Shown here piece after piece: positions 1-64,000 of a DNA stretch of 64,000 nt. Position 1 is the stretch's first letter. Each line of letters begins with the position of its first letter. Below the pieces are notes generated by a model. That model was not told the origin of the DNA. It made no database searches and saw nothing but the letters and a program-made list of their open reading frames with translations. Source of the stretch: an uncultured Candidatus Saccharibacteria bacterium (lineage in GTDB: Bacteria; Patescibacteriota; Minisyncoccia; 2-02-FULL-40-12; GWA2-44-9). The position numbers were made by a program, and so were the translations under genes. The stretch is taken from positions 42,687 to 106,686 of the forward strand of contig CAZAUE010000001.1 of the NCBI GenBank assembly GCA_964488565.1. The letters run 5' to 3'.

Positions 1-341
1 TCCCTACTGGTTAACGCTTCTAAAAAATTAGAAAAAGTATACGCAAAGTGACGCATCTCATAAATATAAGGATTTGTGCGAGACATCACCCTAATTTCTT
101 TTGTTTCAGCGCTTTCTTGTCTAATTAAGACCTGATAGCCACGACGTTTAAACCATCGGTCTAGTTCTACCAGATTACTGTCTTTACCGGCCTTATGAAG
201 ACCCATAAATTCAACAACAATCGGTTTCACGGGCACTTGGCTCTTTTTTCTCGGAGGATCAAGTTTGCCTAAAATATGTTTGGCAATATCACCAGAAACA
301 TCCGCATTCTTAAGATTAATACCACTTATAATGTCCGCCAT
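1..341 (-). CDS. Partial CDS (N-terminal part; C-terminus lies beyond the window start). Hypothetical, with a degenerate P-loop-like motif.
   Basis: Reverse-strand ATG at 339-341 opens a frame that stays open to base 1 (MADIISGINLKNADVSGDIAKHILGKLDPPRKKSQVPVKPIVVEFMGLHKAGKDS...). The VVEFMGLHKAGKD stretch resembles a nucleoside/nucleotide-kinase P-loop. It is absent from the ORF track only because it is truncated. Confidence 0.35.
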   Translation of the reverse strand, partial: MADIISGINLKNADVSGDIAKHILGKLDPPRKKSQVPVKPIVVEFMGLHKAGKDSNLVELDRWFKRRGYQVLIRQESAETKEIRVMSRTNPYIYEMRHFAYTFSNFLEALTSR

Positions 342-425
342 TTCGTCTCTCTTTTTTTAAAAAATCTGACTAGAGTATCTCAAATTTTCTCTTTTTGTCA
401 ATTTAAAAAATGATTAAAAATCAAA

Positions 426-1433
426 CTAAATTCTTTCCCAATGAGAATCAATGTAGGCATTGGCTTCGGATAATTTTAAAGCCGTGGTTCCGTTTCCTGT
501 TCTTATGTAAAACTCTTCTGTATTATTGTCGTTTTTCAAATATGCAGGCTTGTGACTTGATAAAACATTCACCACACAACACTCTTTGCCATCTACATGC
601 GACCAGTTTAATTTCACGAATTGTCTAAATTCAGCTCCTATCATGTTGTGAAAAACTTGAGTAAAATGATTTTCAAAACCATCGGCATCTTTTTTGATGA
701 GGGAGCCATAATCAGAAGCCAAACCCACAATTGTTTTTTTATCGTCTACTCCTATTACCAAATGTCCACCCTGAGAATTAAGAAACGCAGCAATAGTTTT
801 CATTACTGATTTTTCAAGAACTTTATTTACTGTATTTTGTCTCATGTCCCAGCGAAAAGTGCTTTTAAATTCCAAATTCTCGTGTTCGTCTTTATTTAAA
901 AAATCTAAAACACCAGCCTTTGTGTTAATAGCTTCGGCTTCATTTTTGTTGTTAGCTGAAAATCTTTTGAATTTTAAAATTAAATCTACGTATTCTTCAG
1001 GAGTTGGGACATTTTCTAATCTAATCTTTTTATTTACATTGCTGTTTGTTAGTTCTATCGTTCCATATTTAGTAAGTTTTCCAAGAGGACTTTGACGATG
1101 ACTTACTGAAATAACATTATCAAGGGGAATCGCTGTTCTGTGACGATATAAAACACCACGAGTATGCACAATCTCACCTTTGCGGATTTGAAAAGATTCC
1201 CGATACCATCGGAAAAATATAAAAAACACAATCGCCGTTTCAGCTGAAAAGATGAGCAAGGCTTCAGCAATACGAAATGATATCGTGCGAGAAATAAACA
1301 AAGAGGTATAAATTTCTCCATAATCAGCTATCGCTCCGGCAATAAAAAAAGCGACGACTGCCATGCCCTGAAGCAAAATAAAATTTTTGACGATTACTAT
1401 GGGACTTTTTTTGACGATAATAGATTTATCCAT
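426..1433 (-). CDS. Membrane protein with an N-terminal bPH_2 (YdbS/YdbT-like bacterial PH) domain fused to a C-terminal Schlafen/AlbA_2 (divergent AAA-4) domain
   Basis: Two N-terminal TM helices flank RWYRESFQIRKGEIVHTRGVLYRHRTAIPLDNVISV (bPH_2-like). The C-terminal half has EFKSTFRWDMRQN...KTIAAFLNSQGGHLVIGVDD and FYIRTGNGTTALKLSEANAYI, typical of AlbA_2. Confidence 0.55.
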   Translation of the reverse strand: MDKSIIVKKSPIVIVKNFILLQGMAVVAFFIAGAIADYGEIYTSLFISRTISFRIAEALLIFSAETAIVFFIFFRWYRESFQIRKGEIVHTRGVLYRHRTAIPLDNVISVSHRQSPLGKLTKYGTIELTNSNVNKKIRLENVPTPEEYVDLILKFKRFSANNKNEAEAINTKAGVLDFLNKDEHENLEFKSTFRWDMRQNTVNKVLEKSVMKTIAAFLNSQGGHLVIGVDDKKTIVGLASDYGSLIKKDADGFENHFTQVFHNMIGAEFRQFVKLNWSHVDGKECCVVNVLSSHKPAYLKNDNNTEEFYIRTGNGTTALKLSEANAYIDSHWERI

Positions 1434-1462
1434 TAATGACCAATCCTACCACTTTGAATTTT

Positions 1463-1494
1463 GATGGTAAACCCCCACAAAGTGTGGGGGTTTA
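1463..1494 (-). terminator. Intrinsic terminator downstream of copA
   Basis: Perfect ~13-bp stem GGUAAACCCCCAC/GUGGGGGUUUACC with a 4-nt loop, followed on the minus strand by a U/A-rich run. Confidence 0.5.
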
Positions 1495-1513
1495 CCCAGA
1501 CTTTCAGGTGAAA

Positions 1514-3766
1514 TTAATTTGCCCTATATCTCTTTAATAGGAGTGAGTTAGAGACCACTGAAATTGAACTAAAAGCCATAGCAACTGAAGCAAAAATTGG
1601 ATTCAAGAGAAGTCCAAAAAATGGATACAAAACCCCCATCGCAACAGGAATGAGAATTATGTTGTATCCAAAAGCCCAAAACAAATTTAGTCTTATCGTT
1701 CTCATGGTTCTTTTAGACAACTGAATGGCCATGGCCACAGATTTCAAATCTTTGTTTATCAAAGTTATATCCGCAGCCTCAATAGCCACATCAGTTCCAC
1801 TTCCCATGGCTATGCCCACATCAGCCTGAGCTAGTGCTGGTGCGTCATTAACACCATCCCCAACCATGGCAACAAATTTTCCTTCGGCCTGAATTTTTTT
1901 AACCTCTGCTTCTTTTTCTTCTGGCAACACTTCAGCTAAAATTCTTTTGATTCCAACCTGACTCGCAATAGCACGAGCCGTTCTTTCGTTGTCCCCAGTT
2001 AACATAACAGGCTCTATTCCAAGTTTTACAAGAGCCTCAATCCCCTTTTTTGCACTTTCTTTTACGGTATCGGCAACAGCAATTAAACCGACCAGTTTGT
2101 TTTCAAATCCGAGCATCATTACAGTTTTACCACCTTCTTCTAGTCTATTATTTTCGGTCTCATAAGCACTCACTTCAATTCCTTCTTTTTCTGCTAATTT
2201 TTTATTGCCGAATATTATTTTTCTATCATCCACAAAACCCTCAACCCCATGGCCAGGAATTGCTTTAAAGTTTTTAATCGCAACGCTGGAAATGTTTTGC
2301 TTTTCAGCTTCTCGGATAATACTGTCCGCCAAAGAGTGCTCTGATCCTTTTTCAAGAGAAACAGCCAATTCCAATATTTTTTCTTTACTCAAATCAGATG
2401 TGGCAATAACATCTGTAACCTCCGGCTTACCATTAGTCAGTGTGCCAGTTTTGTCAAAAATTACAGTGTTAATTTTATGGGCAATTTCTAAACTCTCTGC
2501 ATCTTTAATCAATATGCCATGCTCTGCCCCCTTACCCGTCCCAACCATAATCGCCGTAGGCGTTGCTAGTCCCATAGCGCACGGGCAAGCAATTATCAAT
2601 ACCGTAACAGCACTTAAGATGGCTCTGAGCAAAACTGGTTCTGGTCCAAAATCGTACCACACGACAAATGTGGCGATAGCCAACATGATAACAATGGGAA
2701 CAAAATAAGAAGAAACTAAATCTGCCAAACGCTGAATAGGAGCCTTACTACCCTGAGCCTCCTGAACCATTTTAATTATCTGGGCCAACATCGTGTCCGA
2801 ACCAACTTTGGTGGCCTTAAAAATAAATGTACCAGTCTTATTAATGGTTGCCCCAACGACAATGTCATCTTTTGTTTTGTCTACAGGAATACTTTCTCCA
2901 GTTATCATTGATTCATCAATAGACGATTCACCTTCAATAATTATTCCGTCTACAGGAACTTTTTCTCCAGGTCGAACTCTTATCAAATCTCCCATAACGA
3001 CTTCGCTGATAAGAATATCTAATTCCTGCCTGCCGGCAGGCAGGTCTTTATTATCTCTTATCACTCGAGCGGTTTTCGCTTGTAAACCAATAAGTTTTTT
3101 AATAGCTTCAGAGGTTCCCGATTTGGCCTTGGCCTCAAAATAGCGACCCAAAAGAATCAATCCAATAATAATCGTGGCCACATCAAAGTATGGCATCGGC
3201 TCAACGCCAATGTTTTCAACAATTTGCGGAAACATGGTTACAAAAACTGAATATCCATAAGCAACCGTAGTTCCAATAACAACAAGGGTGTCCATGTTTG
3301 CGGTCCGATGCTTCAACGCTGGAATGGTTGCCCGATAGAAAATCCATCCCGCCCAAAACTGAACTGGTGTTGCCAAAATTAATTGAATCCAGAAATTTTT
3401 TAAGATTGATGGGGCTGTATCCATCAAAGCAGGAAAGCTTCCCCATAAAACCAAAAAACCTAACCCCAAACTCACAATCACTCTTGTGCGTAAATCATTT
3501 AATTCTTTTTGTTTTTCTACACACTCCTGATCTTCAGAACGAAATTCTTCTTTAATAAATGCCTTATAACCAACATTGGCCACCGCTGAAATTAATTTAT
3601 CATCCGTCGCCTTGTCTGAATCATATACAATCGTGGCTTTTTCGGTTACCAAATTAACATTTGCCTCCGATACGCCTTCAGTATTTTTTAGTGACTTCTC
3701 AATTATCAAAACACACGAGGCACAATGCATCCCTTTAATTGAGAAAGTTTTTTTAATTTTATTCAT
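1514..3766 (-). CDS. copA: Copper-translocating P1B-type ATPase
   Basis: N-terminal HMA domain GMHCASCV (MxCxxC). TM6 CPC motif ([12 protein letters not shown]), DKTGTLT phosphorylation site, and the [10 protein letters not shown] hinge. 750 aa. Confidence 0.93.
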
Positions 3767-3774
3767 GGTTATAT

Positions 3775-4149
3775 TTATTCGGTTACAATAATTTTACCGT
3801 GAAACATGTTCATCCCACAGGTAAAATTAAACTCTCCCGCCTGTTTGGGAGTAATTTCAATTTCAACTTTTTTATTGAGTGGCAAATATTTTCGTATCTT
3901 GAAATCTCCCAACACAACTTCTTCTAAGCAACTCGAGGGGTCTTCGCGAGTAAAGTTAAGTTTCATGGTTTTTCCTTTTGGTATAGAAATTACATCGGGG
4001 ATATATCCACCCTTAACGGTTATGTCTATTGAACCAGAAGCTATAACCTTGTTTTCTTTCTTTAAAAGAAAAAACCAAAACACAAAAATCATACCGACAA
4101 CTCCTGATATTGTAATAATAGTTTCGTTCATCCCGCACTTATCGAGCAT
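3775..4149 (-). CDS. Membrane-anchored cupredoxin-like (Cupredoxin_1-type) protein
   Basis: N-terminal TM helix. The C-terminal [18 protein letters not shown] motif matches the C-terminus of the next gene (FSCSMGMYTGVINVIN). Adjacent to copA. Confidence 0.45.
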
Positions 4150-4282
4150 TGAGCTTTCCTATGCAGCTGAATTAGATGCACAATCCTCGATTATTTAATT
4201 AATTCATTATATCCCGCATCTTTGACGACACCTATCACGCTGCATATGCTCAATAAGTGCGGGATTCATATAATTTGTTTTA

Positions 4283-5620
4283 TTAATTAATTACATTAAT
4301 TACTCCCGTGTACATACCCATTGAGCAACTGAATTTAATTGGGCCTGTATTTGTTGGGGTAAATTCTATTACATTAATTCCCTCTTGTAGGCTGGTAAAA
4401 ATATTGAACTTCGGAATCAGAAAGCTTGCTGAACAAGAATAAAGATTAGTCGCATTCACAAGCAATTTAACAGGAACATTTACTTTTACCGTGACCTTGT
4501 TTGGAGAGTATCCATTACCAAATTGGGTTATTTTTACAACCTGCTTTCCATCTTCAAATATTCCACTTACCTCTTCCTGTTTTGGAGTGCTTGGAAAATT
4601 CAAGACAATTCCGGTTAAATTATAGCCATAGGAAATATTTAGTACCCCCAAAACCATAACTACCAGTCCAGCAAATTTAAAGAAGTATCCCTTGAACCAA
4701 CCTTTTATGACAGAGGTTATTCCTCCTATCCCCAAAAGTCCGGGCATCGTCCCCAAAGCGAACAAGCCCATAATAAGAGCTCCTCTGGTAAAACTACCGG
4801 TACTTACGGCATACAACTGCATTGCTTGAGTAAAACCACAGGGCAAAAAGAAGGTTGCCGCTCCAGATAAAAAAGAATCTCTGTGTCTATATTCTTGATT
4901 TTCACGATTTATGCCAAAAAGTCGACTAAGACCTTTGGGCAAAGTAAAACTTTTTAAGCGTGGAAAAATCTCAATGAGTTTTAGTCCCAAAAACAACATA
5001 ACCACTCCCACTAACACTATCAACGTCCCTAAAACTGGACTTGAGAAACGAAACACTGAACCAACCAGACCAATTACGCCACCTAAAAGAAGATAGGAGG
5101 CCATGCGTCCCGCATTGAAAAACAAATGGGGACGAAATTTTTGAACCGGCGTAGCCTCTGGATGCAAAGCGGCGTGTCGAGCAGAAATACCAAGAACAAT
5201 TCCTCCAACCAAAGCCATGCAAGTAGAAATTCCAGCGGTTAGACCAATCAAGAGAACTACGACCAATCCTGGCGAATCACTAAACCCATAACTCAAATTA
5301 AATAATCCAAATATTTTCATTAGAAAATAAATGAACAACAAAACTCCGCCGGCAAAGAATAATTCTATGTAAGTCATGGAATCTTTGGACAAAAAAGATT
5401 CTTTTAATCCTATCCCCATACTATATCCAGAATCTTCTATCGCCTTTCTAATTTGTCCATCAGAAATGTTTTGCTGATTGTAGTAAACCTTAACAATGCC
5501 TTTGTGATAATTAACATCAACCTTTTTAACTCCTTGAACCTTGGAGACGATATTGTCTTCTACCAATATCTCACAGGAACGACAATGCATGCCTTTTACG
5601 TTATATGTCTTTTTATTCAT
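4283..5620 (-). CDS. Metal-binding membrane protein: HMA domain + DsbD_2/TauE-like transmembrane domain + C-terminal cupredoxin-like domain
   Basis: N-terminal GMHCRSCEIL (HMA), a polytopic core with conserved LPCGF, and C-terminal FSCSMGMYTGVINVIN. Confidence 0.55.
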   Translation of the reverse strand: MNKKTYNVKGMHCRSCEILVEDNIVSKVQGVKKVDVNYHKGIVKVYYNQQNISDGQIRKAIEDSGYSMGIGLKESFLSKDSMTYIELFFAGGVLLFIYFLMKIFGLFNLSYGFSDSPGLVVVLLIGLTAGISTCMALVGGIVLGISARHAALHPEATPVQKFRPHLFFNAGRMASYLLLGGVIGLVGSVFRFSSPVLGTLIVLVGVVMLFLGLKLIEIFPRLKSFTLPKGLSRLFGINRENQEYRHRDSFLSGAATFFLPCGFTQAMQLYAVSTGSFTRGALIMGLFALGTMPGLLGIGGITSVIKGWFKGYFFKFAGLVVMVLGVLNISYGYNLTGIVLNFPSTPKQEEVSGIFEDGKQVVKITQFGNGYSPNKVTVKVNVPVKLLVNATNLYSCSASFLIPKFNIFTSLQEGINVIEFTPTNTGPIKFSCSMGMYTGVINVIN

Positions 5621-5686
5621 TTTGCGTTGAATTGCCCAATTTGGGACAAATAATTAAATCTTACCGAAAAGAGAATCCCCCGATTA

Positions 5687-5926
5687 CTAAAAACGAGGCG
5701 GGAGAAATATTTCTTCATTATAAAAAGTTCCGAGAATAAGTTCCTTGTTGATTATTTGTGTGGTTAAAAATACAACAAACATAACCGACACTGATGTCAT
5801 TATAAAAAGACTGGTCATGAGTATGTGACAGGCTTGTTCAGAACAGCTTTCATGAAAACCCAAAAGAGCCACTAGGGGGATGGCGACAAATAAGGCGACT
5901 AGTAAAATTGTGAGCGATTTAGACAT
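5687..5926 (-). CDS. Small hydrophobic membrane protein, hypothetical
   Basis: 79 aa with two predicted TM helices; sits in its own intergenic slot. Confidence 0.3.
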   Translation of the reverse strand: MSKSLTILLVALFVAIPLVALLGFHESCSEQACHILMTSLFIMTSVSVMFVVFLTTQIINKELILGTFYNEEIFLPPRF

Positions 5927-6006
5927 TTCTTATACCCTATCAATGTTAAACCTAATTATACTCAAAATAGTGCTTAATGCCAATTTTGTGGTAAAGTGGT
6001 GAAGAT

Positions 6007-6684
6007 ATGAAAGACCCCAAATTCCCAATGCGCATAAACCAGTATCTTGCTTGGCAAAAGCACTCTACCCGCAGAGGCGGAGATGAGCTTGTCCAAAAGA
6101 AGCAGGTTCTAATCAACGGAAGATTTGCAGAACTTGGAGACAAGGTTAACGAGAAAGATATTGTGGAAGTATTAAAAAGCAAGAAGCCTACAGGCTATCT
6201 TTATTTTGCTTACAATAAGCCCGTAGGTGAAACAACAGATACTCCAATCTTTCTCAATAAAGACATATTTCCTCTTGGCCGATTAGACAAAGATTCTCAT
6301 GGTCTAATGCTCCTAACAAATGATGGAAGAGTCACCGACAGACTTCTTAACCCTGAATATGCCCATGAAAAAGAATACGTAGTTTCAACTAAAGAAAAAC
6401 TAAGAGCCAACTTCAAACAAAAAATGGAGGCGGGTGTGGACATAGAAGGATATAAGACAAAAAATTGTAAAATTGAAATCGTGAATGACTTTACTTTCAG
6501 AATAACCCTAACCGAGGGCAAGAAACATCAAATCAGAAGAATGTGTGTTGCTCTTCATAACGAAGTTCGAGATCTCAAGAGAACTAGAATAATGAATATT
6601 CGTCTAGAAAAACTACCCCCTGGTAGTCATAGATCTATCGGCGGAGAAGAACTCAAAACCTTTCTAAAAAGTTTAGGACTCTAG
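6007..6684 (+). CDS. RNA pseudouridine synthase, RsuA/RluB family (S4 domain + catalytic domain)
   Basis: S4-like N-terminus (MRINQYLAWQ...VLINGRF), the YFAYNKPVG motif, and the catalytic Asp motif in PLGRLDKDSHGLMLLTNDG. Confidence 0.8.
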   Translation: MKDPKFPMRINQYLAWQKHSTRRGGDELVQKKQVLINGRFAELGDKVNEKDIVEVLKSKKPTGYLYFAYNKPVGETTDTPIFLNKDIFPLGRLDKDSHGLMLLTNDGRVTDRLLNPEYAHEKEYVVSTKEKLRANFKQKMEAGVDIEGYKTKNCKIEIVNDFTFRITLTEGKKHQIRRMCVALHNEVRDLKRTRIMNIRLEKLPPGSHRSIGGEELKTFLKSLGL

Positions 6685-6688
6685 TTGC

Positions 6689-7921
6689 CTATTCGTAACG
6701 CAAAGCCTCGATGGGGCTCTTCATAGATGCTCGACGAGCTGGATATATACCAAAAATAAATCCTATTACAGTAGAGACTCCTACGCCCAACAATGCACCC
6801 GACCAAGGTGAAGAAAAAGGGAAATTCAGTCCGGCAAATTTATTAATTAAAATAGTTCCTGCATAACTTATTAATGAGCCTGAAATAATTCCGATAATAC
6901 CTCCGCTTGCTGTTAAAATTATCGCCTCAACCAAAAACTGGAAAAGAATATCCTTGTTTTTAGCACCCAAAGCTTTTCTGAGTCCTATTTCTCTTGTTCT
7001 CTCAGTTACAGAAACAAGCATTATATTCATTATTCCCACCCCTCCGACAACCAAAGAAATTCCAGCTATTGAAGCAAGGAGAATGGTAAGCATATCGGTT
7101 ATTTGAGTAAAAGTTTTAGCAGCCCCCTCTGGTGTTTGTACATAAAAATCAGCAGTTTGGCCCTCTTCCAGACCATGACTATCTCTTATTGTATTCCTCA
7201 CACTTTCAACCATGTCTGATAAAAGAGAAGAATCTGCGGTTCTGATAATTATTCTTTGAATGTAATCATACCCCAAAATATACTGCTGAGCCGTTGTGTA
7301 AGGAGTTATGACAACTTTGTCGTAATCCAAAAACAAAGACTGTCCCTTAGGCTCAAGAACCCCGATAACACGGTATGACCTGTCTTTTATTTTAACTTTC
7401 TCACCAACAGCATCCGACTCTCCAAAAAGTTCTTCCTTAACTTTTGAACCCAGAACAACAACAGCTGATTTTTGATCCACATCCTCATCATTAATAAATT
7501 CCCCATCTGAAAGTTCTAATTTATCTATAGTCTGATTGCCAGGAGAAGCACCCAAAAGAGATCCATAGAATTCTTCGGACTCAAAAAACACATTTGCTGG
7601 TCCAAAAACAAAAGGCACAATTAAATCAGCTTCTGGGACATTGATCTTGTTGCGAAGAGCAATAACATCTTTATCGTGCAAAGAATCAGTAAGCACACTG
7701 CCCTCACTAAAATCTCCTTCTTTCCCTGGTATTACAAAAATATTATTAGAACCAAAACTTTCAAGCTCTCCAAGAATAAACCCCTGAGCACTTCCACCGA
7801 GGGAGGTAACTATTGTAATAGCGGCGATACCAATAACTATCCCGAGAACAGTAAGCATTGTTCTTGCTTTATGTGTCGTAAGCCCCGATATCGCCATTTT
7901 TAGAATATCTTTAAAATCCAT
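6689..7921 (-). CDS. ABC transporter permease, MacB/FtsX-like
   Basis: N-terminal TM, a large periplasmic domain, and a C-terminal FtsX-type 3-TM bundle. Arranged as an operon with the upstream ATPase and adaptor. Confidence 0.8.
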   Translation of the reverse strand: MDFKDILKMAISGLTTHKARTMLTVLGIVIGIAAITIVTSLGGSAQGFILGELESFGSNNIFVIPGKEGDFSEGSVLTDSLHDKDVIALRNKINVPEADLIVPFVFGPANVFFESEEFYGSLLGASPGNQTIDKLELSDGEFINDEDVDQKSAVVVLGSKVKEELFGESDAVGEKVKIKDRSYRVIGVLEPKGQSLFLDYDKVVITPYTTAQQYILGYDYIQRIIIRTADSSLLSDMVESVRNTIRDSHGLEEGQTADFYVQTPEGAAKTFTQITDMLTILLASIAGISLVVGGVGIMNIMLVSVTERTREIGLRKALGAKNKDILFQFLVEAIILTASGGIIGIISGSLISYAGTILINKFAGLNFPFSSPWSGALLGVGVSTVIGFIFGIYPARRASMKSPIEALRYE

Positions 7922-7924
7922 AAT

Positions 7925-8644
7925 TTATTTCATGAGACCTGAACCAACCAATCTCCTGTTGGTTACAAGCTGATCCAACTCAATTTTTCCATCTTTTACC
8001 CTTATCATTCTTTTAGCAGATTGGGCCACATAGGTTTCATGGGTAACAATAATGATTGTGTGGCCTTGATCATTCAGTTTTTGTAAAAAATCTAATACCA
8101 CTTCACCTGATTTTGAATCCAAGTTGCCAGTTGGCTCATCGGCAAAAATAACTTTAGGGTTATTCACAAGAGCACGAGCAATGGCAACCCTTTGTTTTTG
8201 CCCTCCCGAAAGTTTTGAAGTTTTATAATCGGCTCGATCCTGAAGACCCACTAACTCAACCAAACCAGAAGCAATTCTTGTTCTTTCTGGTTCTCTTATG
8301 CCAGCATAAACGAGAGGCAATTTAATATTTTCTAAAACCGAAATACGAGGAAGAAGGTTAAATGCTTGGAACACAAAACCCATTTTATTATTCCTAAGGT
8401 AAGCAAGCTCATCATCGCTATAGTTGTCCAACAACTTACCCTCAATCAAATACTGACCCGATGTTGGTCTATCTAGACAGCCAAGAATCTGAAGGAGCGT
8501 TGACTTGCCCGATCCTGAAGGACCAACAATCGCAACAAATTCTCCTTCTTCAATACTAATACTGATATCATCAAGACCGACAGTTTCTATTTCATTGTCG
8601 TGATATATCTTAGTTAAATTTTTTATTTCAATAAGAGAGGGCAT
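7925..8644 (-). CDS. ABC transporter ATP-binding protein (MacB/LolD-type)
   Basis: Walker [13 protein letters not shown] signature [15 protein letters not shown], and Walker [11 protein letters not shown]. Confidence 0.9.
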
Positions 8645-8651
8645 CTTTAAA

Positions 8652-10355
8652 TTATTTCACCGAGGATTTATTGACAACGTTATCTCCAATTTTCAAACCA
8701 GACAGTATTTCTGTTTTGCCATCAGAACCTCTTAACCCTGTTTCCACAGGAACCTCAACCACCTTTCCTTCTTTAGTGGATGCCACAACCGCAAGGTTTG
8801 CTAAGTTATATGAAGCATCTTTTTGGGAAACATAAATTCTCACAAATTTCTTTCCATCTTTAGTTATAATATCTCGACTTGAAACGTAGACAACATCATC
8901 CTTTTTATTGGTTTGAATTTCAGCATCGGCAGTGAGACCTGAAAGTAGTTTGGGATTATTTTCATCAAATTCCAAGGTTACCTTGTAGGTTGCAACACTA
9001 TTCATGACTTGTCCTGCTGGATCAATGTGAACAACTTTAGCCTTTAACTTGTAATCTTTTCCATAAGCATCTAATGTCACTGTCGCATTATTTCCAATTT
9101 TAATTTTAGCAATATCGGCCTCTGATATGTTTGTTTCAATTTGAAACTTAGCATCTCCAACAATAGAAGCGACGGGGCTTTGTGGGGAAACAAGCTGACC
9201 AACTTTTACATCTATATTAACCACCATTCCATTAAACGGTGCCCGAATTGAATATTTGGCCAAATTATCAAGAGCATCTCTTACGGCAGATTCGCTCTGC
9301 CTTACAATGTTTTCCTGACTGGCAATATCAAGAGGATTGCTCTGTTGTTCTGTATCCAATAATCTTTGCGAACTTGCCAATGCTTGCTTATTAGAGGTTA
9401 TGGAGTTTTGAATGTTTGTAAGACTCGTTAAATGAGAGTTTAGTTGGTTTATATATCTTACGACCTCAGATTGATATGATGCTATTGGGGATGGTATTGG
9501 TGCAGAAGAATTATTATCTCGTAAATTATCTACGGTGGTATCAAGCACTATCTGCTCATCTCTTGCTACTTGAGACATTTTTTTGACTGTTTCTAGTGTC
9601 TCATTTATAAGTGCTATTAAAGCTTCTGGAGATGATGATCTTGTTGTGTTGTTATAATGCTCAAGATTAACTTCGTAAGACTTATCGGCAACATTATATT
9701 CATCAACCGTTTTTTTCAACAAAAAATCCATGACTTCTTTATCATTGCCAAGTGCTAAGTTTAAATAACCATTAACATTAGAATTGCCTGATTCTATTTT
9801 ATTATTATCGAGAAGCACACCTTTTATGCCTGAAATGGTGGCTGGCAAATCAAGAAAAGAATCGGAAACTTCATTAAACCCATTTTGATAAGCTGTATCA
9901 AGATTGTTTTGAGCAGTAATTATTGTATCCAGAATCTTGGGAATATCGTTTTGATTATTCAATCGGAGTTTGCTCAAAGCTATTTTTGCATTCTCAAGAT
10001 TAAGCTGAGCATCCCTAAGCGTTTTTTGAGCATCGCTGGCATTGAGTTGAGCAATCAGAGCACCAGAATTTACTTTCTGACCATTTATAAAAGCCACGTA
10101 TGACACCTTACCACCTTTTTCAAAAGAAAGATCAACAAACTGAGAGGAGACAACTCTGCCCGACACACTTACCTCCTGAATCACCGAACCTCTTTCAATC
10201 GCCTTTGCTTTATAAACCTCTTTCTCTGTGCGTCCAAAAGAAAACCACCCCAAAAGAAGAATGGCGATGGCAATAGTAATTGAGGTTTTTTTATAAGTTT
10301 TTAGAAATCTCCAAGATTTAATTATTAAGTTTTTCATTTTATTTATCATAGTCAC
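8652..10355 (-). CDS. Periplasmic adaptor / membrane-fusion protein (HlyD/MacA family) with a long coiled coil
   Basis: N-terminal TM, a long heptad-rich central region, and a C-terminal beta-barrel-like segment. It is first in the operon with the ABC ATPase and permease. Confidence 0.7.
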   Translation of the reverse strand: MTMINKMKNLIIKSWRFLKTYKKTSITIAIAILLLGWFSFGRTEKEVYKAKAIERGSVIQEVSVSGRVVSSQFVDLSFEKGGKVSYVAFINGQKVNSGALIAQLNASDAQKTLRDAQLNLENAKIALSKLRLNNQNDIPKILDTIITAQNNLDTAYQNGFNEVSDSFLDLPATISGIKGVLLDNNKIESGNSNVNGYLNLALGNDKEVMDFLLKKTVDEYNVADKSYEVNLEHYNNTTRSSSPEALIALINETLETVKKMSQVARDEQIVLDTTVDNLRDNNSSAPIPSPIASYQSEVVRYINQLNSHLTSLTNIQNSITSNKQALASSQRLLDTEQQSNPLDIASQENIVRQSESAVRDALDNLAKYSIRAPFNGMVVNIDVKVGQLVSPQSPVASIVGDAKFQIETNISEADIAKIKIGNNATVTLDAYGKDYKLKAKVVHIDPAGQVMNSVATYKVTLEFDENNPKLLSGLTADAEIQTNKKDDVVYVSSRDIITKDGKKFVRIYVSQKDASYNLANLAVVASTKEGKVVEVPVETGLRGSDGKTEILSGLKIGDNVVNKSSVK

Positions 10356-10407
10356 TTATTATAACACATTTTAACAAATTTCACAAGCAGGAAGCGCTTA
10401 AATACAG

Positions 10408-10437
10408 AAACGCCCTCAGCCACACAGCTGAGGGCGT
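10408..10437 (-). terminator. Intrinsic terminator after the DsbA-like gene
   Basis: 12-bp perfect stem AACGCCCUCAGC/GCUGAGGGCGUU followed on the minus strand by a U-rich tract. Confidence 0.5.
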
Positions 10438-10456
10438 TTAATGATAGTTTAAAAAT

Positions 10457-11095
10457 TTACTGGAGCTTCTCGTCTATTTTTTTCTTAAATGCATCAAAGC
10501 TTAGTCCCCCTTCAAATTTTTCTCCGTTAATGAAAAATGTCGGTGTTGAGTTAACACCAAGGGCTCGGGCATCGGAAAGATCTTTTTCAATAACATCCTT
10601 AAACTTATTCTGACTAACGGAATCCGCAAATGCCTTAACGTCTAATCCGAGCTCTTTAGCATAGCTGGCAAACATTTCTAATGCTTTTGGGTTTCCAGAC
10701 CACTCGTTCTGGTGCTCATAAAGCATGTTGCCCATTTCCCAAAATTTTCCTTGGGCTCCTGCGGCCTCAGCTGCCTGGGCAGAAATCATACCATTGGCAT
10801 GTTGAGGAAGGGGAAAATTTCTGGAAACAAAATTTACGTTTGGGTTTTCTTTGTAGATGTTTATAATCCTTTGAATAATAGGATTGGCATAAGCACATGC
10901 CGGACATTGATAGTCGGCAAACTCAACAATGTTTACCTTGGCCTCTTTGGTACCAGTCATATGACTTCCTTGACCAATTAGCAAATTGGAATCAGCAATT
11001 GGTTTGGATTCGTTGCTTGTATTGTAAATCAAGAGTGCAAACAAGGCGAAAAATACAATACCGATACTTGAAATAATTTTAGTTTCTTTGGACAT
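10457..11095 (-). CDS. DsbA/BdbD-like thiol-disulfide oxidoreductase (thioredoxin fold, membrane-anchored)
   Basis: N-terminal TM, then a CPAC active-site motif (YQCPACAY) in a thioredoxin-like context. Confidence 0.8.
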   Translation of the reverse strand: MSKETKIISSIGIVFFALFALLIYNTSNESKPIADSNLLIGQGSHMTGTKEAKVNIVEFADYQCPACAYANPIIQRIINIYKENPNVNFVSRNFPLPQHANGMISAQAAEAAGAQGKFWEMGNMLYEHQNEWSGNPKALEMFASYAKELGLDVKAFADSVSQNKFKDVIEKDLSDARALGVNSTPTFFINGEKFEGGLSFDAFKKKIDEKLQ

Positions 11096-11528
11096 GTTTT
11101 TTATGAATTAATAATGTTGCTGTAATTATAATAGAAGCAAAAAGTGCTAAGAGGGGTATATCAATAAAACCCAACAAGCTTATGTACCTTGTAACACATG
11201 ACACACCAAAAGTACAAGGCGTTAAACTTGCTGATATGACACTGTAATACAGTAAATTCTGATATAAAGCCATGGCACCACCTATGACACTCAGCGGTAA
11301 TGCGTAGTCATAAAAATGCCTGTCTTTTTTTATGATTCCCATGCCTATAATCAGTACCAACGGATATAAGACAATTCTTTGATACCAACAAAGAGAACAA
11401 GGAGCAAGGCCTAAAACTTCACTGAAATATAAACTACCAACCATTGAAAGTACGGCTGTAATCCAAGCAATGTATAAAATATTATCCTTAATAAATTTTA
11501 TCATAACGATTATGTTAATATTATACAC
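11079..11528 (-). CDS. DsbB/BdbC-like disulfide bond formation protein B
   Basis: 4-TM protein with the CSLCWYQRI motif (as in BdbC CxxCWYQR) and a second Cys pair (CTFGVSC). Immediately upstream of the DsbA-like gene, which it overlaps by 17 nt. Confidence 0.75.
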   Translation of the reverse strand: MYNINIIVMIKFIKDNILYIAWITAVLSMVGSLYFSEVLGLAPCSLCWYQRIVLYPLVLIIGMGIIKKDRHFYDYALPLSVIGGAMALYQNLLYYSVISASLTPCTFGVSCVTRYISLLGFIDIPLLALFASIIITATLLIHKKHVQRN

Positions 11529-11596
11529 TTTTTAAATATTTTTTCCACAAAACAAAAAGCATCTCTGTGTAGAAATGCTTTTTGTTTTAAGTGTCC

Positions 11597-11755
11597 TATT
11601 TGAATGGGTTTTTGCCTTGAATAACTCTCCACAGAACCATAATGACAGCCGCAACCAACAAAAGATGGATGAGCGCCCCAAGTACTGGAAAAATAATGAA
11701 TCCCAAAAACCATACTGCCACCAAAACAATTAGGATAGTCATGATCATATTCATA
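11597..11755 (-). CDS. Small (~52 aa) two-TM membrane protein (Lmo0937-like family)
   Basis: My own translation gives MNMIMTILIVLVAVWFLGFIIFPVLGALIHLLLVAAVIMVLWRVIQGKNPFK. It falls below the ORF-track size cutoff, and the coordinates are approximate (±3). Confidence 0.4.
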
Positions 11756-11778
11756 TGTTTACTATTTAAATAATTAAT

Positions 11779-12327
11779 TTATTTATTAAACCGTTTAACA
11801 AACCAGCCCAAGAAACTAAACTGACCTTCATGATCTTTAGCAAAAGTCTCAGTTTTTGTTAAGGTTGCCTTAAGTGCATCTATTTGCTTCTGAAGGTCGG
11901 CTTTAACATTAAGATCGGTAGTTCGTTCTATGGCCTTAGTGAGTCGGTCAATTACATTTTGGGTTTTAACAAGCTCACTTCTAAGAGCACCCAAATTTTT
12001 GTAATCTGTTCCTATGAATACTGTCCTGAATTTACCAACCGTATCTACCTTGTCCATTGCCTCTTCAATTTTCTTTGATGAATCTTCCTGTTCTTTGGCA
12101 ATTTTACTAACCTCCTGACCGATATTGCTATCTCGACCAGCAACCTTTTTTAATTCAAGAACAATTTTGGAAACTTCACTAACACGCTCCTTGCCCTGTC
12201 CCCTTGAGGCGCTATCTGCAAAAACAACAGAAGAAGCCAAGAAAACTAAGGCAAAAACGACCGCAAATACTGAGTATTTGCCATACTGACCATACTGACC
12301 ATACTGACCATATTGTGGTTTATTCAT
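11779..12327 (-). CDS. Secreted/membrane-anchored coiled-coil protein with an N-terminal QYG tandem repeat
   Basis: MNKPQYGQYGQYGQYGKY, then a hydrophobic anchor, then a heptad-rich body. The DNA has a (ccatactga)x3 tandem repeat at ~12281-12315. Confidence 0.5.
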   Translation of the reverse strand: MNKPQYGQYGQYGQYGKYSVFAVVFALVFLASSVVFADSASRGQGKERVSEVSKIVLELKKVAGRDSNIGQEVSKIAKEQEDSSKKIEEAMDKVDTVGKFRTVFIGTDYKNLGALRSELVKTQNVIDRLTKAIERTTDLNVKADLQKQIDALKATLTKTETFAKDHEGQFSFLGWFVKRFNK

Positions 12328-12382
12328 ATGTCCATTATACCCCTTTATTCACAAGATAGACAATCAGGTTTTATTAAATTAA

Positions 12383-12407
12383 ATCCCAAAAAATCCCACC
12401 TAAGGGT
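12383..12407 (-). terminator. Intrinsic terminator after the metallopeptidase gene
   Basis: Stem AAUCCCACC/GGUGGGAUU with a 4-nt loop, followed by a U-run on the minus strand. Confidence 0.5.
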
Positions 12408-12419
12408 GGGATTTACTTT

Positions 12420-14246
12420 TTAATCAACTTGCTTGTGTAGCCATTCTTTATATTTCTGGACCATATCTTCAAAACTTATGGAATTGTCGGCAACCAACTC
12501 CTTCCCATGAACCATCCTTATCTCAGCGTTGAGGTTCACTGGACCAGTTCGGCCTAAAACTAGTTTCAATCTTTCGGTTCTTTTTTTTGCTCTCGCAATA
12601 TAATCGTCAATATTCATAGTGACATCTTCAATAAATGCCTCCGGAGAAAGCTTCTTGCCAGTAGCTATCCTGACAAATTCAGGGAAAAGTTTTGAGGAAC
12701 CAAGCTTCCAGACATTAGCCATTTCATCACCCACGCTGGGATTGTCTACAACATACCCATACTTTTTGTAGAAATACTGTCTCCACTGACTAAGCGCTAA
12801 TATTGCTAAGCCATATGAGTGATAGTAGGCCGAACTTTCCCAATCATAGATGTGAGGAACGGAGAGAATCAACAAAGTATCCTCGCTATAATCTGTATAC
12901 TTCCGACTCACTTCTTTGGCTATTTCTATCACTTTTTCAGAAGTAAGGTCCGTTTCTTCATAAACCCTCTTTTCAAATTCAGACACCATCATAATGTGAT
13001 TAAGACCAAGTGGTGACAATATTCTAACTTGTCTGGCTTTCCTCTCAAACAATTCAAACGGATAAGAATCTCCGTCTTTATTTTTTAAGTATCTAATCTT
13101 CCACTCAATGCTTGAAAACATGGTGTCCAAAAATTGACTATGAGTTTCTGCCCATGCAATAGATGCGGGTGGCCATTCTGTGTTAAGGCATACATCTACC
13201 TGTTCACTTGCAAGACGATCAGCCGCGTGTCCTCCCTCATGAAACAAGGTTTCCATTCCCTGCGAACCTGCTCCAGGCTGACCATAAACAACATTACAAG
13301 TAAAATTAGCAGCACCAGGGTTACGTTTTCCGTCATTGAAATTTACGATACTTGGGTAATGACAAAAACCATTATTATACTTGCCTTGTCTGTCTAGTAA
13401 ATCAAGCTGAAGTTTTCCGCCCCTATAGTTAATTCCGAGAGACGCAAAGGACCTGCCCCAAAGCATTAATGCTTCATCGAAATTAAAATAGGGATCTTCT
13501 TCAAGAGTAAAACTACCACTCATCATGAAACCAAAATTCCATGGTTTTCTTAATCCGGGCTTAGTTGCCTCCAATTCTCTTAGGTCTTCAAGGGCGTATT
13601 TAGTTCTTTCGTAAATCTCTCCAAAGACGTCAAACACGTCATTCTTGGTCATTCCTTCACTTAAATAAAGCTTGTAGGCATAAAAATCGTCATAGCCTAA
13701 TGCCTTGGCAAATTGATTGCGCATATTCACCAACTCAACATATTCCTGAACAGCATCAAGAGACATGTTTTCCAAAGCACCAAAGCACGCCTTTCTTACG
13801 TCCTCATCAGAATTAGTTCTCATTATCATCCTCATTTTTCCCTTTGAAGCGGGAATAAATTCACCAGTCTTGGGATCTTTATAGCCCTCAACTCTTGTGG
13901 CAAATTTCTTGGCAACCTCTCCCTCAAGAGTTGCAATTTTGTCCCTCAATGAAGTTAATCCCGGTGGTGTTTGATACATCTGAAAGAAGTTTTGCCAAAC
14001 TTTTAATCGTTCGCGCTCCTGAATAGTAAGACTGGAAGTGGTTAAAACCTCTTTTACGAGGTTCAGATTCCCCGCGTCAGATCTAAAAAGATCTCTCGCC
14101 TTTTCCGCTTCGTTCATTGCTTCTTCTACTGAATGGTCGCCCATCTTGAAAGTCCAAAACAACTCTTCAAATTTTTGATGGAGTTCGGTGTAAGTTGAAT
14201 TTAAGTTTTGTAGTAGACCTTGAGGATTAGAAGACATGGAACACAC
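12420..14246 (-). CDS. Zinc metallopeptidase, probably M3 (oligoendopeptidase F-like) family
   Basis: 608 aa with the HExxH zinc motif (LFHEGGHAAD). Its size and all-alpha composition fit M3/M32; the family assignment is not certain. Confidence 0.5.
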   Translation of the reverse strand: MCSMSSNPQGLLQNLNSTYTELHQKFEELFWTFKMGDHSVEEAMNEAEKARDLFRSDAGNLNLVKEVLTTSSLTIQERERLKVWQNFFQMYQTPPGLTSLRDKIATLEGEVAKKFATRVEGYKDPKTGEFIPASKGKMRMIMRTNSDEDVRKACFGALENMSLDAVQEYVELVNMRNQFAKALGYDDFYAYKLYLSEGMTKNDVFDVFGEIYERTKYALEDLRELEATKPGLRKPWNFGFMMSGSFTLEEDPYFNFDEALMLWGRSFASLGINYRGGKLQLDLLDRQGKYNNGFCHYPSIVNFNDGKRNPGAANFTCNVVYGQPGAGSQGMETLFHEGGHAADRLASEQVDVCLNTEWPPASIAWAETHSQFLDTMFSSIEWKIRYLKNKDGDSYPFELFERKARQVRILSPLGLNHIMMVSEFEKRVYEETDLTSEKVIEIAKEVSRKYTDYSEDTLLILSVPHIYDWESSAYYHSYGLAILALSQWRQYFYKKYGYVVDNPSVGDEMANVWKLGSSKLFPEFVRIATGKKLSPEAFIEDVTMNIDDYIARAKKRTERLKLVLGRTGPVNLNAEIRMVHGKELVADNSISFEDMVQKYKEWLHKQVD

Positions 14247-14361
14247 TTCTTTTCTTATTAAAATACTGAAAAATATTATATATCATTACACCAAATCCAC
14301 AAGCCAGCAGCGTACTCAAGAGTTCTTAATCCAATCTTTCTGTTGATTGTGAAAGGCTAAA

Positions 14362-14385
14362 ACAAGGCAGGCCTCTCGGCCTGTT
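14362..14385. terminator. Bidirectional intrinsic terminator
   Basis: Stem CAGGCC-GAGA-GGCCUG flanked by an A-run upstream and a U-run downstream (AAAACAAGGCAGGCCUCUCGGCCUGUUUUGUUUU). Confidence 0.5.
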
Positions 14386-14425
14386 TTGTTTTAGCTAAAC
14401 ATTAACCAAATTCGTCTTTTAAAAC

Positions 14426-14710
14426 TTAATCCTTAAGAAATCCCTCCAAAAATGCCACGATAGAATATTCACCATCAAAATCACCCTCGATCATTTCATG
14501 GCCCTCACGAGGAGTACTGCCTTTAAGTTGATGATAGCATCGATATTGCTGATAGTCGGGATTATTTTCCTTTATTTTTTCTGCAAAGGGAACCATTTCC
14601 TCATGAAAATCTAACACATCCATGCGTTCTTTTATTTCTCTCAGCAAGCGAGTTATTTTGTCTTGTGTTGATTCTGGAGAAGGAGGACTTTGTTGTAATT
14701 TTTCATTCAT
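14426..14710 (-). CDS. Hypothetical protein (94 aa)
   Basis: A clean ORF in its own slot with a terminator downstream. No recognisable motif. Confidence 0.35.
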   Translation of the reverse strand: MNEKLQQSPPSPESTQDKITRLLREIKERMDVLDFHEEMVPFAEKIKENNPDYQQYRCYHQLKGSTPREGHEMIEGDFDGEYSIVAFLEGFLKD

Positions 14711-14736
14711 GTTTTTCTTCTTACTTAAAAATCTAT

Positions 14737-15750
14737 CTACAAATATAATATCATATTTAACAACATGGCACTACCAAGTGGAACTAAGATGTTGTCGTCT
14801 AGTATGAAAGAAAAATGATCTAATATTGCCACAAATAGTGCTCCCATGAGCAAGGTGTTAAGTGGCAAAACGAGTGATGTCAGAGATTGAATGAACAAGC
14901 CAGCCACCAGGGAAATGGTAAAAATAACAATGGCTCCGGCAATGGTTTTGTGCCCAAGAATGGGTTGTTGTGGCAAGAAACTAATCATTTTACTGAACGG
15001 GGCAAAAGTATCGCTCAATATAAAAAACGTTAAACTTATTACGGCAATTTCTTTGGGAAATAAACTAATTACCACAAGCGCACTAAACAAGAAGATACTA
15101 TATCCCGACAATCGCCTTTCCTCTTTTGTCCGCGCAAATGTTTTTAATTCTAAGTATTTTTTATTAAGAGTTGGAATTGTTAATCTGACCACATCAACCA
15201 AAACAGCGACCCCAAGAAAAATAACTACCACCTTGGTGACGATAGTGGTTGAAATTACAATTAGACCCAAAGGGAATATCAAGGCGCCAAGTTTTAACAA
15301 ATGCCTCATTGGCAATATCATTTTAACGGTAGCGACCTTAATAGAATAAACAATAAACCCAATAACCAATAATAATGCGTAAATTGATTGCGTAAAGAAA
15401 AGAGTGACAAAACATAGTCCCGCCAATGAAGCCACGCCCTTTCCTCCTCTGAATCCAATATAAGACGGTGCAATATGCCCAACCACTCCAGCCAATCCAA
15501 CAAGAATAGCCATGTCTGGGCTAAGCCAACTTAGGCTTAAATAATAAACAACGGGTGTTTTTAAAAAATCAAAAATTCCGGCAAAAATTCCATAGACTGG
15601 TCCGATAACAAAATACGTATTAGTGGCTCCGGTGTTGTGGTTTCCGTAATTCCTAATATCAATTCCCTTGACCACACTGCCAAAAAAATAACCCGGCGAT
15701 AGTGAGCCGACTAGATATCCTAAAATAATAAGAGAATAAAATGTTAACAC
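14737..15750 (-). CDS. plsY: Glycerol-3-phosphate acyltransferase PlsY with a ~140-aa C-terminal membrane extension (possible CTP-transferase-1/CdsA-like remnant)
   Basis: PlsY motifs GNHNTGATN and HIAPSYIGFRGGKGVA lie in the first ~190 aa. An extra 4-5 TM C-terminal segment carries SDTFAP...GHKTIAG. Confidence 0.7.
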   Translation of the reverse strand: MLTFYSLIILGYLVGSLSPGYFFGSVVKGIDIRNYGNHNTGATNTYFVIGPVYGIFAGIFDFLKTPVVYYLSLSWLSPDMAILVGLAGVVGHIAPSYIGFRGGKGVASLAGLCFVTLFFTQSIYALLLVIGFIVYSIKVATVKMILPMRHLLKLGALIFPLGLIVISTTIVTKVVVIFLGVAVLVDVVRLTIPTLNKKYLELKTFARTKEERRLSGYSIFLFSALVVISLFPKEIAVISLTFFILSDTFAPFSKMISFLPQQPILGHKTIAGAIVIFTISLVAGLFIQSLTSLVLPLNTLLMGALFVAILDHFSFILDDNILVPLGSAMLLNMILYL

Positions 15751-15802
15751 GATATGTTCTTATTCTAATTTTTACTACAAATTAACGCAAGCAAAATGCC
15801 AA

Positions 15803-15826
15803 CATTTAAAAACCCCCTTTCTCGGG
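15803..15826 (-). terminator. Intrinsic terminator after the DEAD-box helicase
   Basis: AAACCCCC-UUUCUC-GGGGGUUU hairpin with a flanking U-run. Confidence 0.45.
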
Positions 15827-15836
15827 GGTTTTTAAA

Positions 15837-17078
15837 TTAGTCTAGGAAGGTGAGAGCTTTGCCTCGCTTATCAGCTCGGCCGGTTCGGCCTATGCGATGG
15901 ACGTAATCGTCATATGTTGCAGGTAAGTCAAAATTTATTACATGACTAACATCAGCGATATCAAGACCTCGAGCAGCGACATCGGTTGCGACTAGAATCT
16001 GAATGAGACTAGACTTAAACAAACTAAGCGCTTTTTGGCGTTGAGATTGATTTTTGTTGCCATGAATAGACTCGGCCTTAAATCCTCGTCTGGAAAGAGT
16101 CTGTGAAAGACGTTCTACGCCATGTTTAGTTCTTCCAAATATAAGCACCTTGCTGAAATCTGAGTGAGCCAATAATTCATGAAGAATTTCTACTTTATCT
16201 TTTCCATCTGCACGAATAACATCCTGCTCCACATTTTTTGAAGTGTCTCTTGTTTTTACTGAAATTCTAATAGGCTGACGTAAAAATTCAGCAATAAGTC
16301 TATCAATATCGCGTGAAAGAGTAGCCAAAAAGAATAGTTTTTGTCTTTTTTTTGGCATTCCCGCCATTACAAAACGCATGTCATTGATGAATCCCATATC
16401 AAGCATTCTGTCTGCTTCATCCAAAACAATGGTTTTGAAATCAGAGAGACGAATAAATCTGCGCTCAATAAGATCTTTCAATCGTCCTGGAGTACCGATT
16501 ATAAAGTTATAATTACTTCTTAAATGTGAAATCTGGCGACCAATACTGGCCCCTCCCACGCAGCAAACTGAAAAGATTCTCATTCCTTTTGTAAAACCCT
16601 GCAGTTCATCTTCTATCTGCAACGCAAGTTCTCTGGTAGGAACCACGACTAAAACCATTTCTCTGCGATTTAAAACAACTTTGTTTATTAACGGTATTAA
16701 GAATGCCGCTGTTTTTCCTGTACCAGTATTGGCAATTCCAACGACATCAGAACCGCTCAAAATGTGAGTGATAGCTCTATCCTGAATAGGAGTTGGGGTA
16801 ATATAACCCTTTGAAGCAATGGCTTTCTTTACGGTTAAATCAACATTAAAATCCTGAAAATTATGCTCAGGAACGAAATGCTCAATTTCTTCGGTAATTA
16901 CCGCTTTGTTTATGAATAGTGCTGGATTTATATAGTCTCCAGTATTCTTTTTGCGACCACCAAAACCGGAAGAGTTTCCCCCTCTTTTAAATGTTGGCCT
17001 GCCAGAAGATGTTGTTTTAAATCTTCTATTACTAAAATTTCTTGTAGACATACTTGTTTTTAACATTGGAAAACCCAA
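15837..17078 (-). CDS. DEAD-box ATP-dependent RNA helicase
   Basis: Motif Ia PTRELA, motif II IVLDEADRMLDMGF (DEAD), motif III LATLS-type region, VATDVAARGLDI, and HRIGRTGRA. Confidence 0.9.
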   Translation of the reverse strand: MGFPMLKTSMSTRNFSNRRFKTTSSGRPTFKRGGNSSGFGGRKKNTGDYINPALFINKAVITEEIEHFVPEHNFQDFNVDLTVKKAIASKGYITPTPIQDRAITHILSGSDVVGIANTGTGKTAAFLIPLINKVVLNRREMVLVVVPTRELALQIEDELQGFTKGMRIFSVCCVGGASIGRQISHLRSNYNFIIGTPGRLKDLIERRFIRLSDFKTIVLDEADRMLDMGFINDMRFVMAGMPKKRQKLFFLATLSRDIDRLIAEFLRQPIRISVKTRDTSKNVEQDVIRADGKDKVEILHELLAHSDFSKVLIFGRTKHGVERLSQTLSRRGFKAESIHGNKNQSQRQKALSLFKSSLIQILVATDVAARGLDIADVSHVINFDLPATYDDYVHRIGRTGRADKRGKALTFLD

Positions 17079-17233
17079 CTACGGTCAAAATTAAAATACG
17101 GACCGTATTGTCTCATGAGTTTCCAGATAAAGTTTTGAGGACTTTGCCGTAGGGTACAAATACCCTATAAAACCCGAAGAGATTTAGTTATATATAGAGT
17201 ATATATCAAAACCCCCTTTTTGTCAACTAGAAC

Positions 17234-17716
17234 CTACTCTGTGGTCTGACCGTCAAAGTGTTCCGTCATACGGCGACTGCTCCTTTCGCTTTGCTCAAGG
17301 GTTGCTTCACTGGCTTCTGCCTCTGCTTTGGTGACGTGGATAGTGCCGTCTTTATGATTGGGTGGAGAATAGACGGTATAGAGTTTCATCTCTTCTGTTT
17401 CAGAAGTATTGATGATATTGTGCTTAGTCCCAGCTGGAACTACAACACAAAAACCATCAGATAGTTCGTACTCAACGTCATTCAAAACAGTTTTACCTTG
17501 TCCTTTCTCTACTCTTATAAATTGATCTAATTGATGAATCTCCTCACCTATTTCTTCTTTGGGCAACAAAGACATCACCACCAACTGACTGTTCTTGGTG
17601 GTATACAAAACTTTTCTAAAGTTTTTATTGTCCAATGAATCCTTTTCAATATTTGTTACAAATCCCATATTTTTGTTGTCACATTTAAAAATCCGACAAA
17701 TTAACTGGCCAACCAA
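17234..17716 (-). CDS. Cupin-domain protein (true start probably MGFVTN..., ~17668)
   Basis: Cupin beta-barrel motif VVVPAGTKHNIINTSETEEMKLYTVYSPPNH. The last ~35 codons are markedly GC-richer than the rest of the gene. Confidence 0.6.
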   Translation of the reverse strand: MVGQLICRIFKCDNKNMGFVTNIEKDSLDNKNFRKVLYTTKNSQLVVMSLLPKEEIGEEIHQLDQFIRVEKGQGKTVLNDVEYELSDGFCVVVPAGTKHNIINTSETEEMKLYTVYSPPNHKDGTIHVTKAEAEASEATLEQSERSSRRMTEHFDGQTTE

Positions 17717-18468
17717 CCGCCGTCTACATAGAAAGTGGCACCGGTTACATAACTCGCTTCTTCTGATGCCAAAAATACAACCATTGCAGAAACCTCTTCG
17801 GGTTTTCCAATCCTCTTAAGTGGAATACTTTTTGATAACAACTCACTATCTTCTTTTGGTAATTCTTTTCCTGGCTCGCGAACCATTGGAGTATCAATCA
17901 TGCCTGGTCCGATAGCGTTTACATTTATACCATAGTCAGCCAACTCAATCGCTAACGCCTCAGTCATTCCTATTATTCCCCCTTTTGAAGCGACGTAGTG
18001 CGTACTGCCAGGAAACCCTATTCCGGTACCGCCAGATGCTATTGAGGCAATATTAATAATTCTTCCCCATTTGTTTTTTAACATTTCTTTAGCTGCACGT
18101 TGAGCACAAAGAAACTGACCCTTAAGATTCACATCGATTGTTTGTGTCCACTCCTCTTCAGTCATTTCCAACACTGGCTTTGGAACAAATATCCCCGCAT
18201 TGTTTACAAGAATATCCAGTCGGCCATATTTTTTAATAACCTCATCAAAAACTTGGTCAACCTCAACCTTACTGGTAACATCCATTCCAAAACACACTGC
18301 CTCGCCTCCTTTTGAAGTTATCTCATCAACAACAGCCTGACATCCTTCAATTGTTCTGTTAGTAACCACGACCTTTGCCCCCTGTCCTGCTAATGCTAAC
18401 GCGTGAGCCTTGCCCATTCCTTGACGTGCACCTGTAACCAAAGCGACTTTGCCATTGAGTTCAAACAT
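17701..18468 (-). CDS. SDR-family oxidoreductase (FabG-like)
   Basis: TGARQGMGKAHA Rossmann motif, NNAG, and the catalytic YVASK. 255 aa. Confidence 0.85.
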   Translation of the reverse strand: MFELNGKVALVTGARQGMGKAHALALAGQGAKVVVTNRTIEGCQAVVDEITSKGGEAVCFGMDVTSKVEVDQVFDEVIKKYGRLDILVNNAGIFVPKPVLEMTEEEWTQTIDVNLKGQFLCAQRAAKEMLKNKWGRIINIASIASGGTGIGFPGSTHYVASKGGIIGMTEALAIELADYGINVNAIGPGMIDTPMVREPGKELPKEDSELLSKSIPLKRIGKPEEVSAMVVFLASEEASYVTGATFYVDGGWLAS

Positions 18469-18500
18469 AATTTTAATAAATTAACTAATTATTATTTTAA

Positions 18501-20357
18501 TTATATACCCTTTTTCTTGTCTCTGAAAAGACGAGCGGAATTAATCAATGGCAGGAAATCTGAAGCAAAATTATAAAACGCAGCCAACGCCGGACCAATA
18601 AATCCCATAAAGACCAAAGCAAATCCTATGACATTGGATAAGACCCAAATTATCATATCTCCACGAATCACTGACATTGTTTTTCTGCCCAACAAAATCG
18701 TCTCTGGCAACAAATCAAGTTTGTCTGTGAGAATAATCACATCAGCAGCCTCAATCGTCACTGCCGCGCCAGCTCCTCCCATACCTATTCCAACATCGGC
18801 TCTTGCAAGAGATGGGGCATCATTGATTCCATCTCCAACCATGGCAACAATTTTATTTTGACCAAGTAATTTTTCCAATTCTTTCTCCTTTGTTTCTGGT
18901 TTCATTTCAGACACTACTTCTGAAATTCCCATTTCTTGGCCAACATTGTTAGCAATATTTTTCGCATCTCCAGTAAACATTGATATCCGATTTATTCCGA
19001 TTTCTTTAAGTTTAGCAATGCTTTCTTTTGCCTCAATCCTTGGCATGTCTCGCACTAAAATATAACCCATAACCACTGTCCCATTAATTACAACGTTAGC
19101 AGGCATGACTTCTTGTTTGGTCAAATTATCCATTTCTTCTTTGATAATTTCCGGATTGGCTACTTTGCTTTTCAAAAGAATATCCGAATTACCAATAAAA
19201 ATATCTTGGGATTGATATGTGGCTGAAACACCCATGCCCTGAATAGAAGAAAACGAATCGGGGTCAGGAATGTGTCCAATGCGAATAATCGCTTCTTTGA
19301 AAATCGCCCGTCCAGCTGGATGGTCTGATAATTTTTCTGCGATACCAGCCAAGTTCCAAAACTCCTTTTCCGGAATATTATTTTTAATAACAACCTTTCC
19401 AATACGCAAATCCCCATAAGTAAGAGTGCCCGTTTTATCAAGAACAACAGTGTCTACTTTAGAAAGCACATCCAACCATTCACCGCCCTTTATGATTACC
19501 CCTCTTTTAGCAGCCCTTCCAATAGCCGCTGTCATAGCTAGTGGTATTGCCACCGCCATATCATCAGCGCACGCGACCAAAAACAATGAGGCAGTGAGTA
19601 TAATGTTACGAGTAACAAAATAAGTAACGATTCCCAAAACAAGAATAATGGGCAGAAAAATTTTAGCAAATTTATCTGCCGTCTTTTCAGAACGAGATTT
19701 ATGTTTTGTTGCTTCTTGAATAAGAGAGGCGATACGCTCAATCGTAGAGTCCTTGCCCACCCTCGTGGCTCTTATCTTTATAGTTCCTGTTAAATTTAAA
19801 GTTGAACCCAAAACATCATCTCCCACACCTTTTTTAACTGGTAAAGATTCGCCAGTAACAAGTGATTCGTTTATTGTCGCCTCACCAAAAATAATAATTC
19901 CGTCTGTGGGAATTTGTAATCCTTCCCTAACAATCAAAACATCACCCGCCCTTATATCTTCCACTCGAACCTCTTCCGTGTTTTCTCCAATTTCTCTGAA
20001 CGCTTTAATTGGTTTAAGACGCATTAACTCCTCTACTGCCCGATTTTTTCTGGAAACAAGTTGCCAATCAAGAACATAAGCAAAAAGAAGCATTAGAATT
20101 ATAAACGCGGAAGAACGAATTTCGCCGGCAGCAAAAGAAACAACTAAAGCAAATGCATTAAATGTGTTTATGGTAATTCTCCCTTTCAGTAAAGGGTAGA
20201 TACCATTAGCTATTGGTATGAGTGCTCCAATGGCGGCAACACTAAGCAATAAATCATGAAAACCCCAAAAATAATCCAGCACCAATCCAAACAAAACAAA
20301 CCCTGCTAAAACATATTCTCTGATGGGGGCCTGAAATATTTTTTTAAACGCAATCAC
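18501..20357 (-). CDS. P-type cation ATPase (P1B-like topology, no N-terminal metal-binding domain, atypical TM6 motif)
   Basis: DKTGTLT, TGDAKN, and GDGINDAPSL. The TM6 region reads VACADDMAVAIP rather than CPC/SPC. Confidence 0.7.
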   Translation of the reverse strand: MIAFKKIFQAPIREYVLAGFVLFGLVLDYFWGFHDLLLSVAAIGALIPIANGIYPLLKGRITINTFNAFALVVSFAAGEIRSSAFIILMLLFAYVLDWQLVSRKNRAVEELMRLKPIKAFREIGENTEEVRVEDIRAGDVLIVREGLQIPTDGIIIFGEATINESLVTGESLPVKKGVGDDVLGSTLNLTGTIKIRATRVGKDSTIERIASLIQEATKHKSRSEKTADKFAKIFLPIILVLGIVTYFVTRNIILTASLFLVACADDMAVAIPLAMTAAIGRAAKRGVIIKGGEWLDVLSKVDTVVLDKTGTLTYGDLRIGKVVIKNNIPEKEFWNLAGIAEKLSDHPAGRAIFKEAIIRIGHIPDPDSFSSIQGMGVSATYQSQDIFIGNSDILLKSKVANPEIIKEEMDNLTKQEVMPANVVINGTVVMGYILVRDMPRIEAKESIAKLKEIGINRISMFTGDAKNIANNVGQEMGISEVVSEMKPETKEKELEKLLGQNKIVAMVGDGINDAPSLARADVGIGMGGAGAAVTIEAADVIILTDKLDLLPETILLGRKTMSVIRGDMIIWVLSNVIGFALVFMGFIGPALAAFYNFASDFLPLINSARLFRDKKKGI

Positions 20358-20440
20358 TGTATTTTTTTATTAAAATATAATAAACACGTGAAGATAGTTT
20401 CACGTGTTTATTATAACTCTTTATCTAATTATGAGCGATA

Positions 20441-20917
20441 CTATTTCCAGAACCTTCTAACTTTTGAATCCAATCCCCAGAAAGTGCCCGCATTTGAAGC
20501 AATGAGAGTAAGGAAAACTGTTATAAATATTATGTGCTCATCTACCAACCATGAATTGGCTCCCACATAAGGAAACTGCATGATGGGGAAATAATATAAA
20601 GCCATAAGAAGTATACCTCCCAAAGACGCCCATCTTACCAATAAACCAGTAATAAGTGCCAAACCAACAAGAGTAAGTCCCCATTCGTTCATAAAATTAA
20701 CCCAGCCAATATTATTTGCACTCGCAAACCACTGGAAAAGATCCGGAAATGTCTTTGCGTTATTTAAATATCCCGCAGCAGACCAGTTCGGATTCATGAC
20801 CTTTGTTATTCCGGCATAAAAAAACATTATGCCCAAACCGACCCTAGACAAGAACACCGCCATCTTGAGTTGATTATTCATCTCGTTTGAAGTGCTACTG
20901 ACTATCCACGGTATCAA
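20441..20917 (-). CDS. DoxX-family membrane protein
   Basis: 4 TM helices with LSRVGLGIMFFYAGITK characteristic of DoxX. Confidence 0.55.
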   Translation of the reverse strand: MIPWIVSSTSNEMNNQLKMAVFLSRVGLGIMFFYAGITKVMNPNWSAAGYLNNAKTFPDLFQWFASANNIGWVNFMNEWGLTLVGLALITGLLVRWASLGGILLMALYYFPIMQFPYVGANSWLVDEHIIFITVFLTLIASNAGTFWGLDSKVRRFWK

Positions 20918-21011
20918 AACAGTGGCAGGCGTTAGTCACTTTATTAATACCCCAATTTTAACACAAAAAAACAGGCAAAAAATGTGCCTGTGGACAAATT
21001 GAAAGTAAAAA

Positions 21012-21045
21012 AAGAGGAGGCGCCATAGCGCCTCCTTGATGGTTC
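21012..21045 (-). terminator. Intrinsic terminator of GC-rich cassette A
   Basis: Perfect 8-bp stem GGAGGCGC-CAUA-GCGCCUCC, followed on the minus strand by CUCUUUUUUUAC. Confidence 0.6.
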
Positions 21046-21056
21046 GGGGTCGGTTC

Positions 21057-21605
21057 TTAGAAATTGAACCTGACTCCGGCGACCCCGCGACCATCGCCGA
21101 TGGCATAGGTTCCCCAGAGGGCAACCTTACCAACCGACACTTGGACGTAGGGACCGGTTCCGATGAACCGCTGGCTGTTCACGCCGACGGCGACGGTCTT
21201 GGTCATCTGGAACGTTCCCAGATAGCGATACCAATAACCGCTTCCGCCGTGTTCGTGGAGGGAAAGGAGCGACCATCGCCCCGAGCCGAGCCACACGCTA
21301 CCGCCACCACGAAGCGGGTTGTCGGCAGTCTCCAGTCCAAGACTAGCAGACACCTCCACCCACTCGGCGGGAGCGTACGTGAGGCCGGCGTAGCCCTCAC
21401 TCCACTCCTCAGATGTCAGCGTCCAAGCCGACCATCCAAGTTTGCCCTTGAGTGGGCCGTGGACGTAGACGTTGAGCTGAGGCGTAACACCTTCCTCGCT
21501 CACCGTGTTGAACGACTCAACGTACCCAGAGGCCTGCTGAGCCTGAGCAGTCACGACCGTGAGGGTCATGATGATCGTCACGAGAACGAGTTTTGTCAGC
21601 TTCAC
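21057..21605 (-). CDS. GC-rich (~60%+) ORF encoding a signal-peptide-bearing outer-membrane beta-barrel-like protein (GTG start). Foreign or anomalous cassette A.
   Basis: Signal peptide MKLTKLVLVTIIMTLTVVTAQA. Alternating aromatic/Gly beta-strand pattern and a C-terminal ...GVRFNF ending in Phe, as in Gram-negative OMPs. A SD sequence AAGGAGAGAG lies 6 nt upstream, with its own promoter and terminator. Confidence 0.55.
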   Translation of the reverse strand: MKLTKLVLVTIIMTLTVVTAQAQQASGYVESFNTVSEEGVTPQLNVYVHGPLKGKLGWSAWTLTSEEWSEGYAGLTYAPAEWVEVSASLGLETADNPLRGGGSVWLGSGRWSLLSLHEHGGSGYWYRYLGTFQMTKTVAVGVNSQRFIGTGPYVQVSVGKVALWGTYAIGDGRGVAGVRFNF

Positions 21606-21663
21606 TGTCTCTCTCCTTGCCCCTGAATGGGGCGGTTTTCAAACATCTAACCTTAATACCTAT

Positions 21664-21692
21664 ATTATAACAGATTTTAGTGAAAATTGCAA
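21664..21692 (-). promoter_or_regulatory. Sigma70-like promoter for cassette A (TTGCAA-N17-TATAAT)
   Basis: On the minus strand: TTGCAAttttcactaaaatctgtTATAAT, ~55 nt upstream of the GTG start. Confidence 0.45.
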
Positions 21693-21824
21693 GTGGCTAA
21701 ATTACTCAGTTTTTAGAGATTTTAGACAAATATTTTTGTAATTCTTATGTAGCAAAAACTGCTTTTGTGATTATTCATATTCAAACCAAAACTGGAGTAA
21801 TTTTTTTGATATTAAAAAAATTAG

Positions 21825-22595
21825 TTACCACTCCCTTCTCTTTTCTTCTATATCGCTCGGCAAATAACTTTTAGTAGCATCCTTACCCACTTCTCGTCTC
21901 ATGATATAAAGTCTTCGGTTATCATTATCAAAAAACACGTCATCCTGACCACCTTTTCCCATTTCAGTTTTTGGACCGGTCATGACGACTGGCTCAAAGC
22001 CCAAAACATTTTTCACTTCTTTTGATAACAATTCAATCGATTGGATATAATTCTCCTGAAATTTTGTTTTATTTTCAAAATAATTCCCACCAACTATGAC
22101 CGCATCAATCGTCCCACCTTCACACCTTTTCTTTAATTCTTCCAACTGTGTTCTCAGGTCATCGGTAAGCTTGTTTTTAAACTTTCTAAAATTTAAAAAA
22201 TACTCTGGGTCTTGATGAGTTAAAAACGATATGTTTTTACCTGTTTCTTTATCTGTGCCTGTCACTATCAATCCTGTGCAATTTTTAAATGATTTAGAAA
22301 ATTTGCTTAAATCATCAATCGAAGACATGACGTATGAGTAAGCGCCAGCATTTTTAATTTTTTGCTTGTTTAATTCCTCTGGATCTCCATACCAATCAAT
22401 GTTTCTATTAGAGTTTTCTTCCGAAGATGAGTCCAAAAGAACTTCTTCTGGTTCTATTCCATTAAGCTCATCTCTAAACTGTTCAGGTGTTCCTATACAA
22501 GCTATTATTGGTCTCACACCTTCCCTGAGATGCTCAGATTTGAGAGGATTCTTCTGTTCTTCTTTTTTTGGTGTAAATCTTTCAAAAAATTTCAT
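21825..22595 (-). CDS. Hypothetical protein (256 aa)
   Basis: A clean ORF with no motif I can assign. Confidence 0.4.
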   Translation of the reverse strand: MKFFERFTPKKEEQKNPLKSEHLREGVRPIIACIGTPEQFRDELNGIEPEEVLLDSSSEENSNRNIDWYGDPEELNKQKIKNAGAYSYVMSSIDDLSKFSKSFKNCTGLIVTGTDKETGKNISFLTHQDPEYFLNFRKFKNKLTDDLRTQLEELKKRCEGGTIDAVIVGGNYFENKTKFQENYIQSIELLSKEVKNVLGFEPVVMTGPKTEMGKGGQDDVFFDNDNRRLYIMRREVGKDATKSYLPSDIEEKRREW

Positions 22596-22629
22596 GGATA
22601 ATATTTGTTAAAATGGTTTAAATTATTAT

Positions 22630-22659
22630 TTACTAACGAAAGAAAATTGGAACCTCAAA
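22630..22659. repeat. 30-bp direct repeat, copy 1 (partner at 25920..25949). A remnant copy of the 3' end of the Gmad2-like gene.
   Basis: ttactaacgaaagaaaattggaacctcaaa versus ttactaccgaaagaaaattggaacctcaaa (29/30 identical). The minus-strand reading ...EVPIFFR* equals the C-terminus of ORF 25923..26342. Confidence 0.6.
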
Positions 22660-22727
22660 CTGACTTAAAGCCTAACATTTTTACTTCTAAAAACATATCA
22701 TTCAATTTCAAATCCAAGAAAGTTCCT

Positions 22728-25340
22728 CTAGCTTATCCTTTTCATTAATCTTTTACGAATAAAAATCCATTTCCCAAATTCAACTGCTAAAATATTTATT
22801 AGGCCTATCAAGGCAACTCCTAAAAGCCAGTAGAAAGGCAACGAGGTTGTTTTTAACAAAGACTGCATAAATGGAACATAAATGGCTATGGCCATAAGAA
22901 AAATTCCAATTCCAACACCTGCAACTAAATAATCGTTTGAAAAAACCGGATATTTGAAGATGCTTTTTTCTAAACTTCTTAAGGAAAATGCCAAAAATAA
23001 AGTATAACTTCCAAAACTGGCAAAAATAAATGTTCTCACAAGATCCTCCGCAAAACCTGCCTGTAGCAAGAACCAGTACAACACGAACAGGAGGGCGCTC
23101 GTGGAAAGGCCAATGAATAAAATTAAGAATCTCATCACAGGATCAAAAAGGCCCACTTTTGTACTCTGGGGACGGAAAGCTAAACCGTCAATATTCTTTT
23201 CAAAAGCGAATGCGACAGCCGGAAAACTATCAGAGAAAAAATTAACATATAAAATCTGAAGCGCGTTCAGTGGAAGAGCTAAGCCAACCAACAAAGCCCC
23301 GCCAATTAAAAAAAGCTCGTCAGCAGTATTAGAAAGAAGGTACACTAGAACTTTACGGATATTATGCATAATTTGCCGACCTTCTTCCACTGCCACAGCA
23401 ATGGTTTCAAAATTATCATCCAACAATACAAGGTCTGCGACATCTCGGGCCACTTCTGTCCCCGAGCCCATGGCAATACCAATATCTGCCTGCTTGATAC
23501 TCGGTGCGTCATTTACACCGTCGCCAGTCATTGCCACAACTTCTCCAGTCTCTTGAAATGCTTTTACCATTCTCATCTTATCAAGCGGGGATACACGGGA
23601 AATAACTCCTAAGTATGGCAAACGTTTTTTGAGATCCACATCCGAAAGAAGTTTAAGTTCTGAAGAATCAAGAATGCTTTCTTTATCAATTTCAAGGCCG
23701 ACTTCTTTGGCTACAGCTTCAGCGGTACCGCGATGATCACCGGTCATTACAATTATTCTTATCCCCGATTCTTGCACTTTACGAACTGCCTCCTTAACTT
23801 TTGGCCTGATCGGATCGTGCATGGTAATTAATCCTTGAAATACAAGATTCGTTAATTCTAAGTCCTTTGAGAAAGTAAAATCTTCTTTTTTTTCAATTTC
23901 TTTTATCGCCACACCAACAACAAGTTCACCGGATTCAGCAAGAGAGCCAATTTCTTTTAAAGCAAAATCTCGATCAGTAGGGCTTAGTGTCGAATGTTCA
24001 ATAAAAATATCCGGTGCGCCGAAGAATAAAAGAAAATGTTTTTCCCCGTCATGTATCAATGAAGAGGAAAATTTATTCGCCGCATTAAACGGAAGTGAGT
24101 TTAAGATTGAGGTTCTTTTTTTAACATCTTCCACAAATATGTCTCGTAGAGCAGCCGACCTCACTAACGCCATCTCCAATATTCGTCCGCTGATCCGCCA
24201 CTCTTTTGGCGAATCGGTGGGATTCTCTATCAAAACATTGGTATTGACCAGGGCTAGTTCAAGCAGTCTTTTTTCTTCCACACCTTCAACCGGAATCACC
24301 TTGCTTAATTCCATTTTTGCCATTGTTAATGTTCCTGTTTTGTCGGTGAGAATTACACTGGTATCCCCCAGTGTTTCAGCCGCAATTAATTTTCTAATAA
24401 CGCCTTTGCGCCGTGCCATACGCTGAACTCCTATTGCCAAAATAACCGTCATGGCTATTGGCAAACCTTCTGGAACGGCCGAAACGGCTATTGCCACAGA
24501 TGTTAGAAACATGTCTACGCGTGAATATCCCAAAGCAAGTCCTGTGACAAAGATAATAAGCGTAAGGATGCACAAAAAAATTCCCGCTTTTACACTAAAG
24601 CGTCTTATTGCATCTTGCAACGGAGTTTCTTCCCTCTGTGAGTCCGCAACTAAAGACGCAATTTTCCCCAGTTCTGTCGAAAAACCAGTGCGACATATCA
24701 CCGCGGTACCAATGCCTTGTGCGACAAGAGTTCCAGCAAAAACCATCGGGCACTGATCGCCAACGGACACATCTTCATTCACAAGGTCAATTGATTTTGA
24801 TGTCGGCAGAGATTCTCCTGTAAGAATTGCTTCATCAATCTGCAAATCGTTAACAAATATGAGTCGCCCATCAGCGGGAATGCGGTCTCCTTGGGCGAGA
24901 TGAATAATATCTCCTGGTACCAACTCTGTGGCATCTATTTCGCGTTCGATATCGCTACGAATAACCCTAGCCCTCTGCTTAAGATAAGTTTTAAGTTCGG
25001 CTAAAGCTTTCACAGCTTTATACTCCTGATAAAAACCCAACACAGCATTGGCAATTATAGCTGCAAAAATAAAAAGCGCATCGCGATAATGAGCAATAAA
25101 TAAAGTGACGATCCCAGCAAACAACAGAATCAAAATCAGCGGACTCTTGAATTGGTTTAATAAAATAAAAAAACCTGGAGCTCGCTGGGTCTTTTCAATG
25201 ATATTGGGCCCAAAAACTTTTATTCTTCTTTCTGCCTCACTTTCTGCAAGACCACTACGATCATTAGTTTCTAACACCTCAACAACTTTTGAAGGTGACA
25301 GAGACCAAAATGGTTGTACCTCTATGGTTTTCTGAATCAT
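22728..25340 (-). CDS. P-type cation-transporting ATPase, type IIA/IIB (Ca2+/Mg2+-type)
   Basis: 870 aa with 10-TM topology. DKTGTLT, TGDHRGTAEAVAKEVG, and [20 protein letters not shown]. Confidence 0.88.
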   Translation of the reverse strand: MIQKTIEVQPFWSLSPSKVVEVLETNDRSGLAESEAERRIKVFGPNIIEKTQRAPGFFILLNQFKSPLILILLFAGIVTLFIAHYRDALFIFAAIIANAVLGFYQEYKAVKALAELKTYLKQRARVIRSDIEREIDATELVPGDIIHLAQGDRIPADGRLIFVNDLQIDEAILTGESLPTSKSIDLVNEDVSVGDQCPMVFAGTLVAQGIGTAVICRTGFSTELGKIASLVADSQREETPLQDAIRRFSVKAGIFLCILTLIIFVTGLALGYSRVDMFLTSVAIAVSAVPEGLPIAMTVILAIGVQRMARRKGVIRKLIAAETLGDTSVILTDKTGTLTMAKMELSKVIPVEGVEEKRLLELALVNTNVLIENPTDSPKEWRISGRILEMALVRSAALRDIFVEDVKKRTSILNSLPFNAANKFSSSLIHDGEKHFLLFFGAPDIFIEHSTLSPTDRDFALKEIGSLAESGELVVGVAIKEIEKKEDFTFSKDLELTNLVFQGLITMHDPIRPKVKEAVRKVQESGIRIIVMTGDHRGTAEAVAKEVGLEIDKESILDSSELKLLSDVDLKKRLPYLGVISRVSPLDKMRMVKAFQETGEVVAMTGDGVNDAPSIKQADIGIAMGSGTEVARDVADLVLLDDNFETIAVAVEEGRQIMHNIRKVLVYLLSNTADELFLIGGALLVGLALPLNALQILYVNFFSDSFPAVAFAFEKNIDGLAFRPQSTKVGLFDPVMRFLILFIGLSTSALLFVLYWFLLQAGFAEDLVRTFIFASFGSYTLFLAFSLRSLEKSIFKYPVFSNDYLVAGVGIGIFLMAIAIYVPFMQSLLKTTSLPFYWLLGVALIGLINILAVEFGKWIFIRKRLMKRIS

Positions 25341-25888
25341 AAGGATTTAGCAATTAAACCGATTATCAATATTCCTGCAGAATTTAAAACAAATGACAGT
25401 AAAATAAAATATGAATTTTTCACCTTTGATAAGCCGAGCATTGTTACCCCAATTTCATCTGGCAATGGCGAGGCTATTATCAAAGCTCCAACAAGAGGAA
25501 TAATCCACCTAAAAAGATTTAATTTAAAAATTGAGAATAATCTTTCTGATTTTGATATCTTAATCAAGTAGTAAAAATGTTCGAAAACCCTATCTTTTAC
25601 AAAACGAAAAATTATCAAATCTCCAATCAAGGCGCCAAAACCGCCCAATATGGCCATCGTGATAACAGAATTTGATTGGGCTATTTCTCCAAGAGCCACT
25701 GTTGCCGGAGCAGCAGTAAAAACAGAAACAAATAAAATACCGGCAATAAAACTGCCAATGAATCTCATTTCCTGAGTTGATGTAATCAAATCTTGAAGAG
25801 CTCCGGTTTTGGCGAGAATAATGGCTATGAAAACGCTGAATGTGACGAGTGCCAAGTCTCTAACTAAGTTGTTTGCATAGTTATTCAT
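25337..25888 (-). CDS. Hypothetical polytopic membrane protein (183 aa)
   Basis: 5-6 TM helices; overlaps the ATPase start by 4 nt (operon). Confidence 0.4.
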   Translation of the reverse strand: MNNYANNLVRDLALVTFSVFIAIILAKTGALQDLITSTQEMRFIGSFIAGILFVSVFTAAPATVALGEIAQSNSVITMAILGGFGALIGDLIIFRFVKDRVFEHFYYLIKISKSERLFSIFKLNLFRWIIPLVGALIIASPLPDEIGVTMLGLSKVKNSYFILLSFVLNSAGILIIGLIAKSL

Positions 25889-25919
25889 ATTGAAACCAAA
25901 TATAGTTTAATGTTTTTAG

Positions 25920-25949
25920 TTACTACCGAAAGAAAATTGGAACCTCAAA
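25920..25949. repeat. 30-bp direct repeat, copy 2 (3' end of the Gmad2-like gene)
   Basis: See copy 1. The two copies are 3290 bp apart. Confidence 0.6.
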
Positions 25950-26342
25950 GGCGTCGTCATGTTCAGGTAATCCTGAGGGGTTATCTTTTTTTAAAATAAT
26001 CCAACCGTTGTTTTTGACCACCGATTTTGTAAATGAGATTTCAGCTCGGAAAGGCACGTAGTCTGTAGTCATCCATTCACCTTCGGCTTGAGCGATACCT
26101 TGTCCAATAATTAAACCGTCCCAATCTACAACAAATACTGGAAATGATGCTTCAAAAAACCAATTTCCCCGTGCCTTGCCCTCAATCACGACAGGGGAAG
26201 AAATGTATTCACCAGCTGTCGGACTAGTTAACATAACAAGGTCTTTGTATTGGCTCGGCTCACCTTTCTGATAATTTTGCCAAAACCAAAAGCATTCGCC
26301 TGAAATAATTAGTACCAAAAGAATAATAAGTAGTTTTTTCAT
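25923..26342 (-). CDS. Secreted Gmad2-like immunoglobulin-like domain protein
   Basis: Signal/anchor MKKLLIILLVLIISG, then a beta-rich domain (SSPVVIEGKARGNWFFEASFPVFVVDWDG) resembling Gmad2. Confidence 0.4.
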   Translation of the reverse strand: MKKLLIILLVLIISGECFWFWQNYQKGEPSQYKDLVMLTSPTAGEYISSPVVIEGKARGNWFFEASFPVFVVDWDGLIIGQGIAQAEGEWMTTDYVPFRAEISFTKSVVKNNGWIILKKDNPSGLPEHDDAFEVPIFFR

Positions 26343-26426
26343 ATTGTTTGAAACTTACCATAACAATAACACGACTCTAAAAAACGATGAAGCCCACGAA
26401 GACCTCTTGGGTTCATCGTGGGCAGT

Positions 26427-26627
26427 CTATAAACGGAAAGGCTTTTCCTTGAGAAAACCAATTTGTTCTCGAAGCCGTTTAGCTCTTTCTCTCATCGGTC
26501 TCACCTGGTGAGTTGACCAACCACCCGACAGGCTTTCGTCAGCCCATCGTTCCATCTGAATCACATCTTCCTCCAGCAATCTGATCGCTTCGCGCGTCCT
26601 CATCGCTTCCCGTTCTTTTTCTGTCAT
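26427..26627 (-). CDS. Small charged hypothetical protein (66 aa)
   Basis: An ORF in its own slot, helical and charged. Confidence 0.3.
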   Translation of the reverse strand: MTEKEREAMRTREAIRLLEEDVIQMERWADESLSGGWSTHQVRPMRERAKRLREQIGFLKEKPFRL

Positions 26628-26740
26628 TGCAGACTCCTTGTCCTGATAGTATTTCCAATATAATACGCTATTTTATATTTTTGACAAGTGATGGACATTG
26701 GTGTCTGGTACTGGATACGGTGATAAGTGGTTTTTTATAT

Positions 26741-27301
26741 TTACTTTTTAAAACATTTATTCATGTGATCATTAACCATGCCGACCGCCTGCATGTGAGC
26801 ATAAAGAGTGATTGGTCCGAGAAATTTAAAACCGCGTTTCTTTAAATCTTTAGCCCAAATTTCGGCTTCACGACTGACCGGTTTATAATCTCTGACCTTT
26901 ATTATTTTATTAACTATGGGCTTGTTGCCGACAAATTGCCACATATATTTGGAAAATGTGCCGAACTCTTTTTTTACTTCCAAAAACTTTTTGGCATTAT
27001 TTATTGCCGCTTCTATCTTTGCCCCGTTTCTGACGATACCCTTATCTTTCAAAAGCCGATTCAAATCTTTTTTAGAAAATTTTGAAACTTTCATCGGCTC
27101 AAAATTGGCAAAAGCTTTTTCAAAATTAACTCTTTTATTCAAAATTGTCCGCCAACTTAATCCTGCCTGAAAACTTTCAAGCGTCAAAAATTCAAATATT
27201 TTTCTGTCGTTGTGCAAAGGAACTCCCCACTCTTGGTCATGATAATCCTCCATGAGTTTATCACCCTCTTTAACCCATGCACATCGTTTAAGATGTTTCA
27301 T
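26741..27301 (-). CDS. tag: DNA-3-methyladenine glycosylase I (Tag)
   Basis: RCAWV...DYHDQEWGVPLHNDRKIFEFLTLESFQAGLSWRTIL matches the Tag signature. The start is trimmed to MKHLKRC. Confidence 0.85.
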   Translation of the reverse strand: MKHLKRCAWVKEGDKLMEDYHDQEWGVPLHNDRKIFEFLTLESFQAGLSWRTILNKRVNFEKAFANFEPMKVSKFSKKDLNRLLKDKGIVRNGAKIEAAINNAKKFLEVKKEFGTFSKYMWQFVGNKPIVNKIIKVRDYKPVSREAEIWAKDLKKRGFKFLGPITLYAHMQAVGMVNDHMNKCFKK

Positions 27302-27623
27302 AAATTTTAGCGATGAGTGCATCCAGCCCAACAACAAGGCCGACGCATTCCCCCTTTAAGCTTTGAGATTGCCTTCTTAAGGCGGATATTCCTCGTCTCC
27401 GCTTTTTTGCCGGATGTAACCCAGCAAACCCATTCATTCCGTGCGAGTGGAGTAATATCCTCCCAGACCGTTCGTACTGCTGGCGTTGAGTTAACAACTT
27501 TTTTTAAGTCTCCTGGAACTTTATGCATTGTAGAGTCATTATTAATATTTTTATTTTATTGCTACCCAGCAAGGTGTTTTTAGCTATCCTGAATTTTACC
27601 ACAACGACAGGTCTCGAGCAGGT

Positions 27624-28511
27624 TTAAATTTTTACTTTTCTAATTGCAGAGTTCCAAAATATCGACTGCAATGATTTTAAAACTTCCTTTAAGTTTATTG
27701 GGCTAAAAAGTATCGGTAAGAAAGTGTTGGCTAATCCCAAAGAAACAATTCCATACATAAATGTCAAAAAATCTACCTTAAATATTGTCATCAACCATAT
27801 TGGCCCATAATTATAGTGATAAAGAACAGAATATCCAAAAAGATGCAAAAAAGCGTAAGTGCCTGCAATCCATGGTTTTACTTTATACCCCCACAAATCA
27901 ATGAGTTCGCTTTGCTTAACCTCAATAGACTGATACCGATAAGAATGTGGGTCTGATAAGCGGTCAAAAATTTTAATTTTTTCTCCAGAAACTAAATACT
28001 GGAGAGCTGCTACTATCTGAAAAATAAACTTCCAAAATCCAGCTTGAATTGTATGAAACCATAAAAGTTTAAACCTTATCCAAAACCCTCTAATAGGTTT
28101 CGTTGTTTTTACATGCCAATCATATACTATTTCTAATAACCTTCTACCATCAATTTCTTTGTCTTTATGGTAAAGTTTATTGTTTTCAATATTGTAAAAA
28201 AAATCTCCTTCTGAAATAAGGTCTATGGGCCAGTTCGATTTTCTTTTATATTCGTTGGGCGAAAGAACTATTCCATCTCCATCAGGCGCCTCTTTACCGT
28301 AACTTGCGGTTGCAATAACCGATTTTAATGAGTTTTGATTATTAAACTCTTCATTTTTAATATATACACGAAAAAGAGATTTAAACTCAGCTGCGTCGCT
28401 AGTTCTGTATACACTAAAGCCGACTGCCACATCAATCAAGTCAATAGGTCCTAAGAATCTTCCCCACGGTAGACTAAAGAGTGATTTAAATTTTTCTTTC
28501 ATAACCATGAC
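27624..28511 (-). CDS. Hypothetical protein with C-terminal TM helices (start taken at MVMKEKF)
   Basis: The upstream 27 codons of the track ORF overlap tRNA-derived repeats, so the start was moved to an internal Met. No assignable motif. Confidence 0.4.
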   Translation of the reverse strand, partial: VMVMKEKFKSLFSLPWGRFLGPIDLIDVAVGFSVYRTSDAAEFKSLFRVYIKNEEFNNQNSLKSVIATASYGKEAPDGDGIVLSPNEYKRKSNWPIDLISEGDFFYNIENNKLYHKDKEIDGRRLLEIVYDWHVKTTKPIRGFWIRFKLLWFHTIQAGFWKFIFQIVAALQYLVSGEKIKIFDRLSDPHSYRYQSIEVKQSELIDLWGYKVKPWIAGTYAFLHLFGYSVLYHYNYGPIWLMTIFKVDFLTFMYGIVSLGLANTFLPILFSPINLKEVLKSLQSIFWNSAIRKVKI

Positions 28512-28593
28512 TAGCAACTTAAATTTATTGACGTTCCTTAGGTGCGTAGAACTATGCTCAAATGGTACCCGCCACCTACTGGCACTGGGCACT

Positions 28594-28626
28594 ACACTCG
28601 TTTCACTTGTGCTGCGGGACTTGGGA
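28594..28626. repeat. Decayed copy of the tRNA-Gln 3' end plus 18 nt of its 3' flank (copy A)
   Basis: cactcgtttcacttgtgctgcgggacttggga versus the genuine 3' end cactcgtttcactcgtgctgcgggacttggatt at 28793-28825. A third partial copy (gagctgcgggacttggaatc) lies at ~28642-28660. Confidence 0.6.
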
Positions 28627-28808
28627 TCAATTTCGGTTTGAGCTGCGGGACTTGGAATCTCACGTCGTGAGTAAAATGACTCGCAAGGCCTAGCATTTTA
28701 CTCACTCCTTGAAACCCCTCGGTTTCAATACTTCCGCCACGGGAGACCCATAGTTCTCCCGACCCCTCTCCATTCGAATCCAAGCCCCTTGCACTCGTTT
28801 CACTCGTG

Positions 28809-28880
28809 CTGCGGGACTTGGATTCGAACCAAGATACTGGGCTTCAAAGGCCCATGTCCTACCATTAGACGATCCCGCAA
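28809..28880 (-). tRNA. tRNA-Gln (anticodon UUG)
   Basis: Manual fold: acceptor UGCGGGA/UCCCGCA with U1-A72 and discriminator G73 (as in bacterial tRNA-Gln); D-arm GUCU/AAUGGUA/GGAC; anticodon stem UGGGC/GCCCA with loop CUUUGAA; T-arm CUUGG-UUCGAAU-CCAAG. CCA is not encoded. Confidence 0.8.
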
Positions 28881-28948
28881 ATATTAGTTATGATAAACCA
28901 AAATTAAGACTTTTTCAATAATAATCAGGACTTTTAGGAACCCGCCAC

Positions 28949-29518
28949 ATGAAACACAATAGTCTACTTGAACAATTAAATTTTCTAAAAATCGCACTAT
29001 TGGATTATAAAATAGGCGCTCTTTCCAGAAGCTCAAAATATGTAGTGAATGCTGTGGTGCGTGACTTTGATAATCAATCCCTACAAAAAGTTGTTGAGTT
29101 TGGACCCGGTGATGGTGTTATGACCAAAGAATTGTTGCATCGAATGCCTTCGCATGGACAACTAATTATCATCGAATCAAGTCCCCGATTCATAGAAGTT
29201 TTGAAAAAAATAGAAGATCCACGACTGAAAATTATTGAGGGAACAATTCAAGACGCATTAAAAGAACTAGAAAAAAACCAATTATCAAACATTGACCTTG
29301 TGGTATCAAGTATCCCCTTTTCAATGCTTAAACCAGACGAACGAGATAAAGTCGTTCATGACACGTTCAACATACTCCACAACAACGGCGAATTTGTTAT
29401 TTTTCATCAATATTCCAGACTAATGCTCACTCCGCTTAAAAAATATTTCAATAATGTGACCTCGCATTTTGAACCTCGCAATTTTTTGCCGTGTTTTATT
29501 ATGTACGCTAAAAAATAG
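28949..29518 (+). CDS. Class I SAM-dependent methyltransferase (rRNA adenine dimethylase/Erm-KsgA-like, short form)
   Basis: VEFGPGDGVMT glycine-rich SAM motif, ESSPRF, and SSIPFSM (NxPY-like region). Confidence 0.55.
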   Translation: MKHNSLLEQLNFLKIALLDYKIGALSRSSKYVVNAVVRDFDNQSLQKVVEFGPGDGVMTKELLHRMPSHGQLIIIESSPRFIEVLKKIEDPRLKIIEGTIQDALKELEKNQLSNIDLVVSSIPFSMLKPDERDKVVHDTFNILHNNGEFVIFHQYSRLMLTPLKKYFNNVTSHFEPRNFLPCFIMYAKK

Positions 29519-29555
29519 ATTATTAATCTATTGAGTTTTTAGAGTTCTCAAAAAG

Positions 29556-30623
29556 TTAATTATTTGCCAATAACTCAAGTACTGCCAGTTCTAGTGGTAG
29601 TTGAACTACCGGAGAAGTTTTAATTTCATTTCTAGCTGAAGTGAAAACGTTTATCATTTGAATCATTCTGACTCCATCAATCTGCCAAGCTTGCCCAGCC
29701 TGATTTAGTGCTGGTTCTTCACCAACTGATGCCAGGGTCGCGGGATTAACTTTGGACATCAAAACCTTTCTAAGGTATTCAATAAAGTCTTTAGTAAAAT
29801 GTTCTAAATCTACTCCCGATTCATGAATCCTTTGAATAAACTGAAGGGCTGATACCTTGTCATTATTTACCAGATAGCCAAAAAATTCTGGATGATACTT
29901 AAAAGAAACCAATCCAAGGGCGCTGGTCACTTCATCGGCACTTATTTTGCCTTGATATGAAAGAAACTTGGAAAGCAAAACCTCGGCATCACGAAGTGCA
30001 CCATCAGAAGCAATAGCAATCGCTCTCAAACCTTCATCTTCCACATTAATTTTTTCAGCTTTAGCTACTTCTTTTAGTTTCACGGAAATCTGGCTTGGGG
30101 TCAGACGCCTAAAATCAAATCTCTGAACACGAGAAAGGACTGTCGGTAAAATTTTGTGTGGTTCAGTGGTAGCAAGAATAAAAATTACATGACTTGGTGG
30201 TTCTTCGAGTGTTTTCAATAAAGCATTGAACGCAGATTTGGAAAGCATGTGCACCTCGTCAATAATAAAGACCTTATAGCCCCCACTAGGGGCGGCGACG
30301 GTTGAAGATTCAGTCAATTCGCGAATATTCTCAACTCCTGTCTGAGATGCAGCATCTACCTCAATCATGTCCATGAGGTTGCCGTGATTAACACTGAGGC
30401 ACGAATCACACTCATTACATGGCTCTCCGTTTTTTATCTTCTTGCAATTAAGAGCTTTGGCAAAAATTCTTGCTAAAGTAGTTTTTCCTGTTCCCCTTGG
30501 TCCGGTAAACAAATAAGCATGACCTATTCGGCCGGTCGTTAATGCTCCTTTTAGTGTTTTAACCACATGCTCCTGCCCGACTACTTCGGCAAATGTCTGT
30601 GGTCTATATTTTCTATACAACAT
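29556..30623 (-). CDS. dnaX: DNA polymerase III subunit gamma/tau (short form, N-terminal domains)
   Basis: Walker A GPRGTGKTT, zinc module CNECDSC, Walker B IIDEVHML, and SRVQRF. Confidence 0.88.
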   Translation of the reverse strand: MLYRKYRPQTFAEVVGQEHVVKTLKGALTTGRIGHAYLFTGPRGTGKTTLARIFAKALNCKKIKNGEPCNECDSCLSVNHGNLMDMIEVDAASQTGVENIRELTESSTVAAPSGGYKVFIIDEVHMLSKSAFNALLKTLEEPPSHVIFILATTEPHKILPTVLSRVQRFDFRRLTPSQISVKLKEVAKAEKINVEDEGLRAIAIASDGALRDAEVLLSKFLSYQGKISADEVTSALGLVSFKYHPEFFGYLVNNDKVSALQFIQRIHESGVDLEHFTKDFIEYLRKVLMSKVNPATLASVGEEPALNQAGQAWQIDGVRMIQMINVFTSARNEIKTSPVVQLPLELAVLELLANN

Positions 30624-30674
30624 GTAAATAGATTACCGTAATTTTAAAAAATAAAAAAGCCCACAATAAGTGAG

Positions 30675-30914
30675 CTACTCCAACCAATCAAGATCCTTCA
30701 GTGCCTGACACTCGTCACACAGTTGCTTGGGAGGATTAACATAACATTCCGGCTTGGTATCGGCCAACCCATTACAACTATTACAGTAAAAGTACATAGG
30801 CGAACCGGCAGGAAGATCTGAATTTTTAATTTGCTTTTTCTTAGCATTCTCCTTGCGTCTTTTGGCAAGAGCTTTCAAGGCAAAATCTTTTCCCTTTACG
30901 GTTGCCAGTGGCAT
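30675..30914 (-). CDS. Small zinc-ribbon protein (79 aa), hypothetical
   Basis: Basic N-terminus; CNSCNG and CDEC cysteine pairs. Confidence 0.4.
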   Translation of the reverse strand: MPLATVKGKDFALKALAKRRKENAKKKQIKNSDLPAGSPMYFYCNSCNGLADTKPECYVNPPKQLCDECQALKDLDWLE

Positions 30915-30993
30915 CTTTTTTCCCTCGTCTGATTTTTAAGCTAAATAAAGATACCACACATCGTAGAATTGTAAATAGTTAATACCGAGTAGT

Positions 30994-31707
30994 TTATTTT
31001 TTGAAAACCACCGTCTTGAACCCAACAAAACCAAACATCAGAGCAACTGCTGAACCCGCTACGGCTCCAACATTAGCCCAAACCTGAGGGGTTAATCCAC
31101 CCATTGGATCAACGTAATTAACAACAAATGATGCTGTTCCAGTATTTATGAATATGGCAACAATAGCCACGCTCATGAATTTTGCAAATTCAAATTTAGA
31201 GCTTTCACCGCCTACAGTGATTCCATCGCCATCGCGTGTCCCCTTAGGGGAACCCTCGCGGGCGATTGAACCTTCACCGAGACCAAATGTCCAATATTTA
31301 TTCCAAAAATAACTCGGAACAGCAGACGCCGCGAAAGATATCATCTTGAAAGCTGAATACCACCCTCCCGATGATATGTCTGTGTTAGCAATTAAAATAT
31401 TCAAGACCCCAAAATCAACGGCCGCATTGGTAAAACCTATGGCAGCGAATTTTCCGAACTGATTAAAAAATCCCATCCACTTGCCCAAAAAATAGCCGAG
31501 ATTTACACCTAAAATCCATAAAATTGGTACCACAAAAACCAGACATGCCCATGGAATACCACCAATCGGAGGGCATGGAGCTTTTATGCAATACACCACA
31601 GTTCCCCCAATTTCTGGTATATCCAAATACTCGAAAATTCTCCAGGCAGAAAATCCAGTAATTAAACCCGTAACCACGCTGAAGTAAAAATCTCTTTTAG
31701 TAAACAT
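30994..31707 (-). CDS. GtrA-like polytopic membrane protein
   Basis: The central region FAAIGFTNAAVDFGVLNILIAN...SYFWNKYWTF matches the GtrA-family pattern. Confidence 0.5.
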   Translation of the reverse strand: MFTKRDFYFSVVTGLITGFSAWRIFEYLDIPEIGGTVVYCIKAPCPPIGGIPWACLVFVVPILWILGVNLGYFLGKWMGFFNQFGKFAAIGFTNAAVDFGVLNILIANTDISSGGWYSAFKMISFAASAVPSYFWNKYWTFGLGEGSIAREGSPKGTRDGDGITVGGESSKFEFAKFMSVAIVAIFINTGTASFVVNYVDPMGGLTPQVWANVGAVAGSAVALMFGFVGFKTVVFKK

Positions 31708-31712
31708 ATTTT

Positions 31713-34088
31713 TTATAAACCTGCGCCAATTCCATATTTTTGGCGCGAAGCTTCTTTAAGTTGCAATACTAATTCTGGATTTGATGCGGGTGGTGGATCA
31801 ATTTTAATATTAAACGGTCTTGCTGTTTGATTATTAATCAACAACTTGGCATAGCAATTGAAGTTATCAATGTTCAAAAGATCTTGCGGACTAAATACTG
31901 GTTCAAATTGATTTTTTAGGAATTCAGCATCATCAGCACCAACTCTGAATACGGCCATTGAGCCAACATTGCCAAATACGGCATCGCGAATCTTATCAAC
32001 CAATTGTTTTATAAATTGATTAGCGATGATTAGATTTAATCTATATTTACGTGCTTCAGCTAAAATCGTTGAGATACTGTCAGTGGTAAAGTTATGGAAC
32101 TCATCAACATATAGATAGAAGTCTGCTCGCTGTTCCTCCGGAGTGTTTACACGAGACAAAGCAGCAATCAAGATTTTACCGACAATAATCATGCCCAACA
32201 AACTAGCATTAATGTCCCCAATTCTCCCTTTAGATAAATTAACCAATAAAATCTTTCTCTGATCCATCAATTCTCGGAAATTGAATGCGCTTTTCTTCTG
32301 AGAAAGAATCGGCCTCAAAAATTCATTGGCAATGAAACCGTTAATCTTGGAAGTAATATAAGGGGCCATATTGGCCAAGGCCGCTTCGCCTCCGGCTTTC
32401 TCAGCTTCCAATTCCCAAAAGTTTTTAACGATCGGGTTTGTTTCTCTGGATAATTTATCGCGCCTGTAAGCATCGTCGGTCAAAACACGAGGAATATTTA
32501 CCAGAGTCGGAACTTCATTTGCGTAATCGTCCATCAAAAGAAGCATCGCGTTTCTGAAGTATTGATCAAACATGGGACCCATTGTTTCCGCTAAAAACAA
32601 CTTCTGGAAAATACTTAATATCTCATTCACTATAAATGTTTTTTGTTCTGGGAAATTGGGATCAAATTCAAGCATGTTTAAACCCAAAGGTTTTGCCATA
32701 TCAGCAGGATCAAAAATTATGACATCATCCATTCTCTCAGGAGGTATGAATCCCAAAATTCTTTCAATGGCAGTACCGTGAGGATCAACAAAAGCCACCC
32801 CGTCACCATTCAAAATGTCTTGATAAATCATGTTCTCCATCAAGGTTGATTTACCAGTTCCAGTTTGTCCCAATAGATAAAAATGTCTTCTTCTATCACT
32901 CTTAGTCATTCTTATCGGGCTCTCTACTCCCCTGAAAATGTTTTTACCCAAGATAATTCCTTCTTGCGGTAAGTTGGATGGCGGTTCAGAAGGTTTTGAT
33001 TTCAAAAACTTTATTCTAGGTGAAAGTGTTGTTCCTAACGGAAAATGAAACAGACTAGTCACTTCTTCGCTGGATAATAATGCTGTTTGGGAATTATCAA
33101 AAAGACGGAAAGAGTAATTAAACAAAAGTTTTTCAAGAGAACCTCCTGTAAGTTTTGAAAGTTGAAAACTATTCATTTCATTAGACGAGAACTGGACAAA
33201 GGCTCCTGATAGTTCATTAAGCAATTGACCCGCCCGAGCTTCATTATCAGCAGAGACAATAATTCTTATGTTTGTATCAAACAAAGGTTTTGAGGCCTTA
33301 TCTTGAATTCCCTTAACTACTTCCGCCTCAAAAGGTGTTATGGCTTTAGGTCGTTCCAGTTCTTGTTCTCCAGTTTTAGATTTTTTAGGAGAATTTTTAG
33401 CTAAAGATAATGCTTTGGAAAAATTAAATCCTGACTGCATTTCTTTGGCAGTCTTCTGAGCTAATTTTCTCAAACCATCTTGATGGGTGGGCCTGATAAG
33501 TATCTGAATCGCCGCACCCTCACCTTCCTTTTGAAGCTTGGAAAATGCTGTTGCTAATCCCCCAAGAGGATCTGCCTGAAGCATTTGATATGTTTTAAAT
33601 GGAAGAATTGGATTATTTTTTAGTCTGAAAATTCCCGCCAAAGAAACCCCCTGCGGATTAAAAATATTGTAATCTTTTATTCTCTCAACTTGAGCGGTCG
33701 GGAAAAAACTATTTACCTGTTTTTCAAAAATTTGCTCATAGCTTCTGGGCACTGCCATGTAAAAGTGTATTTCTTCTCCGATATGGTGAACTCCAATTTC
33801 TAATGAAAGATATGGTTCACCATATAAAAACTTGTTCCATCCTTTGGCATGAAGATTCGTAAATGAAGAATAAAGCTGTTCCATTACCGAAATAATGTCT
33901 TTTTCGGATTGTTGGGGTTGTCCAGAACCAGTCTGAGAGCTCTCTCTTGGAACACTAATCAAAAACAGGGACATGTTCAAAGCTCTAGCAATACTGCCCT
34001 TGGTTCTAAATGATCCAACTAAAACTAAACCGGCAATAAATATTATTGCCAAAACTACAAGATAGATTATCAGAAGAAATAGTGACAA
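31713..34088 (-). CDS. Membrane-anchored P-loop ATPase of the type IV secretion coupling-protein (VirD4/TraD/TraG) / FtsK-HerA superfamily
   Basis: N-terminal TM helix; Walker A HFYLLGQTGTGKST; Walker B YLYVDEFHNF; arginine-finger-like ARKYRLNLIIANQ. 791 aa. Confidence 0.6.
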   Translation of the reverse strand: MSLFLLIIYLVVLAIIFIAGLVLVGSFRTKGSIARALNMSLFLISVPRESSQTGSGQPQQSEKDIISVMEQLYSSFTNLHAKGWNKFLYGEPYLSLEIGVHHIGEEIHFYMAVPRSYEQIFEKQVNSFFPTAQVERIKDYNIFNPQGVSLAGIFRLKNNPILPFKTYQMLQADPLGGLATAFSKLQKEGEGAAIQILIRPTHQDGLRKLAQKTAKEMQSGFNFSKALSLAKNSPKKSKTGEQELERPKAITPFEAEVVKGIQDKASKPLFDTNIRIIVSADNEARAGQLLNELSGAFVQFSSNEMNSFQLSKLTGGSLEKLLFNYSFRLFDNSQTALLSSEEVTSLFHFPLGTTLSPRIKFLKSKPSEPPSNLPQEGIILGKNIFRGVESPIRMTKSDRRRHFYLLGQTGTGKSTLMENMIYQDILNGDGVAFVDPHGTAIERILGFIPPERMDDVIIFDPADMAKPLGLNMLEFDPNFPEQKTFIVNEILSIFQKLFLAETMGPMFDQYFRNAMLLLMDDYANEVPTLVNIPRVLTDDAYRRDKLSRETNPIVKNFWELEAEKAGGEAALANMAPYITSKINGFIANEFLRPILSQKKSAFNFRELMDQRKILLVNLSKGRIGDINASLLGMIIVGKILIAALSRVNTPEEQRADFYLYVDEFHNFTTDSISTILAEARKYRLNLIIANQFIKQLVDKIRDAVFGNVGSMAVFRVGADDAEFLKNQFEPVFSPQDLLNIDNFNCYAKLLINNQTARPFNIKIDPPPASNPELVLQLKEASRQKYGIGAGL

Positions 34089-34094
34089 GTTTCT

Positions 34095-34502
34095 TTATGT
34101 AATAGGGTCAACTTTTTTTCTCTCTAAAAGCGCATCGTATAACTGATCAACTAAAACATCATGAAAGGCATCTATCAAGGCAGGATTATTTGATTTAACA
34201 GCCTCTTTTATTCCCTGATCTAAACTATTTTGAAAAACATGATTAACAAGTTCCTGAATCTTTTCCTTCATTTCTTCAGCGAGATAGCTGACACTGTTAT
34301 CAGTTTGTGTTTGCGGCGCTGGTTTAGGAATATACGCAGGAGCGTTTTGCTGAATCTTCTCACCAACAACTTCTCTCAAAACTTCTTTATCGGGCGGTAA
34401 TTCTTTTTGTTCCGGTTGTTGCTCCAAATTCGCCTTCTTTTCTTGAAGTTGTTTCTCTAGTTGAGCTATTTCCTGTTCAATTGTAACTCCAGTTTCTGAC
34501 AT
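34095..34502 (-). CDS. Coiled-coil hypothetical protein, co-transcribed with the T4CP-like ATPase
   Basis: Heptad-rich N-terminus (IAQLEKQLQEKKANLEQQ); 6-nt gap to the downstream gene. Confidence 0.4.
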   Translation of the reverse strand: MSETGVTIEQEIAQLEKQLQEKKANLEQQPEQKELPPDKEVLREVVGEKIQQNAPAYIPKPAPQTQTDNSVSYLAEEMKEKIQELVNHVFQNSLDQGIKEAVKSNNPALIDAFHDVLVDQLYDALLERKKVDPIT

Positions 34503-34546
34503 GTATAAAGTATATCATAAATATTAAAAAACCGCCTCCGGAGAGC

Positions 34547-34590
34547 GGGAACCAAGATATCTGGTTCCGCCCTCCGTGGCGATCATGCGC
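34547..34590 (-). terminator. Intrinsic terminator of cassette B
   Basis: Long GC hairpin (core GGAACCA-N8-UGGUUCC with extended outer pairing), followed on the minus strand by UUUUUUAAUAUU. Confidence 0.45.
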
Positions 34591-34609
34591 GACGCGATGT
34601 CCGTCGGCG

Positions 34610-35029
34610 CTACTTTCTCGGCGTGACGGTCGGAACCACACTCTGTTCCGACTTCACGCTGAGGTGGTACTGCCACACCACGTAGGTGTAGCCGGGGTAG
34701 GTCACGTCTTCCACCACGCGGGTGGGGACGGTGGCGACGACCTTCCGAACCGTGCTCGGAGGCAGGCTGTCGACCTCTTCGATCAACGGCATGCCTCGGT
34801 CGTCACGAACCGGGACCACCACGGACGTCCGCGGAAGCGAGCGGTCCGCGAAGTCGAACACGCGAGCGTCGCCTCCGCCCTTGATCGTGGCCTTGTAGGT
34901 GAACGCCAAGGCGTACACCTTGTTGGTCTCGATGCCGTCGCCCCGCCCGAAATTGGCAAAGGCGATAATGGACACGACGGCCACGACAAAGATGGTGGCG
35001 ATGAAAACGAGAACGCGGGTCCGATTCAT
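34610..35029 (-). CDS. GC-rich (~65%) ORF encoding a 139-aa N-terminally membrane-anchored hypothetical protein (cassette B)
   Basis: SD AAGAGG 7 nt upstream; N-terminal TM (VLVFIATIFVVAVVSIIAF). Composition (R/V/T/P-rich) and codon GC are unlike host genes. Confidence 0.5.
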   Translation of the reverse strand: MNRTRVLVFIATIFVVAVVSIIAFANFGRGDGIETNKVYALAFTYKATIKGGGDARVFDFADRSLPRTSVVVPVRDDRGMPLIEEVDSLPPSTVRKVVATVPTRVVEDVTYPGYTYVVWQYHLSVKSEQSVVPTVTPRK

Positions 35030-35094
35030 TTCTGCCTCTTTCTGTTATGCCCCCTAAGGAGCGGTTGGTAAGGGTCTAAATCAACTCTGTAATT

Positions 35095-35131
35095 ACATTA
35101 TAGCACAAAATAACACCGTTTGTCAACCCAA
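35095..35131 (-). promoter_or_regulatory. Sigma70-like promoter for cassette B (TTGACA-N19-AATAAT), with a leader sharing the AGGGGGCATAAC motif with cassette C
   Basis: On the minus strand: TTGACAaacggtgttattttgtgcTAATAAT. The leader ...CCTTAGGGGGCATAACAGAAAGAGGCAGAA precedes the ATG. Confidence 0.4.
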
Positions 35132-35210
35132 CCCCTATGTACGCGGGGGCAGAGCAAAAGTTGTTTAATGTACATTTGTTGATAAAACCCCAGTAAATAT
35201 CTGTTAAACT

Positions 35211-36329
35211 ATGGGTATGAATAAATCTAAAAAACAAGAACTCATAATCTTTTTAATTATTGTCGGTGTCGCCTCTTTTTTCCGTTTGTATCAACTAAAC
35301 GTTCTTCCTCCTGATTTTCAAAATTATCTTTTATCCTTAAGACTGTTCTCTGCAATATTGGGAATCCTGACCGTTGTTGGTGTTTATCTTTTAACCAAAG
35401 AGTTGTTTGAATGGCGTATTGCCTCAATTGCTGCATATCTTACAGCAATTTCTTTCTGGCATGTTAATTTTTCACGAACGGAATCCGTGGTGACAATTGT
35501 TCCGTTTGTTACTGTTTATGCTTTATATTTCATTTGGAAAGGATTAAAGCATGGTCACATAACCCATTTTATTGTAGCTGGAATTTTTGGCGGACTTGGG
35601 TTTTATACTTACCCTTCCTTTTATGTGGCCCCAATCATAGTCCTCGCTCTATTCATTAATTATTGGTGGTATCTAAAAAAGGATTTTGATCATACTAAGT
35701 ATGAATTCGCCAGAACCAAACTACTTCAAGGATTCGTCGCTCTTCTCCTGACAGCATTTATAGTTGCCTTGCCTCTTGTTATATATTCATGGCAACACCC
35801 AGACAATTTTTTCTCTTCTATCAAAATATCCGCCCCAAGTGTGATGAAAACCCTTGGCATGTTTAATTTTTCTGGAGATTTAAACCAAAGACACAATATC
35901 CCCGGCTCCCCAATACTGCCGTGGCCAATAGGAGTATTTTTTGCGGTTGGTATTATAAACGAACTCATTCATTGGCTAAGACGCAAACATGGACACTTCT
36001 CAACCACCCACACACTCTTACTTGTTTGGTTTTTCGTAATGCTTATTCCCGGATTTTTATTCACAGGAGCACCAAACTCTTTAATGGTTATAGGGGCCAT
36101 GCCAGTAGTCATGATTCTTACTGCCCGAGGAATCTGGTGGTTCTTTGATAAATTAAATTCATGGTACAAAGCCCACGATCCTCATTCACGACACGAAGCT
36201 CATGTTGTGACCGCTCTGGTTGTAATTATCTTCTTGTTTTCTATCGGATTCATGGAATACTGGAGATATTTCAATGTCTGGGGACCATCCACGGAGACAA
36301 TAAATGCTTTTAAAATTTTTACCAACTAA
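35211..36329 (+). CDS. GT-C fold glycosyltransferase, ArnT/PMT (GT39/GT83)-like, membrane domain
   Basis: About 10 TM helices with conserved loop motifs (FWHVNFSRTESVV, FYTYPSFY). Separated from the next GT-C gene by 6 nt. Confidence 0.6.
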   Translation: MGMNKSKKQELIIFLIIVGVASFFRLYQLNVLPPDFQNYLLSLRLFSAILGILTVVGVYLLTKELFEWRIASIAAYLTAISFWHVNFSRTESVVTIVPFVTVYALYFIWKGLKHGHITHFIVAGIFGGLGFYTYPSFYVAPIIVLALFINYWWYLKKDFDHTKYEFARTKLLQGFVALLLTAFIVALPLVIYSWQHPDNFFSSIKISAPSVMKTLGMFNFSGDLNQRHNIPGSPILPWPIGVFFAVGIINELIHWLRRKHGHFSTTHTLLLVWFFVMLIPGFLFTGAPNSLMVIGAMPVVMILTARGIWWFFDKLNSWYKAHDPHSRHEAHVVTALVVIIFLFSIGFMEYWRYFNVWGPSTETINAFKIFTN

Positions 36330-36335
36330 AAATCA

Positions 36336-38078
36336 ATGAAAACAAAACTCATCGCAGTCGCCATAATCACTTCGGCTACAATTTTAGCAATTGCCAGCGT
36401 CTGGAATGATTCTCCTGTTGTTGATGAAATTCCTCACATCGGTGCAGGATATTCTTATGTCGTTGAACGTAGCTACAAATTTAATCCAGAACATCCACCA
36501 TTGGTCAAAGACCTTGCTGGACTGGCCATGTTAACACTAAACCTTGATCGTTCAGCATTTGGTAAAACTTATCAAAAAAATTGGCCCACTGATGTTAATG
36601 GTGAATGGAATTTCGGACGAACTTTAATTTTTAATTCTGGTAATGATGCCTTAACCTTGGTTCGTGTTGCCAAGATGCCAATGCTATTATTCTTTATCAT
36701 CTCCGGCTGGTTAATATTTCTTTGGACAAAAAAGATTTATGGCCCTCGAGCTGGTCTCTTAGCTTTATTTTTGTTTTCATTTACACCAACAATTCTTGCA
36801 CACAGCCGACTAGTCACAACTGACATGGCAGCTCTTTTGGGAATTATTCTTTCAACTTATTTCTTTGTTCGCTATCTTAAAGATCAGACAAACTACAATT
36901 TCTGGTTAGCAGCTATTACTTTTGGAATCGCTGAACTAGCTAAATTCTCAACTTTCTTTCTCGTTCCTTATTTTGTTTTGGTAGGTATTATTTGGGGATA
37001 TGCACACCACCATAGCTTACGATATGTAGTTCTCGGGGCATGGAAAAGCATTCTTGTAATTGTTGTTGGTTTTATTTTTGTTGTCGGGCCTGTTTACCAA
37101 CTACACCTCCTTGGCGATACTCCTGAAAAACAACAATCGGATTCTGAGATTATTCTTGCAACTTATGGCAACCGAATTCTTGCTGACCCAATAATCTGGG
37201 CCTCCGACAAACCTTTCTTGCGACCTTTCGCTCAATATGGCTTAGGGCTACTAATGGTTGTCCAGAGAAATGTTGGTGGCAACCAAACATATTTCCTTGG
37301 AGAACTCTACCAACACGGAGTAAAACCGTATTTCCCAGTAGTGTATTTCATAAAAGAACCACTACCATTTTGGGGATTGTTTCTAATTGCAATTATTGGT
37401 TTTCTCGCATACGCACGACCAAGAGAACGCAAACTGCATGAATGGGTAAAAAATCATTTCACCGAGGTCACACTTCTCTTGTGGCTACTTATTTATTGGG
37501 CTCTTAGCATTACCGCCAACGTTAATATTGGTATCAGACACTTAATTCCTGTTTACGGTTTTACTTATATCCTTTTGGCCGGACTACTGGTTTTTGTATA
37601 TGAAAAAATTAAAACCAAAAAATTATACCTGACTGTTGTGAGTCTGATGTGTGCTTGGTTTCTCATTGAAACTATCATGATATTCCCCTATTACCTGACT
37701 TATTTTAATCAAGCCGTTGGTGGGCCAGCTGGTGGTCACAAATACGTTGTTGATTCAAATCTTGATTGGGGTCAGGACTTAAAACGTCTTGCTGATTGGG
37801 TTGAAACTAATAATGTACAAAAAATCAGCCTCGATTATTTCGGTTGGGCTGATCAATATTACTATTTGGGCAACAAATTTTATTGGGTCAATCAAGGAAA
37901 ATACACAACCAAAGGTCAATTTATTTCTGATAATCCATTTGGTGGGTACTTGGCCGTATCTGGTACTTACTACACAGAATCCCAGGTTAAACCAACACGC
38001 CCCTATGCATGGCTCAAAGATCATAAGCCAATAGCTGTAATCGGAAATTCAATCTTTGTCTGGTACATTCCTCAGTAA
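36336..38078 (+). CDS. GT-C fold glycosyltransferase, ArnT/PMT (dolichyl/undecaprenyl-phosphate-sugar dependent)-like
   Basis: The first periplasmic loop carries the DE motif (VVDEIPHIGAGYSY). Multiple TM helices plus a large C-terminal soluble domain. Confidence 0.65.
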   Translation: MKTKLIAVAIITSATILAIASVWNDSPVVDEIPHIGAGYSYVVERSYKFNPEHPPLVKDLAGLAMLTLNLDRSAFGKTYQKNWPTDVNGEWNFGRTLIFNSGNDALTLVRVAKMPMLLFFIISGWLIFLWTKKIYGPRAGLLALFLFSFTPTILAHSRLVTTDMAALLGIILSTYFFVRYLKDQTNYNFWLAAITFGIAELAKFSTFFLVPYFVLVGIIWGYAHHHSLRYVVLGAWKSILVIVVGFIFVVGPVYQLHLLGDTPEKQQSDSEIILATYGNRILADPIIWASDKPFLRPFAQYGLGLLMVVQRNVGGNQTYFLGELYQHGVKPYFPVVYFIKEPLPFWGLFLIAIIGFLAYARPRERKLHEWVKNHFTEVTLLLWLLIYWALSITANVNIGIRHLIPVYGFTYILLAGLLVFVYEKIKTKKLYLTVVSLMCAWFLIETIMIFPYYLTYFNQAVGGPAGGHKYVVDSNLDWGQDLKRLADWVETNNVQKISLDYFGWADQYYYLGNKFYWVNQGKYTTKGQFISDNPFGGYLAVSGTYYTESQVKPTRPYAWLKDHKPIAVIGNSIFVWYIPQ

Positions 38079-38087
38079 AACAAATTA

Positions 38088-38600
38088 AAGCGCCCCGCCA
38101 GATTTCTCCAGCGGGGCGGTCGTGCCGTCTTCTTCCGTGCCTGTTGCGCGTCTGTGCGGTATCTTTGTCGATGGCTTACAGAGGCCTCGGCTCTGGGCCA
38201 TAGGAGCGCCACTTGCATGTGCCTCCTAAACGCGGGTTGCAGATTGCCTGTGTGGTTGGTTCCGGTGCCAGCTTACAGGACCTTCTTTCCTGTGCTGGGT
38301 GCCGTATCGCGACGACGTACTCTCATGTTCCCCCTTCTGAGGAGGGTGGTGGAAGGGGCGCGCACCGCCCCTTCCAAGTGGTTGTGAATCCCTCGCCGTT
38401 TAGCGGCGGGAGACCGGGTTATCCACCATTCCCCGTGGGTTAACAGAACGTAGGTGCGAAGACTCGTCCGCCACCGTCCCGTTCTGTGCACAGTCCAGCG
38501 TGGCGATAGGTTCACAAGAGGCTTATCGCGAGATTGCTCTCGGACCTCCTTGTCCCTTGTCGCCACGCCGGACCGTCTTGTTGGCTCTCTAACTTAGAGC
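38088..38600. other. ~500-nt GC-rich (~62%) non-coding block with dense hairpin potential. Possible structured RNA or foreign DNA; identity unresolved.
   Basis: Only overlapping composition-driven ORFs on both strands, none protein-like. Perfect hairpins include CGCCCCGC...GCGGGGCG (38091-38118) and GGAAGGGGCG-CGCA-CGCCCCUUCC (38352-38375). A long-range ACAGAACG...CGUUCUGU pairing is possible. Confidence 0.35.
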
Positions 38601-38831
38601 CCGAAAAAAACCAGCAAATTACGACTACCGAACTACCTTAGAGCGACTATGGATGTCCTTACCCCTATTCCTTCAGGCCAATTATTATTACTTGAATGCC
38701 TGGATATTGAGATATTTACGAGGTGTTTGCTGGCTTTTTTCGAGCCCTTTTTAGGAGCCCGATATGTAAAGAACTTAGTGTTTTTAAAGTATAGCAGATA
38801 GCCATAACAATGTCAAGTACTAAGATTTAAT

Positions 38832-38863
38832 AATTAAATAGGGCCATGCGCTTCGCGCGCATG
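38832..38863 (-). terminator. Intrinsic terminator of cassette C
   Basis: Perfect palindrome AGGGCCAUGCGC-UUCG-GCGCAUGGCCCU, 13 nt after the stop codon, with an A/U-rich tail on the minus strand. Confidence 0.55.
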
Positions 38864-38875
38864 GCCCTCACTTCC

Positions 38876-39226
38876 TTACTCGTCTTCGTCGACGACGTCG
38901 TCTTGGACCTGGAAATCGGTCCTTGAATCGACGATGTCTTCGAGGGGGACGAATGGCTCGTTCAAAGCCCACTCGTCGCGGGTCTCGACGACACGTCGCA
39001 CGTGACCCCAATAGCTCTCGCTGACGATTGCCTTGGACTTGAAGGTCTTGCCGATGCGCCGAGTGCGGAGGCGATCATTGCGAACAATCCGCGCCTCCTC
39101 GTCAACGACTTCGGGCGTGAACGTCGCCGTTGCGAAACAACCGGACTGACTGCGGTTCTCAGGAACGAACGTCCCTTCGAATTCGCGCGTCATCTCGGCT
39201 GCCATCCTCTGGGCTCGTGAACTCAT
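38876..39226 (-). CDS. GC-rich (~62%) ORF encoding a 116-aa acidic hypothetical protein (cassette C)
   Basis: SD GGGGGT upstream; the start overlaps a 1-codon minimal ORF (ATGTAATGA). Acidic C-terminus (QVQDDVVDEDE). Confidence 0.45.
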   Translation of the reverse strand: MSSRAQRMAAEMTREFEGTFVPENRSQSGCFATATFTPEVVDEEARIVRNDRLRTRRIGKTFKSKAIVSESYWGHVRRVVETRDEWALNEPFVPLEDIVDSRTDFQVQDDVVDEDE

Positions 39227-39271
39227 TACATACCCCCGTCGTTATGCCCCCTTGGGCTTGATTGAAAACAA

Positions 39272-39300
39272 CTATTCCACAATAATACACCAAAAATGCC
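39272..39300 (-). promoter_or_regulatory. Sigma70-like promoter for cassette C (TTGACA-N17-TATTAT)
   Basis: On the minus strand: TTGACAaaatggcatttttggtgTATTAT. The leader contains AGGGGGCATAAC, as in cassette B. Confidence 0.45.
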
Positions 39301-39332
39301 ATTTTGTCAATCTTGGTGTTTAGGTCTCGCTA

Positions 39333-40145
39333 TTATTTGTAATAAACTCTCCCATCAATCCTTAAGTCTATATATTGTGGATGGAAGTCGAGGTCTTTTT
39401 CCTTATCATCCAAGAATATCCTCAAAACATCTAGCTGATTCTTAATATCAAATTCCGTTGTAAAAATAATGTAATAATCAGAGGTAAAAACACGAAACTC
39501 ACCAAATGATTTTTCTGGAATTATTATGCTCTTTATTTCTCCGGCCCTATTCTTTGCAACCTCCATTATTGGTTCAAAAAAATCATTATCAATTTGTCTG
39601 TGATTTGTTTCCCTTCGATCTTCAATTGTCAGAAATATGAAACCGGAAGTTTTAGATGATTCACCCCAAAGAACTCTATCCTCATCAAAATAGGAACAAC
39701 TTGTGGTAAGTGAGACGGAATCACTATCTCTAAAACACCAGATACCTGATGGCTTTCTTTCAATAAAATTTAGAGCCAGTCCGTGAGGTAGTTTCTTTTT
39801 AACGGTCACAGATTTAAACACTGAATAACCTGAAGAAAATTTTTCTTCAATAGCATCAGTGTCCACGGATAAAACATTATTTCTTCGTGGTAGAAACTTG
39901 AATATCTTTTGATCTAACTGTTCATTTATTTTTCCCTGAAGCATGTTTGAATTAATTGTATCCAAACCATTAAAACTCACCTCTCTTACATCAAAAAGTC
40001 TTGAAAAGAAAAAAATATAAATCAAACCCGCCACAACAAAAATTGTCCCTGCTATTATTGCTACAGTTTTAAAAACAAAAACCCGGCGATGCCGGCGCGC
40101 GACTTCATCGCGATGATTTAACTTTTTTACATTTACCGGTCGCAT
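39333..40145 (-). CDS. FtsQ/DivIB-like cell division protein (POTRA domain)
   Basis: Basic cytoplasmic N-terminus, one TM helix, then a POTRA-like stretch FDVREVSFNGLDTINSNML. Confidence 0.5.
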   Translation of the reverse strand: MRPVNVKKLNHRDEVARRHRRVFVFKTVAIIAGTIFVVAGLIYIFFFSRLFDVREVSFNGLDTINSNMLQGKINEQLDQKIFKFLPRRNNVLSVDTDAIEEKFSSGYSVFKSVTVKKKLPHGLALNFIERKPSGIWCFRDSDSVSLTTSCSYFDEDRVLWGESSKTSGFIFLTIEDRRETNHRQIDNDFFEPIMEVAKNRAGEIKSIIIPEKSFGEFRVFTSDYYIIFTTEFDIKNQLDVLRIFLDDKEKDLDFHPQYIDLRIDGRVYYK

Positions 40146-40148
40146 GGA

Positions 40149-41435
40149 CTATTTAATTTCTTTTATCCCACCCATGTACTTGCGGAGAATCTTAGGAACC
40201 TCAATCGTACCCTTCTTTGTTTGATAGTTCTCAATAATAGCGATAATGGTTCTTCCAATTGCCAAAGCGGTGGCATCGTTCATGTGTACGAACTCGGAAC
40301 CATTTTGTCTTTTTACTTTAGTTCCCAATCTTCGTGATTGATAATCTGTCATTAAGTCCGCAGTATGTGTTTCTCTGTATCTATCCTGGCCAGGCATCCA
40401 CATTTCCAAATCTATCTGTCTAGCATCAGGACCACCCATATCACCGGTACAAATTGCCACCACCTGATAAGGTATGTTTAATGACTGAACCAAATGCTCT
40501 TGCATAGCTACAAACAAATTCTGTTCATTTATTGAGTCCTCTGGCAAGCAAAATGATTCCATTTCTAATTTATCAAACTGGTGAACTCTTAATATGCCTT
40601 TCATGTCTTTACCATAGGAACCGGCCTCTCGTCTAAAAGCGGTTGAATAACCAATATACCTGATTGGTAAATCTTTCTCATCAACGGTTTCATCCATATG
40701 CATGGCACCAAGAGTGTGCTCAGCACTACCAACAAGATACATGTCATCAGCTGGCATATAATATCTTTCTTCTTTGGGCTCAAGACGAGCCATTCTCTGC
40801 ATAGAGTCCGGTCTTATCAATACGGGAGGAATAACGGGCACAAACGGAGTTGTCTTTAGGTTTAATTTATTGTTTTTGATTATTTTCTTAATAAGTTTCT
40901 CGTCCGTAAAAACAGACATGGCATACTGAACAAGAGCGAACTGCATTAAAACCAACCCTCTCTTTAAATATGTAAATCTCGCACCTGAAACCTTTGATGC
41001 CCTCTCGTTATCAATCAAATCCAAAGTCTCGCCAATTTCCCAGTGCTCTTTGGGTTTAAAATCAAATTCTCTCATCTTCCCCCATTTTCTAATAACCTTG
41101 TTTTCGGATTCATCTTTTCCGATTGGTGTGTCCTCGGTGGGAATGTTCGGAGCCATCATCATCATCTTTTCGTAATCTTCCTCAACGCATTTCAATTCGC
41201 TTTCTATCAATTTAATTTTTTCTTTCAACGCCTTCAATTCCTCTAAATCAACTGGAGATTGTGGGCCCTTAGAACGTTTATTCTGCTCCGATTTCAATAA
41301 TTCTGATTCGCTCAATAGGTGTCGACGTCTTTCATCTAAAGCCAACAATTTATCCAAATCCAAAGGAGACTTTTTGTTTTTGATAGCCTCTCTGACTTTC
41401 TCTATATTGTTTCTGATGAATTTGATATCTAACAT
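40149..41435 (-). CDS. serS: Seryl-tRNA synthetase
   Basis: N-terminal coiled-coil arm (MLDIKFIRNNIEKV), class II motif 2 FRREAGSYGKDMKGILRVHQF, and motif 3 region. Confidence 0.9.
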   Translation of the reverse strand: MLDIKFIRNNIEKVREAIKNKKSPLDLDKLLALDERRRHLLSESELLKSEQNKRSKGPQSPVDLEELKALKEKIKLIESELKCVEEDYEKMMMMAPNIPTEDTPIGKDESENKVIRKWGKMREFDFKPKEHWEIGETLDLIDNERASKVSGARFTYLKRGLVLMQFALVQYAMSVFTDEKLIKKIIKNNKLNLKTTPFVPVIPPVLIRPDSMQRMARLEPKEERYYMPADDMYLVGSAEHTLGAMHMDETVDEKDLPIRYIGYSTAFRREAGSYGKDMKGILRVHQFDKLEMESFCLPEDSINEQNLFVAMQEHLVQSLNIPYQVVAICTGDMGGPDARQIDLEMWMPGQDRYRETHTADLMTDYQSRRLGTKVKRQNGSEFVHMNDATALAIGRTIIAIIENYQTKKGTIEVPKILRKYMGGIKEIK

Positions 41436-41453
41436 AATTTAAAAATTAGTTAA

Positions 41454-42911
41454 TTATTCTTTTGGTTTCATTAGTGGGAAAAATACAATTTCTCTCACGG
41501 GCCTATTCATCAAGAATGCGAAAAATCTTTCAGACATTCCAAATCCTGCTGTAGGTGGCATTCCATATTCCAATGTTTCCACAAAGTCTTCGTCCATTCT
41601 TTGAGCTTCTTTATCTCCGGCTTCGCCAAGTTTCGCCTGTTCCTCAAATCGTTGACGCTGATCAATCGGATCGTTTAATTCAGAAAATCCTTTGCCCAAT
41701 TCTGTGCCTCCGGCCACAACCTGAAATCTTTCAACTCGATTTAAATCTTTCGGATATCTTTTAGCGAGAGGCTCAATCTCAATAGGCGGTAAGACCAAAA
41801 ATCCCACATCATTCAAATGAGGTCTAACTTTCTTTTTGAAAACTACATCAATAAGCCGACCTTTTCCAAGATGTTTATCGGCATCTATTCCACTATCTTT
41901 TGCGTAGTTTACCAAATCCTCTTCTTTAACCTCTTCAAGTTTAAGACCTGTATATTTTTCAAATTCTTCATAGTAATCATAACGCTTCCAAGAAGAACCC
42001 CAGTTAATAGTCTTCTCTTGATACTGATGTTCGGATGTTCCCAAAGTTTCTTCCACCACGTGTTTAAACAATCTTTCAATAAGTTCCATTAACTTTTCGT
42101 AATCATAATAAGCCCAATACATTTCCATCTGGGTATAATCCTGCAAATGTTCCCTATCAATTCCCTCGTTCCTGAAAATCCTTCCAATCTCAAAAACCTT
42201 CTCATATCCAGCTGTTATCAATTTCTTCAAATTAAGTTCTGGCGAAATTCTCAAAAATAAATCTATATCCAGAGCGTTCATGTGAGTTTTAAAAGGTTCG
42301 GCATCAGCTCCTCCTGGAATTTGTTCCAAAATCGGAGTATCAACTTCAAGTCCACCTTCTTTTAACAAAAACCCTCTGGTCGCTTGCCAAAATTTAGATT
42401 TTTTTACAAACAATTCTTTCTCTTCAGGATTCATTATTAAATCAAGGTATCTTTTGCGAAGTTTTTCTTCTACATCCTGAAGACCTTCCCATTTTTCAGG
42501 AAGAGGCAGGAGTGCTTTTGTAAGCAAGGAAAAAGATTTAGCTTCAATCGTTTTTTCTTCTCGTTTTGTTTTAAATAATAAACCCGTAACTTCAATAAAA
42601 TCTCCAATATCTATAAGTCTGCCAAATTTATCAAATTCCTCTTTGCCGACAGTTTCTTCTTTTACTAATACCTGAATTTTGCCCGAACCATCATTTAAAT
42701 CTAAAAAGGCCATGGCGCCCATATTTCTTAAAGCTCTAATGCGACCAGCGAGAATGAGTTCTTTCTGAGATTCACTCCAAGAATCAAAATTATTAAGTGT
42801 TTCTTCAATAGAATGAGTACGCAAAGAAATCGCAGGATATGGATCTGTTCCAGATTTCTTTAGTTCCTCAACTTTATCAATTTTTATATTACGAATTTCA
42901 TCTAACGCCAT
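41454..42911 (-). CDS. lysS: Lysyl-tRNA synthetase (class II)
   Basis: OB-fold N-domain (GRIRALRNMGAMAFLDLND...IQV), motif 2 FEIGRIFRNEGID, motif 3 GLGMS region. 485 aa. Confidence 0.85.
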   Translation of the reverse strand: MALDEIRNIKIDKVEELKKSGTDPYPAISLRTHSIEETLNNFDSWSESQKELILAGRIRALRNMGAMAFLDLNDGSGKIQVLVKEETVGKEEFDKFGRLIDIGDFIEVTGLLFKTKREEKTIEAKSFSLLTKALLPLPEKWEGLQDVEEKLRKRYLDLIMNPEEKELFVKKSKFWQATRGFLLKEGGLEVDTPILEQIPGGADAEPFKTHMNALDIDLFLRISPELNLKKLITAGYEKVFEIGRIFRNEGIDREHLQDYTQMEMYWAYYDYEKLMELIERLFKHVVEETLGTSEHQYQEKTINWGSSWKRYDYYEEFEKYTGLKLEEVKEEDLVNYAKDSGIDADKHLGKGRLIDVVFKKKVRPHLNDVGFLVLPPIEIEPLAKRYPKDLNRVERFQVVAGGTELGKGFSELNDPIDQRQRFEEQAKLGEAGDKEAQRMDEDFVETLEYGMPPTAGFGMSERFFAFLMNRPVREIVFFPLMKPKE

Positions 42912-42969
42912 GGATTAATAATATCAGAAATAAACGAAAATGCCACAAATAATTAGTGTTTTATTGAAC

Positions 42970-42999
42970 TTGACAAATCGGTATTTTATATGCTATAAT
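42970..42999 (+). promoter_or_regulatory. Consensus sigma70 promoter (TTGACA-N18-TATAAT) upstream of cassette D
   Basis: cTTGACAaatcggtattttatatgcTATAATac; the GC-rich leader begins ~40 nt downstream. Confidence 0.5.
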
Positions 43000-43080
43000 A
43001 CAAGTACGTTCAGTGACAGGTCGTTAACAAGCAAGTCTGTAAACCCCCGCCAGTCAGGCGAGGGGAAGAAGGAGTCAGTC

Positions 43081-43530
43081 ATGAAGATTCAGGCCAGCCT
43101 CGTCTCGATGTCGAAGAACCAGAAGCGCGCCATGGTCACCGTGACCACGGGCGAGGGCGCCCACCGCCGGTCCACCACCCGCCACATCGGCTTCACGGAT
43201 GGTGCATGGTTCGGTCACAACCCCGACGAGCGAGCAGTTCCGCTCAACCGGCGCTACACCGCCGAGCTCCTCGCCGCCAAAGGCGACCTCGCCGGCGAGC
43301 AGGCGACGCTCACCCAGCTCGAGGAAGAACTCCTCAAGCTGGAAACGACCGAGCCGACGACGGAAATGGACACGGCCATGATCGCCGGCTACAAGGCCGA
43401 GCTGGCCGAGGCCATCAGCGAGGCCAAGGCCCTGGTCAACTTCGCCGAGGCATCCGTCGCCGAAGCCGAGCTCAAGCTCCACATCGTCGAGAAGGAAGTG
43501 CCGCTCGAAGTCGAGTTCGGCATCTTCTAG
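43081..43530 (+). CDS. GC-rich (~64%) ORF encoding a 149-aa hypothetical protein with a C-terminal coiled-coil/alanine-rich helix (cassette D)
   Basis: Strong SD GAAGGAG 9 nt upstream of ATG. Protein MKIQASLVSMSKNQKRAMVTVTTGEGAHRR...AELAEAISEAKALVNFAEASVAEAELK. Composition unlike the host. Confidence 0.5.
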   Translation: MKIQASLVSMSKNQKRAMVTVTTGEGAHRRSTTRHIGFTDGAWFGHNPDERAVPLNRRYTAELLAAKGDLAGEQATLTQLEEELLKLETTEPTTEMDTAMIAGYKAELAEAISEAKALVNFAEASVAEAELKLHIVEKEVPLEVEFGIF

Positions 43531-43549
43531 ACATCGTCGACACCTACCA

Positions 43550-43610
43550 AGCCCGCCCTTTCCCACATTCTTGATTGAATCACTGGGAAAGAGCGGGCTC
43601 TTTCATTTTC
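43550..43610 (+). terminator. Intrinsic terminator of cassette D
   Basis: 16-bp stem AGCCCGCCCUUUCCCA...UGGGAAAGAGCGGGCU (one bulge), followed by CUUUCAUUUUC. Confidence 0.55.
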
Positions 43611-43636
43611 AAAAACCCTGTCAGCAGACAAGCAAA

Positions 43637-43660
43637 GGGCCCCACAATGGGGCCCTTTTA
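43637..43660. terminator. Bidirectional intrinsic terminator (serves greA on the minus strand)
   Basis: GGGCCCC-ACAAU-GGGGCCC flanked by AAA and UUUUAAAAUU. Confidence 0.6.
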
Positions 43661-43680
43661 AAATTCAAGAATATTTAGAT

Positions 43681-44139
43681 TTAGCTAATCTCAACGATCT
43701 CATATGCCACAATTCCTTTAGGAGCTCTGACTTCAACCTTATCCCCTTTTTTGTGTCCGAGAAATGCTTGACCCATTGGAGATTCATTGGATATAAATCC
43801 TTTGGCTGGATCTGATTCGGCTGCTCCGACAATCACAAATGAACGTACACCATCCTTAGATTCAACTTTTATTCCGGAACCAACACCAACAGTCCCACTA
43901 AGATTGTTTCCGGTTATTATGACAGCACTTTCTAGTGTGCTTTTTATATCTTCAATTCTGCCTTCATTCAGAGCTTGAGCTTCTTTGGCCGAATCGTATT
44001 CTGCATTTTCAGACAAATCTCCCAATTCTTTAGCTTCTTTAATGCGCTGAGCTATTTCAGGACGCATAACATTAAGCCTGTCTTCCAGCTCTCTTTTTAA
44101 CTTTTCCAGTCCTTCTTTTGAAAAATATTGATTATCCAT
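43681..44139 (-). CDS. greA: Transcription elongation factor GreA
   Basis: N-terminal coiled coil with GDLSENAEYDSAKEAQ, plus a C-terminal FKBP-like domain. 152 aa. Confidence 0.9.
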   Translation of the reverse strand: MDNQYFSKEGLEKLKRELEDRLNVMRPEIAQRIKEAKELGDLSENAEYDSAKEAQALNEGRIEDIKSTLESAVIITGNNLSGTVGVGSGIKVESKDGVRSFVIVGAAESDPAKGFISNESPMGQAFLGHKKGDKVEVRAPKGIVAYEIVEIS

Positions 44140-44218
44140 ATTCTGTATAATTAGCGTAATTTAATTAATGTATAATACACCTTTTAACGTAAAAGTAAAG
44201 GGGTGTGTTGATAAAATA

Positions 44219-46144
44219 CTACAGACTAGCTGGTACAGGCATATCTGGTGAAGTCATAATTTTACCCTTATCAAAATACCATTTTAAAACATTATGAGCT
44301 GTCCGAATCGCTAAGCCCTGATTTGATGCAGAGCCTTCTATCAAAACTGTAATGTTGAGTTCGGGATGATCAAAAGGAGCAAAGGCGGTAAATAAAGAAT
44401 TAATACTCTTACCCTTTACCACCTCAGATGTACCAGTTTTTGCTCCACTTCTAACCGGTAAATCTCGCAGTATTCCAGCTGTGCCAGAAATTACTGTTTC
44501 CTCCATATCGCTCTTCATTTCCCTGATAACATCATCGCTAAATGGCAACTTCGTTATTGGCTGTTCTTTGAATATCTCCAAATCGCTATTTTTTTCATTA
44601 GTTATTCTTTGAGCAACCATTGGTTTGTAAATAGTTCCCGCATTGTCTTGTCCGGCTAATGATACTGCCGAAATATAAGAATTCAACCATAACGGCGTCA
44701 CCAAAAGATCACCCTGACCTATGGAGATATTGTAAGTGTCTCCTTGATACCAATTCTCACCCCTTGTCTGAAGTTTCCAATCTGGACTTGGAACAAAACC
44801 CTGCTCTTCTCCGGGTAAATCAATTCCCAATTTTACATTAGCTAAACTAGCAGTAAGATATTTAACAATTCTATCAGCGCCTAAGCCTGGTATGTTTCCG
44901 AATCCACCACCCACAGTGAAAAAGAAAACATTGCACGACTGAGCAATGGCTCGCCTTAGATTAAAAAGACCGAAGTCTTGTCTCCAGTTTTTAAACACAT
45001 AAGGAGAACTCGCATCAGAAGGATTAGGAATAATCAAACTAACACAATCGCGAATTGTGTCTTGTGGGGTTATTATTTTTTCTTGAAGAGCCGTCATTCC
45101 CATAAACGGCTTAATGGTTGAACCAGGATTATATAATCCACTTATCACCCTATTAAAAAGAGGCTTGGTTCTGCTTTCAAACAAATTTTTAAACTGATTT
45201 TCTGATAATCCCTTGATGAAAAGATTACTGTCAAAAGAAGGAAAACTCACCATTGCCATAACAGCGCCGTTTTGAGGATTTTGAATTATTGCCGAACCAC
45301 GAGACAAGCCAGCAGAGGCAAGAACCACGCGCATTTCTTCATATAGTTTTTTCTGTAAGTCATAATCAATATTCAAAACCAAGTTCTTTCCCTGAATTGA
45401 TTCTTTGTTTAAGTTTTCATCCTTCCCCTTACTGAAAAATATTCTTCCGTGTTCCCCTCTTAAAATTTCTTCATATTGAGCTTCCACTCCCAAGCGTCCA
45501 ATGGTGTCAGTTGTATAATAATACTCATTTTCTAGGTCTGTTTTATTAACCTTGCCGATGTAGCCAGTAATCTGGGAAAATTGTTGACCATCAATATAGT
45601 AACGCTTTGTGTTTGGGACAATATAATACCCATCAAGATTAAGATACTTAACAGCCAAAACCTGATCCTTATTCAAATCCGTCGCGGCAAAAAAAACTGA
45701 ATTTGTTTTAACACTATCAGAAACAAAAGATTTAAATTCTTCTGGCTTAATTTTTAAAATCCCAGCAATCTTGTTCCTATTATCTTCTGATGGATTCTCT
45801 CTGATTTCTCTGGAAATAACCAAGAGATCAAAGCTAGGTAAATTTTTTACCAAAGGCTCACCAAGTCGGTCCATTATAATTCCCCTTGGAGGAGGAATGA
45901 GAAAATTAACCGACTTGTTTTGAGAGGCTAATTTTGCAAAAGAATCATGGTCAACAACTCCGATTTTAAAAGTAAATGACATTATTGTGGCAAGCAAAAT
46001 AATAGCCACCACGAAAGTCAATCTGAAAACATCAGCTGAAATTGGAGTTTCAATATCTGAATATTCACTGCCAGAATCCAAAAGAGTCTCTTCTGGGGCA
46101 ACCCAATCTTCATTGACTGAAATTCTGTAATCTTTTTTGAACAT
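44219..46144 (-). CDS. Penicillin-binding protein 2 / class B transpeptidase
   Basis: N-terminal TM, dimerisation domain, and SxxK (GSTIKPF), SCN (SCNVFF), and KTG (AKTGTSE) motifs. Confidence 0.88.
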   Translation of the reverse strand: MFKKDYRISVNEDWVAPEETLLDSGSEYSDIETPISADVFRLTFVVAIILLATIMSFTFKIGVVDHDSFAKLASQNKSVNFLIPPPRGIIMDRLGEPLVKNLPSFDLLVISREIRENPSEDNRNKIAGILKIKPEEFKSFVSDSVKTNSVFFAATDLNKDQVLAVKYLNLDGYYIVPNTKRYYIDGQQFSQITGYIGKVNKTDLENEYYYTTDTIGRLGVEAQYEEILRGEHGRIFFSKGKDENLNKESIQGKNLVLNIDYDLQKKLYEEMRVVLASAGLSRGSAIIQNPQNGAVMAMVSFPSFDSNLFIKGLSENQFKNLFESRTKPLFNRVISGLYNPGSTIKPFMGMTALQEKIITPQDTIRDCVSLIIPNPSDASSPYVFKNWRQDFGLFNLRRAIAQSCNVFFFTVGGGFGNIPGLGADRIVKYLTASLANVKLGIDLPGEEQGFVPSPDWKLQTRGENWYQGDTYNISIGQGDLLVTPLWLNSYISAVSLAGQDNAGTIYKPMVAQRITNEKNSDLEIFKEQPITKLPFSDDVIREMKSDMEETVISGTAGILRDLPVRSGAKTGTSEVVKGKSINSLFTAFAPFDHPELNITVLIEGSASNQGLAIRTAHNVLKWYFDKGKIMTSPDMPVPASL

Positions 46145-46164
46145 GAAGTGTGCGTTTAATTAAT

Positions 46165-46527
46165 CTATAATATTTTAACTATTAAAGCAGATGACCACCA
46201 AAAAACAATAAACATGATAGCGCCTGAAATAGTCATGAAAACCCTACTTCTAATATTAAAAAATGTGTTTAGTAGGAAAAAAGCTCCCACTGATACCAAT
46301 AATGGCAATATCAAAATCCCAAGTCTTAAGCCCCAATAAAATTCCGCTATGCCCGCAAAAACTATCGCAAGGGCCACGTTCGGAAGACTAACTTCACGAC
46401 ATAAAAGCAAAACGATAATAAATAGTACCGTTAAAAAACCTTCTCTAAAACCAAAAAGGGCTGGCAAAATTACACCGTCAAGAAACATGCTAACCAGAAA
46501 CAGAGTTAATATTAAAAACCTGTTCAT
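46165..46527 (-). CDS. mreD: Rod shape-determining protein MreD-like small membrane protein
   Basis: 120 aa with 4 TM helices, positioned between mreC and pbp2. Confidence 0.5.
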   Translation of the reverse strand: MNRFLILTLFLVSMFLDGVILPALFGFREGFLTVLFIIVLLLCREVSLPNVALAIVFAGIAEFYWGLRLGILILPLLVSVGAFFLLNTFFNIRSRVFMTISGAIMFIVFWWSSALIVKIL

Positions 46528-47318
46528 TATTTCATTTTTACAACCAATACTCTACCCAAGTGGACATCTTCAACCGCAGGACGAATACGAACTTTTTTAA
46601 ACATTTGAGTAGCATTAATTTCAACATGGTCTATGGAACCAATAATCAAAGCTGGTGGGAACAAATCACTGCCAGTTGATATCAATACATCTTCCTCTTT
46701 TATCTCATCTCCCTGAACTATAAAATCCAAATACATTCCCTCCCTTAAAGCACCACGTGCGATGCCAGAAGTATCAAAGCCAACCACTTTTGCTGTAATT
46801 TTGAATTCAGGGTCAGAAACAAAAAGAACTCTTGAAAAATTTTGCATAACTTTTTCAATCTTACCCACCAAAACTCCTTCTGCTGTAATAACCACATCCC
46901 CCTCGGAAATGCCGTCCTGAGCTCCCTTATTAAGCAACACGTTATATCCTGTGGGGGCAAGGTTAACGTTAAAAATACCAGCATAAATAATTGAGTAATC
47001 TAATCTTGAAGAAATGCGACTTGCACGTCTTAGGAAATTATTCTCACTCTCCAAATCATCAATCTTAGCTTCTAAGTTATTGATGATTTTTTGTTCCTGT
47101 TTTAGTTTATCATTCTCGCTTGCAAGGTTATTAAAATTTTTTATTTTCCCAACAAAACCACCAAAATTTTCCATCCTAATAAACAAGCTACTGCCGAAAT
47201 TTATAAAAGATTTTGGATAAATAGTCATTCTGTCTTTTATGAAATACTTATTTAAAAAAACAGCGCCAATGACGGCTACTAATATAATCACTCCAAATTT
47301 TATTGGTGTTTTTTTCAT
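46527..47318 (-). CDS. mreC: Rod shape-determining protein MreC
   Basis: N-terminal TM, coiled coil, then a beta domain with GDVVITAEGVLVGKI and DVLISTGSDLFPPALIIGSI. Confidence 0.8.
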   Translation of the reverse strand: MKKTPIKFGVIILVAVIGAVFLNKYFIKDRMTIYPKSFINFGSSLFIRMENFGGFVGKIKNFNNLASENDKLKQEQKIINNLEAKIDDLESENNFLRRASRISSRLDYSIIYAGIFNVNLAPTGYNVLLNKGAQDGISEGDVVITAEGVLVGKIEKVMQNFSRVLFVSDPEFKITAKVVGFDTSGIARGALREGMYLDFIVQGDEIKEEDVLISTGSDLFPPALIIGSIDHVEINATQMFKKVRIRPAVEDVHLGRVLVVKMK

Positions 47319-47321
47319 GAA

Positions 47322-48371
47322 TTAAAAGTAGTCATCTTTTTGAGTTGGAACCAAAACGTTTTTCAACTGCTCAACATTTTCAAGTATAAAACCACACCCT
47401 CTTGCTACGGCTGTTAAGGGGTCATCTACCACTTTTACAAAAAGCTTGGTTTCGTGAGCTATTGCCTTATCTAAACCTTTTAACAAAGCCCCTCCGCCAG
47501 CAAGAAATATATACTTATTTATTAAGTCAGCTGTTAGCTCAGGTGGAGTCTCTTCAATGGTATTTTTAACAGCAAGAACAATACTTTTCACAGAACGTTG
47601 CATTGCCTCTCTAATTTCTTCTGAAGTTATGTCGATCTCCTTTGGCAATCCGGAAACCAAATCTCTACCCCTTACACGGCCCTCTATTTCTTCTTCGGAA
47701 GGATATGCTGATCCTAAAGTTAATTTTAAGTTTTCGGCCGTAGCTTCTCCAACCAGAAGATTCCTTTCCTCTCTTAAATATCTGATTATGTCTTCATCAA
47801 GTTTGTCTCCGGCAATTCTCAAAGAACGAGAAGCAATAACACCGCCCATAGAAATCACGGCCACCTCTGTTGTGCCTCCACCCATATCGACAATTACATT
47901 AGCTACTGCCTCATGAACAGGAAGACGCGCTCCAATGGCAGCTGCCATCGGCTCTTCAATTAAATAGACTTCTCTTGCTCCGGCGTTGTAGGTGGCATCT
48001 TCAACAGCTCTCTTTTCTACTTCTGTAACTCCGGAAGGAATTCCAACCACCACTCTTGGGCGTGGCAACAAAGTAAAACCATCTTGATGGACTTTATCTA
48101 TAAAATATTTGAGCATCTGTTCGGTCACCTCAAAGTCTGAAACGACACCATTTACCAAGGGCTTAGAAACTGTAATATATCCAGGCGTTCTACCAACCAT
48201 TGTTCTTGCCTCTTTGCCGATAGCTAGTATTTTTCCGGTTTTTTGATTAACAGCAACAATTGAGGGTTCATTAATAACAATTCCTTTTCCTCGAACATAA
48301 ACAAGGGTATTTGCTGTACCCAGGTCAATGCCGATATCTTTTGACCAGTAGCCAAAAAGTTTATTGAACAT
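47322..48371 (-). CDS. mreB: Rod shape-determining protein MreB (actin homolog)
   Basis: IGIDLGTANTLVYV phosphate-1 motif and DMGGGTTEVAVIS phosphate-2 motif. 349 aa. Confidence 0.92.
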   Translation of the reverse strand: MFNKLFGYWSKDIGIDLGTANTLVYVRGKGIVINEPSIVAVNQKTGKILAIGKEARTMVGRTPGYITVSKPLVNGVVSDFEVTEQMLKYFIDKVHQDGFTLLPRPRVVVGIPSGVTEVEKRAVEDATYNAGAREVYLIEEPMAAAIGARLPVHEAVANVIVDMGGGTTEVAVISMGGVIASRSLRIAGDKLDEDIIRYLREERNLLVGEATAENLKLTLGSAYPSEEEIEGRVRGRDLVSGLPKEIDITSEEIREAMQRSVKSIVLAVKNTIEETPPELTADLINKYIFLAGGGALLKGLDKAIAHETKLFVKVVDDPLTAVARGCGFILENVEQLKNVLVPTQKDDYF

Positions 48372-48581
48372 GTTATAACTTGCTGGCCGCTCTCGCCCTT
48401 ACTGTGGCGAGCACGCTCTTGGTTGATTCCTTCGTTAAAAGCTCCGCTTCTCCTTCGTCATAGATATCTATGTCTCAGTCGAATGCTCGCTTTTGCCTCG
48501 GACTCACCCAAGCCAGCTGCGTTCTAAAAATTACCACCAATCTTTATTAATACATTACCATAACAAAATCATTATAAACAA

Positions 48582-48607
48582 TCAAAAAGCCGTCATGATT
48601 GACGGCT
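48582..48607 (-). terminator. Intrinsic terminator after proS
   Basis: AAAAAGCCGUCA-AUCA-UGACGGCUUUUU palindrome. Confidence 0.55.
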
Positions 48608-48623
48608 TTTTGATTTGTCTTAA

Positions 48624-49853
48624 TTATGTGGATTTAGAAATTTCACTCAACTTAACGAGTTTAAAATCTTTTTCACTGCGAAGCTTGAGTTCCACACTTT
48701 CTTTTTCAAGAGTTTTTTTGCTTACAACAATTCTTATTGGGCAACCAATCAAATCAGCATCGGCAAATTTTTCTCCTGCAGTTTTGCCTTCTCTGTCATC
48801 ATATAAAACTTCCACACCAGATTTTTGTAAATCATTATAAATCTTATCTGCGCTTTCGTTTTGTTCCAAAGAAATCAAATGAACTTTGTATGGGGCAATA
48901 TTTTCTGGCCAAAGAATGCCTCGCTCATCATTATGAGTTTCCACAATGGTGGCCATAAGACGACCTATTCCTATTCCGTAAGAACCCATCACCACTGGAT
49001 TTTTATCTCCCTTCTCATCTACAAAATCTAAACCGAGAGCCGAAGAATATTTAGTGCCCAAAGGAAAAATATTTCCAACCTCAATAGATTTATTTTCAGT
49101 TATCTTACCGCCACATTTTGGACAATCATCTCCCTCTTTAAGTTTAGTTATTTCTTTATTTTCTGCATAATTGCATTTTGAACACACATATATAGTGTCC
49201 TCTCCAACATCTGACAAAACCTGAAACTCGTGAGTATTGCTAATAGTGAAAGCTCCTCCCGCTGCTAAAGTATAGATAGACTTTAGACCACAACGATCAA
49301 AAAGCTTAAAATAGGCATCGCGAACCTTGTCATAATAAACCATCAAATCCTCTTCTGAGGTGTGGAAGCTGTACAAATCTTTCATCATAAATTCTCGTCC
49401 TCTTAACAATCCGGATTTTGCGCGAGCTTCGTTTCTGAACTTGGTTTGTATTTGATAGGCCGCAAAAGGTAAATCTTTATATGAATTTATATACTTGGAA
49501 GCAATTGCCGTAAGTACCTCCTCGTGACTCCAGCCTAAAACATAATTGGATTCTTTTTCGTTTAACCCTTTTGCAAAAAAACCAACATCAAGATTCCATC
49601 GGCCAGTCGGTTCCATGAATTTTCTTTCTACCAATGCTGGCATAAACATTTCTTGACCATCAACAGCATTCATTTCTTCTCTGACAATACTCATTATTTT
49701 CTGAGCAACTTTCCATCCAAGAGGAAGGAATGAATATATTCCCGCAGAATTTTTGTAAATAAATCCACCCCTAATTAAAAGTTGAGCATTTTTTGCCTCT
49801 TCATCTGCCGGTGCTTCTCTTAACGTTTTTGTAAATAATTTAGATAAACGCAT
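48624..49853 (-). CDS. proS: Prolyl-tRNA synthetase (short form lacking the editing insertion)
   Basis: N-terminus MRLSKLFTKTLREAPADEEAKNAQLLIRGGFI...FLPLGWKV is typical of ProS, with class II motifs. 409 aa. Confidence 0.8.
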   Translation of the reverse strand: MRLSKLFTKTLREAPADEEAKNAQLLIRGGFIYKNSAGIYSFLPLGWKVAQKIMSIVREEMNAVDGQEMFMPALVERKFMEPTGRWNLDVGFFAKGLNEKESNYVLGWSHEEVLTAIASKYINSYKDLPFAAYQIQTKFRNEARAKSGLLRGREFMMKDLYSFHTSEEDLMVYYDKVRDAYFKLFDRCGLKSIYTLAAGGAFTISNTHEFQVLSDVGEDTIYVCSKCNYAENKEITKLKEGDDCPKCGGKITENKSIEVGNIFPLGTKYSSALGLDFVDEKGDKNPVVMGSYGIGIGRLMATIVETHNDERGILWPENIAPYKVHLISLEQNESADKIYNDLQKSGVEVLYDDREGKTAGEKFADADLIGCPIRIVVSKKTLEKESVELKLRSEKDFKLVKLSEISKST

Positions 49854-49856
49854 ATT

Positions 49857-50939
49857 TTAGAAAAATCGAATTATATCCTTAGTTGTTACATATACCATTA
49901 ATGCTATCAGGAATACAAAACCGATAGTGTTAATGGCCATTTCCACTTTTTTGTTTACAGGTGAGCCTTTAAGCTTTTCTACGATTATGAGCAATGCCCT
50001 GCCTCCATCCAATGCCGGAAATGGAATGATGTTTAAAACTGCCAAGTTAATTGAAATCATCGCAACAAACTGCATCAGATAATTCATTCCCATTCTTGCG
50101 GCTTGGCCGGTAAGGGTAGCTATTCCAACAGGACCGGAAACATCTGCAATCATCTTCCCCTCAAACAATAGAGTCTTAAACAACACATAAAATCCAATAA
50201 CAGTATTCATTGTTAGTACAACAGCATCGTATACACCTCGCCAGATTGCTTCATACCACGGATAAGAAACCACTCCAGTAAGAGCTAAAGAAACACCTAA
50301 TGCCCCTTGACCCTCTGGCGGATTTACTCTCGGTACAATTTCTTTTTCCAAGGTTTCGTTATTTCTTTTTATTACCATCACTACAGATTGTCCAGTATTT
50401 TTTTGTATAAAAGACTGAACATCCTCCGCACTGGAAACAATTTGAAGTGAACCATTTAATTTGAAACCACTAACCTCGTCGAGAAGTTTTAATCCGGCTT
50501 TGTCCGCTGGACTGTCTTGAGAAATTTCAATAATCTGAACCGCCTTATCTCTGGCAACGGATGCGGTCTTGTCATCAATCAAACCAATTCTTAAACCAAA
50601 AAAATTGGTAATCATCAAAAGCACGACCGCCAAAAAGAAGTTCATCGTTACTCCAGCAATTATTACCTTGAGTCGGGGTCCGGCTGGTTTAGAAGAAAAA
50701 CTTCTAGGGTTTGATGCCTCATCCCCATCTTCTCCAAGAATTTTAACAAACCCACCAAAAGGAATCATGTTTATTGAATAAAATGTCTCCCCCTTTTTAA
50801 TGCCCCAAATCCTCGGAGGAAAACCCAGACCAAATTCTTCAACCTTCATTCCGGCTTTTTTAGCAAAAATAAAATGCCCAAACTCGTGGACAAAAACTAG
50901 TACTCCCAGAACAATTATAAATATTATCGCGGTTATCAT
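49857..50939 (-). CDS. rseP: RIP metalloprotease RseP (site-2 protease, M50)
   Basis: HEFGHFIFAKKAG (HExxH), a PDZ domain, and NLAVLNIIPFPALDGG (LDG motif). Confidence 0.88.
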   Translation of the reverse strand: MITAIIFIIVLGVLVFVHEFGHFIFAKKAGMKVEEFGLGFPPRIWGIKKGETFYSINMIPFGGFVKILGEDGDEASNPRSFSSKPAGPRLKVIIAGVTMNFFLAVVLLMITNFFGLRIGLIDDKTASVARDKAVQIIEISQDSPADKAGLKLLDEVSGFKLNGSLQIVSSAEDVQSFIQKNTGQSVVMVIKRNNETLEKEIVPRVNPPEGQGALGVSLALTGVVSYPWYEAIWRGVYDAVVLTMNTVIGFYVLFKTLLFEGKMIADVSGPVGIATLTGQAARMGMNYLMQFVAMISINLAVLNIIPFPALDGGRALLIIVEKLKGSPVNKKVEMAINTIGFVFLIALMVYVTTKDIIRFF

Positions 50940-51496
50940 TAGTTTGTCATCAATTCTTGTTCCTTTTTCTTTGCCATATCATCAAACTTCAAATTCAAGT
51001 CATTCATTAATTTTTGAAGCTCTTCTTTTGCTTTGAACATGTCGTCTTCGCGAGCTTTTTTCTCTTTTACCTCAACTTGAACCTTTTTTATAATATCTTC
51101 TCGTATTTGTCTTACTCTGACTTTGCCCCATTCTATCTTCTGATGAAGCAATTTAATGAACTCGAGTCTGCGTTCTTCGGTTAATGGTGGAATATTTAAT
51201 CTTATGCCAGTAGCATCGTCTATGGGATTTAAACCCAAAGAACTTTCTTTGATGCTTTTTACAATATTAGGTATGGCCTGTTTGTCCCAAGGCTGAATAA
51301 GAATGGTTCGTGATTCTGGAGTATTAATGGTTGCTAATTCTTTAATCCTAAACTTTGAATCCATGTAATCCACGACAATATCTTCCACCATAGAAGCATG
51401 GGCCCGACCGGTTCTTATGCCAGCTATCTCGTTTTTGACATGCTCAATAGCACCGTCGAAATCCTTTTTCTTTTGAGTTATATGATCTTTATACAT
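50939..51496 (-). CDS. frr: Ribosome recycling factor
   Basis: 185 aa; IAGIRTGRAHASMVEDIVVDYM and the C-terminal coiled coil are typical of RRF. Confidence 0.88.
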   Translation of the reverse strand: MYKDHITQKKKDFDGAIEHVKNEIAGIRTGRAHASMVEDIVVDYMDSKFRIKELATINTPESRTILIQPWDKQAIPNIVKSIKESSLGLNPIDDATGIRLNIPPLTEERRLEFIKLLHQKIEWGKVRVRQIREDIIKKVQVEVKEKKAREDDMFKAKEELQKLMNDLNLKFDDMAKKKEQELMTN

Positions 51497-51517
51497 TAAA
51501 AAAATATACCATTTAAA

Positions 51518-52267
51518 TTACAGATTTACCAGAAAATTCTCCAGTGCTAGGCGGTGGTTGAATTGAGGCTGAGAAAGTAAAGAATTGAGCTTGAGAAGAT
51601 TTTTTAAAACTTTGTGATTTGGATTTTCATGAGAACGTAAGGTATGTATCAAGCCAACAACAAGATTCTGATAATCCTTACTGGCAAACAACTTCTCAGC
51701 ATATTGCATGCGTTCACAGACCCCCTCTTTGCAGATTTTCATAAACCCATCTATCGCTTTAATCGTTTCTCTATCAATTTCTTTTTTATCATCAGACAAA
51801 AATTGCACTTTATCACACCTAGACAACACTGTTGGAAGAATTAACTTTGGTTTTGAACTTATTAAAATAAAAATCGTGAATGGAGATGGCTCTTCTAGTA
51901 TTTTTAACAGAGAATTCGCAGCAGCCGGAACTAGCATGTCGGCATCATTAATCACAACAAATTTATATGGCCCATAATAAGGCTTTAGAGTTAAGTATGC
52001 TTTTAGATCACGAACATCTTCAACATATATCTTAGTTTCGTCTTCCTCTAACCGTGGCGTGAGTATCTTAAAATCAGGATCTCCTTCAGGTTCCCTCTGA
52101 TTTATTAAGCGAAAAATATCATAGGCAAACCCCTTCTTGCCTATTCCTTCTGGTCCTGAGAAAAGATAGGCGTGCGACAAAACACCTTTCCTTATGACAC
52201 TTTCAAAATAGGTCTTATTATTGTTGTGGCCCGTTGTTGTCCAATTCATTTTGTACTGGTGATTCAC
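51518..52267 (-). CDS. holB: DNA polymerase III delta-prime subunit (HolB-like clamp-loader subunit)
   Basis: GPEGIGKKGFAYDIF P-loop-like motif and PTVLSRCD (SRC motif). 249 aa. Confidence 0.7.
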   Translation of the reverse strand: MNHQYKMNWTTTGHNNNKTYFESVIRKGVLSHAYLFSGPEGIGKKGFAYDIFRLINQREPEGDPDFKILTPRLEEDETKIYVEDVRDLKAYLTLKPYYGPYKFVVINDADMLVPAAANSLLKILEEPSPFTIFILISSKPKLILPTVLSRCDKVQFLSDDKKEIDRETIKAIDGFMKICKEGVCERMQYAEKLFASKDYQNLVVGLIHTLRSHENPNHKVLKNLLKLNSLLSQPQFNHRLALENFLVNL

Positions 52268-52430
52268 TTTGACTTACCACTGGCGGATTTGATTGATTTA
52301 CTGTTGGAAGGTTAACATCTTCAGACACCGCTGGTAAGTTAGACTCCTCATGTCCTTTTGTTCTTTTTAAATAAACGAACAAGACAATCAACACAATGAC
52401 GACCGACCCGATTATTAATTGAAGTTGCAT
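52218..52430 (-). CDS. Small single-TM hypothetical protein (70 aa)
   Basis: An ORF sitting between murG and holB with an N-terminal TM helix. Low-complexity P/Q/S-rich tail. Confidence 0.3.
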   Translation of the reverse strand: MQLQLIIGSVVIVLIVLFVYLKRTKGHEESNLPAVSEDVNLPTVNQSNPPVVSQSESPVQNELDNNGPQQ

Positions 52431-52433
52431 ATA

Positions 52434-53570
52434 TTAACTCTGCGGTACCAATAATACGGAGGCGATTTTTTCCGCCGCATCAGGAACAGCAAAAGTTTTT
52501 AATTTTTCGCTAATGGAATTATATTTATCTGGCTCAAGAAGGGACTGAATCTGATTAATCAATATGTGGGGCGTAAGGTTTTCTTCTTCAATATAAACTC
52601 CTCCGAATTTTGACAATTCCTGAGCATTAAATAATTGCTCCCCACGACTGCCATGAAAAAGTGGTATTAATATCACCGGCTTACCAAGCATGGATATCTC
52701 TGAAATATTACTGGCTCCGGCGCGAGAAATAATAATGTCTGCTGCCGCATAAGCCAAGGCCATATCGTTCGCGTCAAAAAACGGAAATAATTTATAATTA
52801 ACACTAACAGCATCTGCGTACTCACCCTCACCTTCTTTAATTATTTTTTCCGACTCAGCCCTTACTGTCTGGAGCTGACTCTCGCCACATTGATGAATTA
52901 CCTGATAATCCTTTACCAACAAAACGAGCGAGTCCAAAATTATTCTATTTATTTTTTGAGCCCCCTGACTACCTCCCGCCACCAATATCGTTTTGCGATT
53001 TGAACTCAAACCAAATCTTTCTGTAGCCATCACTCTATCACCCATTACCAACTCTTTTCTAACAGGATTTCCTGTTAGAACCGTTTTGCCAGACTTAAAA
53101 TATTTTTGACTTGAATCAAATGATACAAAAACCGTCTTTGCCAATTTACCCAAAACCTTATTGGCAAGACCCGGAACAGAATCGGACTCGTGAATAAATA
53201 ACGGGATAAAATATAATTTACTCACAAAAGCTCCTGGTAAAGACGCATATCCACCCTTGGCAAAGACAACGTCGGGCATGAACCAAAAAATATACCACAA
53301 CGATTGCAGGAATCCGATTGGGATCTTAAAAACATCAAGAATTGTCAGCAGACTGAAGTATCTCCTTAATTTTCCGGCAAAAATTGGTTTAAAACTTAAT
53401 TCATTCTCTTGTACTGCTTGTTTCAAAAACTTACCCTCACCCAAAACCAATAACTCCAAAGGAACCCCCATTTGTTTGGATTTTTCTTTTAAAGCGTTGG
53501 CGACAGCAACAAGAGGAAAAACATGTCCTCCGCTACCGCCCCCGAGAAGTAAGACTCTGTAATTCGCCAC
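52434..53570 (-). CDS. murG: UDP-N-acetylglucosamine--N-acetylmuramyl-(pentapeptide) pyrophosphoryl-undecaprenol N-acetylglucosamine transferase MurG
   Basis: G-loop LLLGGGSGGHVFP and the GGSQGA motif; 378 aa with GT28 architecture. Confidence 0.88.
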   Translation of the reverse strand: MANYRVLLLGGGSGGHVFPLVAVANALKEKSKQMGVPLELLVLGEGKFLKQAVQENELSFKPIFAGKLRRYFSLLTILDVFKIPIGFLQSLWYIFWFMPDVVFAKGGYASLPGAFVSKLYFIPLFIHESDSVPGLANKVLGKLAKTVFVSFDSSQKYFKSGKTVLTGNPVRKELVMGDRVMATERFGLSSNRKTILVAGGSQGAQKINRIILDSLVLLVKDYQVIHQCGESQLQTVRAESEKIIKEGEGEYADAVSVNYKLFPFFDANDMALAYAAADIIISRAGASNISEISMLGKPVILIPLFHGSRGEQLFNAQELSKFGGVYIEEENLTPHILINQIQSLLEPDKYNSISEKLKTFAVPDAAEKIASVLLVPQS

Positions 53571-53808
53571 GTAGTAATTTTACCTTTTTTAAGTGCCCTA
53601 ACGCAAATCCCCCAATATCTCCATTTGTTCTAATAACCCTATGACATGGCACAATGGGTGCAAATGGGTTCTTGTTTAATGCATTCCCAACTGCTCGATA
53701 TGCTTTAGGCCGACCAATAGCAATCGCTACCTCTTTGTACGTTGCAGTCTTTCCCTTTGGGATAGTTTTAACAAAATCATAAACTTTTTTCTGAAATTCT
53801 GTAATCAT
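53533..53808 (-). CDS. Methylated-DNA--protein-cysteine methyltransferase C-terminal (Ogt/MGMT) domain protein
   Basis: VPCHRV active-site motif in TYKEVAIAIGRPKAYRAVGNALNKNPFAPIVPCHRVI. Only 91 aa, and its 3' end overlaps the murG start by 38 nt. Confidence 0.75.
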   Translation of the reverse strand: MITEFQKKVYDFVKTIPKGKTATYKEVAIAIGRPKAYRAVGNALNKNPFAPIVPCHRVIRTNGDIGGFALGHLKKVKLLRGELQSLTSRGR

Positions 53809-53846
53809 TGTTTAATTTTATAATAAAAAACCGTTTTTAGTAACGG

Positions 53847-54380
53847 TTATGGAATTTGACAAACTTGAAGATTTTTTTCAAAGGCTGGGGTTAGGTCATA
53901 TCCACTAAGGATTATGATGCCATCCTCTTCTTTTTCAGATGTCCAGACATTGCCCAGAAATTTTCCTTGAACCAACTTTTTACACCTAGCACAAACCCCT
54001 CCAACAAACAAAGCTCCCTGGCTTTCAAAAGCGCAGTTATCGAGCAAAGCGTGACCAAGAAACAAACAAGTGATCCTGTCGGTCCATTTTGGCCTAAAAA
54101 CAGGTTTATAAAAAATCCGCTCTCCTTCTTTGTGGCACCAAATTTTTCCCTCTACACGATTTTCTCTAGAAAGTTCTGATAGTGCTGGTCCAATATCTCG
54201 AGGAACAAGTTTGTCATCTTTAAGGCTGGATTCTAATCTTGCTTCTTCCCACAAACTATCAATTGAGATTCCTCTCCAATTATTTTTTATTTGAGTCAGT
54301 AAAAAATTCTTTATTCTTTGCTCTCTTGTACCGAAAAATTCAGTCTCGCAACCAATTTCGTAAGGCATGTTTCCTCTCAA
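53847..54380 (-). CDS. Hypothetical Cys-rich protein (177 aa)
   Basis: A clean ORF with no assignable domain; contains a CARCKK motif. Confidence 0.35.
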   Translation of the reverse strand: MRGNMPYEIGCETEFFGTREQRIKNFLLTQIKNNWRGISIDSLWEEARLESSLKDDKLVPRDIGPALSELSRENRVEGKIWCHKEGERIFYKPVFRPKWTDRITCLFLGHALLDNCAFESQGALFVGGVCARCKKLVQGKFLGNVWTSEKEEDGIIILSGYDLTPAFEKNLQVCQIP

Positions 54381-54427
54381 ATTGTAAACAAATTCTGCTT
54401 GTAGACTACAAAACTAGTTCACAACTG

Positions 54428-54640
54428 TCAATTTATCTCAACGATCTTATTTCTAGAAATACGACCGGAAACAATTCTAACATTTGGAGTGTGGAAATAC
54501 TCTGAGAGTAGTTTAATTATCGCCCTATTTGCCCGTCCCTCTACGGGCGGATCCTTAACAGACACAACAAAGTTGAGGTCGTCTATCTTTTCAACCTTGT
54601 TCTCGTTTGAGTCTGGTTTTGCTTTGACATTAATACGCAT
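54428..54640 (-). CDS. DUF167/YggU-family small protein
   Basis: VKAKP...VKDPPVEGRANRAIIKLLSEYF...VRIVSGRISRNKIVEI matches the YggU pattern. Confidence 0.6.
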   Translation of the reverse strand: MRINVKAKPDSNENKVEKIDDLNFVVSVKDPPVEGRANRAIIKLLSEYFHTPNVRIVSGRISRNKIVEIN

Positions 54641-54675
54641 AAATTAAGAATACCACAAAAAACAAAAGGCCGGGT

Positions 54676-55095
54676 CTAAAACCCGGCCATACTTAAAATC
54701 TCAGCGACACGCTCTTTGCGCATCTGGTCTGTCCATCCAGGAGCTGTGGCTGCGGCCTTCATTTCCAAAAGAGCTAGTTCCACCATCGGCTTAAACTTGC
54801 ATACGAAGACATGTTCACTTATCTGATCATAGTCCAACGCTTTGCTATAATCAGACAACGCAGGAACAATAACCCGATCATGAAATTGCTGAACTTCCTC
54901 AACAAGATTAGCCTCACGAAAAGAATCAATAACCGAGGCAAATATTTCTTGTAACTCTCTTTGGCCCGTTAAAACCTTAACGAGAACAACTTCAGAATTA
55001 CCCCCATCTCCGCCGATTGGAACATTCATTGTCCTGTCCTTTTTAAGAATCTTAAGGCCATGATAATCCTTTTGGTGACCCTTTACAACACACAC
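54676..55095 (-). CDS. Hypothetical protein (139 aa)
   Basis: An ORF with no assignable motif. Confidence 0.3.
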   Translation of the reverse strand: MCVVKGHQKDYHGLKILKKDRTMNVPIGGDGGNSEVVLVKVLTGQRELQEIFASVIDSFREANLVEEVQQFHDRVIVPALSDYSKALDYDQISEHVFVCKFKPMVELALLEMKAAATAPGWTDQMRKERVAEILSMAGF

Positions 55096-55124
55096 CTAGA
55101 ATATGTATCCGAACATTATTGTTT

Positions 55125-55505
55125 TTAGTTTAATGTCGGTTTCATTTTTTCAACAACCACCACGAGGGCCTGCCGATGTTGCTCAACAGAGTGTCCACAA
55201 GAAAGATCCTCGTTATTTTCTTCTTGCTCTTCCATTCTCTTCAATTCAGTTTTGGCTATTTGACCATAAACAGTTCGCATTTCTTCAGAGGGAACAAATT
55301 TCATCTCTTCAGTGCTTGGAAGTATTCCGGAAAATGTTTTAATGTTTTTTTCTCCCACAACTTCTTTCAATTGTTCTACGGCTTCCGGATTAAGATTAAA
55401 AGCACGCTCAAGAGCGCAACAGGTCTCCTTATCAAACTTAACCGTTCCCTCTATCGAACCTTTGTATTCTTTAGATTCTCTAAACATATCGTCATTATAA
55501 GCCAT
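55125..55505 (-). CDS. Hypothetical protein (126 aa), divergent from lexA
   Basis: An ORF whose start lies 85 nt from the lexA start and shares the promoter/operator region. Confidence 0.35.
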   Translation of the reverse strand: MAYNDDMFRESKEYKGSIEGTVKFDKETCCALERAFNLNPEAVEQLKEVVGEKNIKTFSGILPSTEEMKFVPSEEMRTVYGQIAKTELKRMEEQEENNEDLSCGHSVEQHRQALVVVVEKMKPTLN

Positions 55506-55547
55506 AGTTAATTAAGAGTAAAATTGTCTATCCGTCAACTCTGTCAA

Positions 55548-55585
55548 GTTATCATTTGACTGTTGATAAACTCCTTTGCTATAAT
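55548..55585 (+). promoter_or_regulatory. lexA promoter (TTGACT-N18-TATAAT) with an overlapping inverted-repeat operator candidate
   Basis: GTTATCAtttgactgtTGATAAA inverted repeat overlaps the -35. The TATAAT ends 6 nt before the ATG, implying a leaderless or very short-leader transcript. Confidence 0.4.
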
Positions 55586-55591
55586 TCTTCT

Positions 55592-56275
55592 ATGCACAAA
55601 ATTCAAAAACAAATTTTAAAACTTTCTACTGACAAAAATCTTGGAGAACTAAGTCTGCGCGAAATCGGTAAGTTGATTGGCGAAGACAATTCTCCTCAAA
55701 AAATTAAGCATCACCTACTCCAGCTTGAGAAGAATGGTTTAATTAAAATAAATCGTTTAGATAAAGAAATAGAAAAAACAAAACCAGGCACCTCTTACAA
55801 CAGCAAATTGGTTTCGGTTCCCATTTTTGGTTCTGCTAACTGCGGTCCCGCTATGATTTATGCCGAAAACAACATTGAGGGCTATCTGACTATTTCAGGA
55901 AAACTACTCACCAGGAAAAAAGACATTTTTGCCATTAAAGCTTCTGGATACTCAATGAATAAGGCAAACGTGAACGGTGCATCAATTGAAGATGGTGATT
56001 ACGTTATTGTTGATTCTAAATGCAGAAGCATAAGAAATGGTGATTACGTTCTTTCTGTTATTAATGAGGTGGCTAACATCAAAAGATACTTTGCCGACAA
56101 AGAAAATAAGAGAATAATTTTACTTTCCGAATCCAGTGCTAGTCTTCCGCCAATTATCATCCATCAAAACGAAATGGATGATTACATAGTAAATGGAAAA
56201 ATTATTCAAGTCATCAAGCGACCGAAAACTACATTCTCCAAACTCAAAAATCTTATTTACAGAAGAGAAGTTTAA
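55592..56275 (+). CDS. lexA: LexA-family transcriptional repressor (wHTH + S24 peptidase domain)
   Basis: N-terminal wHTH (SLREIGKLIGEDNSPQKIKHHLLQLEKNGLI). The C-terminal S24 domain carries the Ser (AIKASGYSM) and Lys (IKRY) dyad context. The start is trimmed to MHKIQ. Confidence 0.7.
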   Translation: MHKIQKQILKLSTDKNLGELSLREIGKLIGEDNSPQKIKHHLLQLEKNGLIKINRLDKEIEKTKPGTSYNSKLVSVPIFGSANCGPAMIYAENNIEGYLTISGKLLTRKKDIFAIKASGYSMNKANVNGASIEDGDYVIVDSKCRSIRNGDYVLSVINEVANIKRYFADKENKRIILLSESSASLPPIIIHQNEMDDYIVNGKIIQVIKRPKTTFSKLKNLIYRREV

Positions 56276-56899
56276 TTACGAAGTAGCTCTATCGGGCAGT
56301 GGTTGAACAACACCCCTTGGAACCTTACCTTTCAAATCTCTATAGATCCTAAGCTGTTGAATTCCGCCAAAAATAGCTAATATGCCACCAATTACAAACA
56401 CTAATTGGAAGCCAAATTTTTGAGCCAAAATTCCTCCAATAGCTGCTGCTCCAGCAGCACCAATACCTATAGCAATAGAGTCCATAGACCATTCAACATT
56501 TTCTCGCATCTTATCCAGATGTCTTGAAAATATTGCATACCAAGGAGGAATGGTGAATGCTGCTCCAATACCATAGACCGCCTGTATTATATAGATATGA
56601 TTTGCTGTAGAAGCAAAAAGATAAGCAAACGGAACCAAAACAATCAAAGAAGTCCCGAGTATCATGGAATAAAAGTCATCATACTCGCCATGATTTTTAT
56701 CCAAGTATCTTGCAATCGGTATTTGTAATGCCGATTTAAATATTTGAAATATGGCAGTAGCAAAACCTATTACCTCTAAAGATCCCCCGCCGATTTGTTT
56801 TGTGACGAAAACAGCAAACACGGGTCCGAATATGCTAAATCCGGAATTAATAAAAAAATCTGAAATAACTAAAGTGCGAATTACGTGATTTATTTTCAT
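56276..56899 (-). CDS. 6-TM transporter-like membrane protein (MFS half-size-like)
   Basis: 207 aa with six TM helices and Gly-rich helices typical of MFS. Confidence 0.4.
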   Translation of the reverse strand: MKINHVIRTLVISDFFINSGFSIFGPVFAVFVTKQIGGGSLEVIGFATAIFQIFKSALQIPIARYLDKNHGEYDDFYSMILGTSLIVLVPFAYLFASTANHIYIIQAVYGIGAAFTIPPWYAIFSRHLDKMRENVEWSMDSIAIGIGAAGAAAIGGILAQKFGFQLVFVIGGILAIFGGIQQLRIYRDLKGKVPRGVVQPLPDRATS

Positions 56900-57034
56900 A
56901 AGAATAGGATTGATTAATTAACTGAACCTAATTCTAACAAATTAAAAAACCCCTGCAACTCTCGGAGAAGTTTCTAAGCGGTGCTTTAGCCCGCTAAAGA
57001 ATCTCTGTAGGCAGAGGTTTTTTTAATTTTAATT

Positions 57035-58213
57035 TTAGAAGTGTGGGAATCCAAATCCTGAATCGTCATCATCGCCATCAGGCAATAAATCGGTGGTAAG
57101 TTTATGAAGAATATCTCTGGTCTCTGATGCTGGGTTTAAAGAATCTTTTTGCCATAATTTGGCAGCCAATCCTGCAACATGTGGAGAGGCCATAGATGTT
57201 CCAGATAAAATAGCATAGCCACCATCCTTCCACGCTGATTCAATGTTGTTACCAGGGGCAACAAGCTCTATGTCTTGTGTCTCCACAATATAAGGTTTGG
57301 TGGTCAGATTAATTCCCCTAGAACTCCAATCAGGGATTAAGGTGTTTTTATTTACAGCTCCAACAGAAACAACATCGGCGTCGGCTCCAGGAAAATCAAT
57401 ACTTCCAGCATAGGGACCATCATTGCCAGCGGCAGCAACAATCAAAACATTTTTAGAAACAACGTAGTCCGTGGCGTCAGTTATTAATTGACTAGGATTA
57501 TCAGAGCCCAAGCTCATGTTTATAATATTTGCACCATCGTCAGCAGCAGTCATTAAGGCAACAGCAATGTCGTCTGCCCAGCAGGTGCCGTTATTAGAGC
57601 AAACTTTATACACAAAAAGATTAGCTTCTGGCGCCATTCCATACAAACCAAGACCATCAGAACCACCATCAGCGGCAATTATTCCCGCGACATGAGTTCC
57701 GTGTCCATTTTTGTCATCACATTTTCCATCAACAAAAACAGCACCCGAAAAATCTTTACATGCTTTAATTCTGTTTTTTAAGTCAGGGTGAGTTTTTAAG
57801 ATTCCAGTATCCAACACAGCAACACTAACATTGGAACCACCAGATGTTTCCGATAGAAATGAATCGTTGTAAACCTTCTTTATGCCCCAAGGAATTTGCT
57901 CAGCGGGCTTAACTCTCTTAGCCTGAACCCTTCCACTTGTTATTGGTGCCTGTGATAAATCGGGTAATACATTTAACTTCTTAACGGGCTCAACCTCTAC
58001 ACCAAAAACCTTCGCAACCCAAAGTTGTTTTTCTGACAAATCTGCCGTAAAACCATTATCAAAATTGTGTCTAACCCCAAAGGACTTCTTCCACCAACCA
58101 GAGGTGGATTTAACGAAATAGCGAGTATCATCTGAGGCGGCGTAAGATGAGTGGGCCGTGAATAAAAGTGTTAAAATTATGACTAAATATGCGGTCTTTT
58201 TGATTGTAATCAT
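57035..58213 (-). CDS. Secreted subtilisin-like serine protease (S8 family)
   Basis: Signal peptide, then the Asp (VAVLDTGI), His (HGTHVAGIIAA), and Ser (GTSMASPHVAGLAA) catalytic triad motifs. Confidence 0.88.
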   Translation of the reverse strand: MITIKKTAYLVIILTLLFTAHSSYAASDDTRYFVKSTSGWWKKSFGVRHNFDNGFTADLSEKQLWVAKVFGVEVEPVKKLNVLPDLSQAPITSGRVQAKRVKPAEQIPWGIKKVYNDSFLSETSGGSNVSVAVLDTGILKTHPDLKNRIKACKDFSGAVFVDGKCDDKNGHGTHVAGIIAADGGSDGLGLYGMAPEANLFVYKVCSNNGTCWADDIAVALMTAADDGANIINMSLGSDNPSQLITDATDYVVSKNVLIVAAAGNDGPYAGSIDFPGADADVVSVGAVNKNTLIPDWSSRGINLTTKPYIVETQDIELVAPGNNIESAWKDGGYAILSGTSMASPHVAGLAAKLWQKDSLNPASETRDILHKLTTDLLPDGDDDDSGFGFPHF

Positions 58214-58302
58214 GTAGGGTTAATAATAGCAAATTTAGGCCAAATTGGCAATCCACAGGCAAAAATTTTTAAAGCTCCAGAACCCAGCCACCTGAAGACA
58301 CG

Positions 58303-58402
58303 CCTCCGATAAAACCGCTCCTCCGTGAGCGGTTTTATCTCGGCTATAATCGCATTGTCTAATCGCCGACTGATGGACTCCGTCCAATATTTTATCAGTC
58401 GG
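58303..58402. other. Two strong palindromic hairpins in the S8-protease/cassette-F intergenic region
   Basis: GAUAAAACCGCUC-CUCCGU-GAGCGGUUUUAUC (13 bp) at 58303-58334, and GCCGACUGAU-N19-AUCAGUCGGC (10 bp) at 58364-58402. Confidence 0.4.
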
Positions 58403-58461
58403 CTTTGCCAACGTCTCAAATGTCTTCAGATGGCTGGGTTCCTCCATTTAAATGTTTTCAT

Positions 58462-58500
58462 AAAAACAGAAAAACCTCGCACCAGACGAAGCACGAGGCT
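58462..58500. terminator. Bidirectional terminator after the cassette F ORF
   Basis: CCUCG...CGAGG stem with a U-rich flank on both strands (GCACGAGGCUUCUGUUUUG on the plus strand). Confidence 0.35.
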
Positions 58501-58517
58501 TCTGTTTTGATACGAGG

Positions 58518-59168
58518 CTATACCAATAGCCAAGCGATAGTGGCGACCACCCAACTAAGTTCATTGGCCATCTCACTTATTGCAAGCCAAATGCGGTTGC
58601 GGTCCCAACCCGCCTCCCTAACCATGAAGTAAATCTGGCCAAGGCGAATCAGAATCGTAAGGTGCCCCACTACTACCGACAAGCCAGGCGTACCAGAAGC
58701 ACCTTCGGCCAGAAACTTCCAGGCCAGAAGCACTTGAGGTACCGACTTGTAAGCTATAGCGAAAGACGCTTTCGCTATAGGATCGCTCAATGATAAACGG
58801 CGAATAGTGCTTATGAAAATCACCACCGCCGTCAGGACGACTCCTGTTGCAAGTGTTGTTGTGTCCTTATCATTCCATTGATACGCCGGATTCGTTCCGG
58901 CCGCGACCAAAACACAAGAACCAAGAACAAACCAAACAACATAAGTCGCAATGGCTTGTCGAGTGACGCGACTAGGAGCGGTGCGATGAGCACCAATACC
59001 CAATGCCAAGTGAAACACCAGGTATGCAGTAGCCAGACCAAACTGAGCTAAGCTGAATCCTGTCACATCTGTTACCAACCGCAGAACATACGCTCCGCAA
59101 AATATAACCGCACCGATGATCTGGACCCAAAAGAGCAGGTCCGCAACCATCCTTTTCTTTCCTGACAT
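58518..59168 (-). CDS. Moderately GC-rich (~50%) ORF encoding a 216-aa polytopic membrane protein, hypothetical (cassette F)
   Basis: SD AAAGGAGG 5 nt upstream; ~6 TM helices. Its GC is clearly above that of neighbouring genes. Confidence 0.5.
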   Translation of the reverse strand: MSGKKRMVADLLFWVQIIGAVIFCGAYVLRLVTDVTGFSLAQFGLATAYLVFHLALGIGAHRTAPSRVTRQAIATYVVWFVLGSCVLVAAGTNPAYQWNDKDTTTLATGVVLTAVVIFISTIRRLSLSDPIAKASFAIAYKSVPQVLLAWKFLAEGASGTPGLSVVVGHLTILIRLGQIYFMVREAGWDRNRIWLAISEMANELSWVVATIAWLLV

Positions 59169-59234
59169 GCGAACCTCCTTTGCCCTTTACTGAGCCAGAA
59201 AATGTTGGATTTAAGGTACTACTAGAACACAATA

Positions 59235-59263
59235 ATTATACCACACTTTTACAATATTTGCAA
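59235..59263 (-). promoter_or_regulatory. Sigma70-like promoter for cassette F (TTGCAA-N17-TATAAT)
   Basis: On the minus strand: TTGCAAatattgtaaaagtgtggTATAAT. Confidence 0.45.
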
Positions 59264-59298
59264 ATTACCATTTTTCGAGCCAAAACCCTAAGCGATAG

Positions 59299-59498
59299 CC
59301 CGTCTCTGATTTTGGCCACTTCCGCAGTCAAGAAAATACATGAAAGCGAATTAAGGATTTATCCAAAATAACGAGGTCGAACGCCAAGCTGAAAGCTTGG
59401 AGGCAAGAGAGGGTTACCTGTTATTTTGGCTTAAATCCCAAATGAGCTAAGTATATTTTTGAAGACGAGGACTGGTGGCCAAAATTAGAGATGGGCTG
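59299..59498. mobile_element. MITE-like ~200-bp element bounded by 23-bp terminal inverted repeats
   Basis: agcccgtctctgattttggccac (59299-59321) and the reverse complement of gtggccaaaattagagatgggct (59476-59498) match at 21/23 positions. It is non-coding and intergenic. Confidence 0.4.
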
Positions 59499-59507
59499 GA
59501 AGCCCAC

Positions 59508-60185
59508 CTACTCCTTATCCGATAGTAATTTATCTATCCCATCTTTGATTTTATCCCCCAACTCTTTAATCCTTTCAGTCATAAAAAGGGTCTTGATATA
59601 AGCGGAACTAAATATGGTTTTAATTAGATAACCGATAGCAAGAGCCCCACCCAAGAAAACAAGAACCAAAACAAAGTTTTTAAGATAATCAAATAAATAC
59701 TTGTAACTCTCTCCGAAAAAGAATCCTACAAAAAATACCATCCCTATCCAAAGCGCTGATCCCAAAACATTGTACATGGCAAACTTCTTAAGACTATATT
59801 TAAAAGATCCGGCAGTAATCATGGTCGCAATGGTAAGAGACCACGTAACCTTTGCGAATAAAATCGCTCGCCCACTATAGCGCTGGAAATATTCTTCAAC
59901 CTTTTCAATAATTTTTCTACTATTCTTATCCTTACGTCCCCATCTATCTATTGGTTTAGATCCGGCATAATACCCAACGGTATACCAAGCAAATCCACTA
60001 AAAACTTCTCCGGCAAGACAAACAAAAAACGCGGGCCAAAGAGATATGCTTGCAACAGAGGCAAGAAATCCAGCAAGAATAGTTGTATTCATCCCCTCAA
60101 CAGCAGCGCCAACAAATATAAAGAGATATTTGTATTCAACCAAAAACGGGAGATGGTTTTCTATGTATAAAAAGGCGTTTTCCAT
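59508..60185 (-). CDS. DedA/TVP38-family membrane protein
   Basis: The FIFVGAAVEGMNTTILAGFLAS...YYAG pattern is typical of DedA. 225 aa. Confidence 0.6.
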   Translation of the reverse strand: MENAFLYIENHLPFLVEYKYLFIFVGAAVEGMNTTILAGFLASVASISLWPAFFVCLAGEVFSGFAWYTVGYYAGSKPIDRWGRKDKNSRKIIEKVEEYFQRYSGRAILFAKVTWSLTIATMITAGSFKYSLKKFAMYNVLGSALWIGMVFFVGFFFGESYKYLFDYLKNFVLVLVFLGGALAIGYLIKTIFSSAYIKTLFMTERIKELGDKIKDGIDKLLSDKE

Positions 60186-60190
60186 ATTAA

Positions 60191-60832
60191 TTATCTGACC
60201 TTATTTAAAACTTTAAAGTCTTTTTTGAGAACACCCATGGTGGTTCTGTTGTATATAGCCACAGCAGGGTGATAGAGAGGCACAATCCTGATTTTACCAT
60301 AATTAGTCTTGGTATCAAAAGTCTTTCCGTGTATCTGACTAATGGGTTTTAGCTGATTTTCCAATCCGAATTTTCTCATAATATAGTCCATTGAAAAACG
60401 CCCGAGAGTAGCTATCACTTTAGGCTTAATTATTTCTATCTGCTTATCAAGATATGGTCCGTAAATCTTTATCTCCAAAGGAAGTGGATCCCTATTAAGG
60501 GGTGGCCTGTCTTTGACAATGTTTGTTATATAAACATTTTTTCTGTTTATTCCTACTGAAACAAGCAACTCATCAAGAATTTTCCCAGATGCTCCACAAA
60601 ACGGTTTTCCAGTTTTAGCTTCATTTCTACCAGGAGCTTCTCCTATAAACAAAATCTTGGCACGATGACTTCCTTCTCCAATTACGGGAAAAGCTTTGTT
60701 TTTAATTCTTTCTTTATAAAGTGGGGACTTTTTTAAATTCACCACCTCATCCTCAATTTCGTTTAATAATTTAATTCGTTTATCTGAAGTTGGCATATCG
60801 ATTAGTGTAAGTAAAATTAAAAAACAGAGCAA
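60191..60832 (-). CDS. Uracil-DNA glycosylase, family 4
   Basis: GEGSHRAKILFIGEAPGRNEAKTGKPFCGASGKILDELL (GEAPG...PFVG-type motif) and the HPA (YHPAVAIY) motif. Confidence 0.8.
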   Translation of the reverse strand: MLCFLILLTLIDMPTSDKRIKLLNEIEDEVVNLKKSPLYKERIKNKAFPVIGEGSHRAKILFIGEAPGRNEAKTGKPFCGASGKILDELLVSVGINRKNVYITNIVKDRPPLNRDPLPLEIKIYGPYLDKQIEIIKPKVIATLGRFSMDYIMRKFGLENQLKPISQIHGKTFDTKTNYGKIRIVPLYHPAVAIYNRTTMGVLKKDFKVLNKVR

Positions 60833-60917
60833 ACCCAGTAGTGAGTTTTCCGAAAGTTTTTAGCGACCTTGTCGCAATCGAAAAATCTACTACTGGGCAA
60901 ATGCTCTGTTAAAAAAG

Positions 60918-60943
60918 AGGGGGCGACTTCGTGTCGCCCCTTA
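60918..60943 (-). terminator. Intrinsic terminator of cassette E
   Basis: GUCGCCCC...GGGGCGAC stem, followed on the minus strand by CUCUUUUUUAAC. Confidence 0.6.
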
Positions 60944-60953
60944 AGTCTGGTCG

Positions 60954-61106
60954 CTACAGTGTGTGGCCAGATTTCTCGGACTTCCGTCGGCGGTTCGCCC
61001 GCCGAGCGGCCTGCTTCCGAGCCCAGCTCATGCCACCCTGGCTGGACTGGCCGTACTTGTGAAGCTTGTGCAGGTGTCGTTTCACCCGCATTTCACGTTT
61101 GGTCAT
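60954..61106 (-). CDS. GC-rich ORF encoding a 50-aa highly basic protein (cassette E, gene 2)
   Basis: My own translation gives MTKREMRVKRHLHKLHKYGQSSQGGMSWARKQAARRANRRRKSEKSGHTL. SD GGAAGGGGG lies 6 nt upstream. It is below the ORF-track cutoff. Confidence 0.45.
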   Translation of the reverse strand: MTKREMRVKRHLHKLHKYGQSSQGGMSWARKQAARRANRRRKSEKSGHTL

Positions 61107-61124
61107 TTCTATCCCCCTTCCTAG

Positions 61125-61373
61125 CTAGTCGTTGACGGCGTCGACGGCGACAGCGCCCGCCCAAGTCGCTTCTCCAGCGATCTTGCGCAAAACAGCCATC
61201 AAGCCGTACTTCTGCGCATAGGCCTTCGCGGCCACCGAATCGCCACGCTTCAGGATACGACGAAGCTTGCGCTCCGACGTCCTGGCGAAAGCCGGCGCAA
61301 ATTTTCCGTTCCGGCGTCCGGCCGAACCGGGCTTGCCCTTCTTGCCTTCCTGACCCTTCTTCTCGGTCCCCAT
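61125..61373 (-). CDS. GC-rich ORF encoding an 82-aa basic protein (cassette E, gene 1)
   Basis: SD AGGAGGG 6 nt before the ATG (MGTEKKGQEGKKGKPGSAGRRNGKF...). It begins 19 nt after the stop of the upstream host membrane-protein gene. Confidence 0.45.
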   Translation of the reverse strand: MGTEKKGQEGKKGKPGSAGRRNGKFAPAFARTSERKLRRILKRGDSVAAKAYAQKYGLMAVLRKIAGEATWAGAVAVDAVND

Positions 61374-61392
61374 CTGACCCTCCTCATGAATA

Positions 61393-62778
61393 CTAACGTT
61401 GTCCCAAGATTGTATCACTAAATTTTAGTGATGTCAACCCAAAGCTCAACAAAGACAGCGTGAGCCAAAAGATGAATCTTCCCTGCTGAAGTGTCCACAA
61501 GAAGTGGTCAAATAAACCAAAGAATAGAAAAGATAGAACTATGAGCAAAAAAGAATAATGGTATAACTTACTCATTTTTGTTCTCAAGATGAAATCCTTA
61601 ATAAGGAGAAGCAGAAAAATGGCAAACACAGTGATGCCCAATATTCCATTCTCTGAGTAAATCAGGAGATAAATATTGTGTACTGGCTGATAAAGATTAC
61701 GCGATAAATTTTGATCTTTAGTCATTAGCCAATCAACAAAATTACCGGAACCAACTCCAAACCAGTTCAAGGACTTTAATGATTCTTTGTTGTAAAAAAT
61801 TCTCAGTTGAACAGCCTCCTCCCCAGAAGATATCTTTACCCGACTAATCGCTTCGGGCCAATAAAACACCGAGAAACCAGAAGTAACAATGAGTGTTGTT
61901 ATAAATATTAGAGCTAATTTTTTATTCCAATACTCTTTCCCGAACTTTAAGCGCACGAGGATAATTCTTATCAAAAAATTAATAAACAGAATAAATATTG
62001 CTACTCGTGCAAAGGTAAAAAAGAAGGCTAAAAGAGTTAATCCGAACACGAACAGGTAAAATTTGCTTATATTCTTGTAGATCCATAGATAATAAAAAGC
62101 AAAAATTGCCAAAAATAAATACGCGGCCAGAATATTCGGATGGGGCGTGGTGCCATAAGCACGAATAATCTTTTCTCCTGCCATGTTGTAAAAAGATGCG
62201 ATACCAGACATGTTGAGCCCAATAACACTTTCCCCGAGTAACCTGAGACCCAAATCCGATTGTTTAAAAAATTGAAGCACTGCGATTATTGCCTGAAATA
62301 ATCCCCCAGCAATAATAACCATCAGTGAATTGCCAAAACCAAATCTCGTCACAGCATAATTCTTAATATAAAGATAAAATAAAATAAATTCCAAAAGTTT
62401 TATCCAATTATAGAAGGCAAGTTGAGGACTAATAGCGTTTCTGATTGAAACCGCCGAGATAATAATGAATAAGGCCAGAAAAAAATCTGGTTTTTGGATT
62501 AGGTGTTTGGTGTTAGATATTGAGGGTTTAAAAAAATTAGCATAATACTTGATATTGAATATTTGATACGTCTTCGGAGAATTCCCAAGCCAAAACAAAA
62601 ACAAGATCAAAAGCAGTAGGTCTGTTGCGTACAAAGACGCCGACTGCCATTCATTAAAATTCCAGCTCTGATGCCACAAAATTTTCCGTACCTGAAACGG
62701 AATAGCAAATAACAGAAAATAAAATAAAAATTGTTCTGACCTATTTAACAAATAGTGCATAGACAATACCCGCCCCAA
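61393..62778 (-). CDS. Polytopic membrane protein, O-antigen ligase/Wzy-like
   Basis: 461 aa with at least 10 TM helices and a large loop. The family assignment is tentative. Confidence 0.4.
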   Translation of the reverse strand: MGRVLSMHYLLNRSEQFLFYFLLFAIPFQVRKILWHQSWNFNEWQSASLYATDLLLLILFLFWLGNSPKTYQIFNIKYYANFFKPSISNTKHLIQKPDFFLALFIIISAVSIRNAISPQLAFYNWIKLLEFILFYLYIKNYAVTRFGFGNSLMVIIAGGLFQAIIAVLQFFKQSDLGLRLLGESVIGLNMSGIASFYNMAGEKIIRAYGTTPHPNILAAYLFLAIFAFYYLWIYKNISKFYLFVFGLTLLAFFFTFARVAIFILFINFLIRIILVRLKFGKEYWNKKLALIFITTLIVTSGFSVFYWPEAISRVKISSGEEAVQLRIFYNKESLKSLNWFGVGSGNFVDWLMTKDQNLSRNLYQPVHNIYLLIYSENGILGITVFAIFLLLLIKDFILRTKMSKLYHYSFLLIVLSFLFFGLFDHFLWTLQQGRFIFWLTLSLLSFGLTSLKFSDTILGQR

Positions 62779-63916
62779 ACACGAAAATAAGTAGATAATA
62801 CAAAAACCTAGGTAATTCTAAACTGTACTCCGGCACCCTGTCCCCTTTTGATTTGGCCTTGATGTAAACAAAAGTAAGGACTATTCCCTCAAGTCCGATA
62901 GCAACCGAACCCGCCAAGCTAATAATATCAATGAAAGTTCGCAGTCCTCCTAAAAACAAAACTAGAGGTGGAGCGAGAACCAAGAGCCACGCCCCCTTCC
63001 TTGGAACATCATAATCCAAATGAAACATGTCCAAAAATGCTGAGCCCAACATCAGAAACGATGTGCTCACAGCCAAAATACCAAAAAGTGAACCCAGAAA
63101 TATTATTTTACCTCCCAAAAATTCATACAGCCCCGAGATGGCATCAGGAGTAGTTATGCTTCCAGATACGCCCACAACCGTAAAAGCAAAAATTAAATAC
63201 AACATACTCACCAAAAAGACGGCCAACCAAATAGATTTCTTTAGGTATTTTTCTTGACCCCTTAAAATATCTCTCTGAATTGGAATTGCTGAAAATCCAG
63301 CAAGAGCAAACAATAAAACCCCATATGGCAGAAACCAAAATTCACTTTGGATACCACCGAAATTAGACAAACCAATCTTGTTAATACCAACACCAAAAAT
63401 AAGCAATATTACCACCGCATATAAGCCAACCAGAAACAATTCCACCCAGGAAATTCTTTTAATACCCAATAAAACCAAGACAGATATTACTAAAAAAAAT
63501 AACAAACTATATGTGGTCGGAGATGCATAGAAAACAGAAGAAAAAATATTATTTAAAAAATCTCCAGCAAGAACCACATATACAAGCAATGCCGAATATA
63601 GGGCAAGAGCTATTGAAAAAAATATTGCCCTTTTGAACCAAGGGCCGAGATATTTTTCAGTATAACCGGTTATTTGATGCTCATCGTGAGTTCTCAAAAC
63701 TATTTCACCATACATGAGGTTTAACAGAAGCGTAGTAAAACTAATAAATATCAAGAACGAAAAACCGACCCAAAAGCCGGCTTTAGCAAAAGCGAATGGA
63801 ATTCCAAAAACCCCCACACCTACCATAGTTCCGATAAGAACAGCTGTGGCGGAGAGGAAGCTTTTATTTTTGAGTATATTCAGGTCCAGGATTTTCACTT
63901 TGTTTGAGTTCGCCAA
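62741..63916 (-). CDS. Amino-acid permease-like transporter (Trp/Tyr permease-type)
   Basis: 11 TM helices; the N-terminal VLIGTMVGVGVFGIPFAFAKAG motif is typical of the HAAAP/amino-acid permease family. Confidence 0.5.
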   Translation of the reverse strand: MANSNKVKILDLNILKNKSFLSATAVLIGTMVGVGVFGIPFAFAKAGFWVGFSFLIFISFTTLLLNLMYGEIVLRTHDEHQITGYTEKYLGPWFKRAIFFSIALALYSALLVYVVLAGDFLNNIFSSVFYASPTTYSLLFFLVISVLVLLGIKRISWVELFLVGLYAVVILLIFGVGINKIGLSNFGGIQSEFWFLPYGVLLFALAGFSAIPIQRDILRGQEKYLKKSIWLAVFLVSMLYLIFAFTVVGVSGSITTPDAISGLYEFLGGKIIFLGSLFGILAVSTSFLMLGSAFLDMFHLDYDVPRKGAWLLVLAPPLVLFLGGLRTFIDIISLAGSVAIGLEGIVLTFVYIKAKSKGDRVPEYSLELPRFLYYLLIFVFGAGIVYALFVK

Positions 63917-63964
63917 AAATTCCCTGACTCTTATAGCGTATATCTCGGGTTAGATATTTTTCCA

Positions 63965-64000
63965 CTAGCCAAAGACCGGCCAAAATAACATATACAACAA
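63965..64000 (-). CDS. 3' end of a minus-strand CDS continuing beyond the window
   Basis: The open frame ends ...LYMLFWPVFG* near 63965. Confidence 0.3.
   Translation of the reverse strand: MLYMLFWPVFG

Follow-up and report, generated by a model that had tools for sequence, protein, structure and literature searches.

Phage morons, associated with the names of Juhala and Hendrix, are reportedly units of promoter, gene and terminator that lie between two genes and often deviate in GC content. The 'alien' genes that Lawrence & Ochman ascribed to recent horizontal gene transfer (HGT), followed by amelioration, are gene-sized as well, with sharp-edged deviations in GC content and codon usage, while GC-rich islands can mark structured non-coding RNA (ncRNA) genes in AT-rich genomes (Klein, Misulovin & Eddy 2002; Breaker GC-IGR searches). 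Some bacterial mRNAs, such as those with the E. coli ompA and B. subtilis aprE leaders, are long-lived owing to 5' stem-loops and strong terminators, and have specialised UTRs.

Here, we analyzed GC-rich transcription units (cassettes A to F and island G) in a 64-kb stretch of DNA, hereafter the window, from a low-GC, Yanofskybacteria-like CPR bacterium of groundwater. Similarly to phage morons, they are autonomous intergenic units of deviant composition that leave their neighbours undisturbed and vary in presence among relatives, and a promoter and terminator of their own enclose one gene; unlike morons, they have no phage or prophage location but are chromosomal, between LysRS, GreA, FtsQ, PMT and UDG, they match no phage family (PHROGs, IMG/VR, INPHARED), and several of them are syntenic and old. 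The deviation is as gene-sized and sharp-edged as in the genes of Lawrence & Ochman, yet no donor was found, syntenic orthologues exist, the deviation outlasts the synonymous saturation of the neighbours and all family members with a genomic context sit in low-GC genomes. Island G fits the GC-rich ncRNA islands in being ORF-less and strongly folded, with its own promoter and terminator, whereas six of the seven islands are protein-coding and G belongs to no Rfam family. With long-lived mRNAs the units share a 5' GC hairpin (A–D), a strong 3' hairpin and envelope genes, but the whole CDS is written here in GC-rich codons and not only the UTRs are specialised.

GC-rich islands and their architecture

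The GC content of the window was 39.1% overall, and 400-bp sliding windows had a median of 38.3% and a 95th percentile of 49.5%, which puts the host at ~38% and not at the 30–35% given in an earlier note on this DNA. Segmentation by GC (segments ≥ 450 bp) returned 20991-21640 (58.9%), 34511-35070 (60.2%), 38051-38640 (57.1%), 38831-39280 (57.1%), 43001-43600 (62.2%), 58521-59060 (50.6%) and 60891-61420 (58.7%). All six islands of 50–65% GC that the earlier note had listed (A, B, C, D, F, and E) were thus recovered, together with a seventh, ORF-less one that it had overlooked (G, ~38.05-38.82 kb). The units are spread across 40 kb, each in an intergenic slot amid housekeeping genes, as had been claimed; the flanking genes encode LysRS, SerRS, FtsQ, GreA, PBP2, PMT, UDG and P-type ATPases. 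Their features, in window coordinates, are as follows:

21015..21692, minus strand: cassette A, whole unit; promoter TTGCAA-17-TATAAT at 21692-21664, SD, terminator 21036-21015
Minus strand: cassette A leader with a CCCC/GGGG hairpin
21057..21605, minus strand: A CDS, 182 aa, GTG start, GC 0.60, GC3 0.71
34532..35126, minus strand: cassette B, whole unit; promoter TTGACA-18-TATAAT at 35126-35097, terminator ending at 34532
34610..35029, minus strand: B CDS, 139 aa, GC 0.62, GC3 0.85
38091..38816, minus strand: island G, ORF-less; promoter TTGACA-17-TATACT at 38816-38788, terminator 38118-38091
38840..39310, minus strand: cassette C, whole unit; promoter TTGACA-17-TATTAT at 39310-39282, terminator 38868-38840
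39226-38876, minus strand: C CDS, 116 aa, acidic C-terminus
42970..43661, plus strand: cassette D, whole unit; promoter TTGACA-18-TATAAT at 42970-42999, leader hairpin
43081-43530, plus strand: D CDS, 149 aa
~43551-43612 and 43636-43661, plus strand: cassette D terminators, two hairpins
58280..58441: hairpin element 3' of F, long and imperfect; inverted repeat I25, 21-nt arms, 95% complementary
58470..59264, minus strand: cassette F, whole unit, GC 0.50; promoter TTGCAA-17-TATAAT at 59264-59235, terminator 58503-58470
59168-58518, minus strand: F CDS, 216 aa, multi-TM
59297..59497: hairpin element 5' of F, long and imperfect; inverted repeat I18, 23-nt arms, 91% complementary
60920..61437, minus strand: cassette E, bicistronic; promoter TTGACA-17-TACAAT at 61437-61409, terminator 60940-60920
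61373-61125, minus strand: E1 CDS, 82 aa
61106-60954, minus strand: E2 CDS, 50 aa, own SD

The uniform architecture described earlier (sigma70-like promoter, SD, one or two small ORFs, terminator) was borne out by an unbiased scan, in which the cassette promoters were the best sigma70-like sites in both 19-kb stretches (12/12 for B and D; 11/12 for C, G, and E; 10/12 with an extended TG for A and F) and the cassette terminators headed the terminator rankings. In A–D, a GC hairpin lies 2–20 nt upstream of the exposed SD and a strong hairpin closes the 3' end; the leader hairpins were not exceptional when tested statistically. Leaders and 3' UTRs are orthologous between relatives, and the 3' UTR of B is both GC-rich and conserved. 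By part, GC amounts to 21–34% in promoters, 41–55% in leaders, 50–65% in CDSs, 50–75% in 3' UTRs and 29–47% in flanks, so that the GC-rich zone spans the unit from leader hairpin to terminator, with a sharp boundary at the transcript that excludes promoters only 30 nt away. The genes use codons as a high-GC organism would (AAG 35:7 over AAA, CTC/CTG, CGC/CGG; TTA, CTA, and ATA absent), and GC3 in the coding frame is 0.71–0.89 for the cassette genes apart from F (0.49), which is the weakest island at 50% GC; D is the most GC-rich unit.

Coding content and predicted products

Only in the called frame does GC3 exceed GC1 and GC1 exceed GC2, and the sense frame is open in every homologue, while antisense ORFs are interrupted. 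Third-position changes predominate, with dN/dS of about 0.2–0.6, JC-corrected dS of the cassettes being unreliable at such skewed composition. On sequence criteria, the cassette ORFs are genuine protein genes, C, E1, E2, and F being judged by composition alone. The opposite reading takes the islands for inserts of chimeric or engineered origin, or for non-coding DNA so rich in GC that the scarcity of stop codons leaves chance ORFs. It could appeal to the long ORFs on both island strands and to the truly ORF-less G, but it is at odds with the antisense ORFs being broken and the sense frame kept, with the codon-position pattern and dN/dS < 1, both of which favour coding, with the high-confidence fold of protein A, and with the recurrence of the same cassettes and junctions in MEGAHIT, Banfield-lab, JGI and Logan assemblies, i.e., with independent assemblers, samples, sites and projects. 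We regard it as extremely improbable in general and as refuted for A, B, and D.

Protein A starts with a signal peptide, ends in Phe and was modelled with confidence as a 12-stranded KdgM/NanC-like beta-barrel; it is thus predicted to carry the trait of the 12-stranded KdgM/NanC outer-membrane porins (transmembrane barrel plus signal peptide), from which it differs in having only 9–13% identity to them and no sequence-profile match. Neither Pfam (KdgM included) at E ≤ 1 nor, for the A family profile, PDB below E 0.4 returned a match. The host lineage is not known to possess an outer membrane or BAM, and no BamA or Lpt genes were present within the 64-kb window. Protein B combines an N-terminal TM helix with a conserved beta-rich domain of ~110 aa, the C-terminal part of protein D is helical or coiled, and cassette E encodes two small basic proteins, all of which broadly agrees with the first descriptions of these proteins (OMP beta-barrel, membrane-anchored, acidic, coiled-coil and small basic). 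The cassette proteins evolve fast, with dN above that of their neighbours, and are partly surface-exposed. They matched no toxin-antitoxin, defence, phage or other families in Pfam, PADLOC, NCBIfam and PHROGs; of the two-gene operon with recognisable domains expected for toxin-antitoxin systems, only E has the bicistronic layout, with no domain match.

Homologues and synteny

Family A comprised 38 clusters; flanks were available for 17 loci, and in every one of these the A gene has 49–63% GC inside flanks of 32–45%. B, D, and G are found in unchanged slots across the relatives L024, L025, L027, and L028. In L024, the orthologue of D lies between LysRS and GreA and retains a GC3 of 0.86; same-slot orthologues are more diverged than their neighbours (55% amino acid identity for D vs. 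85–89%). C is missing from the corresponding slot in L024, and its exhaustive search (1.84 billion representatives) gave nine matches at E ≤ 0.001, five of them at E ≤ 1e−10; the matches P0077 and P0078 are probably spurious. F forms part of a 1,235-bp block together with both hairpin elements, which are unrelated to each other and had no match in Rfam; L026 lacks this block between VTT and S8, and no target-site duplication accompanies it. Among the units examined for HGT, only C and F are patchy in relatives. The E slot of L015 holds an unrelated ORF between an orthologous promoter and terminator, A was found in at least four different slots among relatives (as a tandem pair in L021), and B sits after ProRS in L026 with its own −10, leader and 3' UTR. 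Inheritance of the units is therefore not strictly vertical, given that A and B have moved and that C and F occur patchily. A dispersed ~130-nt repeat was noted in relatives, where inverted copies flank A and a copy follows B. The cassettes of the window share no sequence repeats with one another, and neither a recombinase nor a target-site duplication was seen in the window; nor was a transposase seen.

No homologues outside CPR-type low-GC contexts were detected in protein sets of 5.8 billion (word-filtered) and 1.84 billion (exhaustive). All homologues that could be placed are themselves GC-rich and lie in low-GC, CPR-like DNA, and every context seen is chromosomal. Integron gene cassettes, which are promoterless ORFs with attC sites in arrays beside intI/attI, were considered and rejected (own promoters, dispersal over 40 kb, no shared 3' repeats); an integrase was found neither among 10 flanking host genes (Pfam) nor among 10 further genes scanned.

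Persistence of high GC and transcript folding

Between the compared genomes, dS of the host neighbours is 1.3–1.8 or saturated, and over the same distance D kept a GC3 of 0.89/0.86 and B of 0.62–0.85. A neutral two-state decay toward a GC3 of ~0.3, calculated with a branch dS ≥ 0.65, predicts at most ~0.5. As same-slot orthologues are GC-rich while synonymous sites of their neighbours have reached saturation, the high GC appears to be maintained, although ordinary mutation pressure should have erased it over such long evolutionary time. Polarised third-position changes in A run 50 GC>AT vs. 22 AT>GC, and GC3 varies among orthologues (A 0.55–0.82, B over the range above); taken together, slow erosion from a still richer ancestor is possible.

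Compared with synonymous-codon shuffles, the mRNAs of A, B, and F fold in excess (z of −5.5, −5.0 and −4.65; −4.5, −3.6 and −5.3 with block-local shuffles), beyond all of 53 host genes (mean −0.36, sd 1.18, minimum −3.2), and the z of homologues is mostly negative as well. For C, D, and E1 the excess is ordinary (z −1.1 to −2.1), and since this includes D, the unit with the highest GC, richness in GC is not in itself explained by specific structure. A comparison of 11 A genes revealed neither conserved helices nor covariation (covariation term +0.94).

Origin and maintenance of the units

We give a probability of about 0.5 to the reading that the seven islands are independent resident transcription units, vertically inherited, whose high GC has long been maintained, most likely by selection on the transcript. 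The units would then be lineage-specific genes of a Yanofskybacteria/Paceibacteria-type CPR bacterium and not foreign inserts, six of them protein-coding (one bicistronic) and one non-coding, with vertical inheritance in the course of which a complete unit now and then moves, arises or disappears. The high GC and fully inverted codon usage of the units would be held against AT-biased mutation pressure by the benefit of a densely folded, GC-rich RNA that leader hairpin and strong terminator could make long-lived, while near-consensus promoters and strong SDs may let a few envelope, surface and small proteins be made in quantity, such as the predicted outer-membrane-type barrel A, the membrane-anchored beta domain of B and the multi-TM protein F. 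Selection on RNA is favoured by a GC-rich zone that is bound to the transcript, by the like design of the ORF-less G and by the folding of A, B, and F beyond synonymous shuffles, and we infer that selection acts on the stability or expression of the RNA.

Two other histories seem unlikely, to a similar degree. In one, an ancestor of the clade acquired the units from a high-GC (diderm) donor and amelioration has been slow and incomplete, with no selection for GC; this would account for the codon usage, the outer-membrane-type fold of A, which has a signal peptide and ends in Phe, the surplus of GC>AT over AT>GC changes in A and the unequal GC3 of orthologues, but a donor-side homologue is absent from every collection searched, GC3 in D and B (≥ 0.62) lies above the neutral expectation, the GC boundary tracks the transcript, and seven unrelated units, one of them an ncRNA, would each need an identical history. 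In the other, moron-like cassettes from a high-GC reservoir (phage, plasmid or other) circulate among CPR and replace one another at landing sites. The several slots and tandem copies of A, the displaced B, the F block with its hairpins, the gap at C, the exchanged ORF of E and the inverted ~130-nt repeat all speak for such traffic; against it, no recombinase, target-site duplication or shared repeat was seen in the window, nothing specific turned up in IMG/VR, INPHARED phages, PLSDB plasmids, PHROGs and BFVD, same-slot orthologues are more and not less diverged than their neighbours, and the contexts seen are uniformly chromosomal and low-GC. Still less probable is GC-biased gene conversion, by which diversifying surface genes exchanged between strains would act as recombination hot spots and repair bias would raise GC in the absence of RNA selection. 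Fast-evolving, partly exposed proteins suit it, and a GC>AT excess on terminal branches is expected where fixation bias opposes AT-biased mutation; however, the effect that Lassalle et al. 2015 are said to have seen in bacteria is a few per cent in GC3, against a gap of 40–60 points here, the boundary at the transcript is sharp, and gene conversion leaves unexplained the folding of A, B, and F in excess of shuffles of identical composition.

From the earlier note, the self-contained units, their alien composition and their intergenic position stand, and three of its four proposed origins do not. Low-GC relatives carry B, D, and G at matching positions and with similarly high GC, which is what it had itself named as evidence against its readings. 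A recent transfer from a high-GC diderm donor does not agree with this synteny or with the lack of donor homologues: composition and codon usage are atypical, as in recent HGT, whereas absence from close relatives (other than of C and F), a matching donor and neutral-rate decay were not observed (GC3 of D and B is high across host dS ≥ 1.3, with some GC>AT flux in A). An assembly or engineering artefact is contradicted by the recurring junctions. Of the mobile or addictive family, whole-unit relocation and presence/absence were seen, a weaker kind of mobility, and a common family (no repeats) and addictive modules were not. As a class, the phenomenon appears to be undescribed.

Island G

Island G is a candidate structured ncRNA of ~650–700 nt. 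No ORF is conserved among its homologues, which share the slot in L024, L025, and L027, and a search against Rfam gave no family at E ≤ 10 except a terminator-like ctRNA fragment. The fold is more stable than that of shuffles (z = −7.2), and sequence and helices are kept in four genomes, a number at which covariation support is thin; G thereby combines the absence of a conserved ORF, conserved helices and folding beyond shuffles in these four sequences. Although ORF-less, it has the same design as the coding units.

Composition and anatomy of the islands

The window has a GC content of 39.1%, and in 400-bp windows the median is 38.3% and the 95th percentile 49.5%. Seven outlier segments of 450–650 bp each rise out of this profile. 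They include all six GC-rich islands that the earlier note had picked out from the sequence (A, B, C, D, F, and E), but its count was one short, as a seventh island without an ORF (G) had been overlooked, and its host GC content of 30–35% was too low, the measured value being nearer to 38%. F is a far weaker outlier than the other islands. The only known RNA gene in the window is a tRNA-Gln (28808-28879).

GC-rich islands of the window: unit (strand), content, outlier segment, and GC content of the segment
A: 21015-21692 (-), signal peptide and predicted beta-barrel; 20991-21640, 58.9%
B: 34532-35126 (-), membrane-anchored protein; 34511-35070, 60.2%
G: 38091-38816 (-), no ORF, TTGACA-17-TATACT promoter, 12-bp terminator; 38051-38640, 57.1%
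C: 38840-39310 (-), protein-coding cassette; 38831-39280, 57.1%
D: 42970-43661 (+), protein-coding cassette; 43001-43600, 62.2%
F: 58470-59264 (-), multi-TM protein; 58521-59060, 50.6%
E: 60920-61437 (-), bicistronic (E1 and E2, 82 + 50 aa); 60891-61420, 58.7%

Two 19-kb stretches were scanned without bias for sigma70-like promoters and terminators. The cassette promoters were top-ranked in both (TTGACA-18-TATAAT with a score of 12/12 in B and D; 11/12 in C, G, and E; 10/12 with an extended TG in A and F), and the terminator lists were headed by those of the cassettes, the 3′ end of D consisting of two hairpins that were missed by the loop and tail rules of the scanner. A short GC hairpin lies 2–20 nt upstream of an exposed GGAG-type Shine-Dalgarno site in A–D, with unremarkable z-scores when these leader hairpins were evaluated as exceptional structures. 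The GC content amounts to 21–34% in promoters, 41–55% in leaders, 50–65% in coding sequences, 50–75% in 3′ UTRs, and 29–47% in the DNA outside; the GC-rich zone is thus the transcript from leader hairpin to terminator, promoter excluded, and not the coding sequence alone. Although cassettes B and C are unrelated, both have the 11-mer GGGGGCAUAAC directly after the leader hairpin (35050-35060 and 39240-39250), replaced by GGGGCAAGGAG in related leaders of homologues. These motifs may reflect a common leader design.

Coding status and protein families

In the called frames GC3 > GC1 > GC2, with GC3 values of 0.71–0.89 (0.49 in F), compared to 0.26–0.43 in 17 host genes. Codon usage is inverted relative to the host (AAG:AAA 35:7 vs. 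92:258): CTC/CTG replace TTA/TTG/CTT, CGC/CGG replace AGA, and TTA, CTA, and ATA are wholly absent. Antisense dual coding was considered and rejected, since antisense ORFs are not conserved and every homologue is open in the sense frame only; the long antisense ORFs are by-products.

Family A comprises 38 clusters in which the length, the AQAQQ end of the signal peptide, and the terminal Phe are all conserved and changes fall mostly at third positions (dN/dS 0.22–0.25); families B and D have 14 clusters (dN/dS ~0.3) and 3 clusters (dN/dS ~0.6), respectively. An exhaustive search of 1.84 billion representatives with C gave nine matches at E ≤ 0.001, five of them at E ≤ 1e−10. Of the matches, P0077 and P0078 are probably spurious; distant hits of C, to a nematode protein and to one of 2,753 aa, resemble low-complexity noise. 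The reading of C as a remnant of murB was rejected. C, E1, E2, and F are considered putatively coding on composition and signals only. None of the seven cassette proteins had a significant match in Pfam, PHROGs, PADLOC, or NCBIfam, and sequence searches of the PDB were also without a match, for the A profile as well as for C, D, E1, and F. The predicted structure of A has the fold of KdgM/NanC but lies outside these families by sequence. The CPR lineage is believed to lack an outer membrane, and because of this the 12-stranded outer-membrane-type barrel A may act in the envelope of the episymbiont's host cell.

When the GTDB genomes were scanned with a trimmed A alignment, one locus was found. 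In two independent assemblies (L011 9889-10441 and L018 10001-10553) the A homologue is split over two frames (residues 1–40 and 37–182), which suggests a real frameshift/pseudogene in that lineage or an alternative start. Another locus, L021, carries tandem diverged A paralogues (10016-10552 and 10801-11304; 51% and 43% identity to A of the window), both GC-rich, with more GC-rich small ORFs nearby (11619-12071 and 19124-19456).

Origin and conservation of the islands

An assembly or engineering artefact, one of the origins proposed in the earlier note, was rejected. Independently assembled contigs from several Rifle groundwater samples (a 113-kb ENA MEGAHIT contig, the 264-kb ANAN16-1 scaffold_15, and one from a different BioProject) encode a LysRS identical to that of the window, and a JGI contig also has cassette A with its flanks. 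Across these assemblies A, B, C, D, G, and their junctions are 99–100% identical, which rules out a chimera or an engineered construct. The neighbours are ordinary bacterial housekeeping genes (LysRS, SerRS, FtsQ-like, GreA, PBP2, MreBC, ProRS, RRF, P-type ATPases, PMT-type glycosyltransferases, UDG), and the named homologues of cassette proteins belong to Candidatus Paceibacterota, Liptonbacteria, and Yanofskybacteria. Independent assemblies, housekeeping neighbours, and CPR homologues together indicate that the islands are natural in a CPR (Patescibacteria) chromosome.

Recent horizontal transfer would account for the deviating composition, but failed the tests of distribution, donor, and amelioration. 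In 17 of 17 loci, A homologues with 30–99% amino acid identity have 49–63% GC between flanks of 32–45%. Relatives of the window genome were found via D and B. In L024 (LysRS 85% identical at the amino acid level) B adjoins the PMT pair, D lies between LysRS and GreA, and a G-like island without ORF lies between PMT580 and the FtsQ-like gene; the corresponding slots of L025 (LysRS 70%) are taken by D, G, and B, two of which (B and G) recur in L027 (Candidatus Yanofskybacteria), and L028 repeats the order of the window, with B followed by a 134-aa protein and a TrwB-like one. The leaders, the conserved double-hairpin 3′ UTR of B, and the terminators of D can be aligned across genomes, and this, together with the shared slots, makes them orthologous units rather than independent insertions. 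The synteny of B, D, and G in relatives is the very observation that, according to the earlier note, would refute a foreign origin. We therefore regard the islands as resident, conserved units, with a probability of about 0.9. No account of persistently GC-rich genes in CPR genomes was found in the literature, an absence that is not proof of novelty.

Island G as a candidate non-coding RNA

Homologues of G were located in three other genomes:
L024, 3150-3930 (-)
L025, 6231-6964 (+)
L027, ~3600-4420 (+)

Its slot is constant in the four genomes, convergent with a PMT glycosyltransferase gene. G has no conserved ORF, and its MFE z-score is -7.2. Common to all four sequences are a near-invariant AU-rich 5′ domain, which a 22-bp helix closes off, the helix UGGUGGAUAACCC/GGGAUUnnCAACCA around a variable hairpin, and further hairpins in which the sequence differs and pairing is kept, although covariation is thin with four sequences. 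No Rfam family was matched. G looks like an undescribed structured RNA of ~650–700 nt, and it fits the classic pattern of GC-rich ncRNA islands in AT-rich genomes. In L025 a further GC-rich island without ORF lies between SerRS and the FtsQ-like gene (3561-4060); its promoter is TTGACA-17-TATACT, in minus orientation, and the island had no match in Rfam at E ≤ 1.

Probable maintenance of the high GC content

Neighbouring genes of the window have dS values of 1.3–1.8 to those of L024 and are saturated in comparison with L025; despite that divergence, GC3 in D is 0.89 and 0.86. In B it is 0.85, 0.64, 0.62, 0.65, and 0.77 in five genomes, and in A it is steady at 0.70–0.74 in lineages with host-gene dS from 0.5 to saturation, with the caveat that JC-corrected dS is underestimated for genes of such skewed composition. 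In a two-state decay model with a host equilibrium GC3 of ~0.3 (our own calculation from the measured GC3 and dS), a branch dS of at least 0.65 strips ~70–80% of the GC3 excess, and neutral amelioration predicts a present GC3 of ~0.5 or less, even from a start at 1.0. Polarised third-position changes in A (50 GC>AT vs. 22 AT>GC) are the trace expected of AT-biased mutation opposed by fixation bias, and would fit slow net erosion or a parsimony bias as well. It is likely that the GC-rich state is maintained and not a relict.

RNA folding and proposed cause

Folding was compared with that of synonymous-codon shuffles, in which protein, codon usage, and GC3 stay unchanged; the resulting z-scores were -5.5 (A), -5.0 (B), and -4.65 (F), and -4.5, -3.6, and -5.3, respectively, when codons were permuted within 40-codon blocks, compared to a mean of -0.36 (sd 1.18, minimum -3.2) for 53 host genes in the same test. 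Most z-scores of A, B, and D homologues are negative too (-0.9 to -5.8), and those of the window's own C, D, and E1 are unexceptional (-1.1 to -2.1). RNAalifold detected no covarying helices common to 11 A genes, so that A mRNA displays general foldedness and not one specific structure; the extra structure of the three transcripts A, B, and F is non-conserved. Folding energies are -0.40 to -0.47 kcal/mol per nt in cassettes vs. -0.17 to -0.26 in host genes, the cassette transcripts being predicted to be very stable because they are GC-rich.

The transcript-shaped GC boundary and the non-coding unit G of like design point to the RNA level. We propose resident lineage-specific units with strong predicted expression, the GC-rich state of which would be actively kept, probably at the RNA level, with RNA longevity or output as the trait that may be selected. 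That selection at this level causes the high GC content is put forward tentatively, at somewhat less than even odds. More doubtful is the broader proposal that Yanofskybacteria-type CPR possess dedicated “GC-armoured” units, i.e., whole transcripts long held GC-rich by RNA selection. Besides small genes specific to the lineage, this set would include at least one ncRNA (~650 nt), with transcripts of 55–65% GC and GC3 up to 0.9 inside genomes of 38–44% GC.

Base-composition outliers are routinely read as recent horizontal transfer or as contamination of metagenome-assembled genomes; here, related CPR genomes share them in syntenic positions and with a persistently high GC content, and automated filters would wrongly discard genuine CPR genes. 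Some force holds single bacterial genes 20–25 GC points off their genome in the long term (50–60 at third positions, an offset whose persistence is unusual), the most plausible candidate being selection that acts on the stability or expression of the mRNA. If the proposal of GC-armoured units is true, they would represent a gene-specific compositional equilibrium of a kind not known from bacteria, and compositional outliers in reduced genomes could not be read as HGT. From an uncultivated episymbiont, the set also provides candidates for abundant envelope/surface proteins (a porin-like barrel among them) and for a new large structured RNA.

Relocation, gain, and loss of units

The idea of mobile minigenes survives in a weak form only: whole units are relocated, gained, and lost, but no connection to a recombinase, phage, or plasmid was found. 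A adjoins DoxX in the window and in L014. Its place in L015 and L017 is between Wzy and a permease, whose genes overlap in the window; L009–L011 and L018 have it between TspO and FtsK, and in L007 its neighbour is Obg. In L026, B follows ProRS with its own -10 element, leader, and 3′ UTR, and C is absent from L024. The UDG–Wzy slot of L015 has an orthologous promoter and terminator but an unrelated 45-aa ORF, which was rejected as a homologue of the ORFs that occupy this slot (E) in the window. Together with two long hairpin elements, unrelated to each other, F makes up a block of 1,235 bp that is missing between VTT and S8 of L026; no target duplication was seen there, and neither hairpin element had a match in Rfam or a second copy in the window. 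Relatives carry a MITE/REP-like repeat of ~130 nt that contains an AT-rich hairpin and is dispersed over intergenic regions; it lies on both sides of A in L015 and L020, in inverted orientation, and comes after B in L025.

Hairpin and repeat elements near the units
58280-58441 (~160 nt) and 59297-59497 (~200 nt): long, imperfect hairpins bracketing F
L015 1143-1279, 2683-2823, 3691-3850: ~130-nt repeat
L020 913-1043, 1651-1773: ~130-nt repeat
L025 496-555, 10472-10597: ~130-nt repeat
L009, L011, L018: several copies of the ~130-nt repeat

The window has no copy of this repeat, and its cassettes have no repeats or mobile backbone in common. No relatives came up when IMG/VR was scanned with A, B, and D or when phages and plasmids were queried with A by tblastn, and BFVD fold matches to A were generic phage OMP barrels only (TM 0.48 or less). 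The loci compared indicate that whole transcription units are reshuffled, gained, and lost over genus/family divergence. Their architecture resembles that of phage morons, but they are not located in a phage, and they are neither integron cassettes nor TA modules.

The intergenic slot between MreB and ProRS, occupied by B in L026, contains a perfect 16-bp palindromic hairpin (48580-48615) that is flanked by T-runs on either side and is likely a bidirectional terminator. The 3′ end of the tRNA-Gln gene (28808-28879, -) with 16 nt downstream is repeated ~200 bp away at 97% identity, with a weaker third copy, in a mildly GC-rich stretch (52%; repeats at 28595-28624, 28626-28655, and 28792-28821), which looks like an att-type scar of integration or excision. 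At 60826-60915, the loop of the UDG terminator hairpin ACAGAGCA...TGCTCTGT contains a nested hairpin of ~60 nt that the orthologous site in L015 lacks.

Follow-up and report, generated by a model that had tools for sequence, protein, structure and literature searches.

Two small GC-rich gene cassettes, B and C, located on the minus strand of the 64,000-nt stretch of DNA analyzed here (the window), had been noted from sequence inspection to carry an identical 12-nt motif at an equivalent position in their leaders. The locus raises the question of whether this repeat is the trace of inserted cassettes with a common origin or attachment site, a cis-acting element, or a chance match.

Copies and spacing of the 12-mer

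The motif, AGGGGGCATAAC, was present in exactly two copies in the window (35044-35055 and 39241-39252, both on the minus strand), located in the 5' leaders of cassettes B and C, respectively. No third copy was detected in the 64 kb, even with one mismatch allowed. Exactly 14 nt separate the motif from the ATG both in B (35043-35030) and in C (39240-39227). The identity and equal placement claimed by the sequence-only reading were therefore confirmed, as was the fixed spacing, although its length was 14 nt rather than 15-20 nt. The coding sequences that follow encode proteins that are unrelated according to BLASTP: a 139-residue protein for B (34610..35029, minus strand, GC3 0.85), predicted to consist of an N-terminal transmembrane helix and a β-rich domain, for which a fold search returned no PDB match, and a 116-residue protein with an acidic C-terminus for C (38876..39226, minus strand, GC3 0.72).

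Recurrence of a 12-mer is by itself weak evidence, as the window has 917 distinct recurrent 12-mers, and the sequences flanking the motif have nothing in common in B and C. These observations would suit a coincidence, in which two GC-rich leaders share 12 nt without function, as would a scan of viral contigs for the motif followed by N14 and ATG, which gave 19 scattered matches, close to chance by a rough estimate. In contrast, dinucleotide shuffling of five cassette leaders (70 nt each) produced a shared 12-mer at any offset in only 0.37% of the shuffles (P = 0.0037) and at the same offset in 0 of 3000 shuffles.

The C orthologues of L016, L017, and L018 retained the exact 12-mer and kept GGGGGCATAAC. 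In the B family, the exact 12-mer was found in this genome only, other B orthologues harboring GCGGGGCAAGGAG or similar sequences. The B leader of this genome is closer to the C leader than to the leaders of its own orthologues.

A predicted stem-loop at the position of the 12-mer

Folding of the leaders, a check suggested by the sequence-only reading, predicted a hairpin in both the MFE and the centroid structures of cassettes A, B, C, and D. In B, the stem comprises 5 bp, including one G-U pair (GCUCC-UUAG-GGGGC, 35049..35062, minus strand), and the 12-mer (35044..35055) corresponds to the last base of the loop, the 3' arm GGGGC, and the linker AUAAC. In C, the predicted stem-loop is GCCC-AAGG-GGGC (39246..39257, minus strand). 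Cassette A encodes a 182-residue protein with a signal peptide and a predicted 12-strand β-barrel of the KdgM/NanC type (21057..21605, minus strand), and cassette D a protein of 149 residues (43081..43530, plus strand, GC3 0.89), the sequence of which suggests a coiled coil. Fold prediction and a pattern scan located the stem-loop GCCCC-AUUCA-GGGGC directly upstream from AAGGAG in A (21619..21633, minus strand) and CCCCCGCC-AGUCA-GGCGAGGGG followed by AAGAAGGAG in D (43044..43065, plus strand). Scanning the 64 kb for a hairpin, a Shine-Dalgarno (SD) sequence, and the start of an ORF of at least 40 codons recovered A, B, C, and D, plus one antisense match, probably spurious, in the unit designated element X. 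Local shuffles gave 0.3 ± 0.6 matches.

Single leaders did not fold better than their own shuffles (z from +0.1 to -1.5), and the case for the hairpin therefore depends on comparison between genomes. Since whole-leader alignment by MAFFT put the stems out of register, we used a hand-registered alignment and a rule-based scan. In this 6 + loop + 6 alignment of 14 distinct leaders, which is biased towards the structure, 86.9% of the stem cells were paired versus 59.9% in shuffles (reached by 0 of 500), and double-sided changes were found in 20 cells for 7.2 expected (0 of 500 shuffles). Controls with slid registers gave at most 53% pairing. Stems of the B family included CCGC/GCGG, CCCGC/GCGGG, GCCUC/GGGGC, GGCC/GGCC, CUCCGC/GUGGAG, and GCCUC/GAGGC, while the loops were conserved (AUUUC, AUUCC, AAUCC, AAUUCC, and AAUUUC). 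The C stem of L019, GGCC-UUAAG-GGCC, is a compensatory change. In the D orthologue, the stem sequence was wholly replaced, remaining fully paired at the same position. The A leader is near-identical to the leader of the B orthologue of L030. Because G-U pairs suit sense RNA alone, the structure is assigned to the sense transcript rather than to a DNA cruciform.

The motif falls on a covarying hairpin, and C orthologues conserve the core of the motif. For this core, GGGGC, a coincidence is already refuted by the covariation and the position statistics. The absence of the full 12-mer from the rest of the B family speaks for coincidence, but chance may account for the last four to five matching bases only. 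As an explanation of the shared motif, coincidence is improbable. What the leaders share is not an invariant 12-mer but a stem-loop with GGGGC at its end. The 12/12 identity of B and C combines the common GGGGCA with a change in the B leader specific to this genome, due either to extension of the match by chance or to conversion of a short patch. The earlier proposal of a common cis-acting element therefore holds for a non-random feature close to the ribosome-binding site, but not for the fixed identity of the 12-mer.

No leader hairpin was found in cassette E, which consists of a TTGACA-17-TACAAT promoter and two small basic ORFs of 82 and 50 codons, each with a strong SD sequence (60954..61437, minus strand), or in the A-family orthologues of L022, L020, and L033. 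The hairpin is therefore not obligatory.

Expression signals and a proposed role of the leader

The TTGACA-type promoters ascribed to both cassettes were verified by a motif scan. The B promoter (TTGACA-18-TATAAT, 35097..35126, minus strand) matches the consensus at 12 of 12 positions and is TG-extended, and its type is kept in B orthologues; the C promoter is TTGACA-17-TATTAT (39282..39310, minus strand). In a scan of 16 kb (30-46 kb) for sigma-70 promoters, those of B, D, C, and X ranked as the four best. The promoter-leader region of C was 83-86% identical between genomes in which synonymous sites were 37-55% identical. The hairpin is predicted to start about 22-45 nt into the transcript, as judged from the -10 box. 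Intrinsic terminators were located downstream from B (34530..34584, minus strand; compound hairpin and T-run, conserved with compensatory changes) and from C (38840..38868, minus strand; 12-bp stem).

SD sequences are present upstream from the ATG of B (AAGAGG, 5 nt upstream, 35035..35040, minus strand) and C (GGGGG, 6 nt upstream, 39233..39237, minus strand; GAGGGG or GAGGAG in orthologues). All six cassette ORFs have an SD sequence, at 5-9 nt from the start, versus 5 of the 55 host ORFs (Fisher test, 8e-6), and the most conserved segment of the leaders is CAAGGAG. According to PMC9297842, the anti-SD motif CCTCCT could be detected in only 48% of the 16S genes of Parcubacteria. The start of C overlaps an ATG-TAA mini-ORF, ATGTAATG (39224..39231, minus strand), which had been regarded as a translational-coupling device. 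This interpretation was not upheld: the start-stop is not conserved, since the C orthologues read tttgtcATG, with gtcATG in L016, L017, and L019, and the ATG of the mini-ORF lies 1 nt after the SD sequence. The mini-ORF is probably incidental.

We propose, with a probability of about 0.6, that the hairpin-SD leader is a common expression module of the atypical GC-rich genes A, B, C, D, and probably F. Gene F encodes an SD-led membrane protein (58518..59168, minus strand; 49% GC across the first 450 nt), with the leader GCUC-AGUAAA-GGGC-AAAGGAGG. In this module, the 12-mer supplies the 3' part of a small G+C hairpin of the mRNA leader and is continued by a short A-rich linker, the hairpin lying directly 5' of the SD sequence and the 12-mer 14 nt from the start codon. 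The module consists, in order, of a consensus sigma-70 promoter, an AU-rich 5' stretch, the GC hairpin, the SD sequence, the ATG, and an intrinsic terminator. Its carriers, in this AT-rich Parcubacteria genome from groundwater and in its relatives, are long-resident protein-coding genes kept GC-rich, with coding RNA more stable than synonymous-codon shuffles, among ordinary genes that are AT-rich and mostly devoid of an SD sequence. Acting in RNA, the hairpin would keep the SD sequence exposed or insulate it and, with the help of ribosome binding, would stabilize the transcript in the manner of the 5' stem-loops of ompA or aprE, leading to high and sustained output from long-lived, highly structured mRNAs. 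We infer that a role in translation and mRNA stability is the most likely one.

Within the motif, conservation is highest in the G-run. Its sequence, AGGGGG, can pair with the CCUCCU of the 16S 3' end with one G-U, about 20 nt upstream from the start. The G-run could be an SD mimic, either a standby site or a STAB-SD of the type known in cryIIIA, at which a bound ribosome shields the mRNA or supplies the true SD sequence. However, the G-run covaries with an upstream C-run with which it pairs, at times as arms that do not resemble an SD sequence (GGCC/GGCC, GCGG, GUGGAG), indicating that the constraint is pairing inside the mRNA rather than complementarity to rRNA. We consider an SD mimic improbable, a shade more so than coincidence.

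The conserved loops of the B family (consensus A(A)UUCC) may instead indicate an operator recognized by a trans-acting protein or small RNA, the cassette genes forming a regulon and the 12-mer of B and C being tuned to one factor. Conservation of these loops next to covarying stems fits this possibility, as do the near-identical leaders of unrelated genes (A of the window and the B orthologue of L030), the likeness of the B leader of this genome to C, and a second common element, AGTTC..(T)GACAA, located after the -10 box of B, D, and X. In contrast, the loops of C (AAGG and UUAAG) and D (AGUCA) are unlike those of B, and no candidate factor was identified. An operator would overlap with an expression module without excluding it. 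We consider it unlikely, albeit clearly less so than an SD mimic or coincidence.

Long-term residence of the cassettes

The sequence-only reading treated B and C as inserts, for which the motif could be an attachment site or a sign of common origin. Integron-like cassettes, moron-like units, or gene-start repeats derived from a single GC-rich donor or phage would all be versions of this scheme, and the promoter-ORF-terminator organization and foreign-looking composition of the cassettes are compatible with it. Synteny was not. B adjoins the same PMT_2 gene in eight related loci, C is flanked by ftsQ/murB and element X in two, and D is syntenic in two, the related genomes harboring the same B, C, and D loci being Parcubacteria (Yanofskybacteria-like). 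The neighbors of the cassettes are housekeeping genes (aspS, serS, ftsQ, greA, and PBP2). The B orthologue of L015 is located elsewhere, after an aminoacyl-tRNA synthetase gene of the tRNA-synt_2b family, and C was not found in L012 and L014, which are points in favor of mobility.

Divergence of C was similar to that of the flanking ftsQ gene (dS of 0.69 versus 0.79 and 1.40 versus 1.47), and dN/dS values of 0.13-0.43 indicated purifying selection on the cassettes. GC3 stayed at 0.62-0.85 in B, C, and D versus 0.27-0.40 in host genes, and cassette orthologues kept GC3 at 0.61-0.79 despite near-saturated synonymous change. The conserved block begins at the promoter, which is conserved together with the gene, and the motif is therefore internal to the transcript rather than at a junction. 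A recombinase domain was found in none of the genes lying within ±10 kb. Homologues were present only in metagenome contigs and MAGs, all named ones being CPR bacteria; no relatives of A or B were found in viral contigs, and searches of proteins A to F against Pfam, PHROGs, NCBIfam, and PADLOC returned nothing meaningful, with no PADLOC match and a single marginal PHROG match, for D (E 0.006). A GTDB genome scan with the A profile retrieved only two loci. These data largely refute mobile single-gene cassettes marked by a recombination site or donor signature, the least probable of the explanations that we considered. B, C, and D are long-term residents and not inserts.

Recent transfer from a GC-rich donor was rejected on the same basis, homologues being restricted to CPR or metagenome contigs, with dS close to that of the flanks and no decay of GC3 towards the host. 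An assembly chimera was ruled out by recovery of the same sequence in several independent assemblies. Misreading of non-coding RNAs as ORFs was opposed by GC3 > GC1 > GC2 periodicity, dN/dS below 1, and the presence of a variable transmembrane segment beside a conserved domain.

Structure of the coding RNA

Relative to synonymous shuffles, the coding RNA of the cassettes and of gene F was more stable, with z values of -5.7 (A), -4.1 (B), -2.0 (C), -1.0 (D), and -5.2 (F), and of -0.5 to -4.4 in cassette orthologues, versus -0.33 ± 1.06 for host genes (Mann-Whitney p = 7.5e-5). Since the covariation term of RNAalifold was about 0 for the full B transcript, a conserved fold of the coding region is not claimed.

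Comparison with known systems

Stem-loops that stabilize 5' UTRs close to a strong SD sequence are known in E. coli ompA (hp2/ss2), B. subtilis aprE, and S-layer gene leaders. The leaders described here resemble them by a short GC stem-loop directly upstream from the SD sequence, strong promoters, genes bounded by terminators, several of them coding for envelope proteins, and conservation of the structure rather than of the stem sequence, as seen in the compensatory changes and the replaced D stem. They differ in that known stabilizers are at the 5' end, whereas the hairpin is predicted here inside the transcript, and in their association with GC-enriched, structure-optimized coding regions in a genome where SD sequences are mostly missing from the other genes. 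Processing of the transcript could expose the leader hairpin at a 5' end.

Phage morons are promoter-gene-terminator units of atypical composition. The cassettes share this autonomy and a composition sharply unlike that of their neighbors, but are located among housekeeping genes, syntenic across species, and as diverged as these neighbors, and no viral relatives were found for A or B. Integron cassettes with attC sites are likewise small single-gene units with imperfect inverted repeats; here, every unit carries a consensus promoter of its own, and the repeat, located in the RNA leader 5' of the ORF, accommodates G-U pairs; an integrase is lacking, and the units keep their positions. Cluster K mycobacteriophages harbor start-associated sequences, a 13-bp repeat just 5' of some start codons, comparable to the 12-mer as a short conserved sequence at a fixed distance from the start codons of unrelated genes of one genome. 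The window differs by having two exact copies in 64 kb, constraint on a covarying hairpin, and a chromosomal context. Among the contigs of the viral scan, three related ones displayed a similar CCCCC-GCAA-GGGGG-CATAAC-SD layout; no link to CPR bacteria was found.

Two possible expression regimes

Taken alone, the 12-mer is a modest cis element, but it flags a gene class in which GC3 of 0.6-0.9 and excess RNA structure are held while AT-rich neighbors saturate at synonymous sites. A full-text literature search found no description of such a class. Tentatively, and with the odds against it, CPR bacteria may have two expression regimes: bulk genes that are AT-rich, without an SD sequence and often leaderless, and a minority of GC-rich, structure-optimized mRNAs with consensus promoters, a hairpin-SD leader, and strong terminators. 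The minority would include the porin-like predicted β-barrel, in a lineage presumed to have no outer membrane, and could consist of ultra-stable mRNAs suiting cells that contain very few ribosomes. More boldly, these genes could be tuned to work inside, or at the surface of, a GC-rich diderm host. If confirmed, the class would reveal selection acting on the structure and composition of entire mRNAs in ultra-small bacteria, provide candidates for abundant envelope or host-interaction proteins of uncultured Parcubacteria, and offer a handle on translation start where about half of the 16S genes lack the anti-SD motif (PMC9297842).

Element X

Searches with Rfam 15 covariance models detected only a tRNA in the whole window at the gathering threshold, nothing credible at E≤10 over 38.0-39.35 kb, and only tRNAs and noise in the loci of eight relatives (gathering threshold) and in element X of L027 (E-value mode). 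Element X (38091..38816, minus strand) is a GC-rich, structured unit of about 700 nt running from promoter to terminator, without a credible ORF. It is located between C and the PMT genes, is conserved in relatives, and is a candidate unclassified ncRNA, which, under two expression regimes, would represent a novel ncRNA belonging to the compositional class of the cassettes.

The GC-rich cassettes are long-standing genes of the genome

The window genome is a member of the CPR/Parcubacteria. The window is natural DNA. An identical region was recovered from Rifle aquifer groundwater in several metagenome assemblies made independently, on scaffolds of up to 264 kb. The window (39% G+C) carries housekeeping genes, on the minus strand for the most part, and six sharp islands of 58-62% G+C. 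These correspond to the promoter-ORF-terminator cassettes A (20999-21641), B (34510-35075), C (38833-39273), D (43007-43601, plus strand), and E (60892-61419), and to X (38053-38618), a promoter-to-terminator unit. In the cassette ORFs, GC3 exceeds GC1, which exceeds GC2, and GC3 is 0.71-0.89 versus 0.27-0.40 in the ordinary, AT-rich host genes. Long antisense ORFs across the islands, at 21036-21626(+), 34664-35071(+), and 43075-43566(-), are by-products of this high GC3. Public gene calls differ on the strand of cassette D: L001 has a 163-aa antisense ORF, and L002 has a 196-aa ORF in the sense frame that begins at a start codon further upstream.

The sequence-only reading had regarded the cassettes as inserts and proposed that a 12-mer common to the leaders of B and C could be an attachment site or reflect a common origin. 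A word-index search returned 13, 5, and 37 clusters of homologues for B, C, and A, respectively, and a profile search with A returned 740 clusters at 50% identity. All homologues were from metagenome contigs or MAGs and every named one was CPR, the names on cassette orthologues being Candidatus Yanofskybacteria, Zambryskibacteria, Liptonbacteria, and Paceibacterota. No relatives of A or B were found in the viral contigs searched. Among loci on other contigs (L numbers), B adjoins the same PMT_2 gene in L012, L014, L024, L025, L026, L027, L031, and L054, the synteny of D is kept in L012 and L024, and C lies between ftsQ/murB and X in L016 and L017. The dN/dS ratio of the cassettes was 0.13-0.43, and dS was equal for C and the adjacent ftsQ (0.69 versus 0.79; 1.40 versus 1.47). 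Orthologue GC3 was held at 0.61-0.79 in genomes of 39-49% G+C. Synteny, dN/dS, ftsQ-like dS, CPR homologues, and GC3 retention together rule out recent transfer, attachment-site integration, and a shared donor. The GC-rich composition of the cassettes is actively maintained. Two genes downstream of B, a 791-aa protein (31713-34088(-)) with weak matches to TrwB/TraG-type coupling proteins of type IV secretion and to HerA-like ATPases is 89-90% identical in relatives, a conservation far above that of the cassettes.

A covarying hairpin precedes the Shine-Dalgarno sequence

The 12-mer AGGGGGCATAAC is present at 35044-35055(-) and 39241-39252(-), exactly 14 nt from the ATG of B and C, and has no further copy in the window with one mismatch allowed. 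Recurrence alone is meaningless since the window contains 917 distinct 12-mers with more than one copy. When the five cassette leaders were shuffled, 0.37% of the shuffles had a common 12-mer if the offset was free, and 0/3000 had one if the offset had to be the same. The full GGGGGCATAAC is kept in the C orthologues L016-L018; among B genes, it is found only in the window genome, the closest B orthologue (L053) reading GCGGGGCAAGGAG. The shared entity is therefore a stem-loop ending in GGGGC(A), and the additional identity between B and C is a change specific to the B leader of the window genome.

In B and C alike, a C-run further 5' in the leader is the pairing partner of the G-run (GCUCC-UUAG-GGGGC in B; GCCC-AAGG-GGGC in C), and folding returned both hairpins in the MFE and centroid structures. 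In orthologues, the hairpin keeps its position with different stem sequences: CCGC/GCGG, CCCGC/GCGGG, GCCUC/GGGGC, GGCC/GGCC, GCCCC/GGGGC, CUCCGC/GUGGAG, and GCCUC/GAGGC in the B family, GGCC/GGCC for C in L019, and, for D, CCCAGCACCAC/GUGGUGCUGGG in L024 versus CCCCCGCC/GGCGAGGGG in the window. Fourteen distinct leaders were aligned with registers set by hand; in this alignment, 86.9% of the cells were paired versus 59.9% after shuffling, and both sides were changed in 20 cells versus 7.2; neither value was reached in any of 500 shuffles. Pairing did not exceed 53% in a control with slid registers. The G-U pairs of the stem are compatible with the sense RNA only. The proposal of a common cis element thus holds for a covarying stem-loop just upstream of the Shine-Dalgarno (SD) sequence, but not for a fixed 12-mer, which is not conserved in B. 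Covariation of the G-run with an intramolecular partner speaks against AGGGGG acting as an SD mimic.

In cassette A of the window and most B orthologues, no linker separates hairpin and SD (GGGGC-AAGGAG); window B, L028, and the C family have an A-rich linker (AUAAC/AAAAC) between the two. In the B orthologue of L014 (7990-8085), an element of about 80 nt is inserted between hairpin and SD; its ends form imperfect inverted repeats (CCCAGTAATACAACATTGAT...ATCAATGTTGATATACTGGG), CAAG is present at both flanks, and the whole resembles a MITE-type insertion. In C, the ATG-TAA mini-ORF previously proposed as a translational-coupling device is not conserved.

A rule-based scan of both strands of the 64 kb (GC hairpin, SD within 14 nt, start codon, ORF of at least 40 codons) returned A, B, C, D, and one antisense match inside X, versus 0.3 ± 0.6 matches on local shuffles. 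In the relatives' loci, it returned B only. Three related IMG/VR viral contigs of 43-48% G+C (L035 at 8448, L038 at 2681, and L049 at 7559) harbor CCCCC-GCAA-GGGGG-CATAAC-caa-GGGGaag-N-ATG before ORFs of 68-120 aa, a hairpin, linker, and SD layout that matches B and C. This likeness may be a coincidence or a widespread leader design.

Promoters and a second leader element

As had been noticed, B and C have TTGACA-type promoters; both are near-consensus sigma-70 promoters, and the four best matches in the 30-46 kb interval are those of B, D, C, and X. Promoter-leader identity of C was 83-86% between genomes with a synonymous-site identity of only 37-55%. A second common element is located 8-12 nt after the -10 box in B (35080-35092), C (39262-39274), D (43008-43020), X (38765-38780), and their orthologues. 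Its sequence in B orthologues is AGTTC-N2-4-(T)GACAA; C has AGTTGTTTTCAAT, D has GTTCAGTGACA, and X has AGTTCTTTACAT. The element points to a promoter-leader module or a 5'-end signal common to these units.

The cassettes form a distinct gene class

An SD was detected in 6/6 cassette ORFs versus 5/55 host ORFs by a loose 4-mer test (Fisher, 8e-6), and no convincing SD was found in the 54-55 host ORFs of the whole window, alternative starts included. Many host genes seem leaderless, their ATG being preceded at 5-8 nt by a -10-like box (e.g. 34502, 12327, 51496, and 58213). A published survey found the anti-SD motif in just 48% of the 16S genes of Parcubacteria (PMC9297842).

The coding RNA of the cassettes is unusually structured. 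Fold z against dinucleotide shuffles was -5.3, -4.7, -2.8, -4.1, and -2.2 for A to E versus +1.8 to -1.4 for host genes. Against synonymous-codon shuffles, it was -5.7, -4.1, -2.0, and -1.0 for A to D, -0.5 to -4.4 for orthologues, and -0.33 ± 1.06 on average for host genes (n = 12). The cassette-host difference was significant (Mann-Whitney, p = 7.5e-5). RNAalifold gave no proof that folding of the B coding region is conserved. Gene F (58518-59168(-)), encoding a 216-aa multi-TM protein of unassigned family, is probably in the same class although less GC-rich (49% G+C over the first 450 nt): it is SD-led, has an extended -10 promoter and a leader similar to those of the cassettes (GCTC-agtaaa-GGGC-AAAGGAGG), and its coding RNA has a synonymous-shuffle z of -5.2.

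Most likely, the hairpin-SD module acts in RNA, where it would present the SD and stabilise the transcript. Durable, high expression would result from this module together with the consensus promoters, the structured transcript bodies, and the strong terminators. Recognition of the leader hairpin by a factor dedicated to it is an alternative to be taken seriously, given that A(A)UUCC loops are conserved and the second element follows the -10 box.

Cassette products and element X

The A protein (21057-21605(-)) has a signal peptide and ends in ...RFNF. Its AlphaFold model (pLDDT 91) confidently predicts a 12-strand beta-barrel resembling the porins KdgM and NanC, its best PDB matches (E 6e-6, TM about 0.6). 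An outer-membrane-type barrel is unexpected since the lineage is regarded as lacking an outer membrane. The B protein consists of a TM helix and a beta domain, for which no fold match was found. Cassette E (60954-61373(-)) is bicistronic, encoding very basic proteins of 82 and 50 aa; both ORFs have a strong SD, and the cassette has neither leader hairpin nor family match.

Element X (38091-38816(-), about 700 nt) has its own promoter (TTGACA-17-TATACT), its own terminator, and no credible ORF. G+C is high in the 3' part (fold z -5.6); in the 5' part there is a long terminator-like stem, which is conserved and covarying. No Rfam family matched the element, which is conserved in L012, L014, L016, L017, L025, and L027 with 17 compensatory pairs and is a candidate new large ncRNA. 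A T-box-like AAATGGTGGTACCGGG is present in the copies of L025 and L027.

Follow-up and report, generated by a model that had tools for sequence, protein, structure and literature searches.

A candidate class of large structured non-coding RNA encoded next to a convergent GT-C transferase gene in Yanofskybacteria-like Patescibacteria

The window analysed here, a stretch of 64,000 nucleotides, carries genes for PMT_2/GT-C transferases, an FtsQ-like POTRA protein, SerRS, AspRS, MreB/C and PBP2, which point to Patescibacteria, and the closest named relatives of the GT-C protein that flanks the region studied are from Candidatus Yanofskybacteria and other Paceibacteria. Ten nucleotides past the stop codon of this GT-C gene begins a block (38088-38600) with a GC content of 60.4%, as compared to 39.1% for the whole window, which is close to the value of about 62% given in a first-pass annotation of the region. 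The same annotation considered the block to be non-coding, with open reading frames driven by composition, and this is in agreement with the flat GC content at codon positions 1, 2 and 3 of its longest ORF (0.58/0.57/0.64; no periodicity in any frame) and with the lack of any Pfam match at E ≤ 1 for stop-free stretches of at least 40 amino acids in all six frames. Seven GC-rich islands of 450-650 nt each stand out in the window. For the other islands, codon-position GC values of 0.59-0.65/0.41-0.49/0.70-0.89 were obtained; this gene-like pattern (GC3 0.70-0.89, GC2 0.41-0.49) is found in five of the seven, and five GC-rich islands other than the block encode small proteins. Save for one single-nucleotide indel, the block sequence is the same in independent Rifle groundwater assemblies, including the ANAN16 set, and therefore the locus is real DNA and not an assembly artefact.

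Folding of the block gave minimum free energy (MFE) z-scores of -5.7 for the minus strand and of -4.9 for the plus strand, and none of 100 dinucleotide shuffles folded as well. A perfect 11-bp stem (38350-38360/38366-38376), a 17-nt inverted repeat (38490-38506/38560-38576) and a 23-nt inverted repeat (38596-38618/38726-38748) are present. Thus the perfect hairpins that had been noticed earlier are real, as are long-range pairings; the loop that had been read as the 4-nt CGCA, however, comprises five nucleotides (CGCAC).

The block is the fast-evolving, variable 3' two-thirds of a stand-alone RNA gene of about 700 nt on the minus strand. The unit runs about 185 nt beyond the limits 38088-38600 that were drawn initially, to position 38783; these limits had excluded the promoter as well as the 5' domain (38600-38783), which is conserved best, and the strand had not been recognised. 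The transcript, in which a GC-rich 3' domain comes after an AU-rich 5' domain, was assigned its extent of about 700 nt (38781-38083) on the basis of a conserved promoter and an intrinsic terminator, and its ends and abundance are those predicted from such sequence signals. The putative promoter is of the sigma-70 type (38816-38788), with the -35 element TTGACA at 38816-38811, a 17-nt spacer and the TG-extended -10 element TATACT at 38793-38788, and it agrees with the consensus at 11 of 12 positions. It is located about 7 nt upstream of an invariant leader, which would place the start of transcription at about 38781. In 22 of 26 homologues, TTGAC(A/T)-17-TGnTATA(C/A)T is found at a fixed distance from the 5' motif of the RNA, with differing spacer sequences. 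Promoter matches of this quality occur nine times in the whole window, counting both strands, and five of them precede GC-rich islands. Since the promoter is near-consensus and has an extended -10 element, expression is probably high and constitutive, and since there is no gene downstream to regulate, the RNA probably acts in trans.

At the other end of the unit, an intrinsic terminator (38118-38081) is formed by a 12-bp GC hairpin (38118-38091) and the following CUUUAAUUUG, and it adjoins the stop codon of the convergent GT-C gene. In a strict scan, a hairpin with U tract was found near the predicted 3' end in 15 of 18 full-length extracts, and the sequences of the terminator stem vary between lineages. 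The RNA ends of four homologues (L033, L046, L050 and L034) were set by eye.

About 30 homologues of 255-956 nt were collected, all from Yanofskybacteria-like Patescibacteria, which is the one clade sampled. In every one of the contigs encoding GT-C proteins with 85, 84, 65, 61 or 55% identity to that of the window, a GC-rich island follows directly past the GT-C gene. When the GT-C-linked loci were aligned, the AT-rich part was best conserved; the GC-rich part showed short conserved motifs separated by segments of very different length. A gapped pattern derived from the conserved part matched 6 loci in genomes and 37 in metagenomes; the 5' motif of the family is present in about 26 of these, and the others are chance matches. 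The RNA is present, too, in further relatives that were reached by way of GT-C homologues with 55-56% identity, among them one with the label Pacebacteria; a scan of a genome collection with GT-C peptide patterns gave no match. The distance between promoter and terminator is 255 nt in L034, 412 nt in L033 and otherwise 573-956 nt, and the homologues differ by insertions and deletions of many lengths. A covariance model for the 5' domain (R2) found one match per locus with scores of 113-186 bits, or of 35-105 bits in distant relatives, and no match in the chance loci or at the sites of pattern matches in viral contigs. As blastn gave no match to phages or plasmids either, a phage or plasmid origin was rejected.

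At every locus with enough flanking sequence, the order is SerRS, FtsQ, (MurB) and the RNA, all on one strand and converging on the GT-C gene, and relatives that keep the RNA at this site have neighbouring GT-C proteins with 52-85% identity. An earlier suggestion that the block is foreign DNA related to cassette C does not agree with these data: the block is syntenic and vertically conserved and shows no similarity to that cassette. Cassette C (38876-39226), which has a promoter and a terminator of its own, is distinct from the RNA gene; it is an extra, species-specific insertion located between ftsQ and the promoter of the RNA, and it is missing from L008, the relative with 85% identity.

The best-conserved part of the RNA is its AU-rich 5' domain (38783-38597). 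It starts with a leader, AAACACUAAGUUCUUUACAUA (38783-38763), which is unpaired in the consensus fold; within it, AGUUCUUU and the following CA are invariant in 23 of 23 sequences and the A between them is near-invariant (at least 90%). Two pairings of the leader were considered and rejected. In one of them, which appears in the MFE fold of the window sequence, the partner (the 456-467 region) is conserved only in the closest relative, and in the other, with the P4 loop, two natural loop variants are uncompensated. The leader is followed by hairpin P1 (38761-38741; CGGGCUC-loop-GGGCUCG), for which the consensus across homologues is CGGGCYC...GGGCYCG, with 87.6-93.3% of cells paired, one-sided changes only, G·U pairs that fit the minus strand only and, in some homologues, an extra hairpin of about 40 nt in the loop. 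Tandem repeats or a guide array were also considered, and the sole repeat detected, a 13-nt unit present twice, corresponds to the two strands of P1.

Helix P2 is formed by AAAAAAGCCAGCAAA (38740-38726) and by UUUGCUGGUUUUUUU with its U7 tract (38618-38604), as indicated by the inverted repeat and by the alignment, and in the consensus AAAAAAGCCAGYAAA pairs with UUURCUGGUUUUUUU. This A6/U7 helix of 15-22 bp closes a junction with two arms. In P2, 97.6% of cells are paired and four pairs are compensatory (A-U to C-G or G-C, U-A to C-G; 9 cells), a number of cells that was reached in 0 of 500 shuffles and that is above the slid controls; as the alignments were fitted to the models and contain related sequences, the shuffle counts given here and below overstate significance and are not probabilities. 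The compensatory pairs of P2 emerged after the addition of four distant sequences, the 5' domain of close relatives being too conserved for covariation. The P4 arm (38706-38666) has an AUCC-AGGC/GCCU-GGA(A/U) stem with 87-98% of cells paired and a conserved 20-nt loop (AUUCAAGUAAGAUAU...); its sequence is almost invariant and hence offers no covariation test, and when the homologues are folded singly, the arm recurs in all of them. P5i (38658-38630; closing pairs GRAC/GUUC) would complete the 5' three-way junction as its third arm; it lies in a region that was misaligned by MAFFT and was derived from single-sequence folds of each subtype. For P1, P4, the inner arm and hairpin C of the 3' domain, the support consists of conservation and single-sequence folds.

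In hairpin B (38603-38583), a second CGGGCUC pairs with GAGAGCC and is followed by a conserved CAAnAAGAYGG. Across homologues, the length of this hairpin ranges from about 20 to 75 nt, and the second CGGGCYC pairs with a downstream GRGCCC. The second CGGGCYC may instead pair with the 3' strand of P1, by which P2 would be extended to 22 bp. Both schemes fit all sequences, with 94.8% of cells paired in one case and 98.2% in the case of the extended 22-bp helix. The two homologues that diverge most have (C)GAGCC at both CGGGCYC sites, and such a joint change would be expected if both copies pair with the same partner at different times.

The 3' domain is GC-rich and fast-evolving and consists of interchangeable hairpins around two conserved modules, D and F. 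Long hairpin C (38577-38490; GGUCCGGCGUGGCGA...UCGCCACGCUGGACU), defined by an inverted repeat and by the MFE fold, has a counterpart GGCCCGGCGCAGUC...GACUGCGCCGCGGCC in the same place in homologues, as judged by eye and not counted. Next to it lies a lineage-specific variable arm (38487-38443), which is absent from or different in other homologues; in the MFE fold its stem is the ACAGAACG...CGUUCUGU pairing that had already been suspected in the first-pass annotation.

Module D (38439-38334) comprises stem S1 with the loop GAAUGGUGGAUAA, stem S2, the segment UUCACAACCACU and S3, an 11-bp GC hairpin. The model for this module (R1) scored 86.6 bits in the window and found exactly one match per homologous locus (64-93 bits). 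In an alignment of 17 sequences, 86.7% of cells were paired, as compared to 45-58% when the partners were slid, and two-sided changes affected 13 pairs (36 cells), as compared to 4-9 pairs with slid partners and 7.4 in shuffles, none of 500 of which matched the observed value. A candidate pseudoknot between CCACU of UUCACAACCACU and the loop GGUGG is 100% paired, with variation only from G·U to A-U; it is thus compatible with the aligned sequences, which falls short of proof. Module F is a hairpin with an outer stem, an inner CAGGA/UCCUG hairpin and a 3' UAA bulge (..CCUGUAAGC..), and it is present in the window as copy 1 (38298-38268) and as copy 2 (38201-38171), a second UAA-bulged hairpin. 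Among 18 instances aligned without gaps, 92.8% of cells were paired, as compared to at most 43% in slides, and five pairs (18 cells) showed compensatory changes; for cells and for score, 0 of 500 shuffles did as well. A role of hairpin F as a CsrA sponge was rejected, as GGA is not conserved in its loops. Most of the modules defined by comparison are recovered when the complete RNA of the window is folded to its MFE, with a nested alternative taking the place of S1 and the pseudoknot in module D.

Conservation across species is accompanied by compensatory pairs in module D, hairpin F and P2, and the unit has its own promoter and terminator and no coding signal. The search for covariation in homologous loci, which had been proposed with the first-pass annotation, gave a positive answer, and the suggestion of a structured non-coding RNA, GC-rich within an AT-rich genome, is upheld by about 30 homologues, by the promoter and terminator and by the compensatory changes. 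In all likelihood, the minus strand of the locus carries a genuine gene for a structured RNA. With a probability of roughly three in four, we consider block 38088-38600 to lie within an independent gene whose product is a large structured non-coding RNA from a family for which no description was found.

The alternative that survives best, which we nevertheless regard as unlikely, is that the locus acts mainly in cis, on the ftsQ/murB operon or on the two convergent genes, for instance as a conditional terminator or attenuator or as a 3'UTR-derived RNA. Consistent with this, the RNA is always found directly past ftsQ or murB and on the same strand, it abuts the end of the convergent GT-C gene, P2 with the subsequent U7 tract resembles a terminator stem, and the flanking CGGGCYC/GGGCYCG elements permit alternative pairings. 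Against it, the RNA has its own conserved, near-consensus promoter, there is no downstream gene that it could regulate, covarying conserved modules are found up to about 600 nt past the U7 tract, and the synteny may only reflect low rearrangement in these genomes.

Less probable still is a divergent housekeeping RNA (RNase P, tmRNA, SRP or 6S) that was missed by the Rfam models. Such an origin would agree with the single conserved locus, with the strong promoter, with a size like that of RNase P RNA or tmRNA, with a hairpin after which comes an A-rich purine strand (GAAAAAAGCC) with a distant pairing partner, with ACAGAAC in the window copy and with the pseudoknot in the RNA. However, the Infernal search against Rfam that had been suggested earlier (RNase P, tmRNA, SRP and others) recognised no family when it was run with Rfam 15. 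In the window there was no match at the gathering score and, in the region of the RNA, none at E ≤ 10; among homologues, there was none at E ≤ 1 in L006, L008, L011 and L012 and none at the gathering score in 18 more loci, and the two shortest forms, L033 and L034, gave only chance-level hairpin matches at E ≤ 10. In addition, the 5' and 3' ends do not pair with each other, no tRNA-like end is present, and the 3' domain is dispensable in the 255-nt L034.

In RNase P RNA, the universally conserved regions CR-I (GGAAAGUCC) and CR-V (ACAGAA, then the 3' strand of P4) together form its helix P4. The RNA described here is similar to RNase P RNA in its size, its single locus, a hairpin followed by an A-rich strand engaged in long-range pairing, and the ACAGAAC of the window copy, and a weak resemblance to RNase P had been noticed in the first pass. 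However, this resemblance does not hold, as no RNase P match was obtained at E ≤ 10 and the helix with ACAGAAC lies in a variable segment. On the RNA strand, ACAGAA occurs in 3 of 18 homologues and a CR-I-like GGAAAGUCC (at most one mismatch) in 2 of 18, neither at a conserved position. Unlike RNase P RNA, the RNA thus has no CR-I/CR-V and no P4-type pseudoknot enclosing a specificity domain, and its 5' end does not pair with its 3' end.

A tmRNA is defined by a tRNA-like domain made from its 5' and 3' ends, with T-arm and CCA, and by a tag reading frame. The window RNA resembles tmRNA in size, pseudoknot content, A-rich stretches and a conserved UAA in a hairpin loop, but it has no tRNA-like acceptor/T-arm domain and no terminal CCA. 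On the window, ARAGORN reported only a tRNA-Gln and no tmRNA, and UCCACCA was present on the RNA strand in 1 of 18 homologues. A tag-peptide frame ending at the conserved UAA was rejected because homologues differ in length by 11 and by 12 nt ahead of this UAA, with indels there that are not multiples of three. Also, the SRP helix-8 motif (GNAR loop and symmetric loop) was absent even when up to 4 mismatches were allowed, and no SRP or 6S model matched.

It is very improbable that the functional RNA is read from the plus strand, as a structured 3'UTR of the GT-C gene for instance. In favour of this, folding of the plus strand is almost as good (z-score of -4.9), and the block begins 10 nt past the GT-C stop codon. 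However, G·U pairs are frequent (in 13 of 17 sequences at one pair of the pseudoknot, for example, and in 15-17 of 23 sequences at some sites of P1 and P2) and would be A·C mismatches on the plus strand, which places the RNA on the minus strand. The model scores agree with this assignment, as the 5' domain model R2 gave 158.8 bits (E about 1e-30) for the minus strand of the window and 24.5 bits for the antisense, and it is only on the minus strand that a promoter and a U-tract terminator are conserved. A small ORF on the plus strand (38649-38801, 50 amino acids) is broken in homologues by 1-nt indels and by a 12-nt deletion. Least credible of all is an origin from a decayed protein gene or from GC-rich DNA that was acquired horizontally, such as the cassette nearby, as suggested by a GC content far above the genome mean, by the small proteins encoded in five other islands and by a 237-amino-acid plus-strand ORF that a gene caller placed over the homologous region in L006; against it stand the lack of periodicity and of Pfam matches (by which a pseudogene was rejected), the absence of similarity to the other GC-rich islands of the window (blastn and tblastx) and to phage and plasmid records (blastn), the retention of the same site across deep divergence, and compensatory pairs together with length variation that would break any frame.

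The RNA was also compared to the large ornate RNAs of bacteria, whose functions are unknown or have been probed only recently. The Rfam models for OLE, GOLLD, ROOL, HEARO and raiA gave no match in the window or in the scanned homologues (4 at E ≤ 1, 18 at the gathering score and 2 at E ≤ 10). Like these RNAs, the window RNA is stand-alone, several hundred nucleotides long and restricted to a lineage, with many helices, a pseudoknot and insertable arms with GNRA-type caps. In contrast to them, it belongs to a Patescibacteria host and combines an AU-rich 5' core with a remainder that makes the total length vary from 255 to 956 nt. Also, the RNA family of the window was not found in viral contigs, whereas phages often carry GOLLD and ROOL. 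As membership in these families was judged by covariance models alone, the resemblance is one of kind, and the RNA is a candidate for a new class of the same kind as the large ornate bacterial RNAs. The literature, which was covered incompletely, held no description of the RNA family, and on balance we think it probable that the family is undescribed.

One further likeness serves as a lead only. The loop of module D, AAUGGUGG(A)UAAC(C), is similar to the T-box antiterminator sequence GGGUGGNACCGCG, its UGGU is complementary to ACCA, and the likeness is closest in L006 and L026 (AUGGUGGUACCGGG). Unlike a T-box, however, the RNA matches no T-box model and is not located upstream of any gene, and its GGUGG lies in a hairpin loop that would pair with the internal CCACU and not in an antiterminator bulge.

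Sequence is fixed in the AU-rich leader, in the A6/U7 helix and in the P4 loop while the neighbouring proteins diverge down to 52-65% identity; the GC-rich arms change, grow and shrink, and almost vanish in L034. This pattern of constraint suggests that the 5' domain is a recognition core and the 3' domain an accessory scaffold with the sites D and F. The RNA would be made abundantly and would act in trans as a folded RNA, most likely as a scaffold of a ribonucleoprotein. We offer this mechanism as a tentative default guess, the findings pointing to no particular partner protein, target or ligand. The sequence-invariant 5' elements might form a recognition surface for a protein or for another RNA, and the GC-rich arms might supply stability and accessory sites. 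With the duplicated CGGGCYC and its two mutually exclusive pairings with GGGCYCG around the A6/U7 helix, the 5' domain may switch its conformation; alternatively, it may be a leaky terminator and in this way determine how much short RNA is made relative to long RNA.

In Patescibacteria (candidate phyla radiation), the genome is about 1 Mb in size and little of it is non-coding. Given such small genomes, one locus kept throughout and a promoter among the best of the region, an RNA gene of 700 nt is unlikely to be idle. To our knowledge, few large bacterial RNAs of unknown function exist, and each of those that we know to have been studied (OLE, ROOL, GOLLD and HEARO) revealed unexpected biology; no report of a large ornate RNA from the Patescibacteria phylum was found in the literature searched. 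The chances seem to us evenly balanced that the RNA represents an undescribed class of large modular non-coding RNA (0.25-0.95 kb), a fixed and strongly expressed component of Yanofskybacteria-like Patescibacteria with a 5' domain that is a switch or a new ribonucleoprotein core, and hence a counterpart of OLE, ROOL and GOLLD in the candidate phyla radiation. The 255-nt form of L034, as a natural minimal core, together with the two conserved 3' modules and the possible switch, makes the RNA a testable object.

A long GC-rich intergenic region in an AT-rich genome is the signature used in GC-IGR searches (PMC11109978, PMC6429828), and the window RNA, like large ornate RNAs, shows up as such a region. 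This heuristic works in these genomes, and since most of the GC-rich islands of the window are small protein genes, a check of codon periodicity is needed alongside it.

The element CGGGCYC occurs twice in the putative structured RNA and its homologues, with one copy before and one after the long-range A6/U7 helix (P2) of the 5' domain (window 38741-38761 and 38597-38603), and the same GGGCYCG is able to pair with either copy. In the most divergent homologues (loci L011 and L056), both copies are jointly changed to GAGCC. Duplication with one common partner, together with this joint change, hints that the RNA might adopt two alternative conformations.

Depending on the lineage, one and the same ~45-nt hairpin with a GUAA or UUUA cap loop, CGGAGUGGUUUCRUGGCGGUGCKUWAGCCCGCCGAGGAACUCUG, is inserted at either of two sites within the 5' domain (L006:12495-12729, L057:6340-6589, L058:6840-7078; also L009, L019, L026 and L038). 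A second inserted hairpin of about 40 nt (GGGAGUGCGCCGUGCUUUAGCCGGCAAAGCUCUC) is found in the loop of hairpin P1 in several homologues, and both look like portable structural modules. The homologue in L034 (L034:2255-2414 and downstream) consists only of the 5' domain, a tail of about 75 nt and the terminator, 255 nt in all, and thereby represents a naturally occurring minimal version of this RNA; at this locus, a small unrelated ORF separates the RNA from the convergent glycosyltransferase (GT-C) gene. Within the GC-rich part, a single G is missing at L003:9051 (window ~38234) in one of three independent assemblies. The loss may be an indel within the population or a difference between assemblies, and it is tolerated at a position where any reading frame would be shifted. 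When the whole window was searched with ARAGORN and with Rfam at gathering score, no RNA was recognised beyond a tRNA-Gln (UUG) at 28808-28879 (-).

Besides the RNA block, the window contains five GC-rich islands (20991-21650, 34511-35050, 38831-39290, 43001-43610 and 60891-61430) with GC contents of 57-64%. Their codon periodicity is strong, with a GC content at third codon positions (GC3) of 0.70-0.89 versus about 0.3 in the genome's ordinary genes, and they are small protein genes, each self-contained. Each has a terminator hairpin of its own, and a near-consensus sigma-70 promoter (at least 11 of 12 positions) lies at four of the five, only nine such promoters being present in the entire window. 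Two islands have long been resident rather than recently imported, since orthologues with 55-68% amino-acid identity occupy the same sites in relatives.

The GC-rich ORF at 21057-21605 (-), 182 residues long, starts with a signal-like segment, has alternating beta-strand-like sequence and ends in ...RFNF. It had no Pfam match and resembles a beta-barrel protein of the outer membrane, an odd feature for a Patescibacterium. Two small, very basic, Arg/Lys-rich ORFs of 50 and about 80 residues (60954-61106 and 61125-61418, both (-)) share one island and could encode nucleic-acid-binding proteins. The GC-rich genes 34610-35029 and 38876-39226, themselves unrelated, have the motif AGGGGGCAUAAC in common in their 5' untranslated regions, located just upstream of the ribosome-binding site (35040-35060 and 39245-39262, both (-)).
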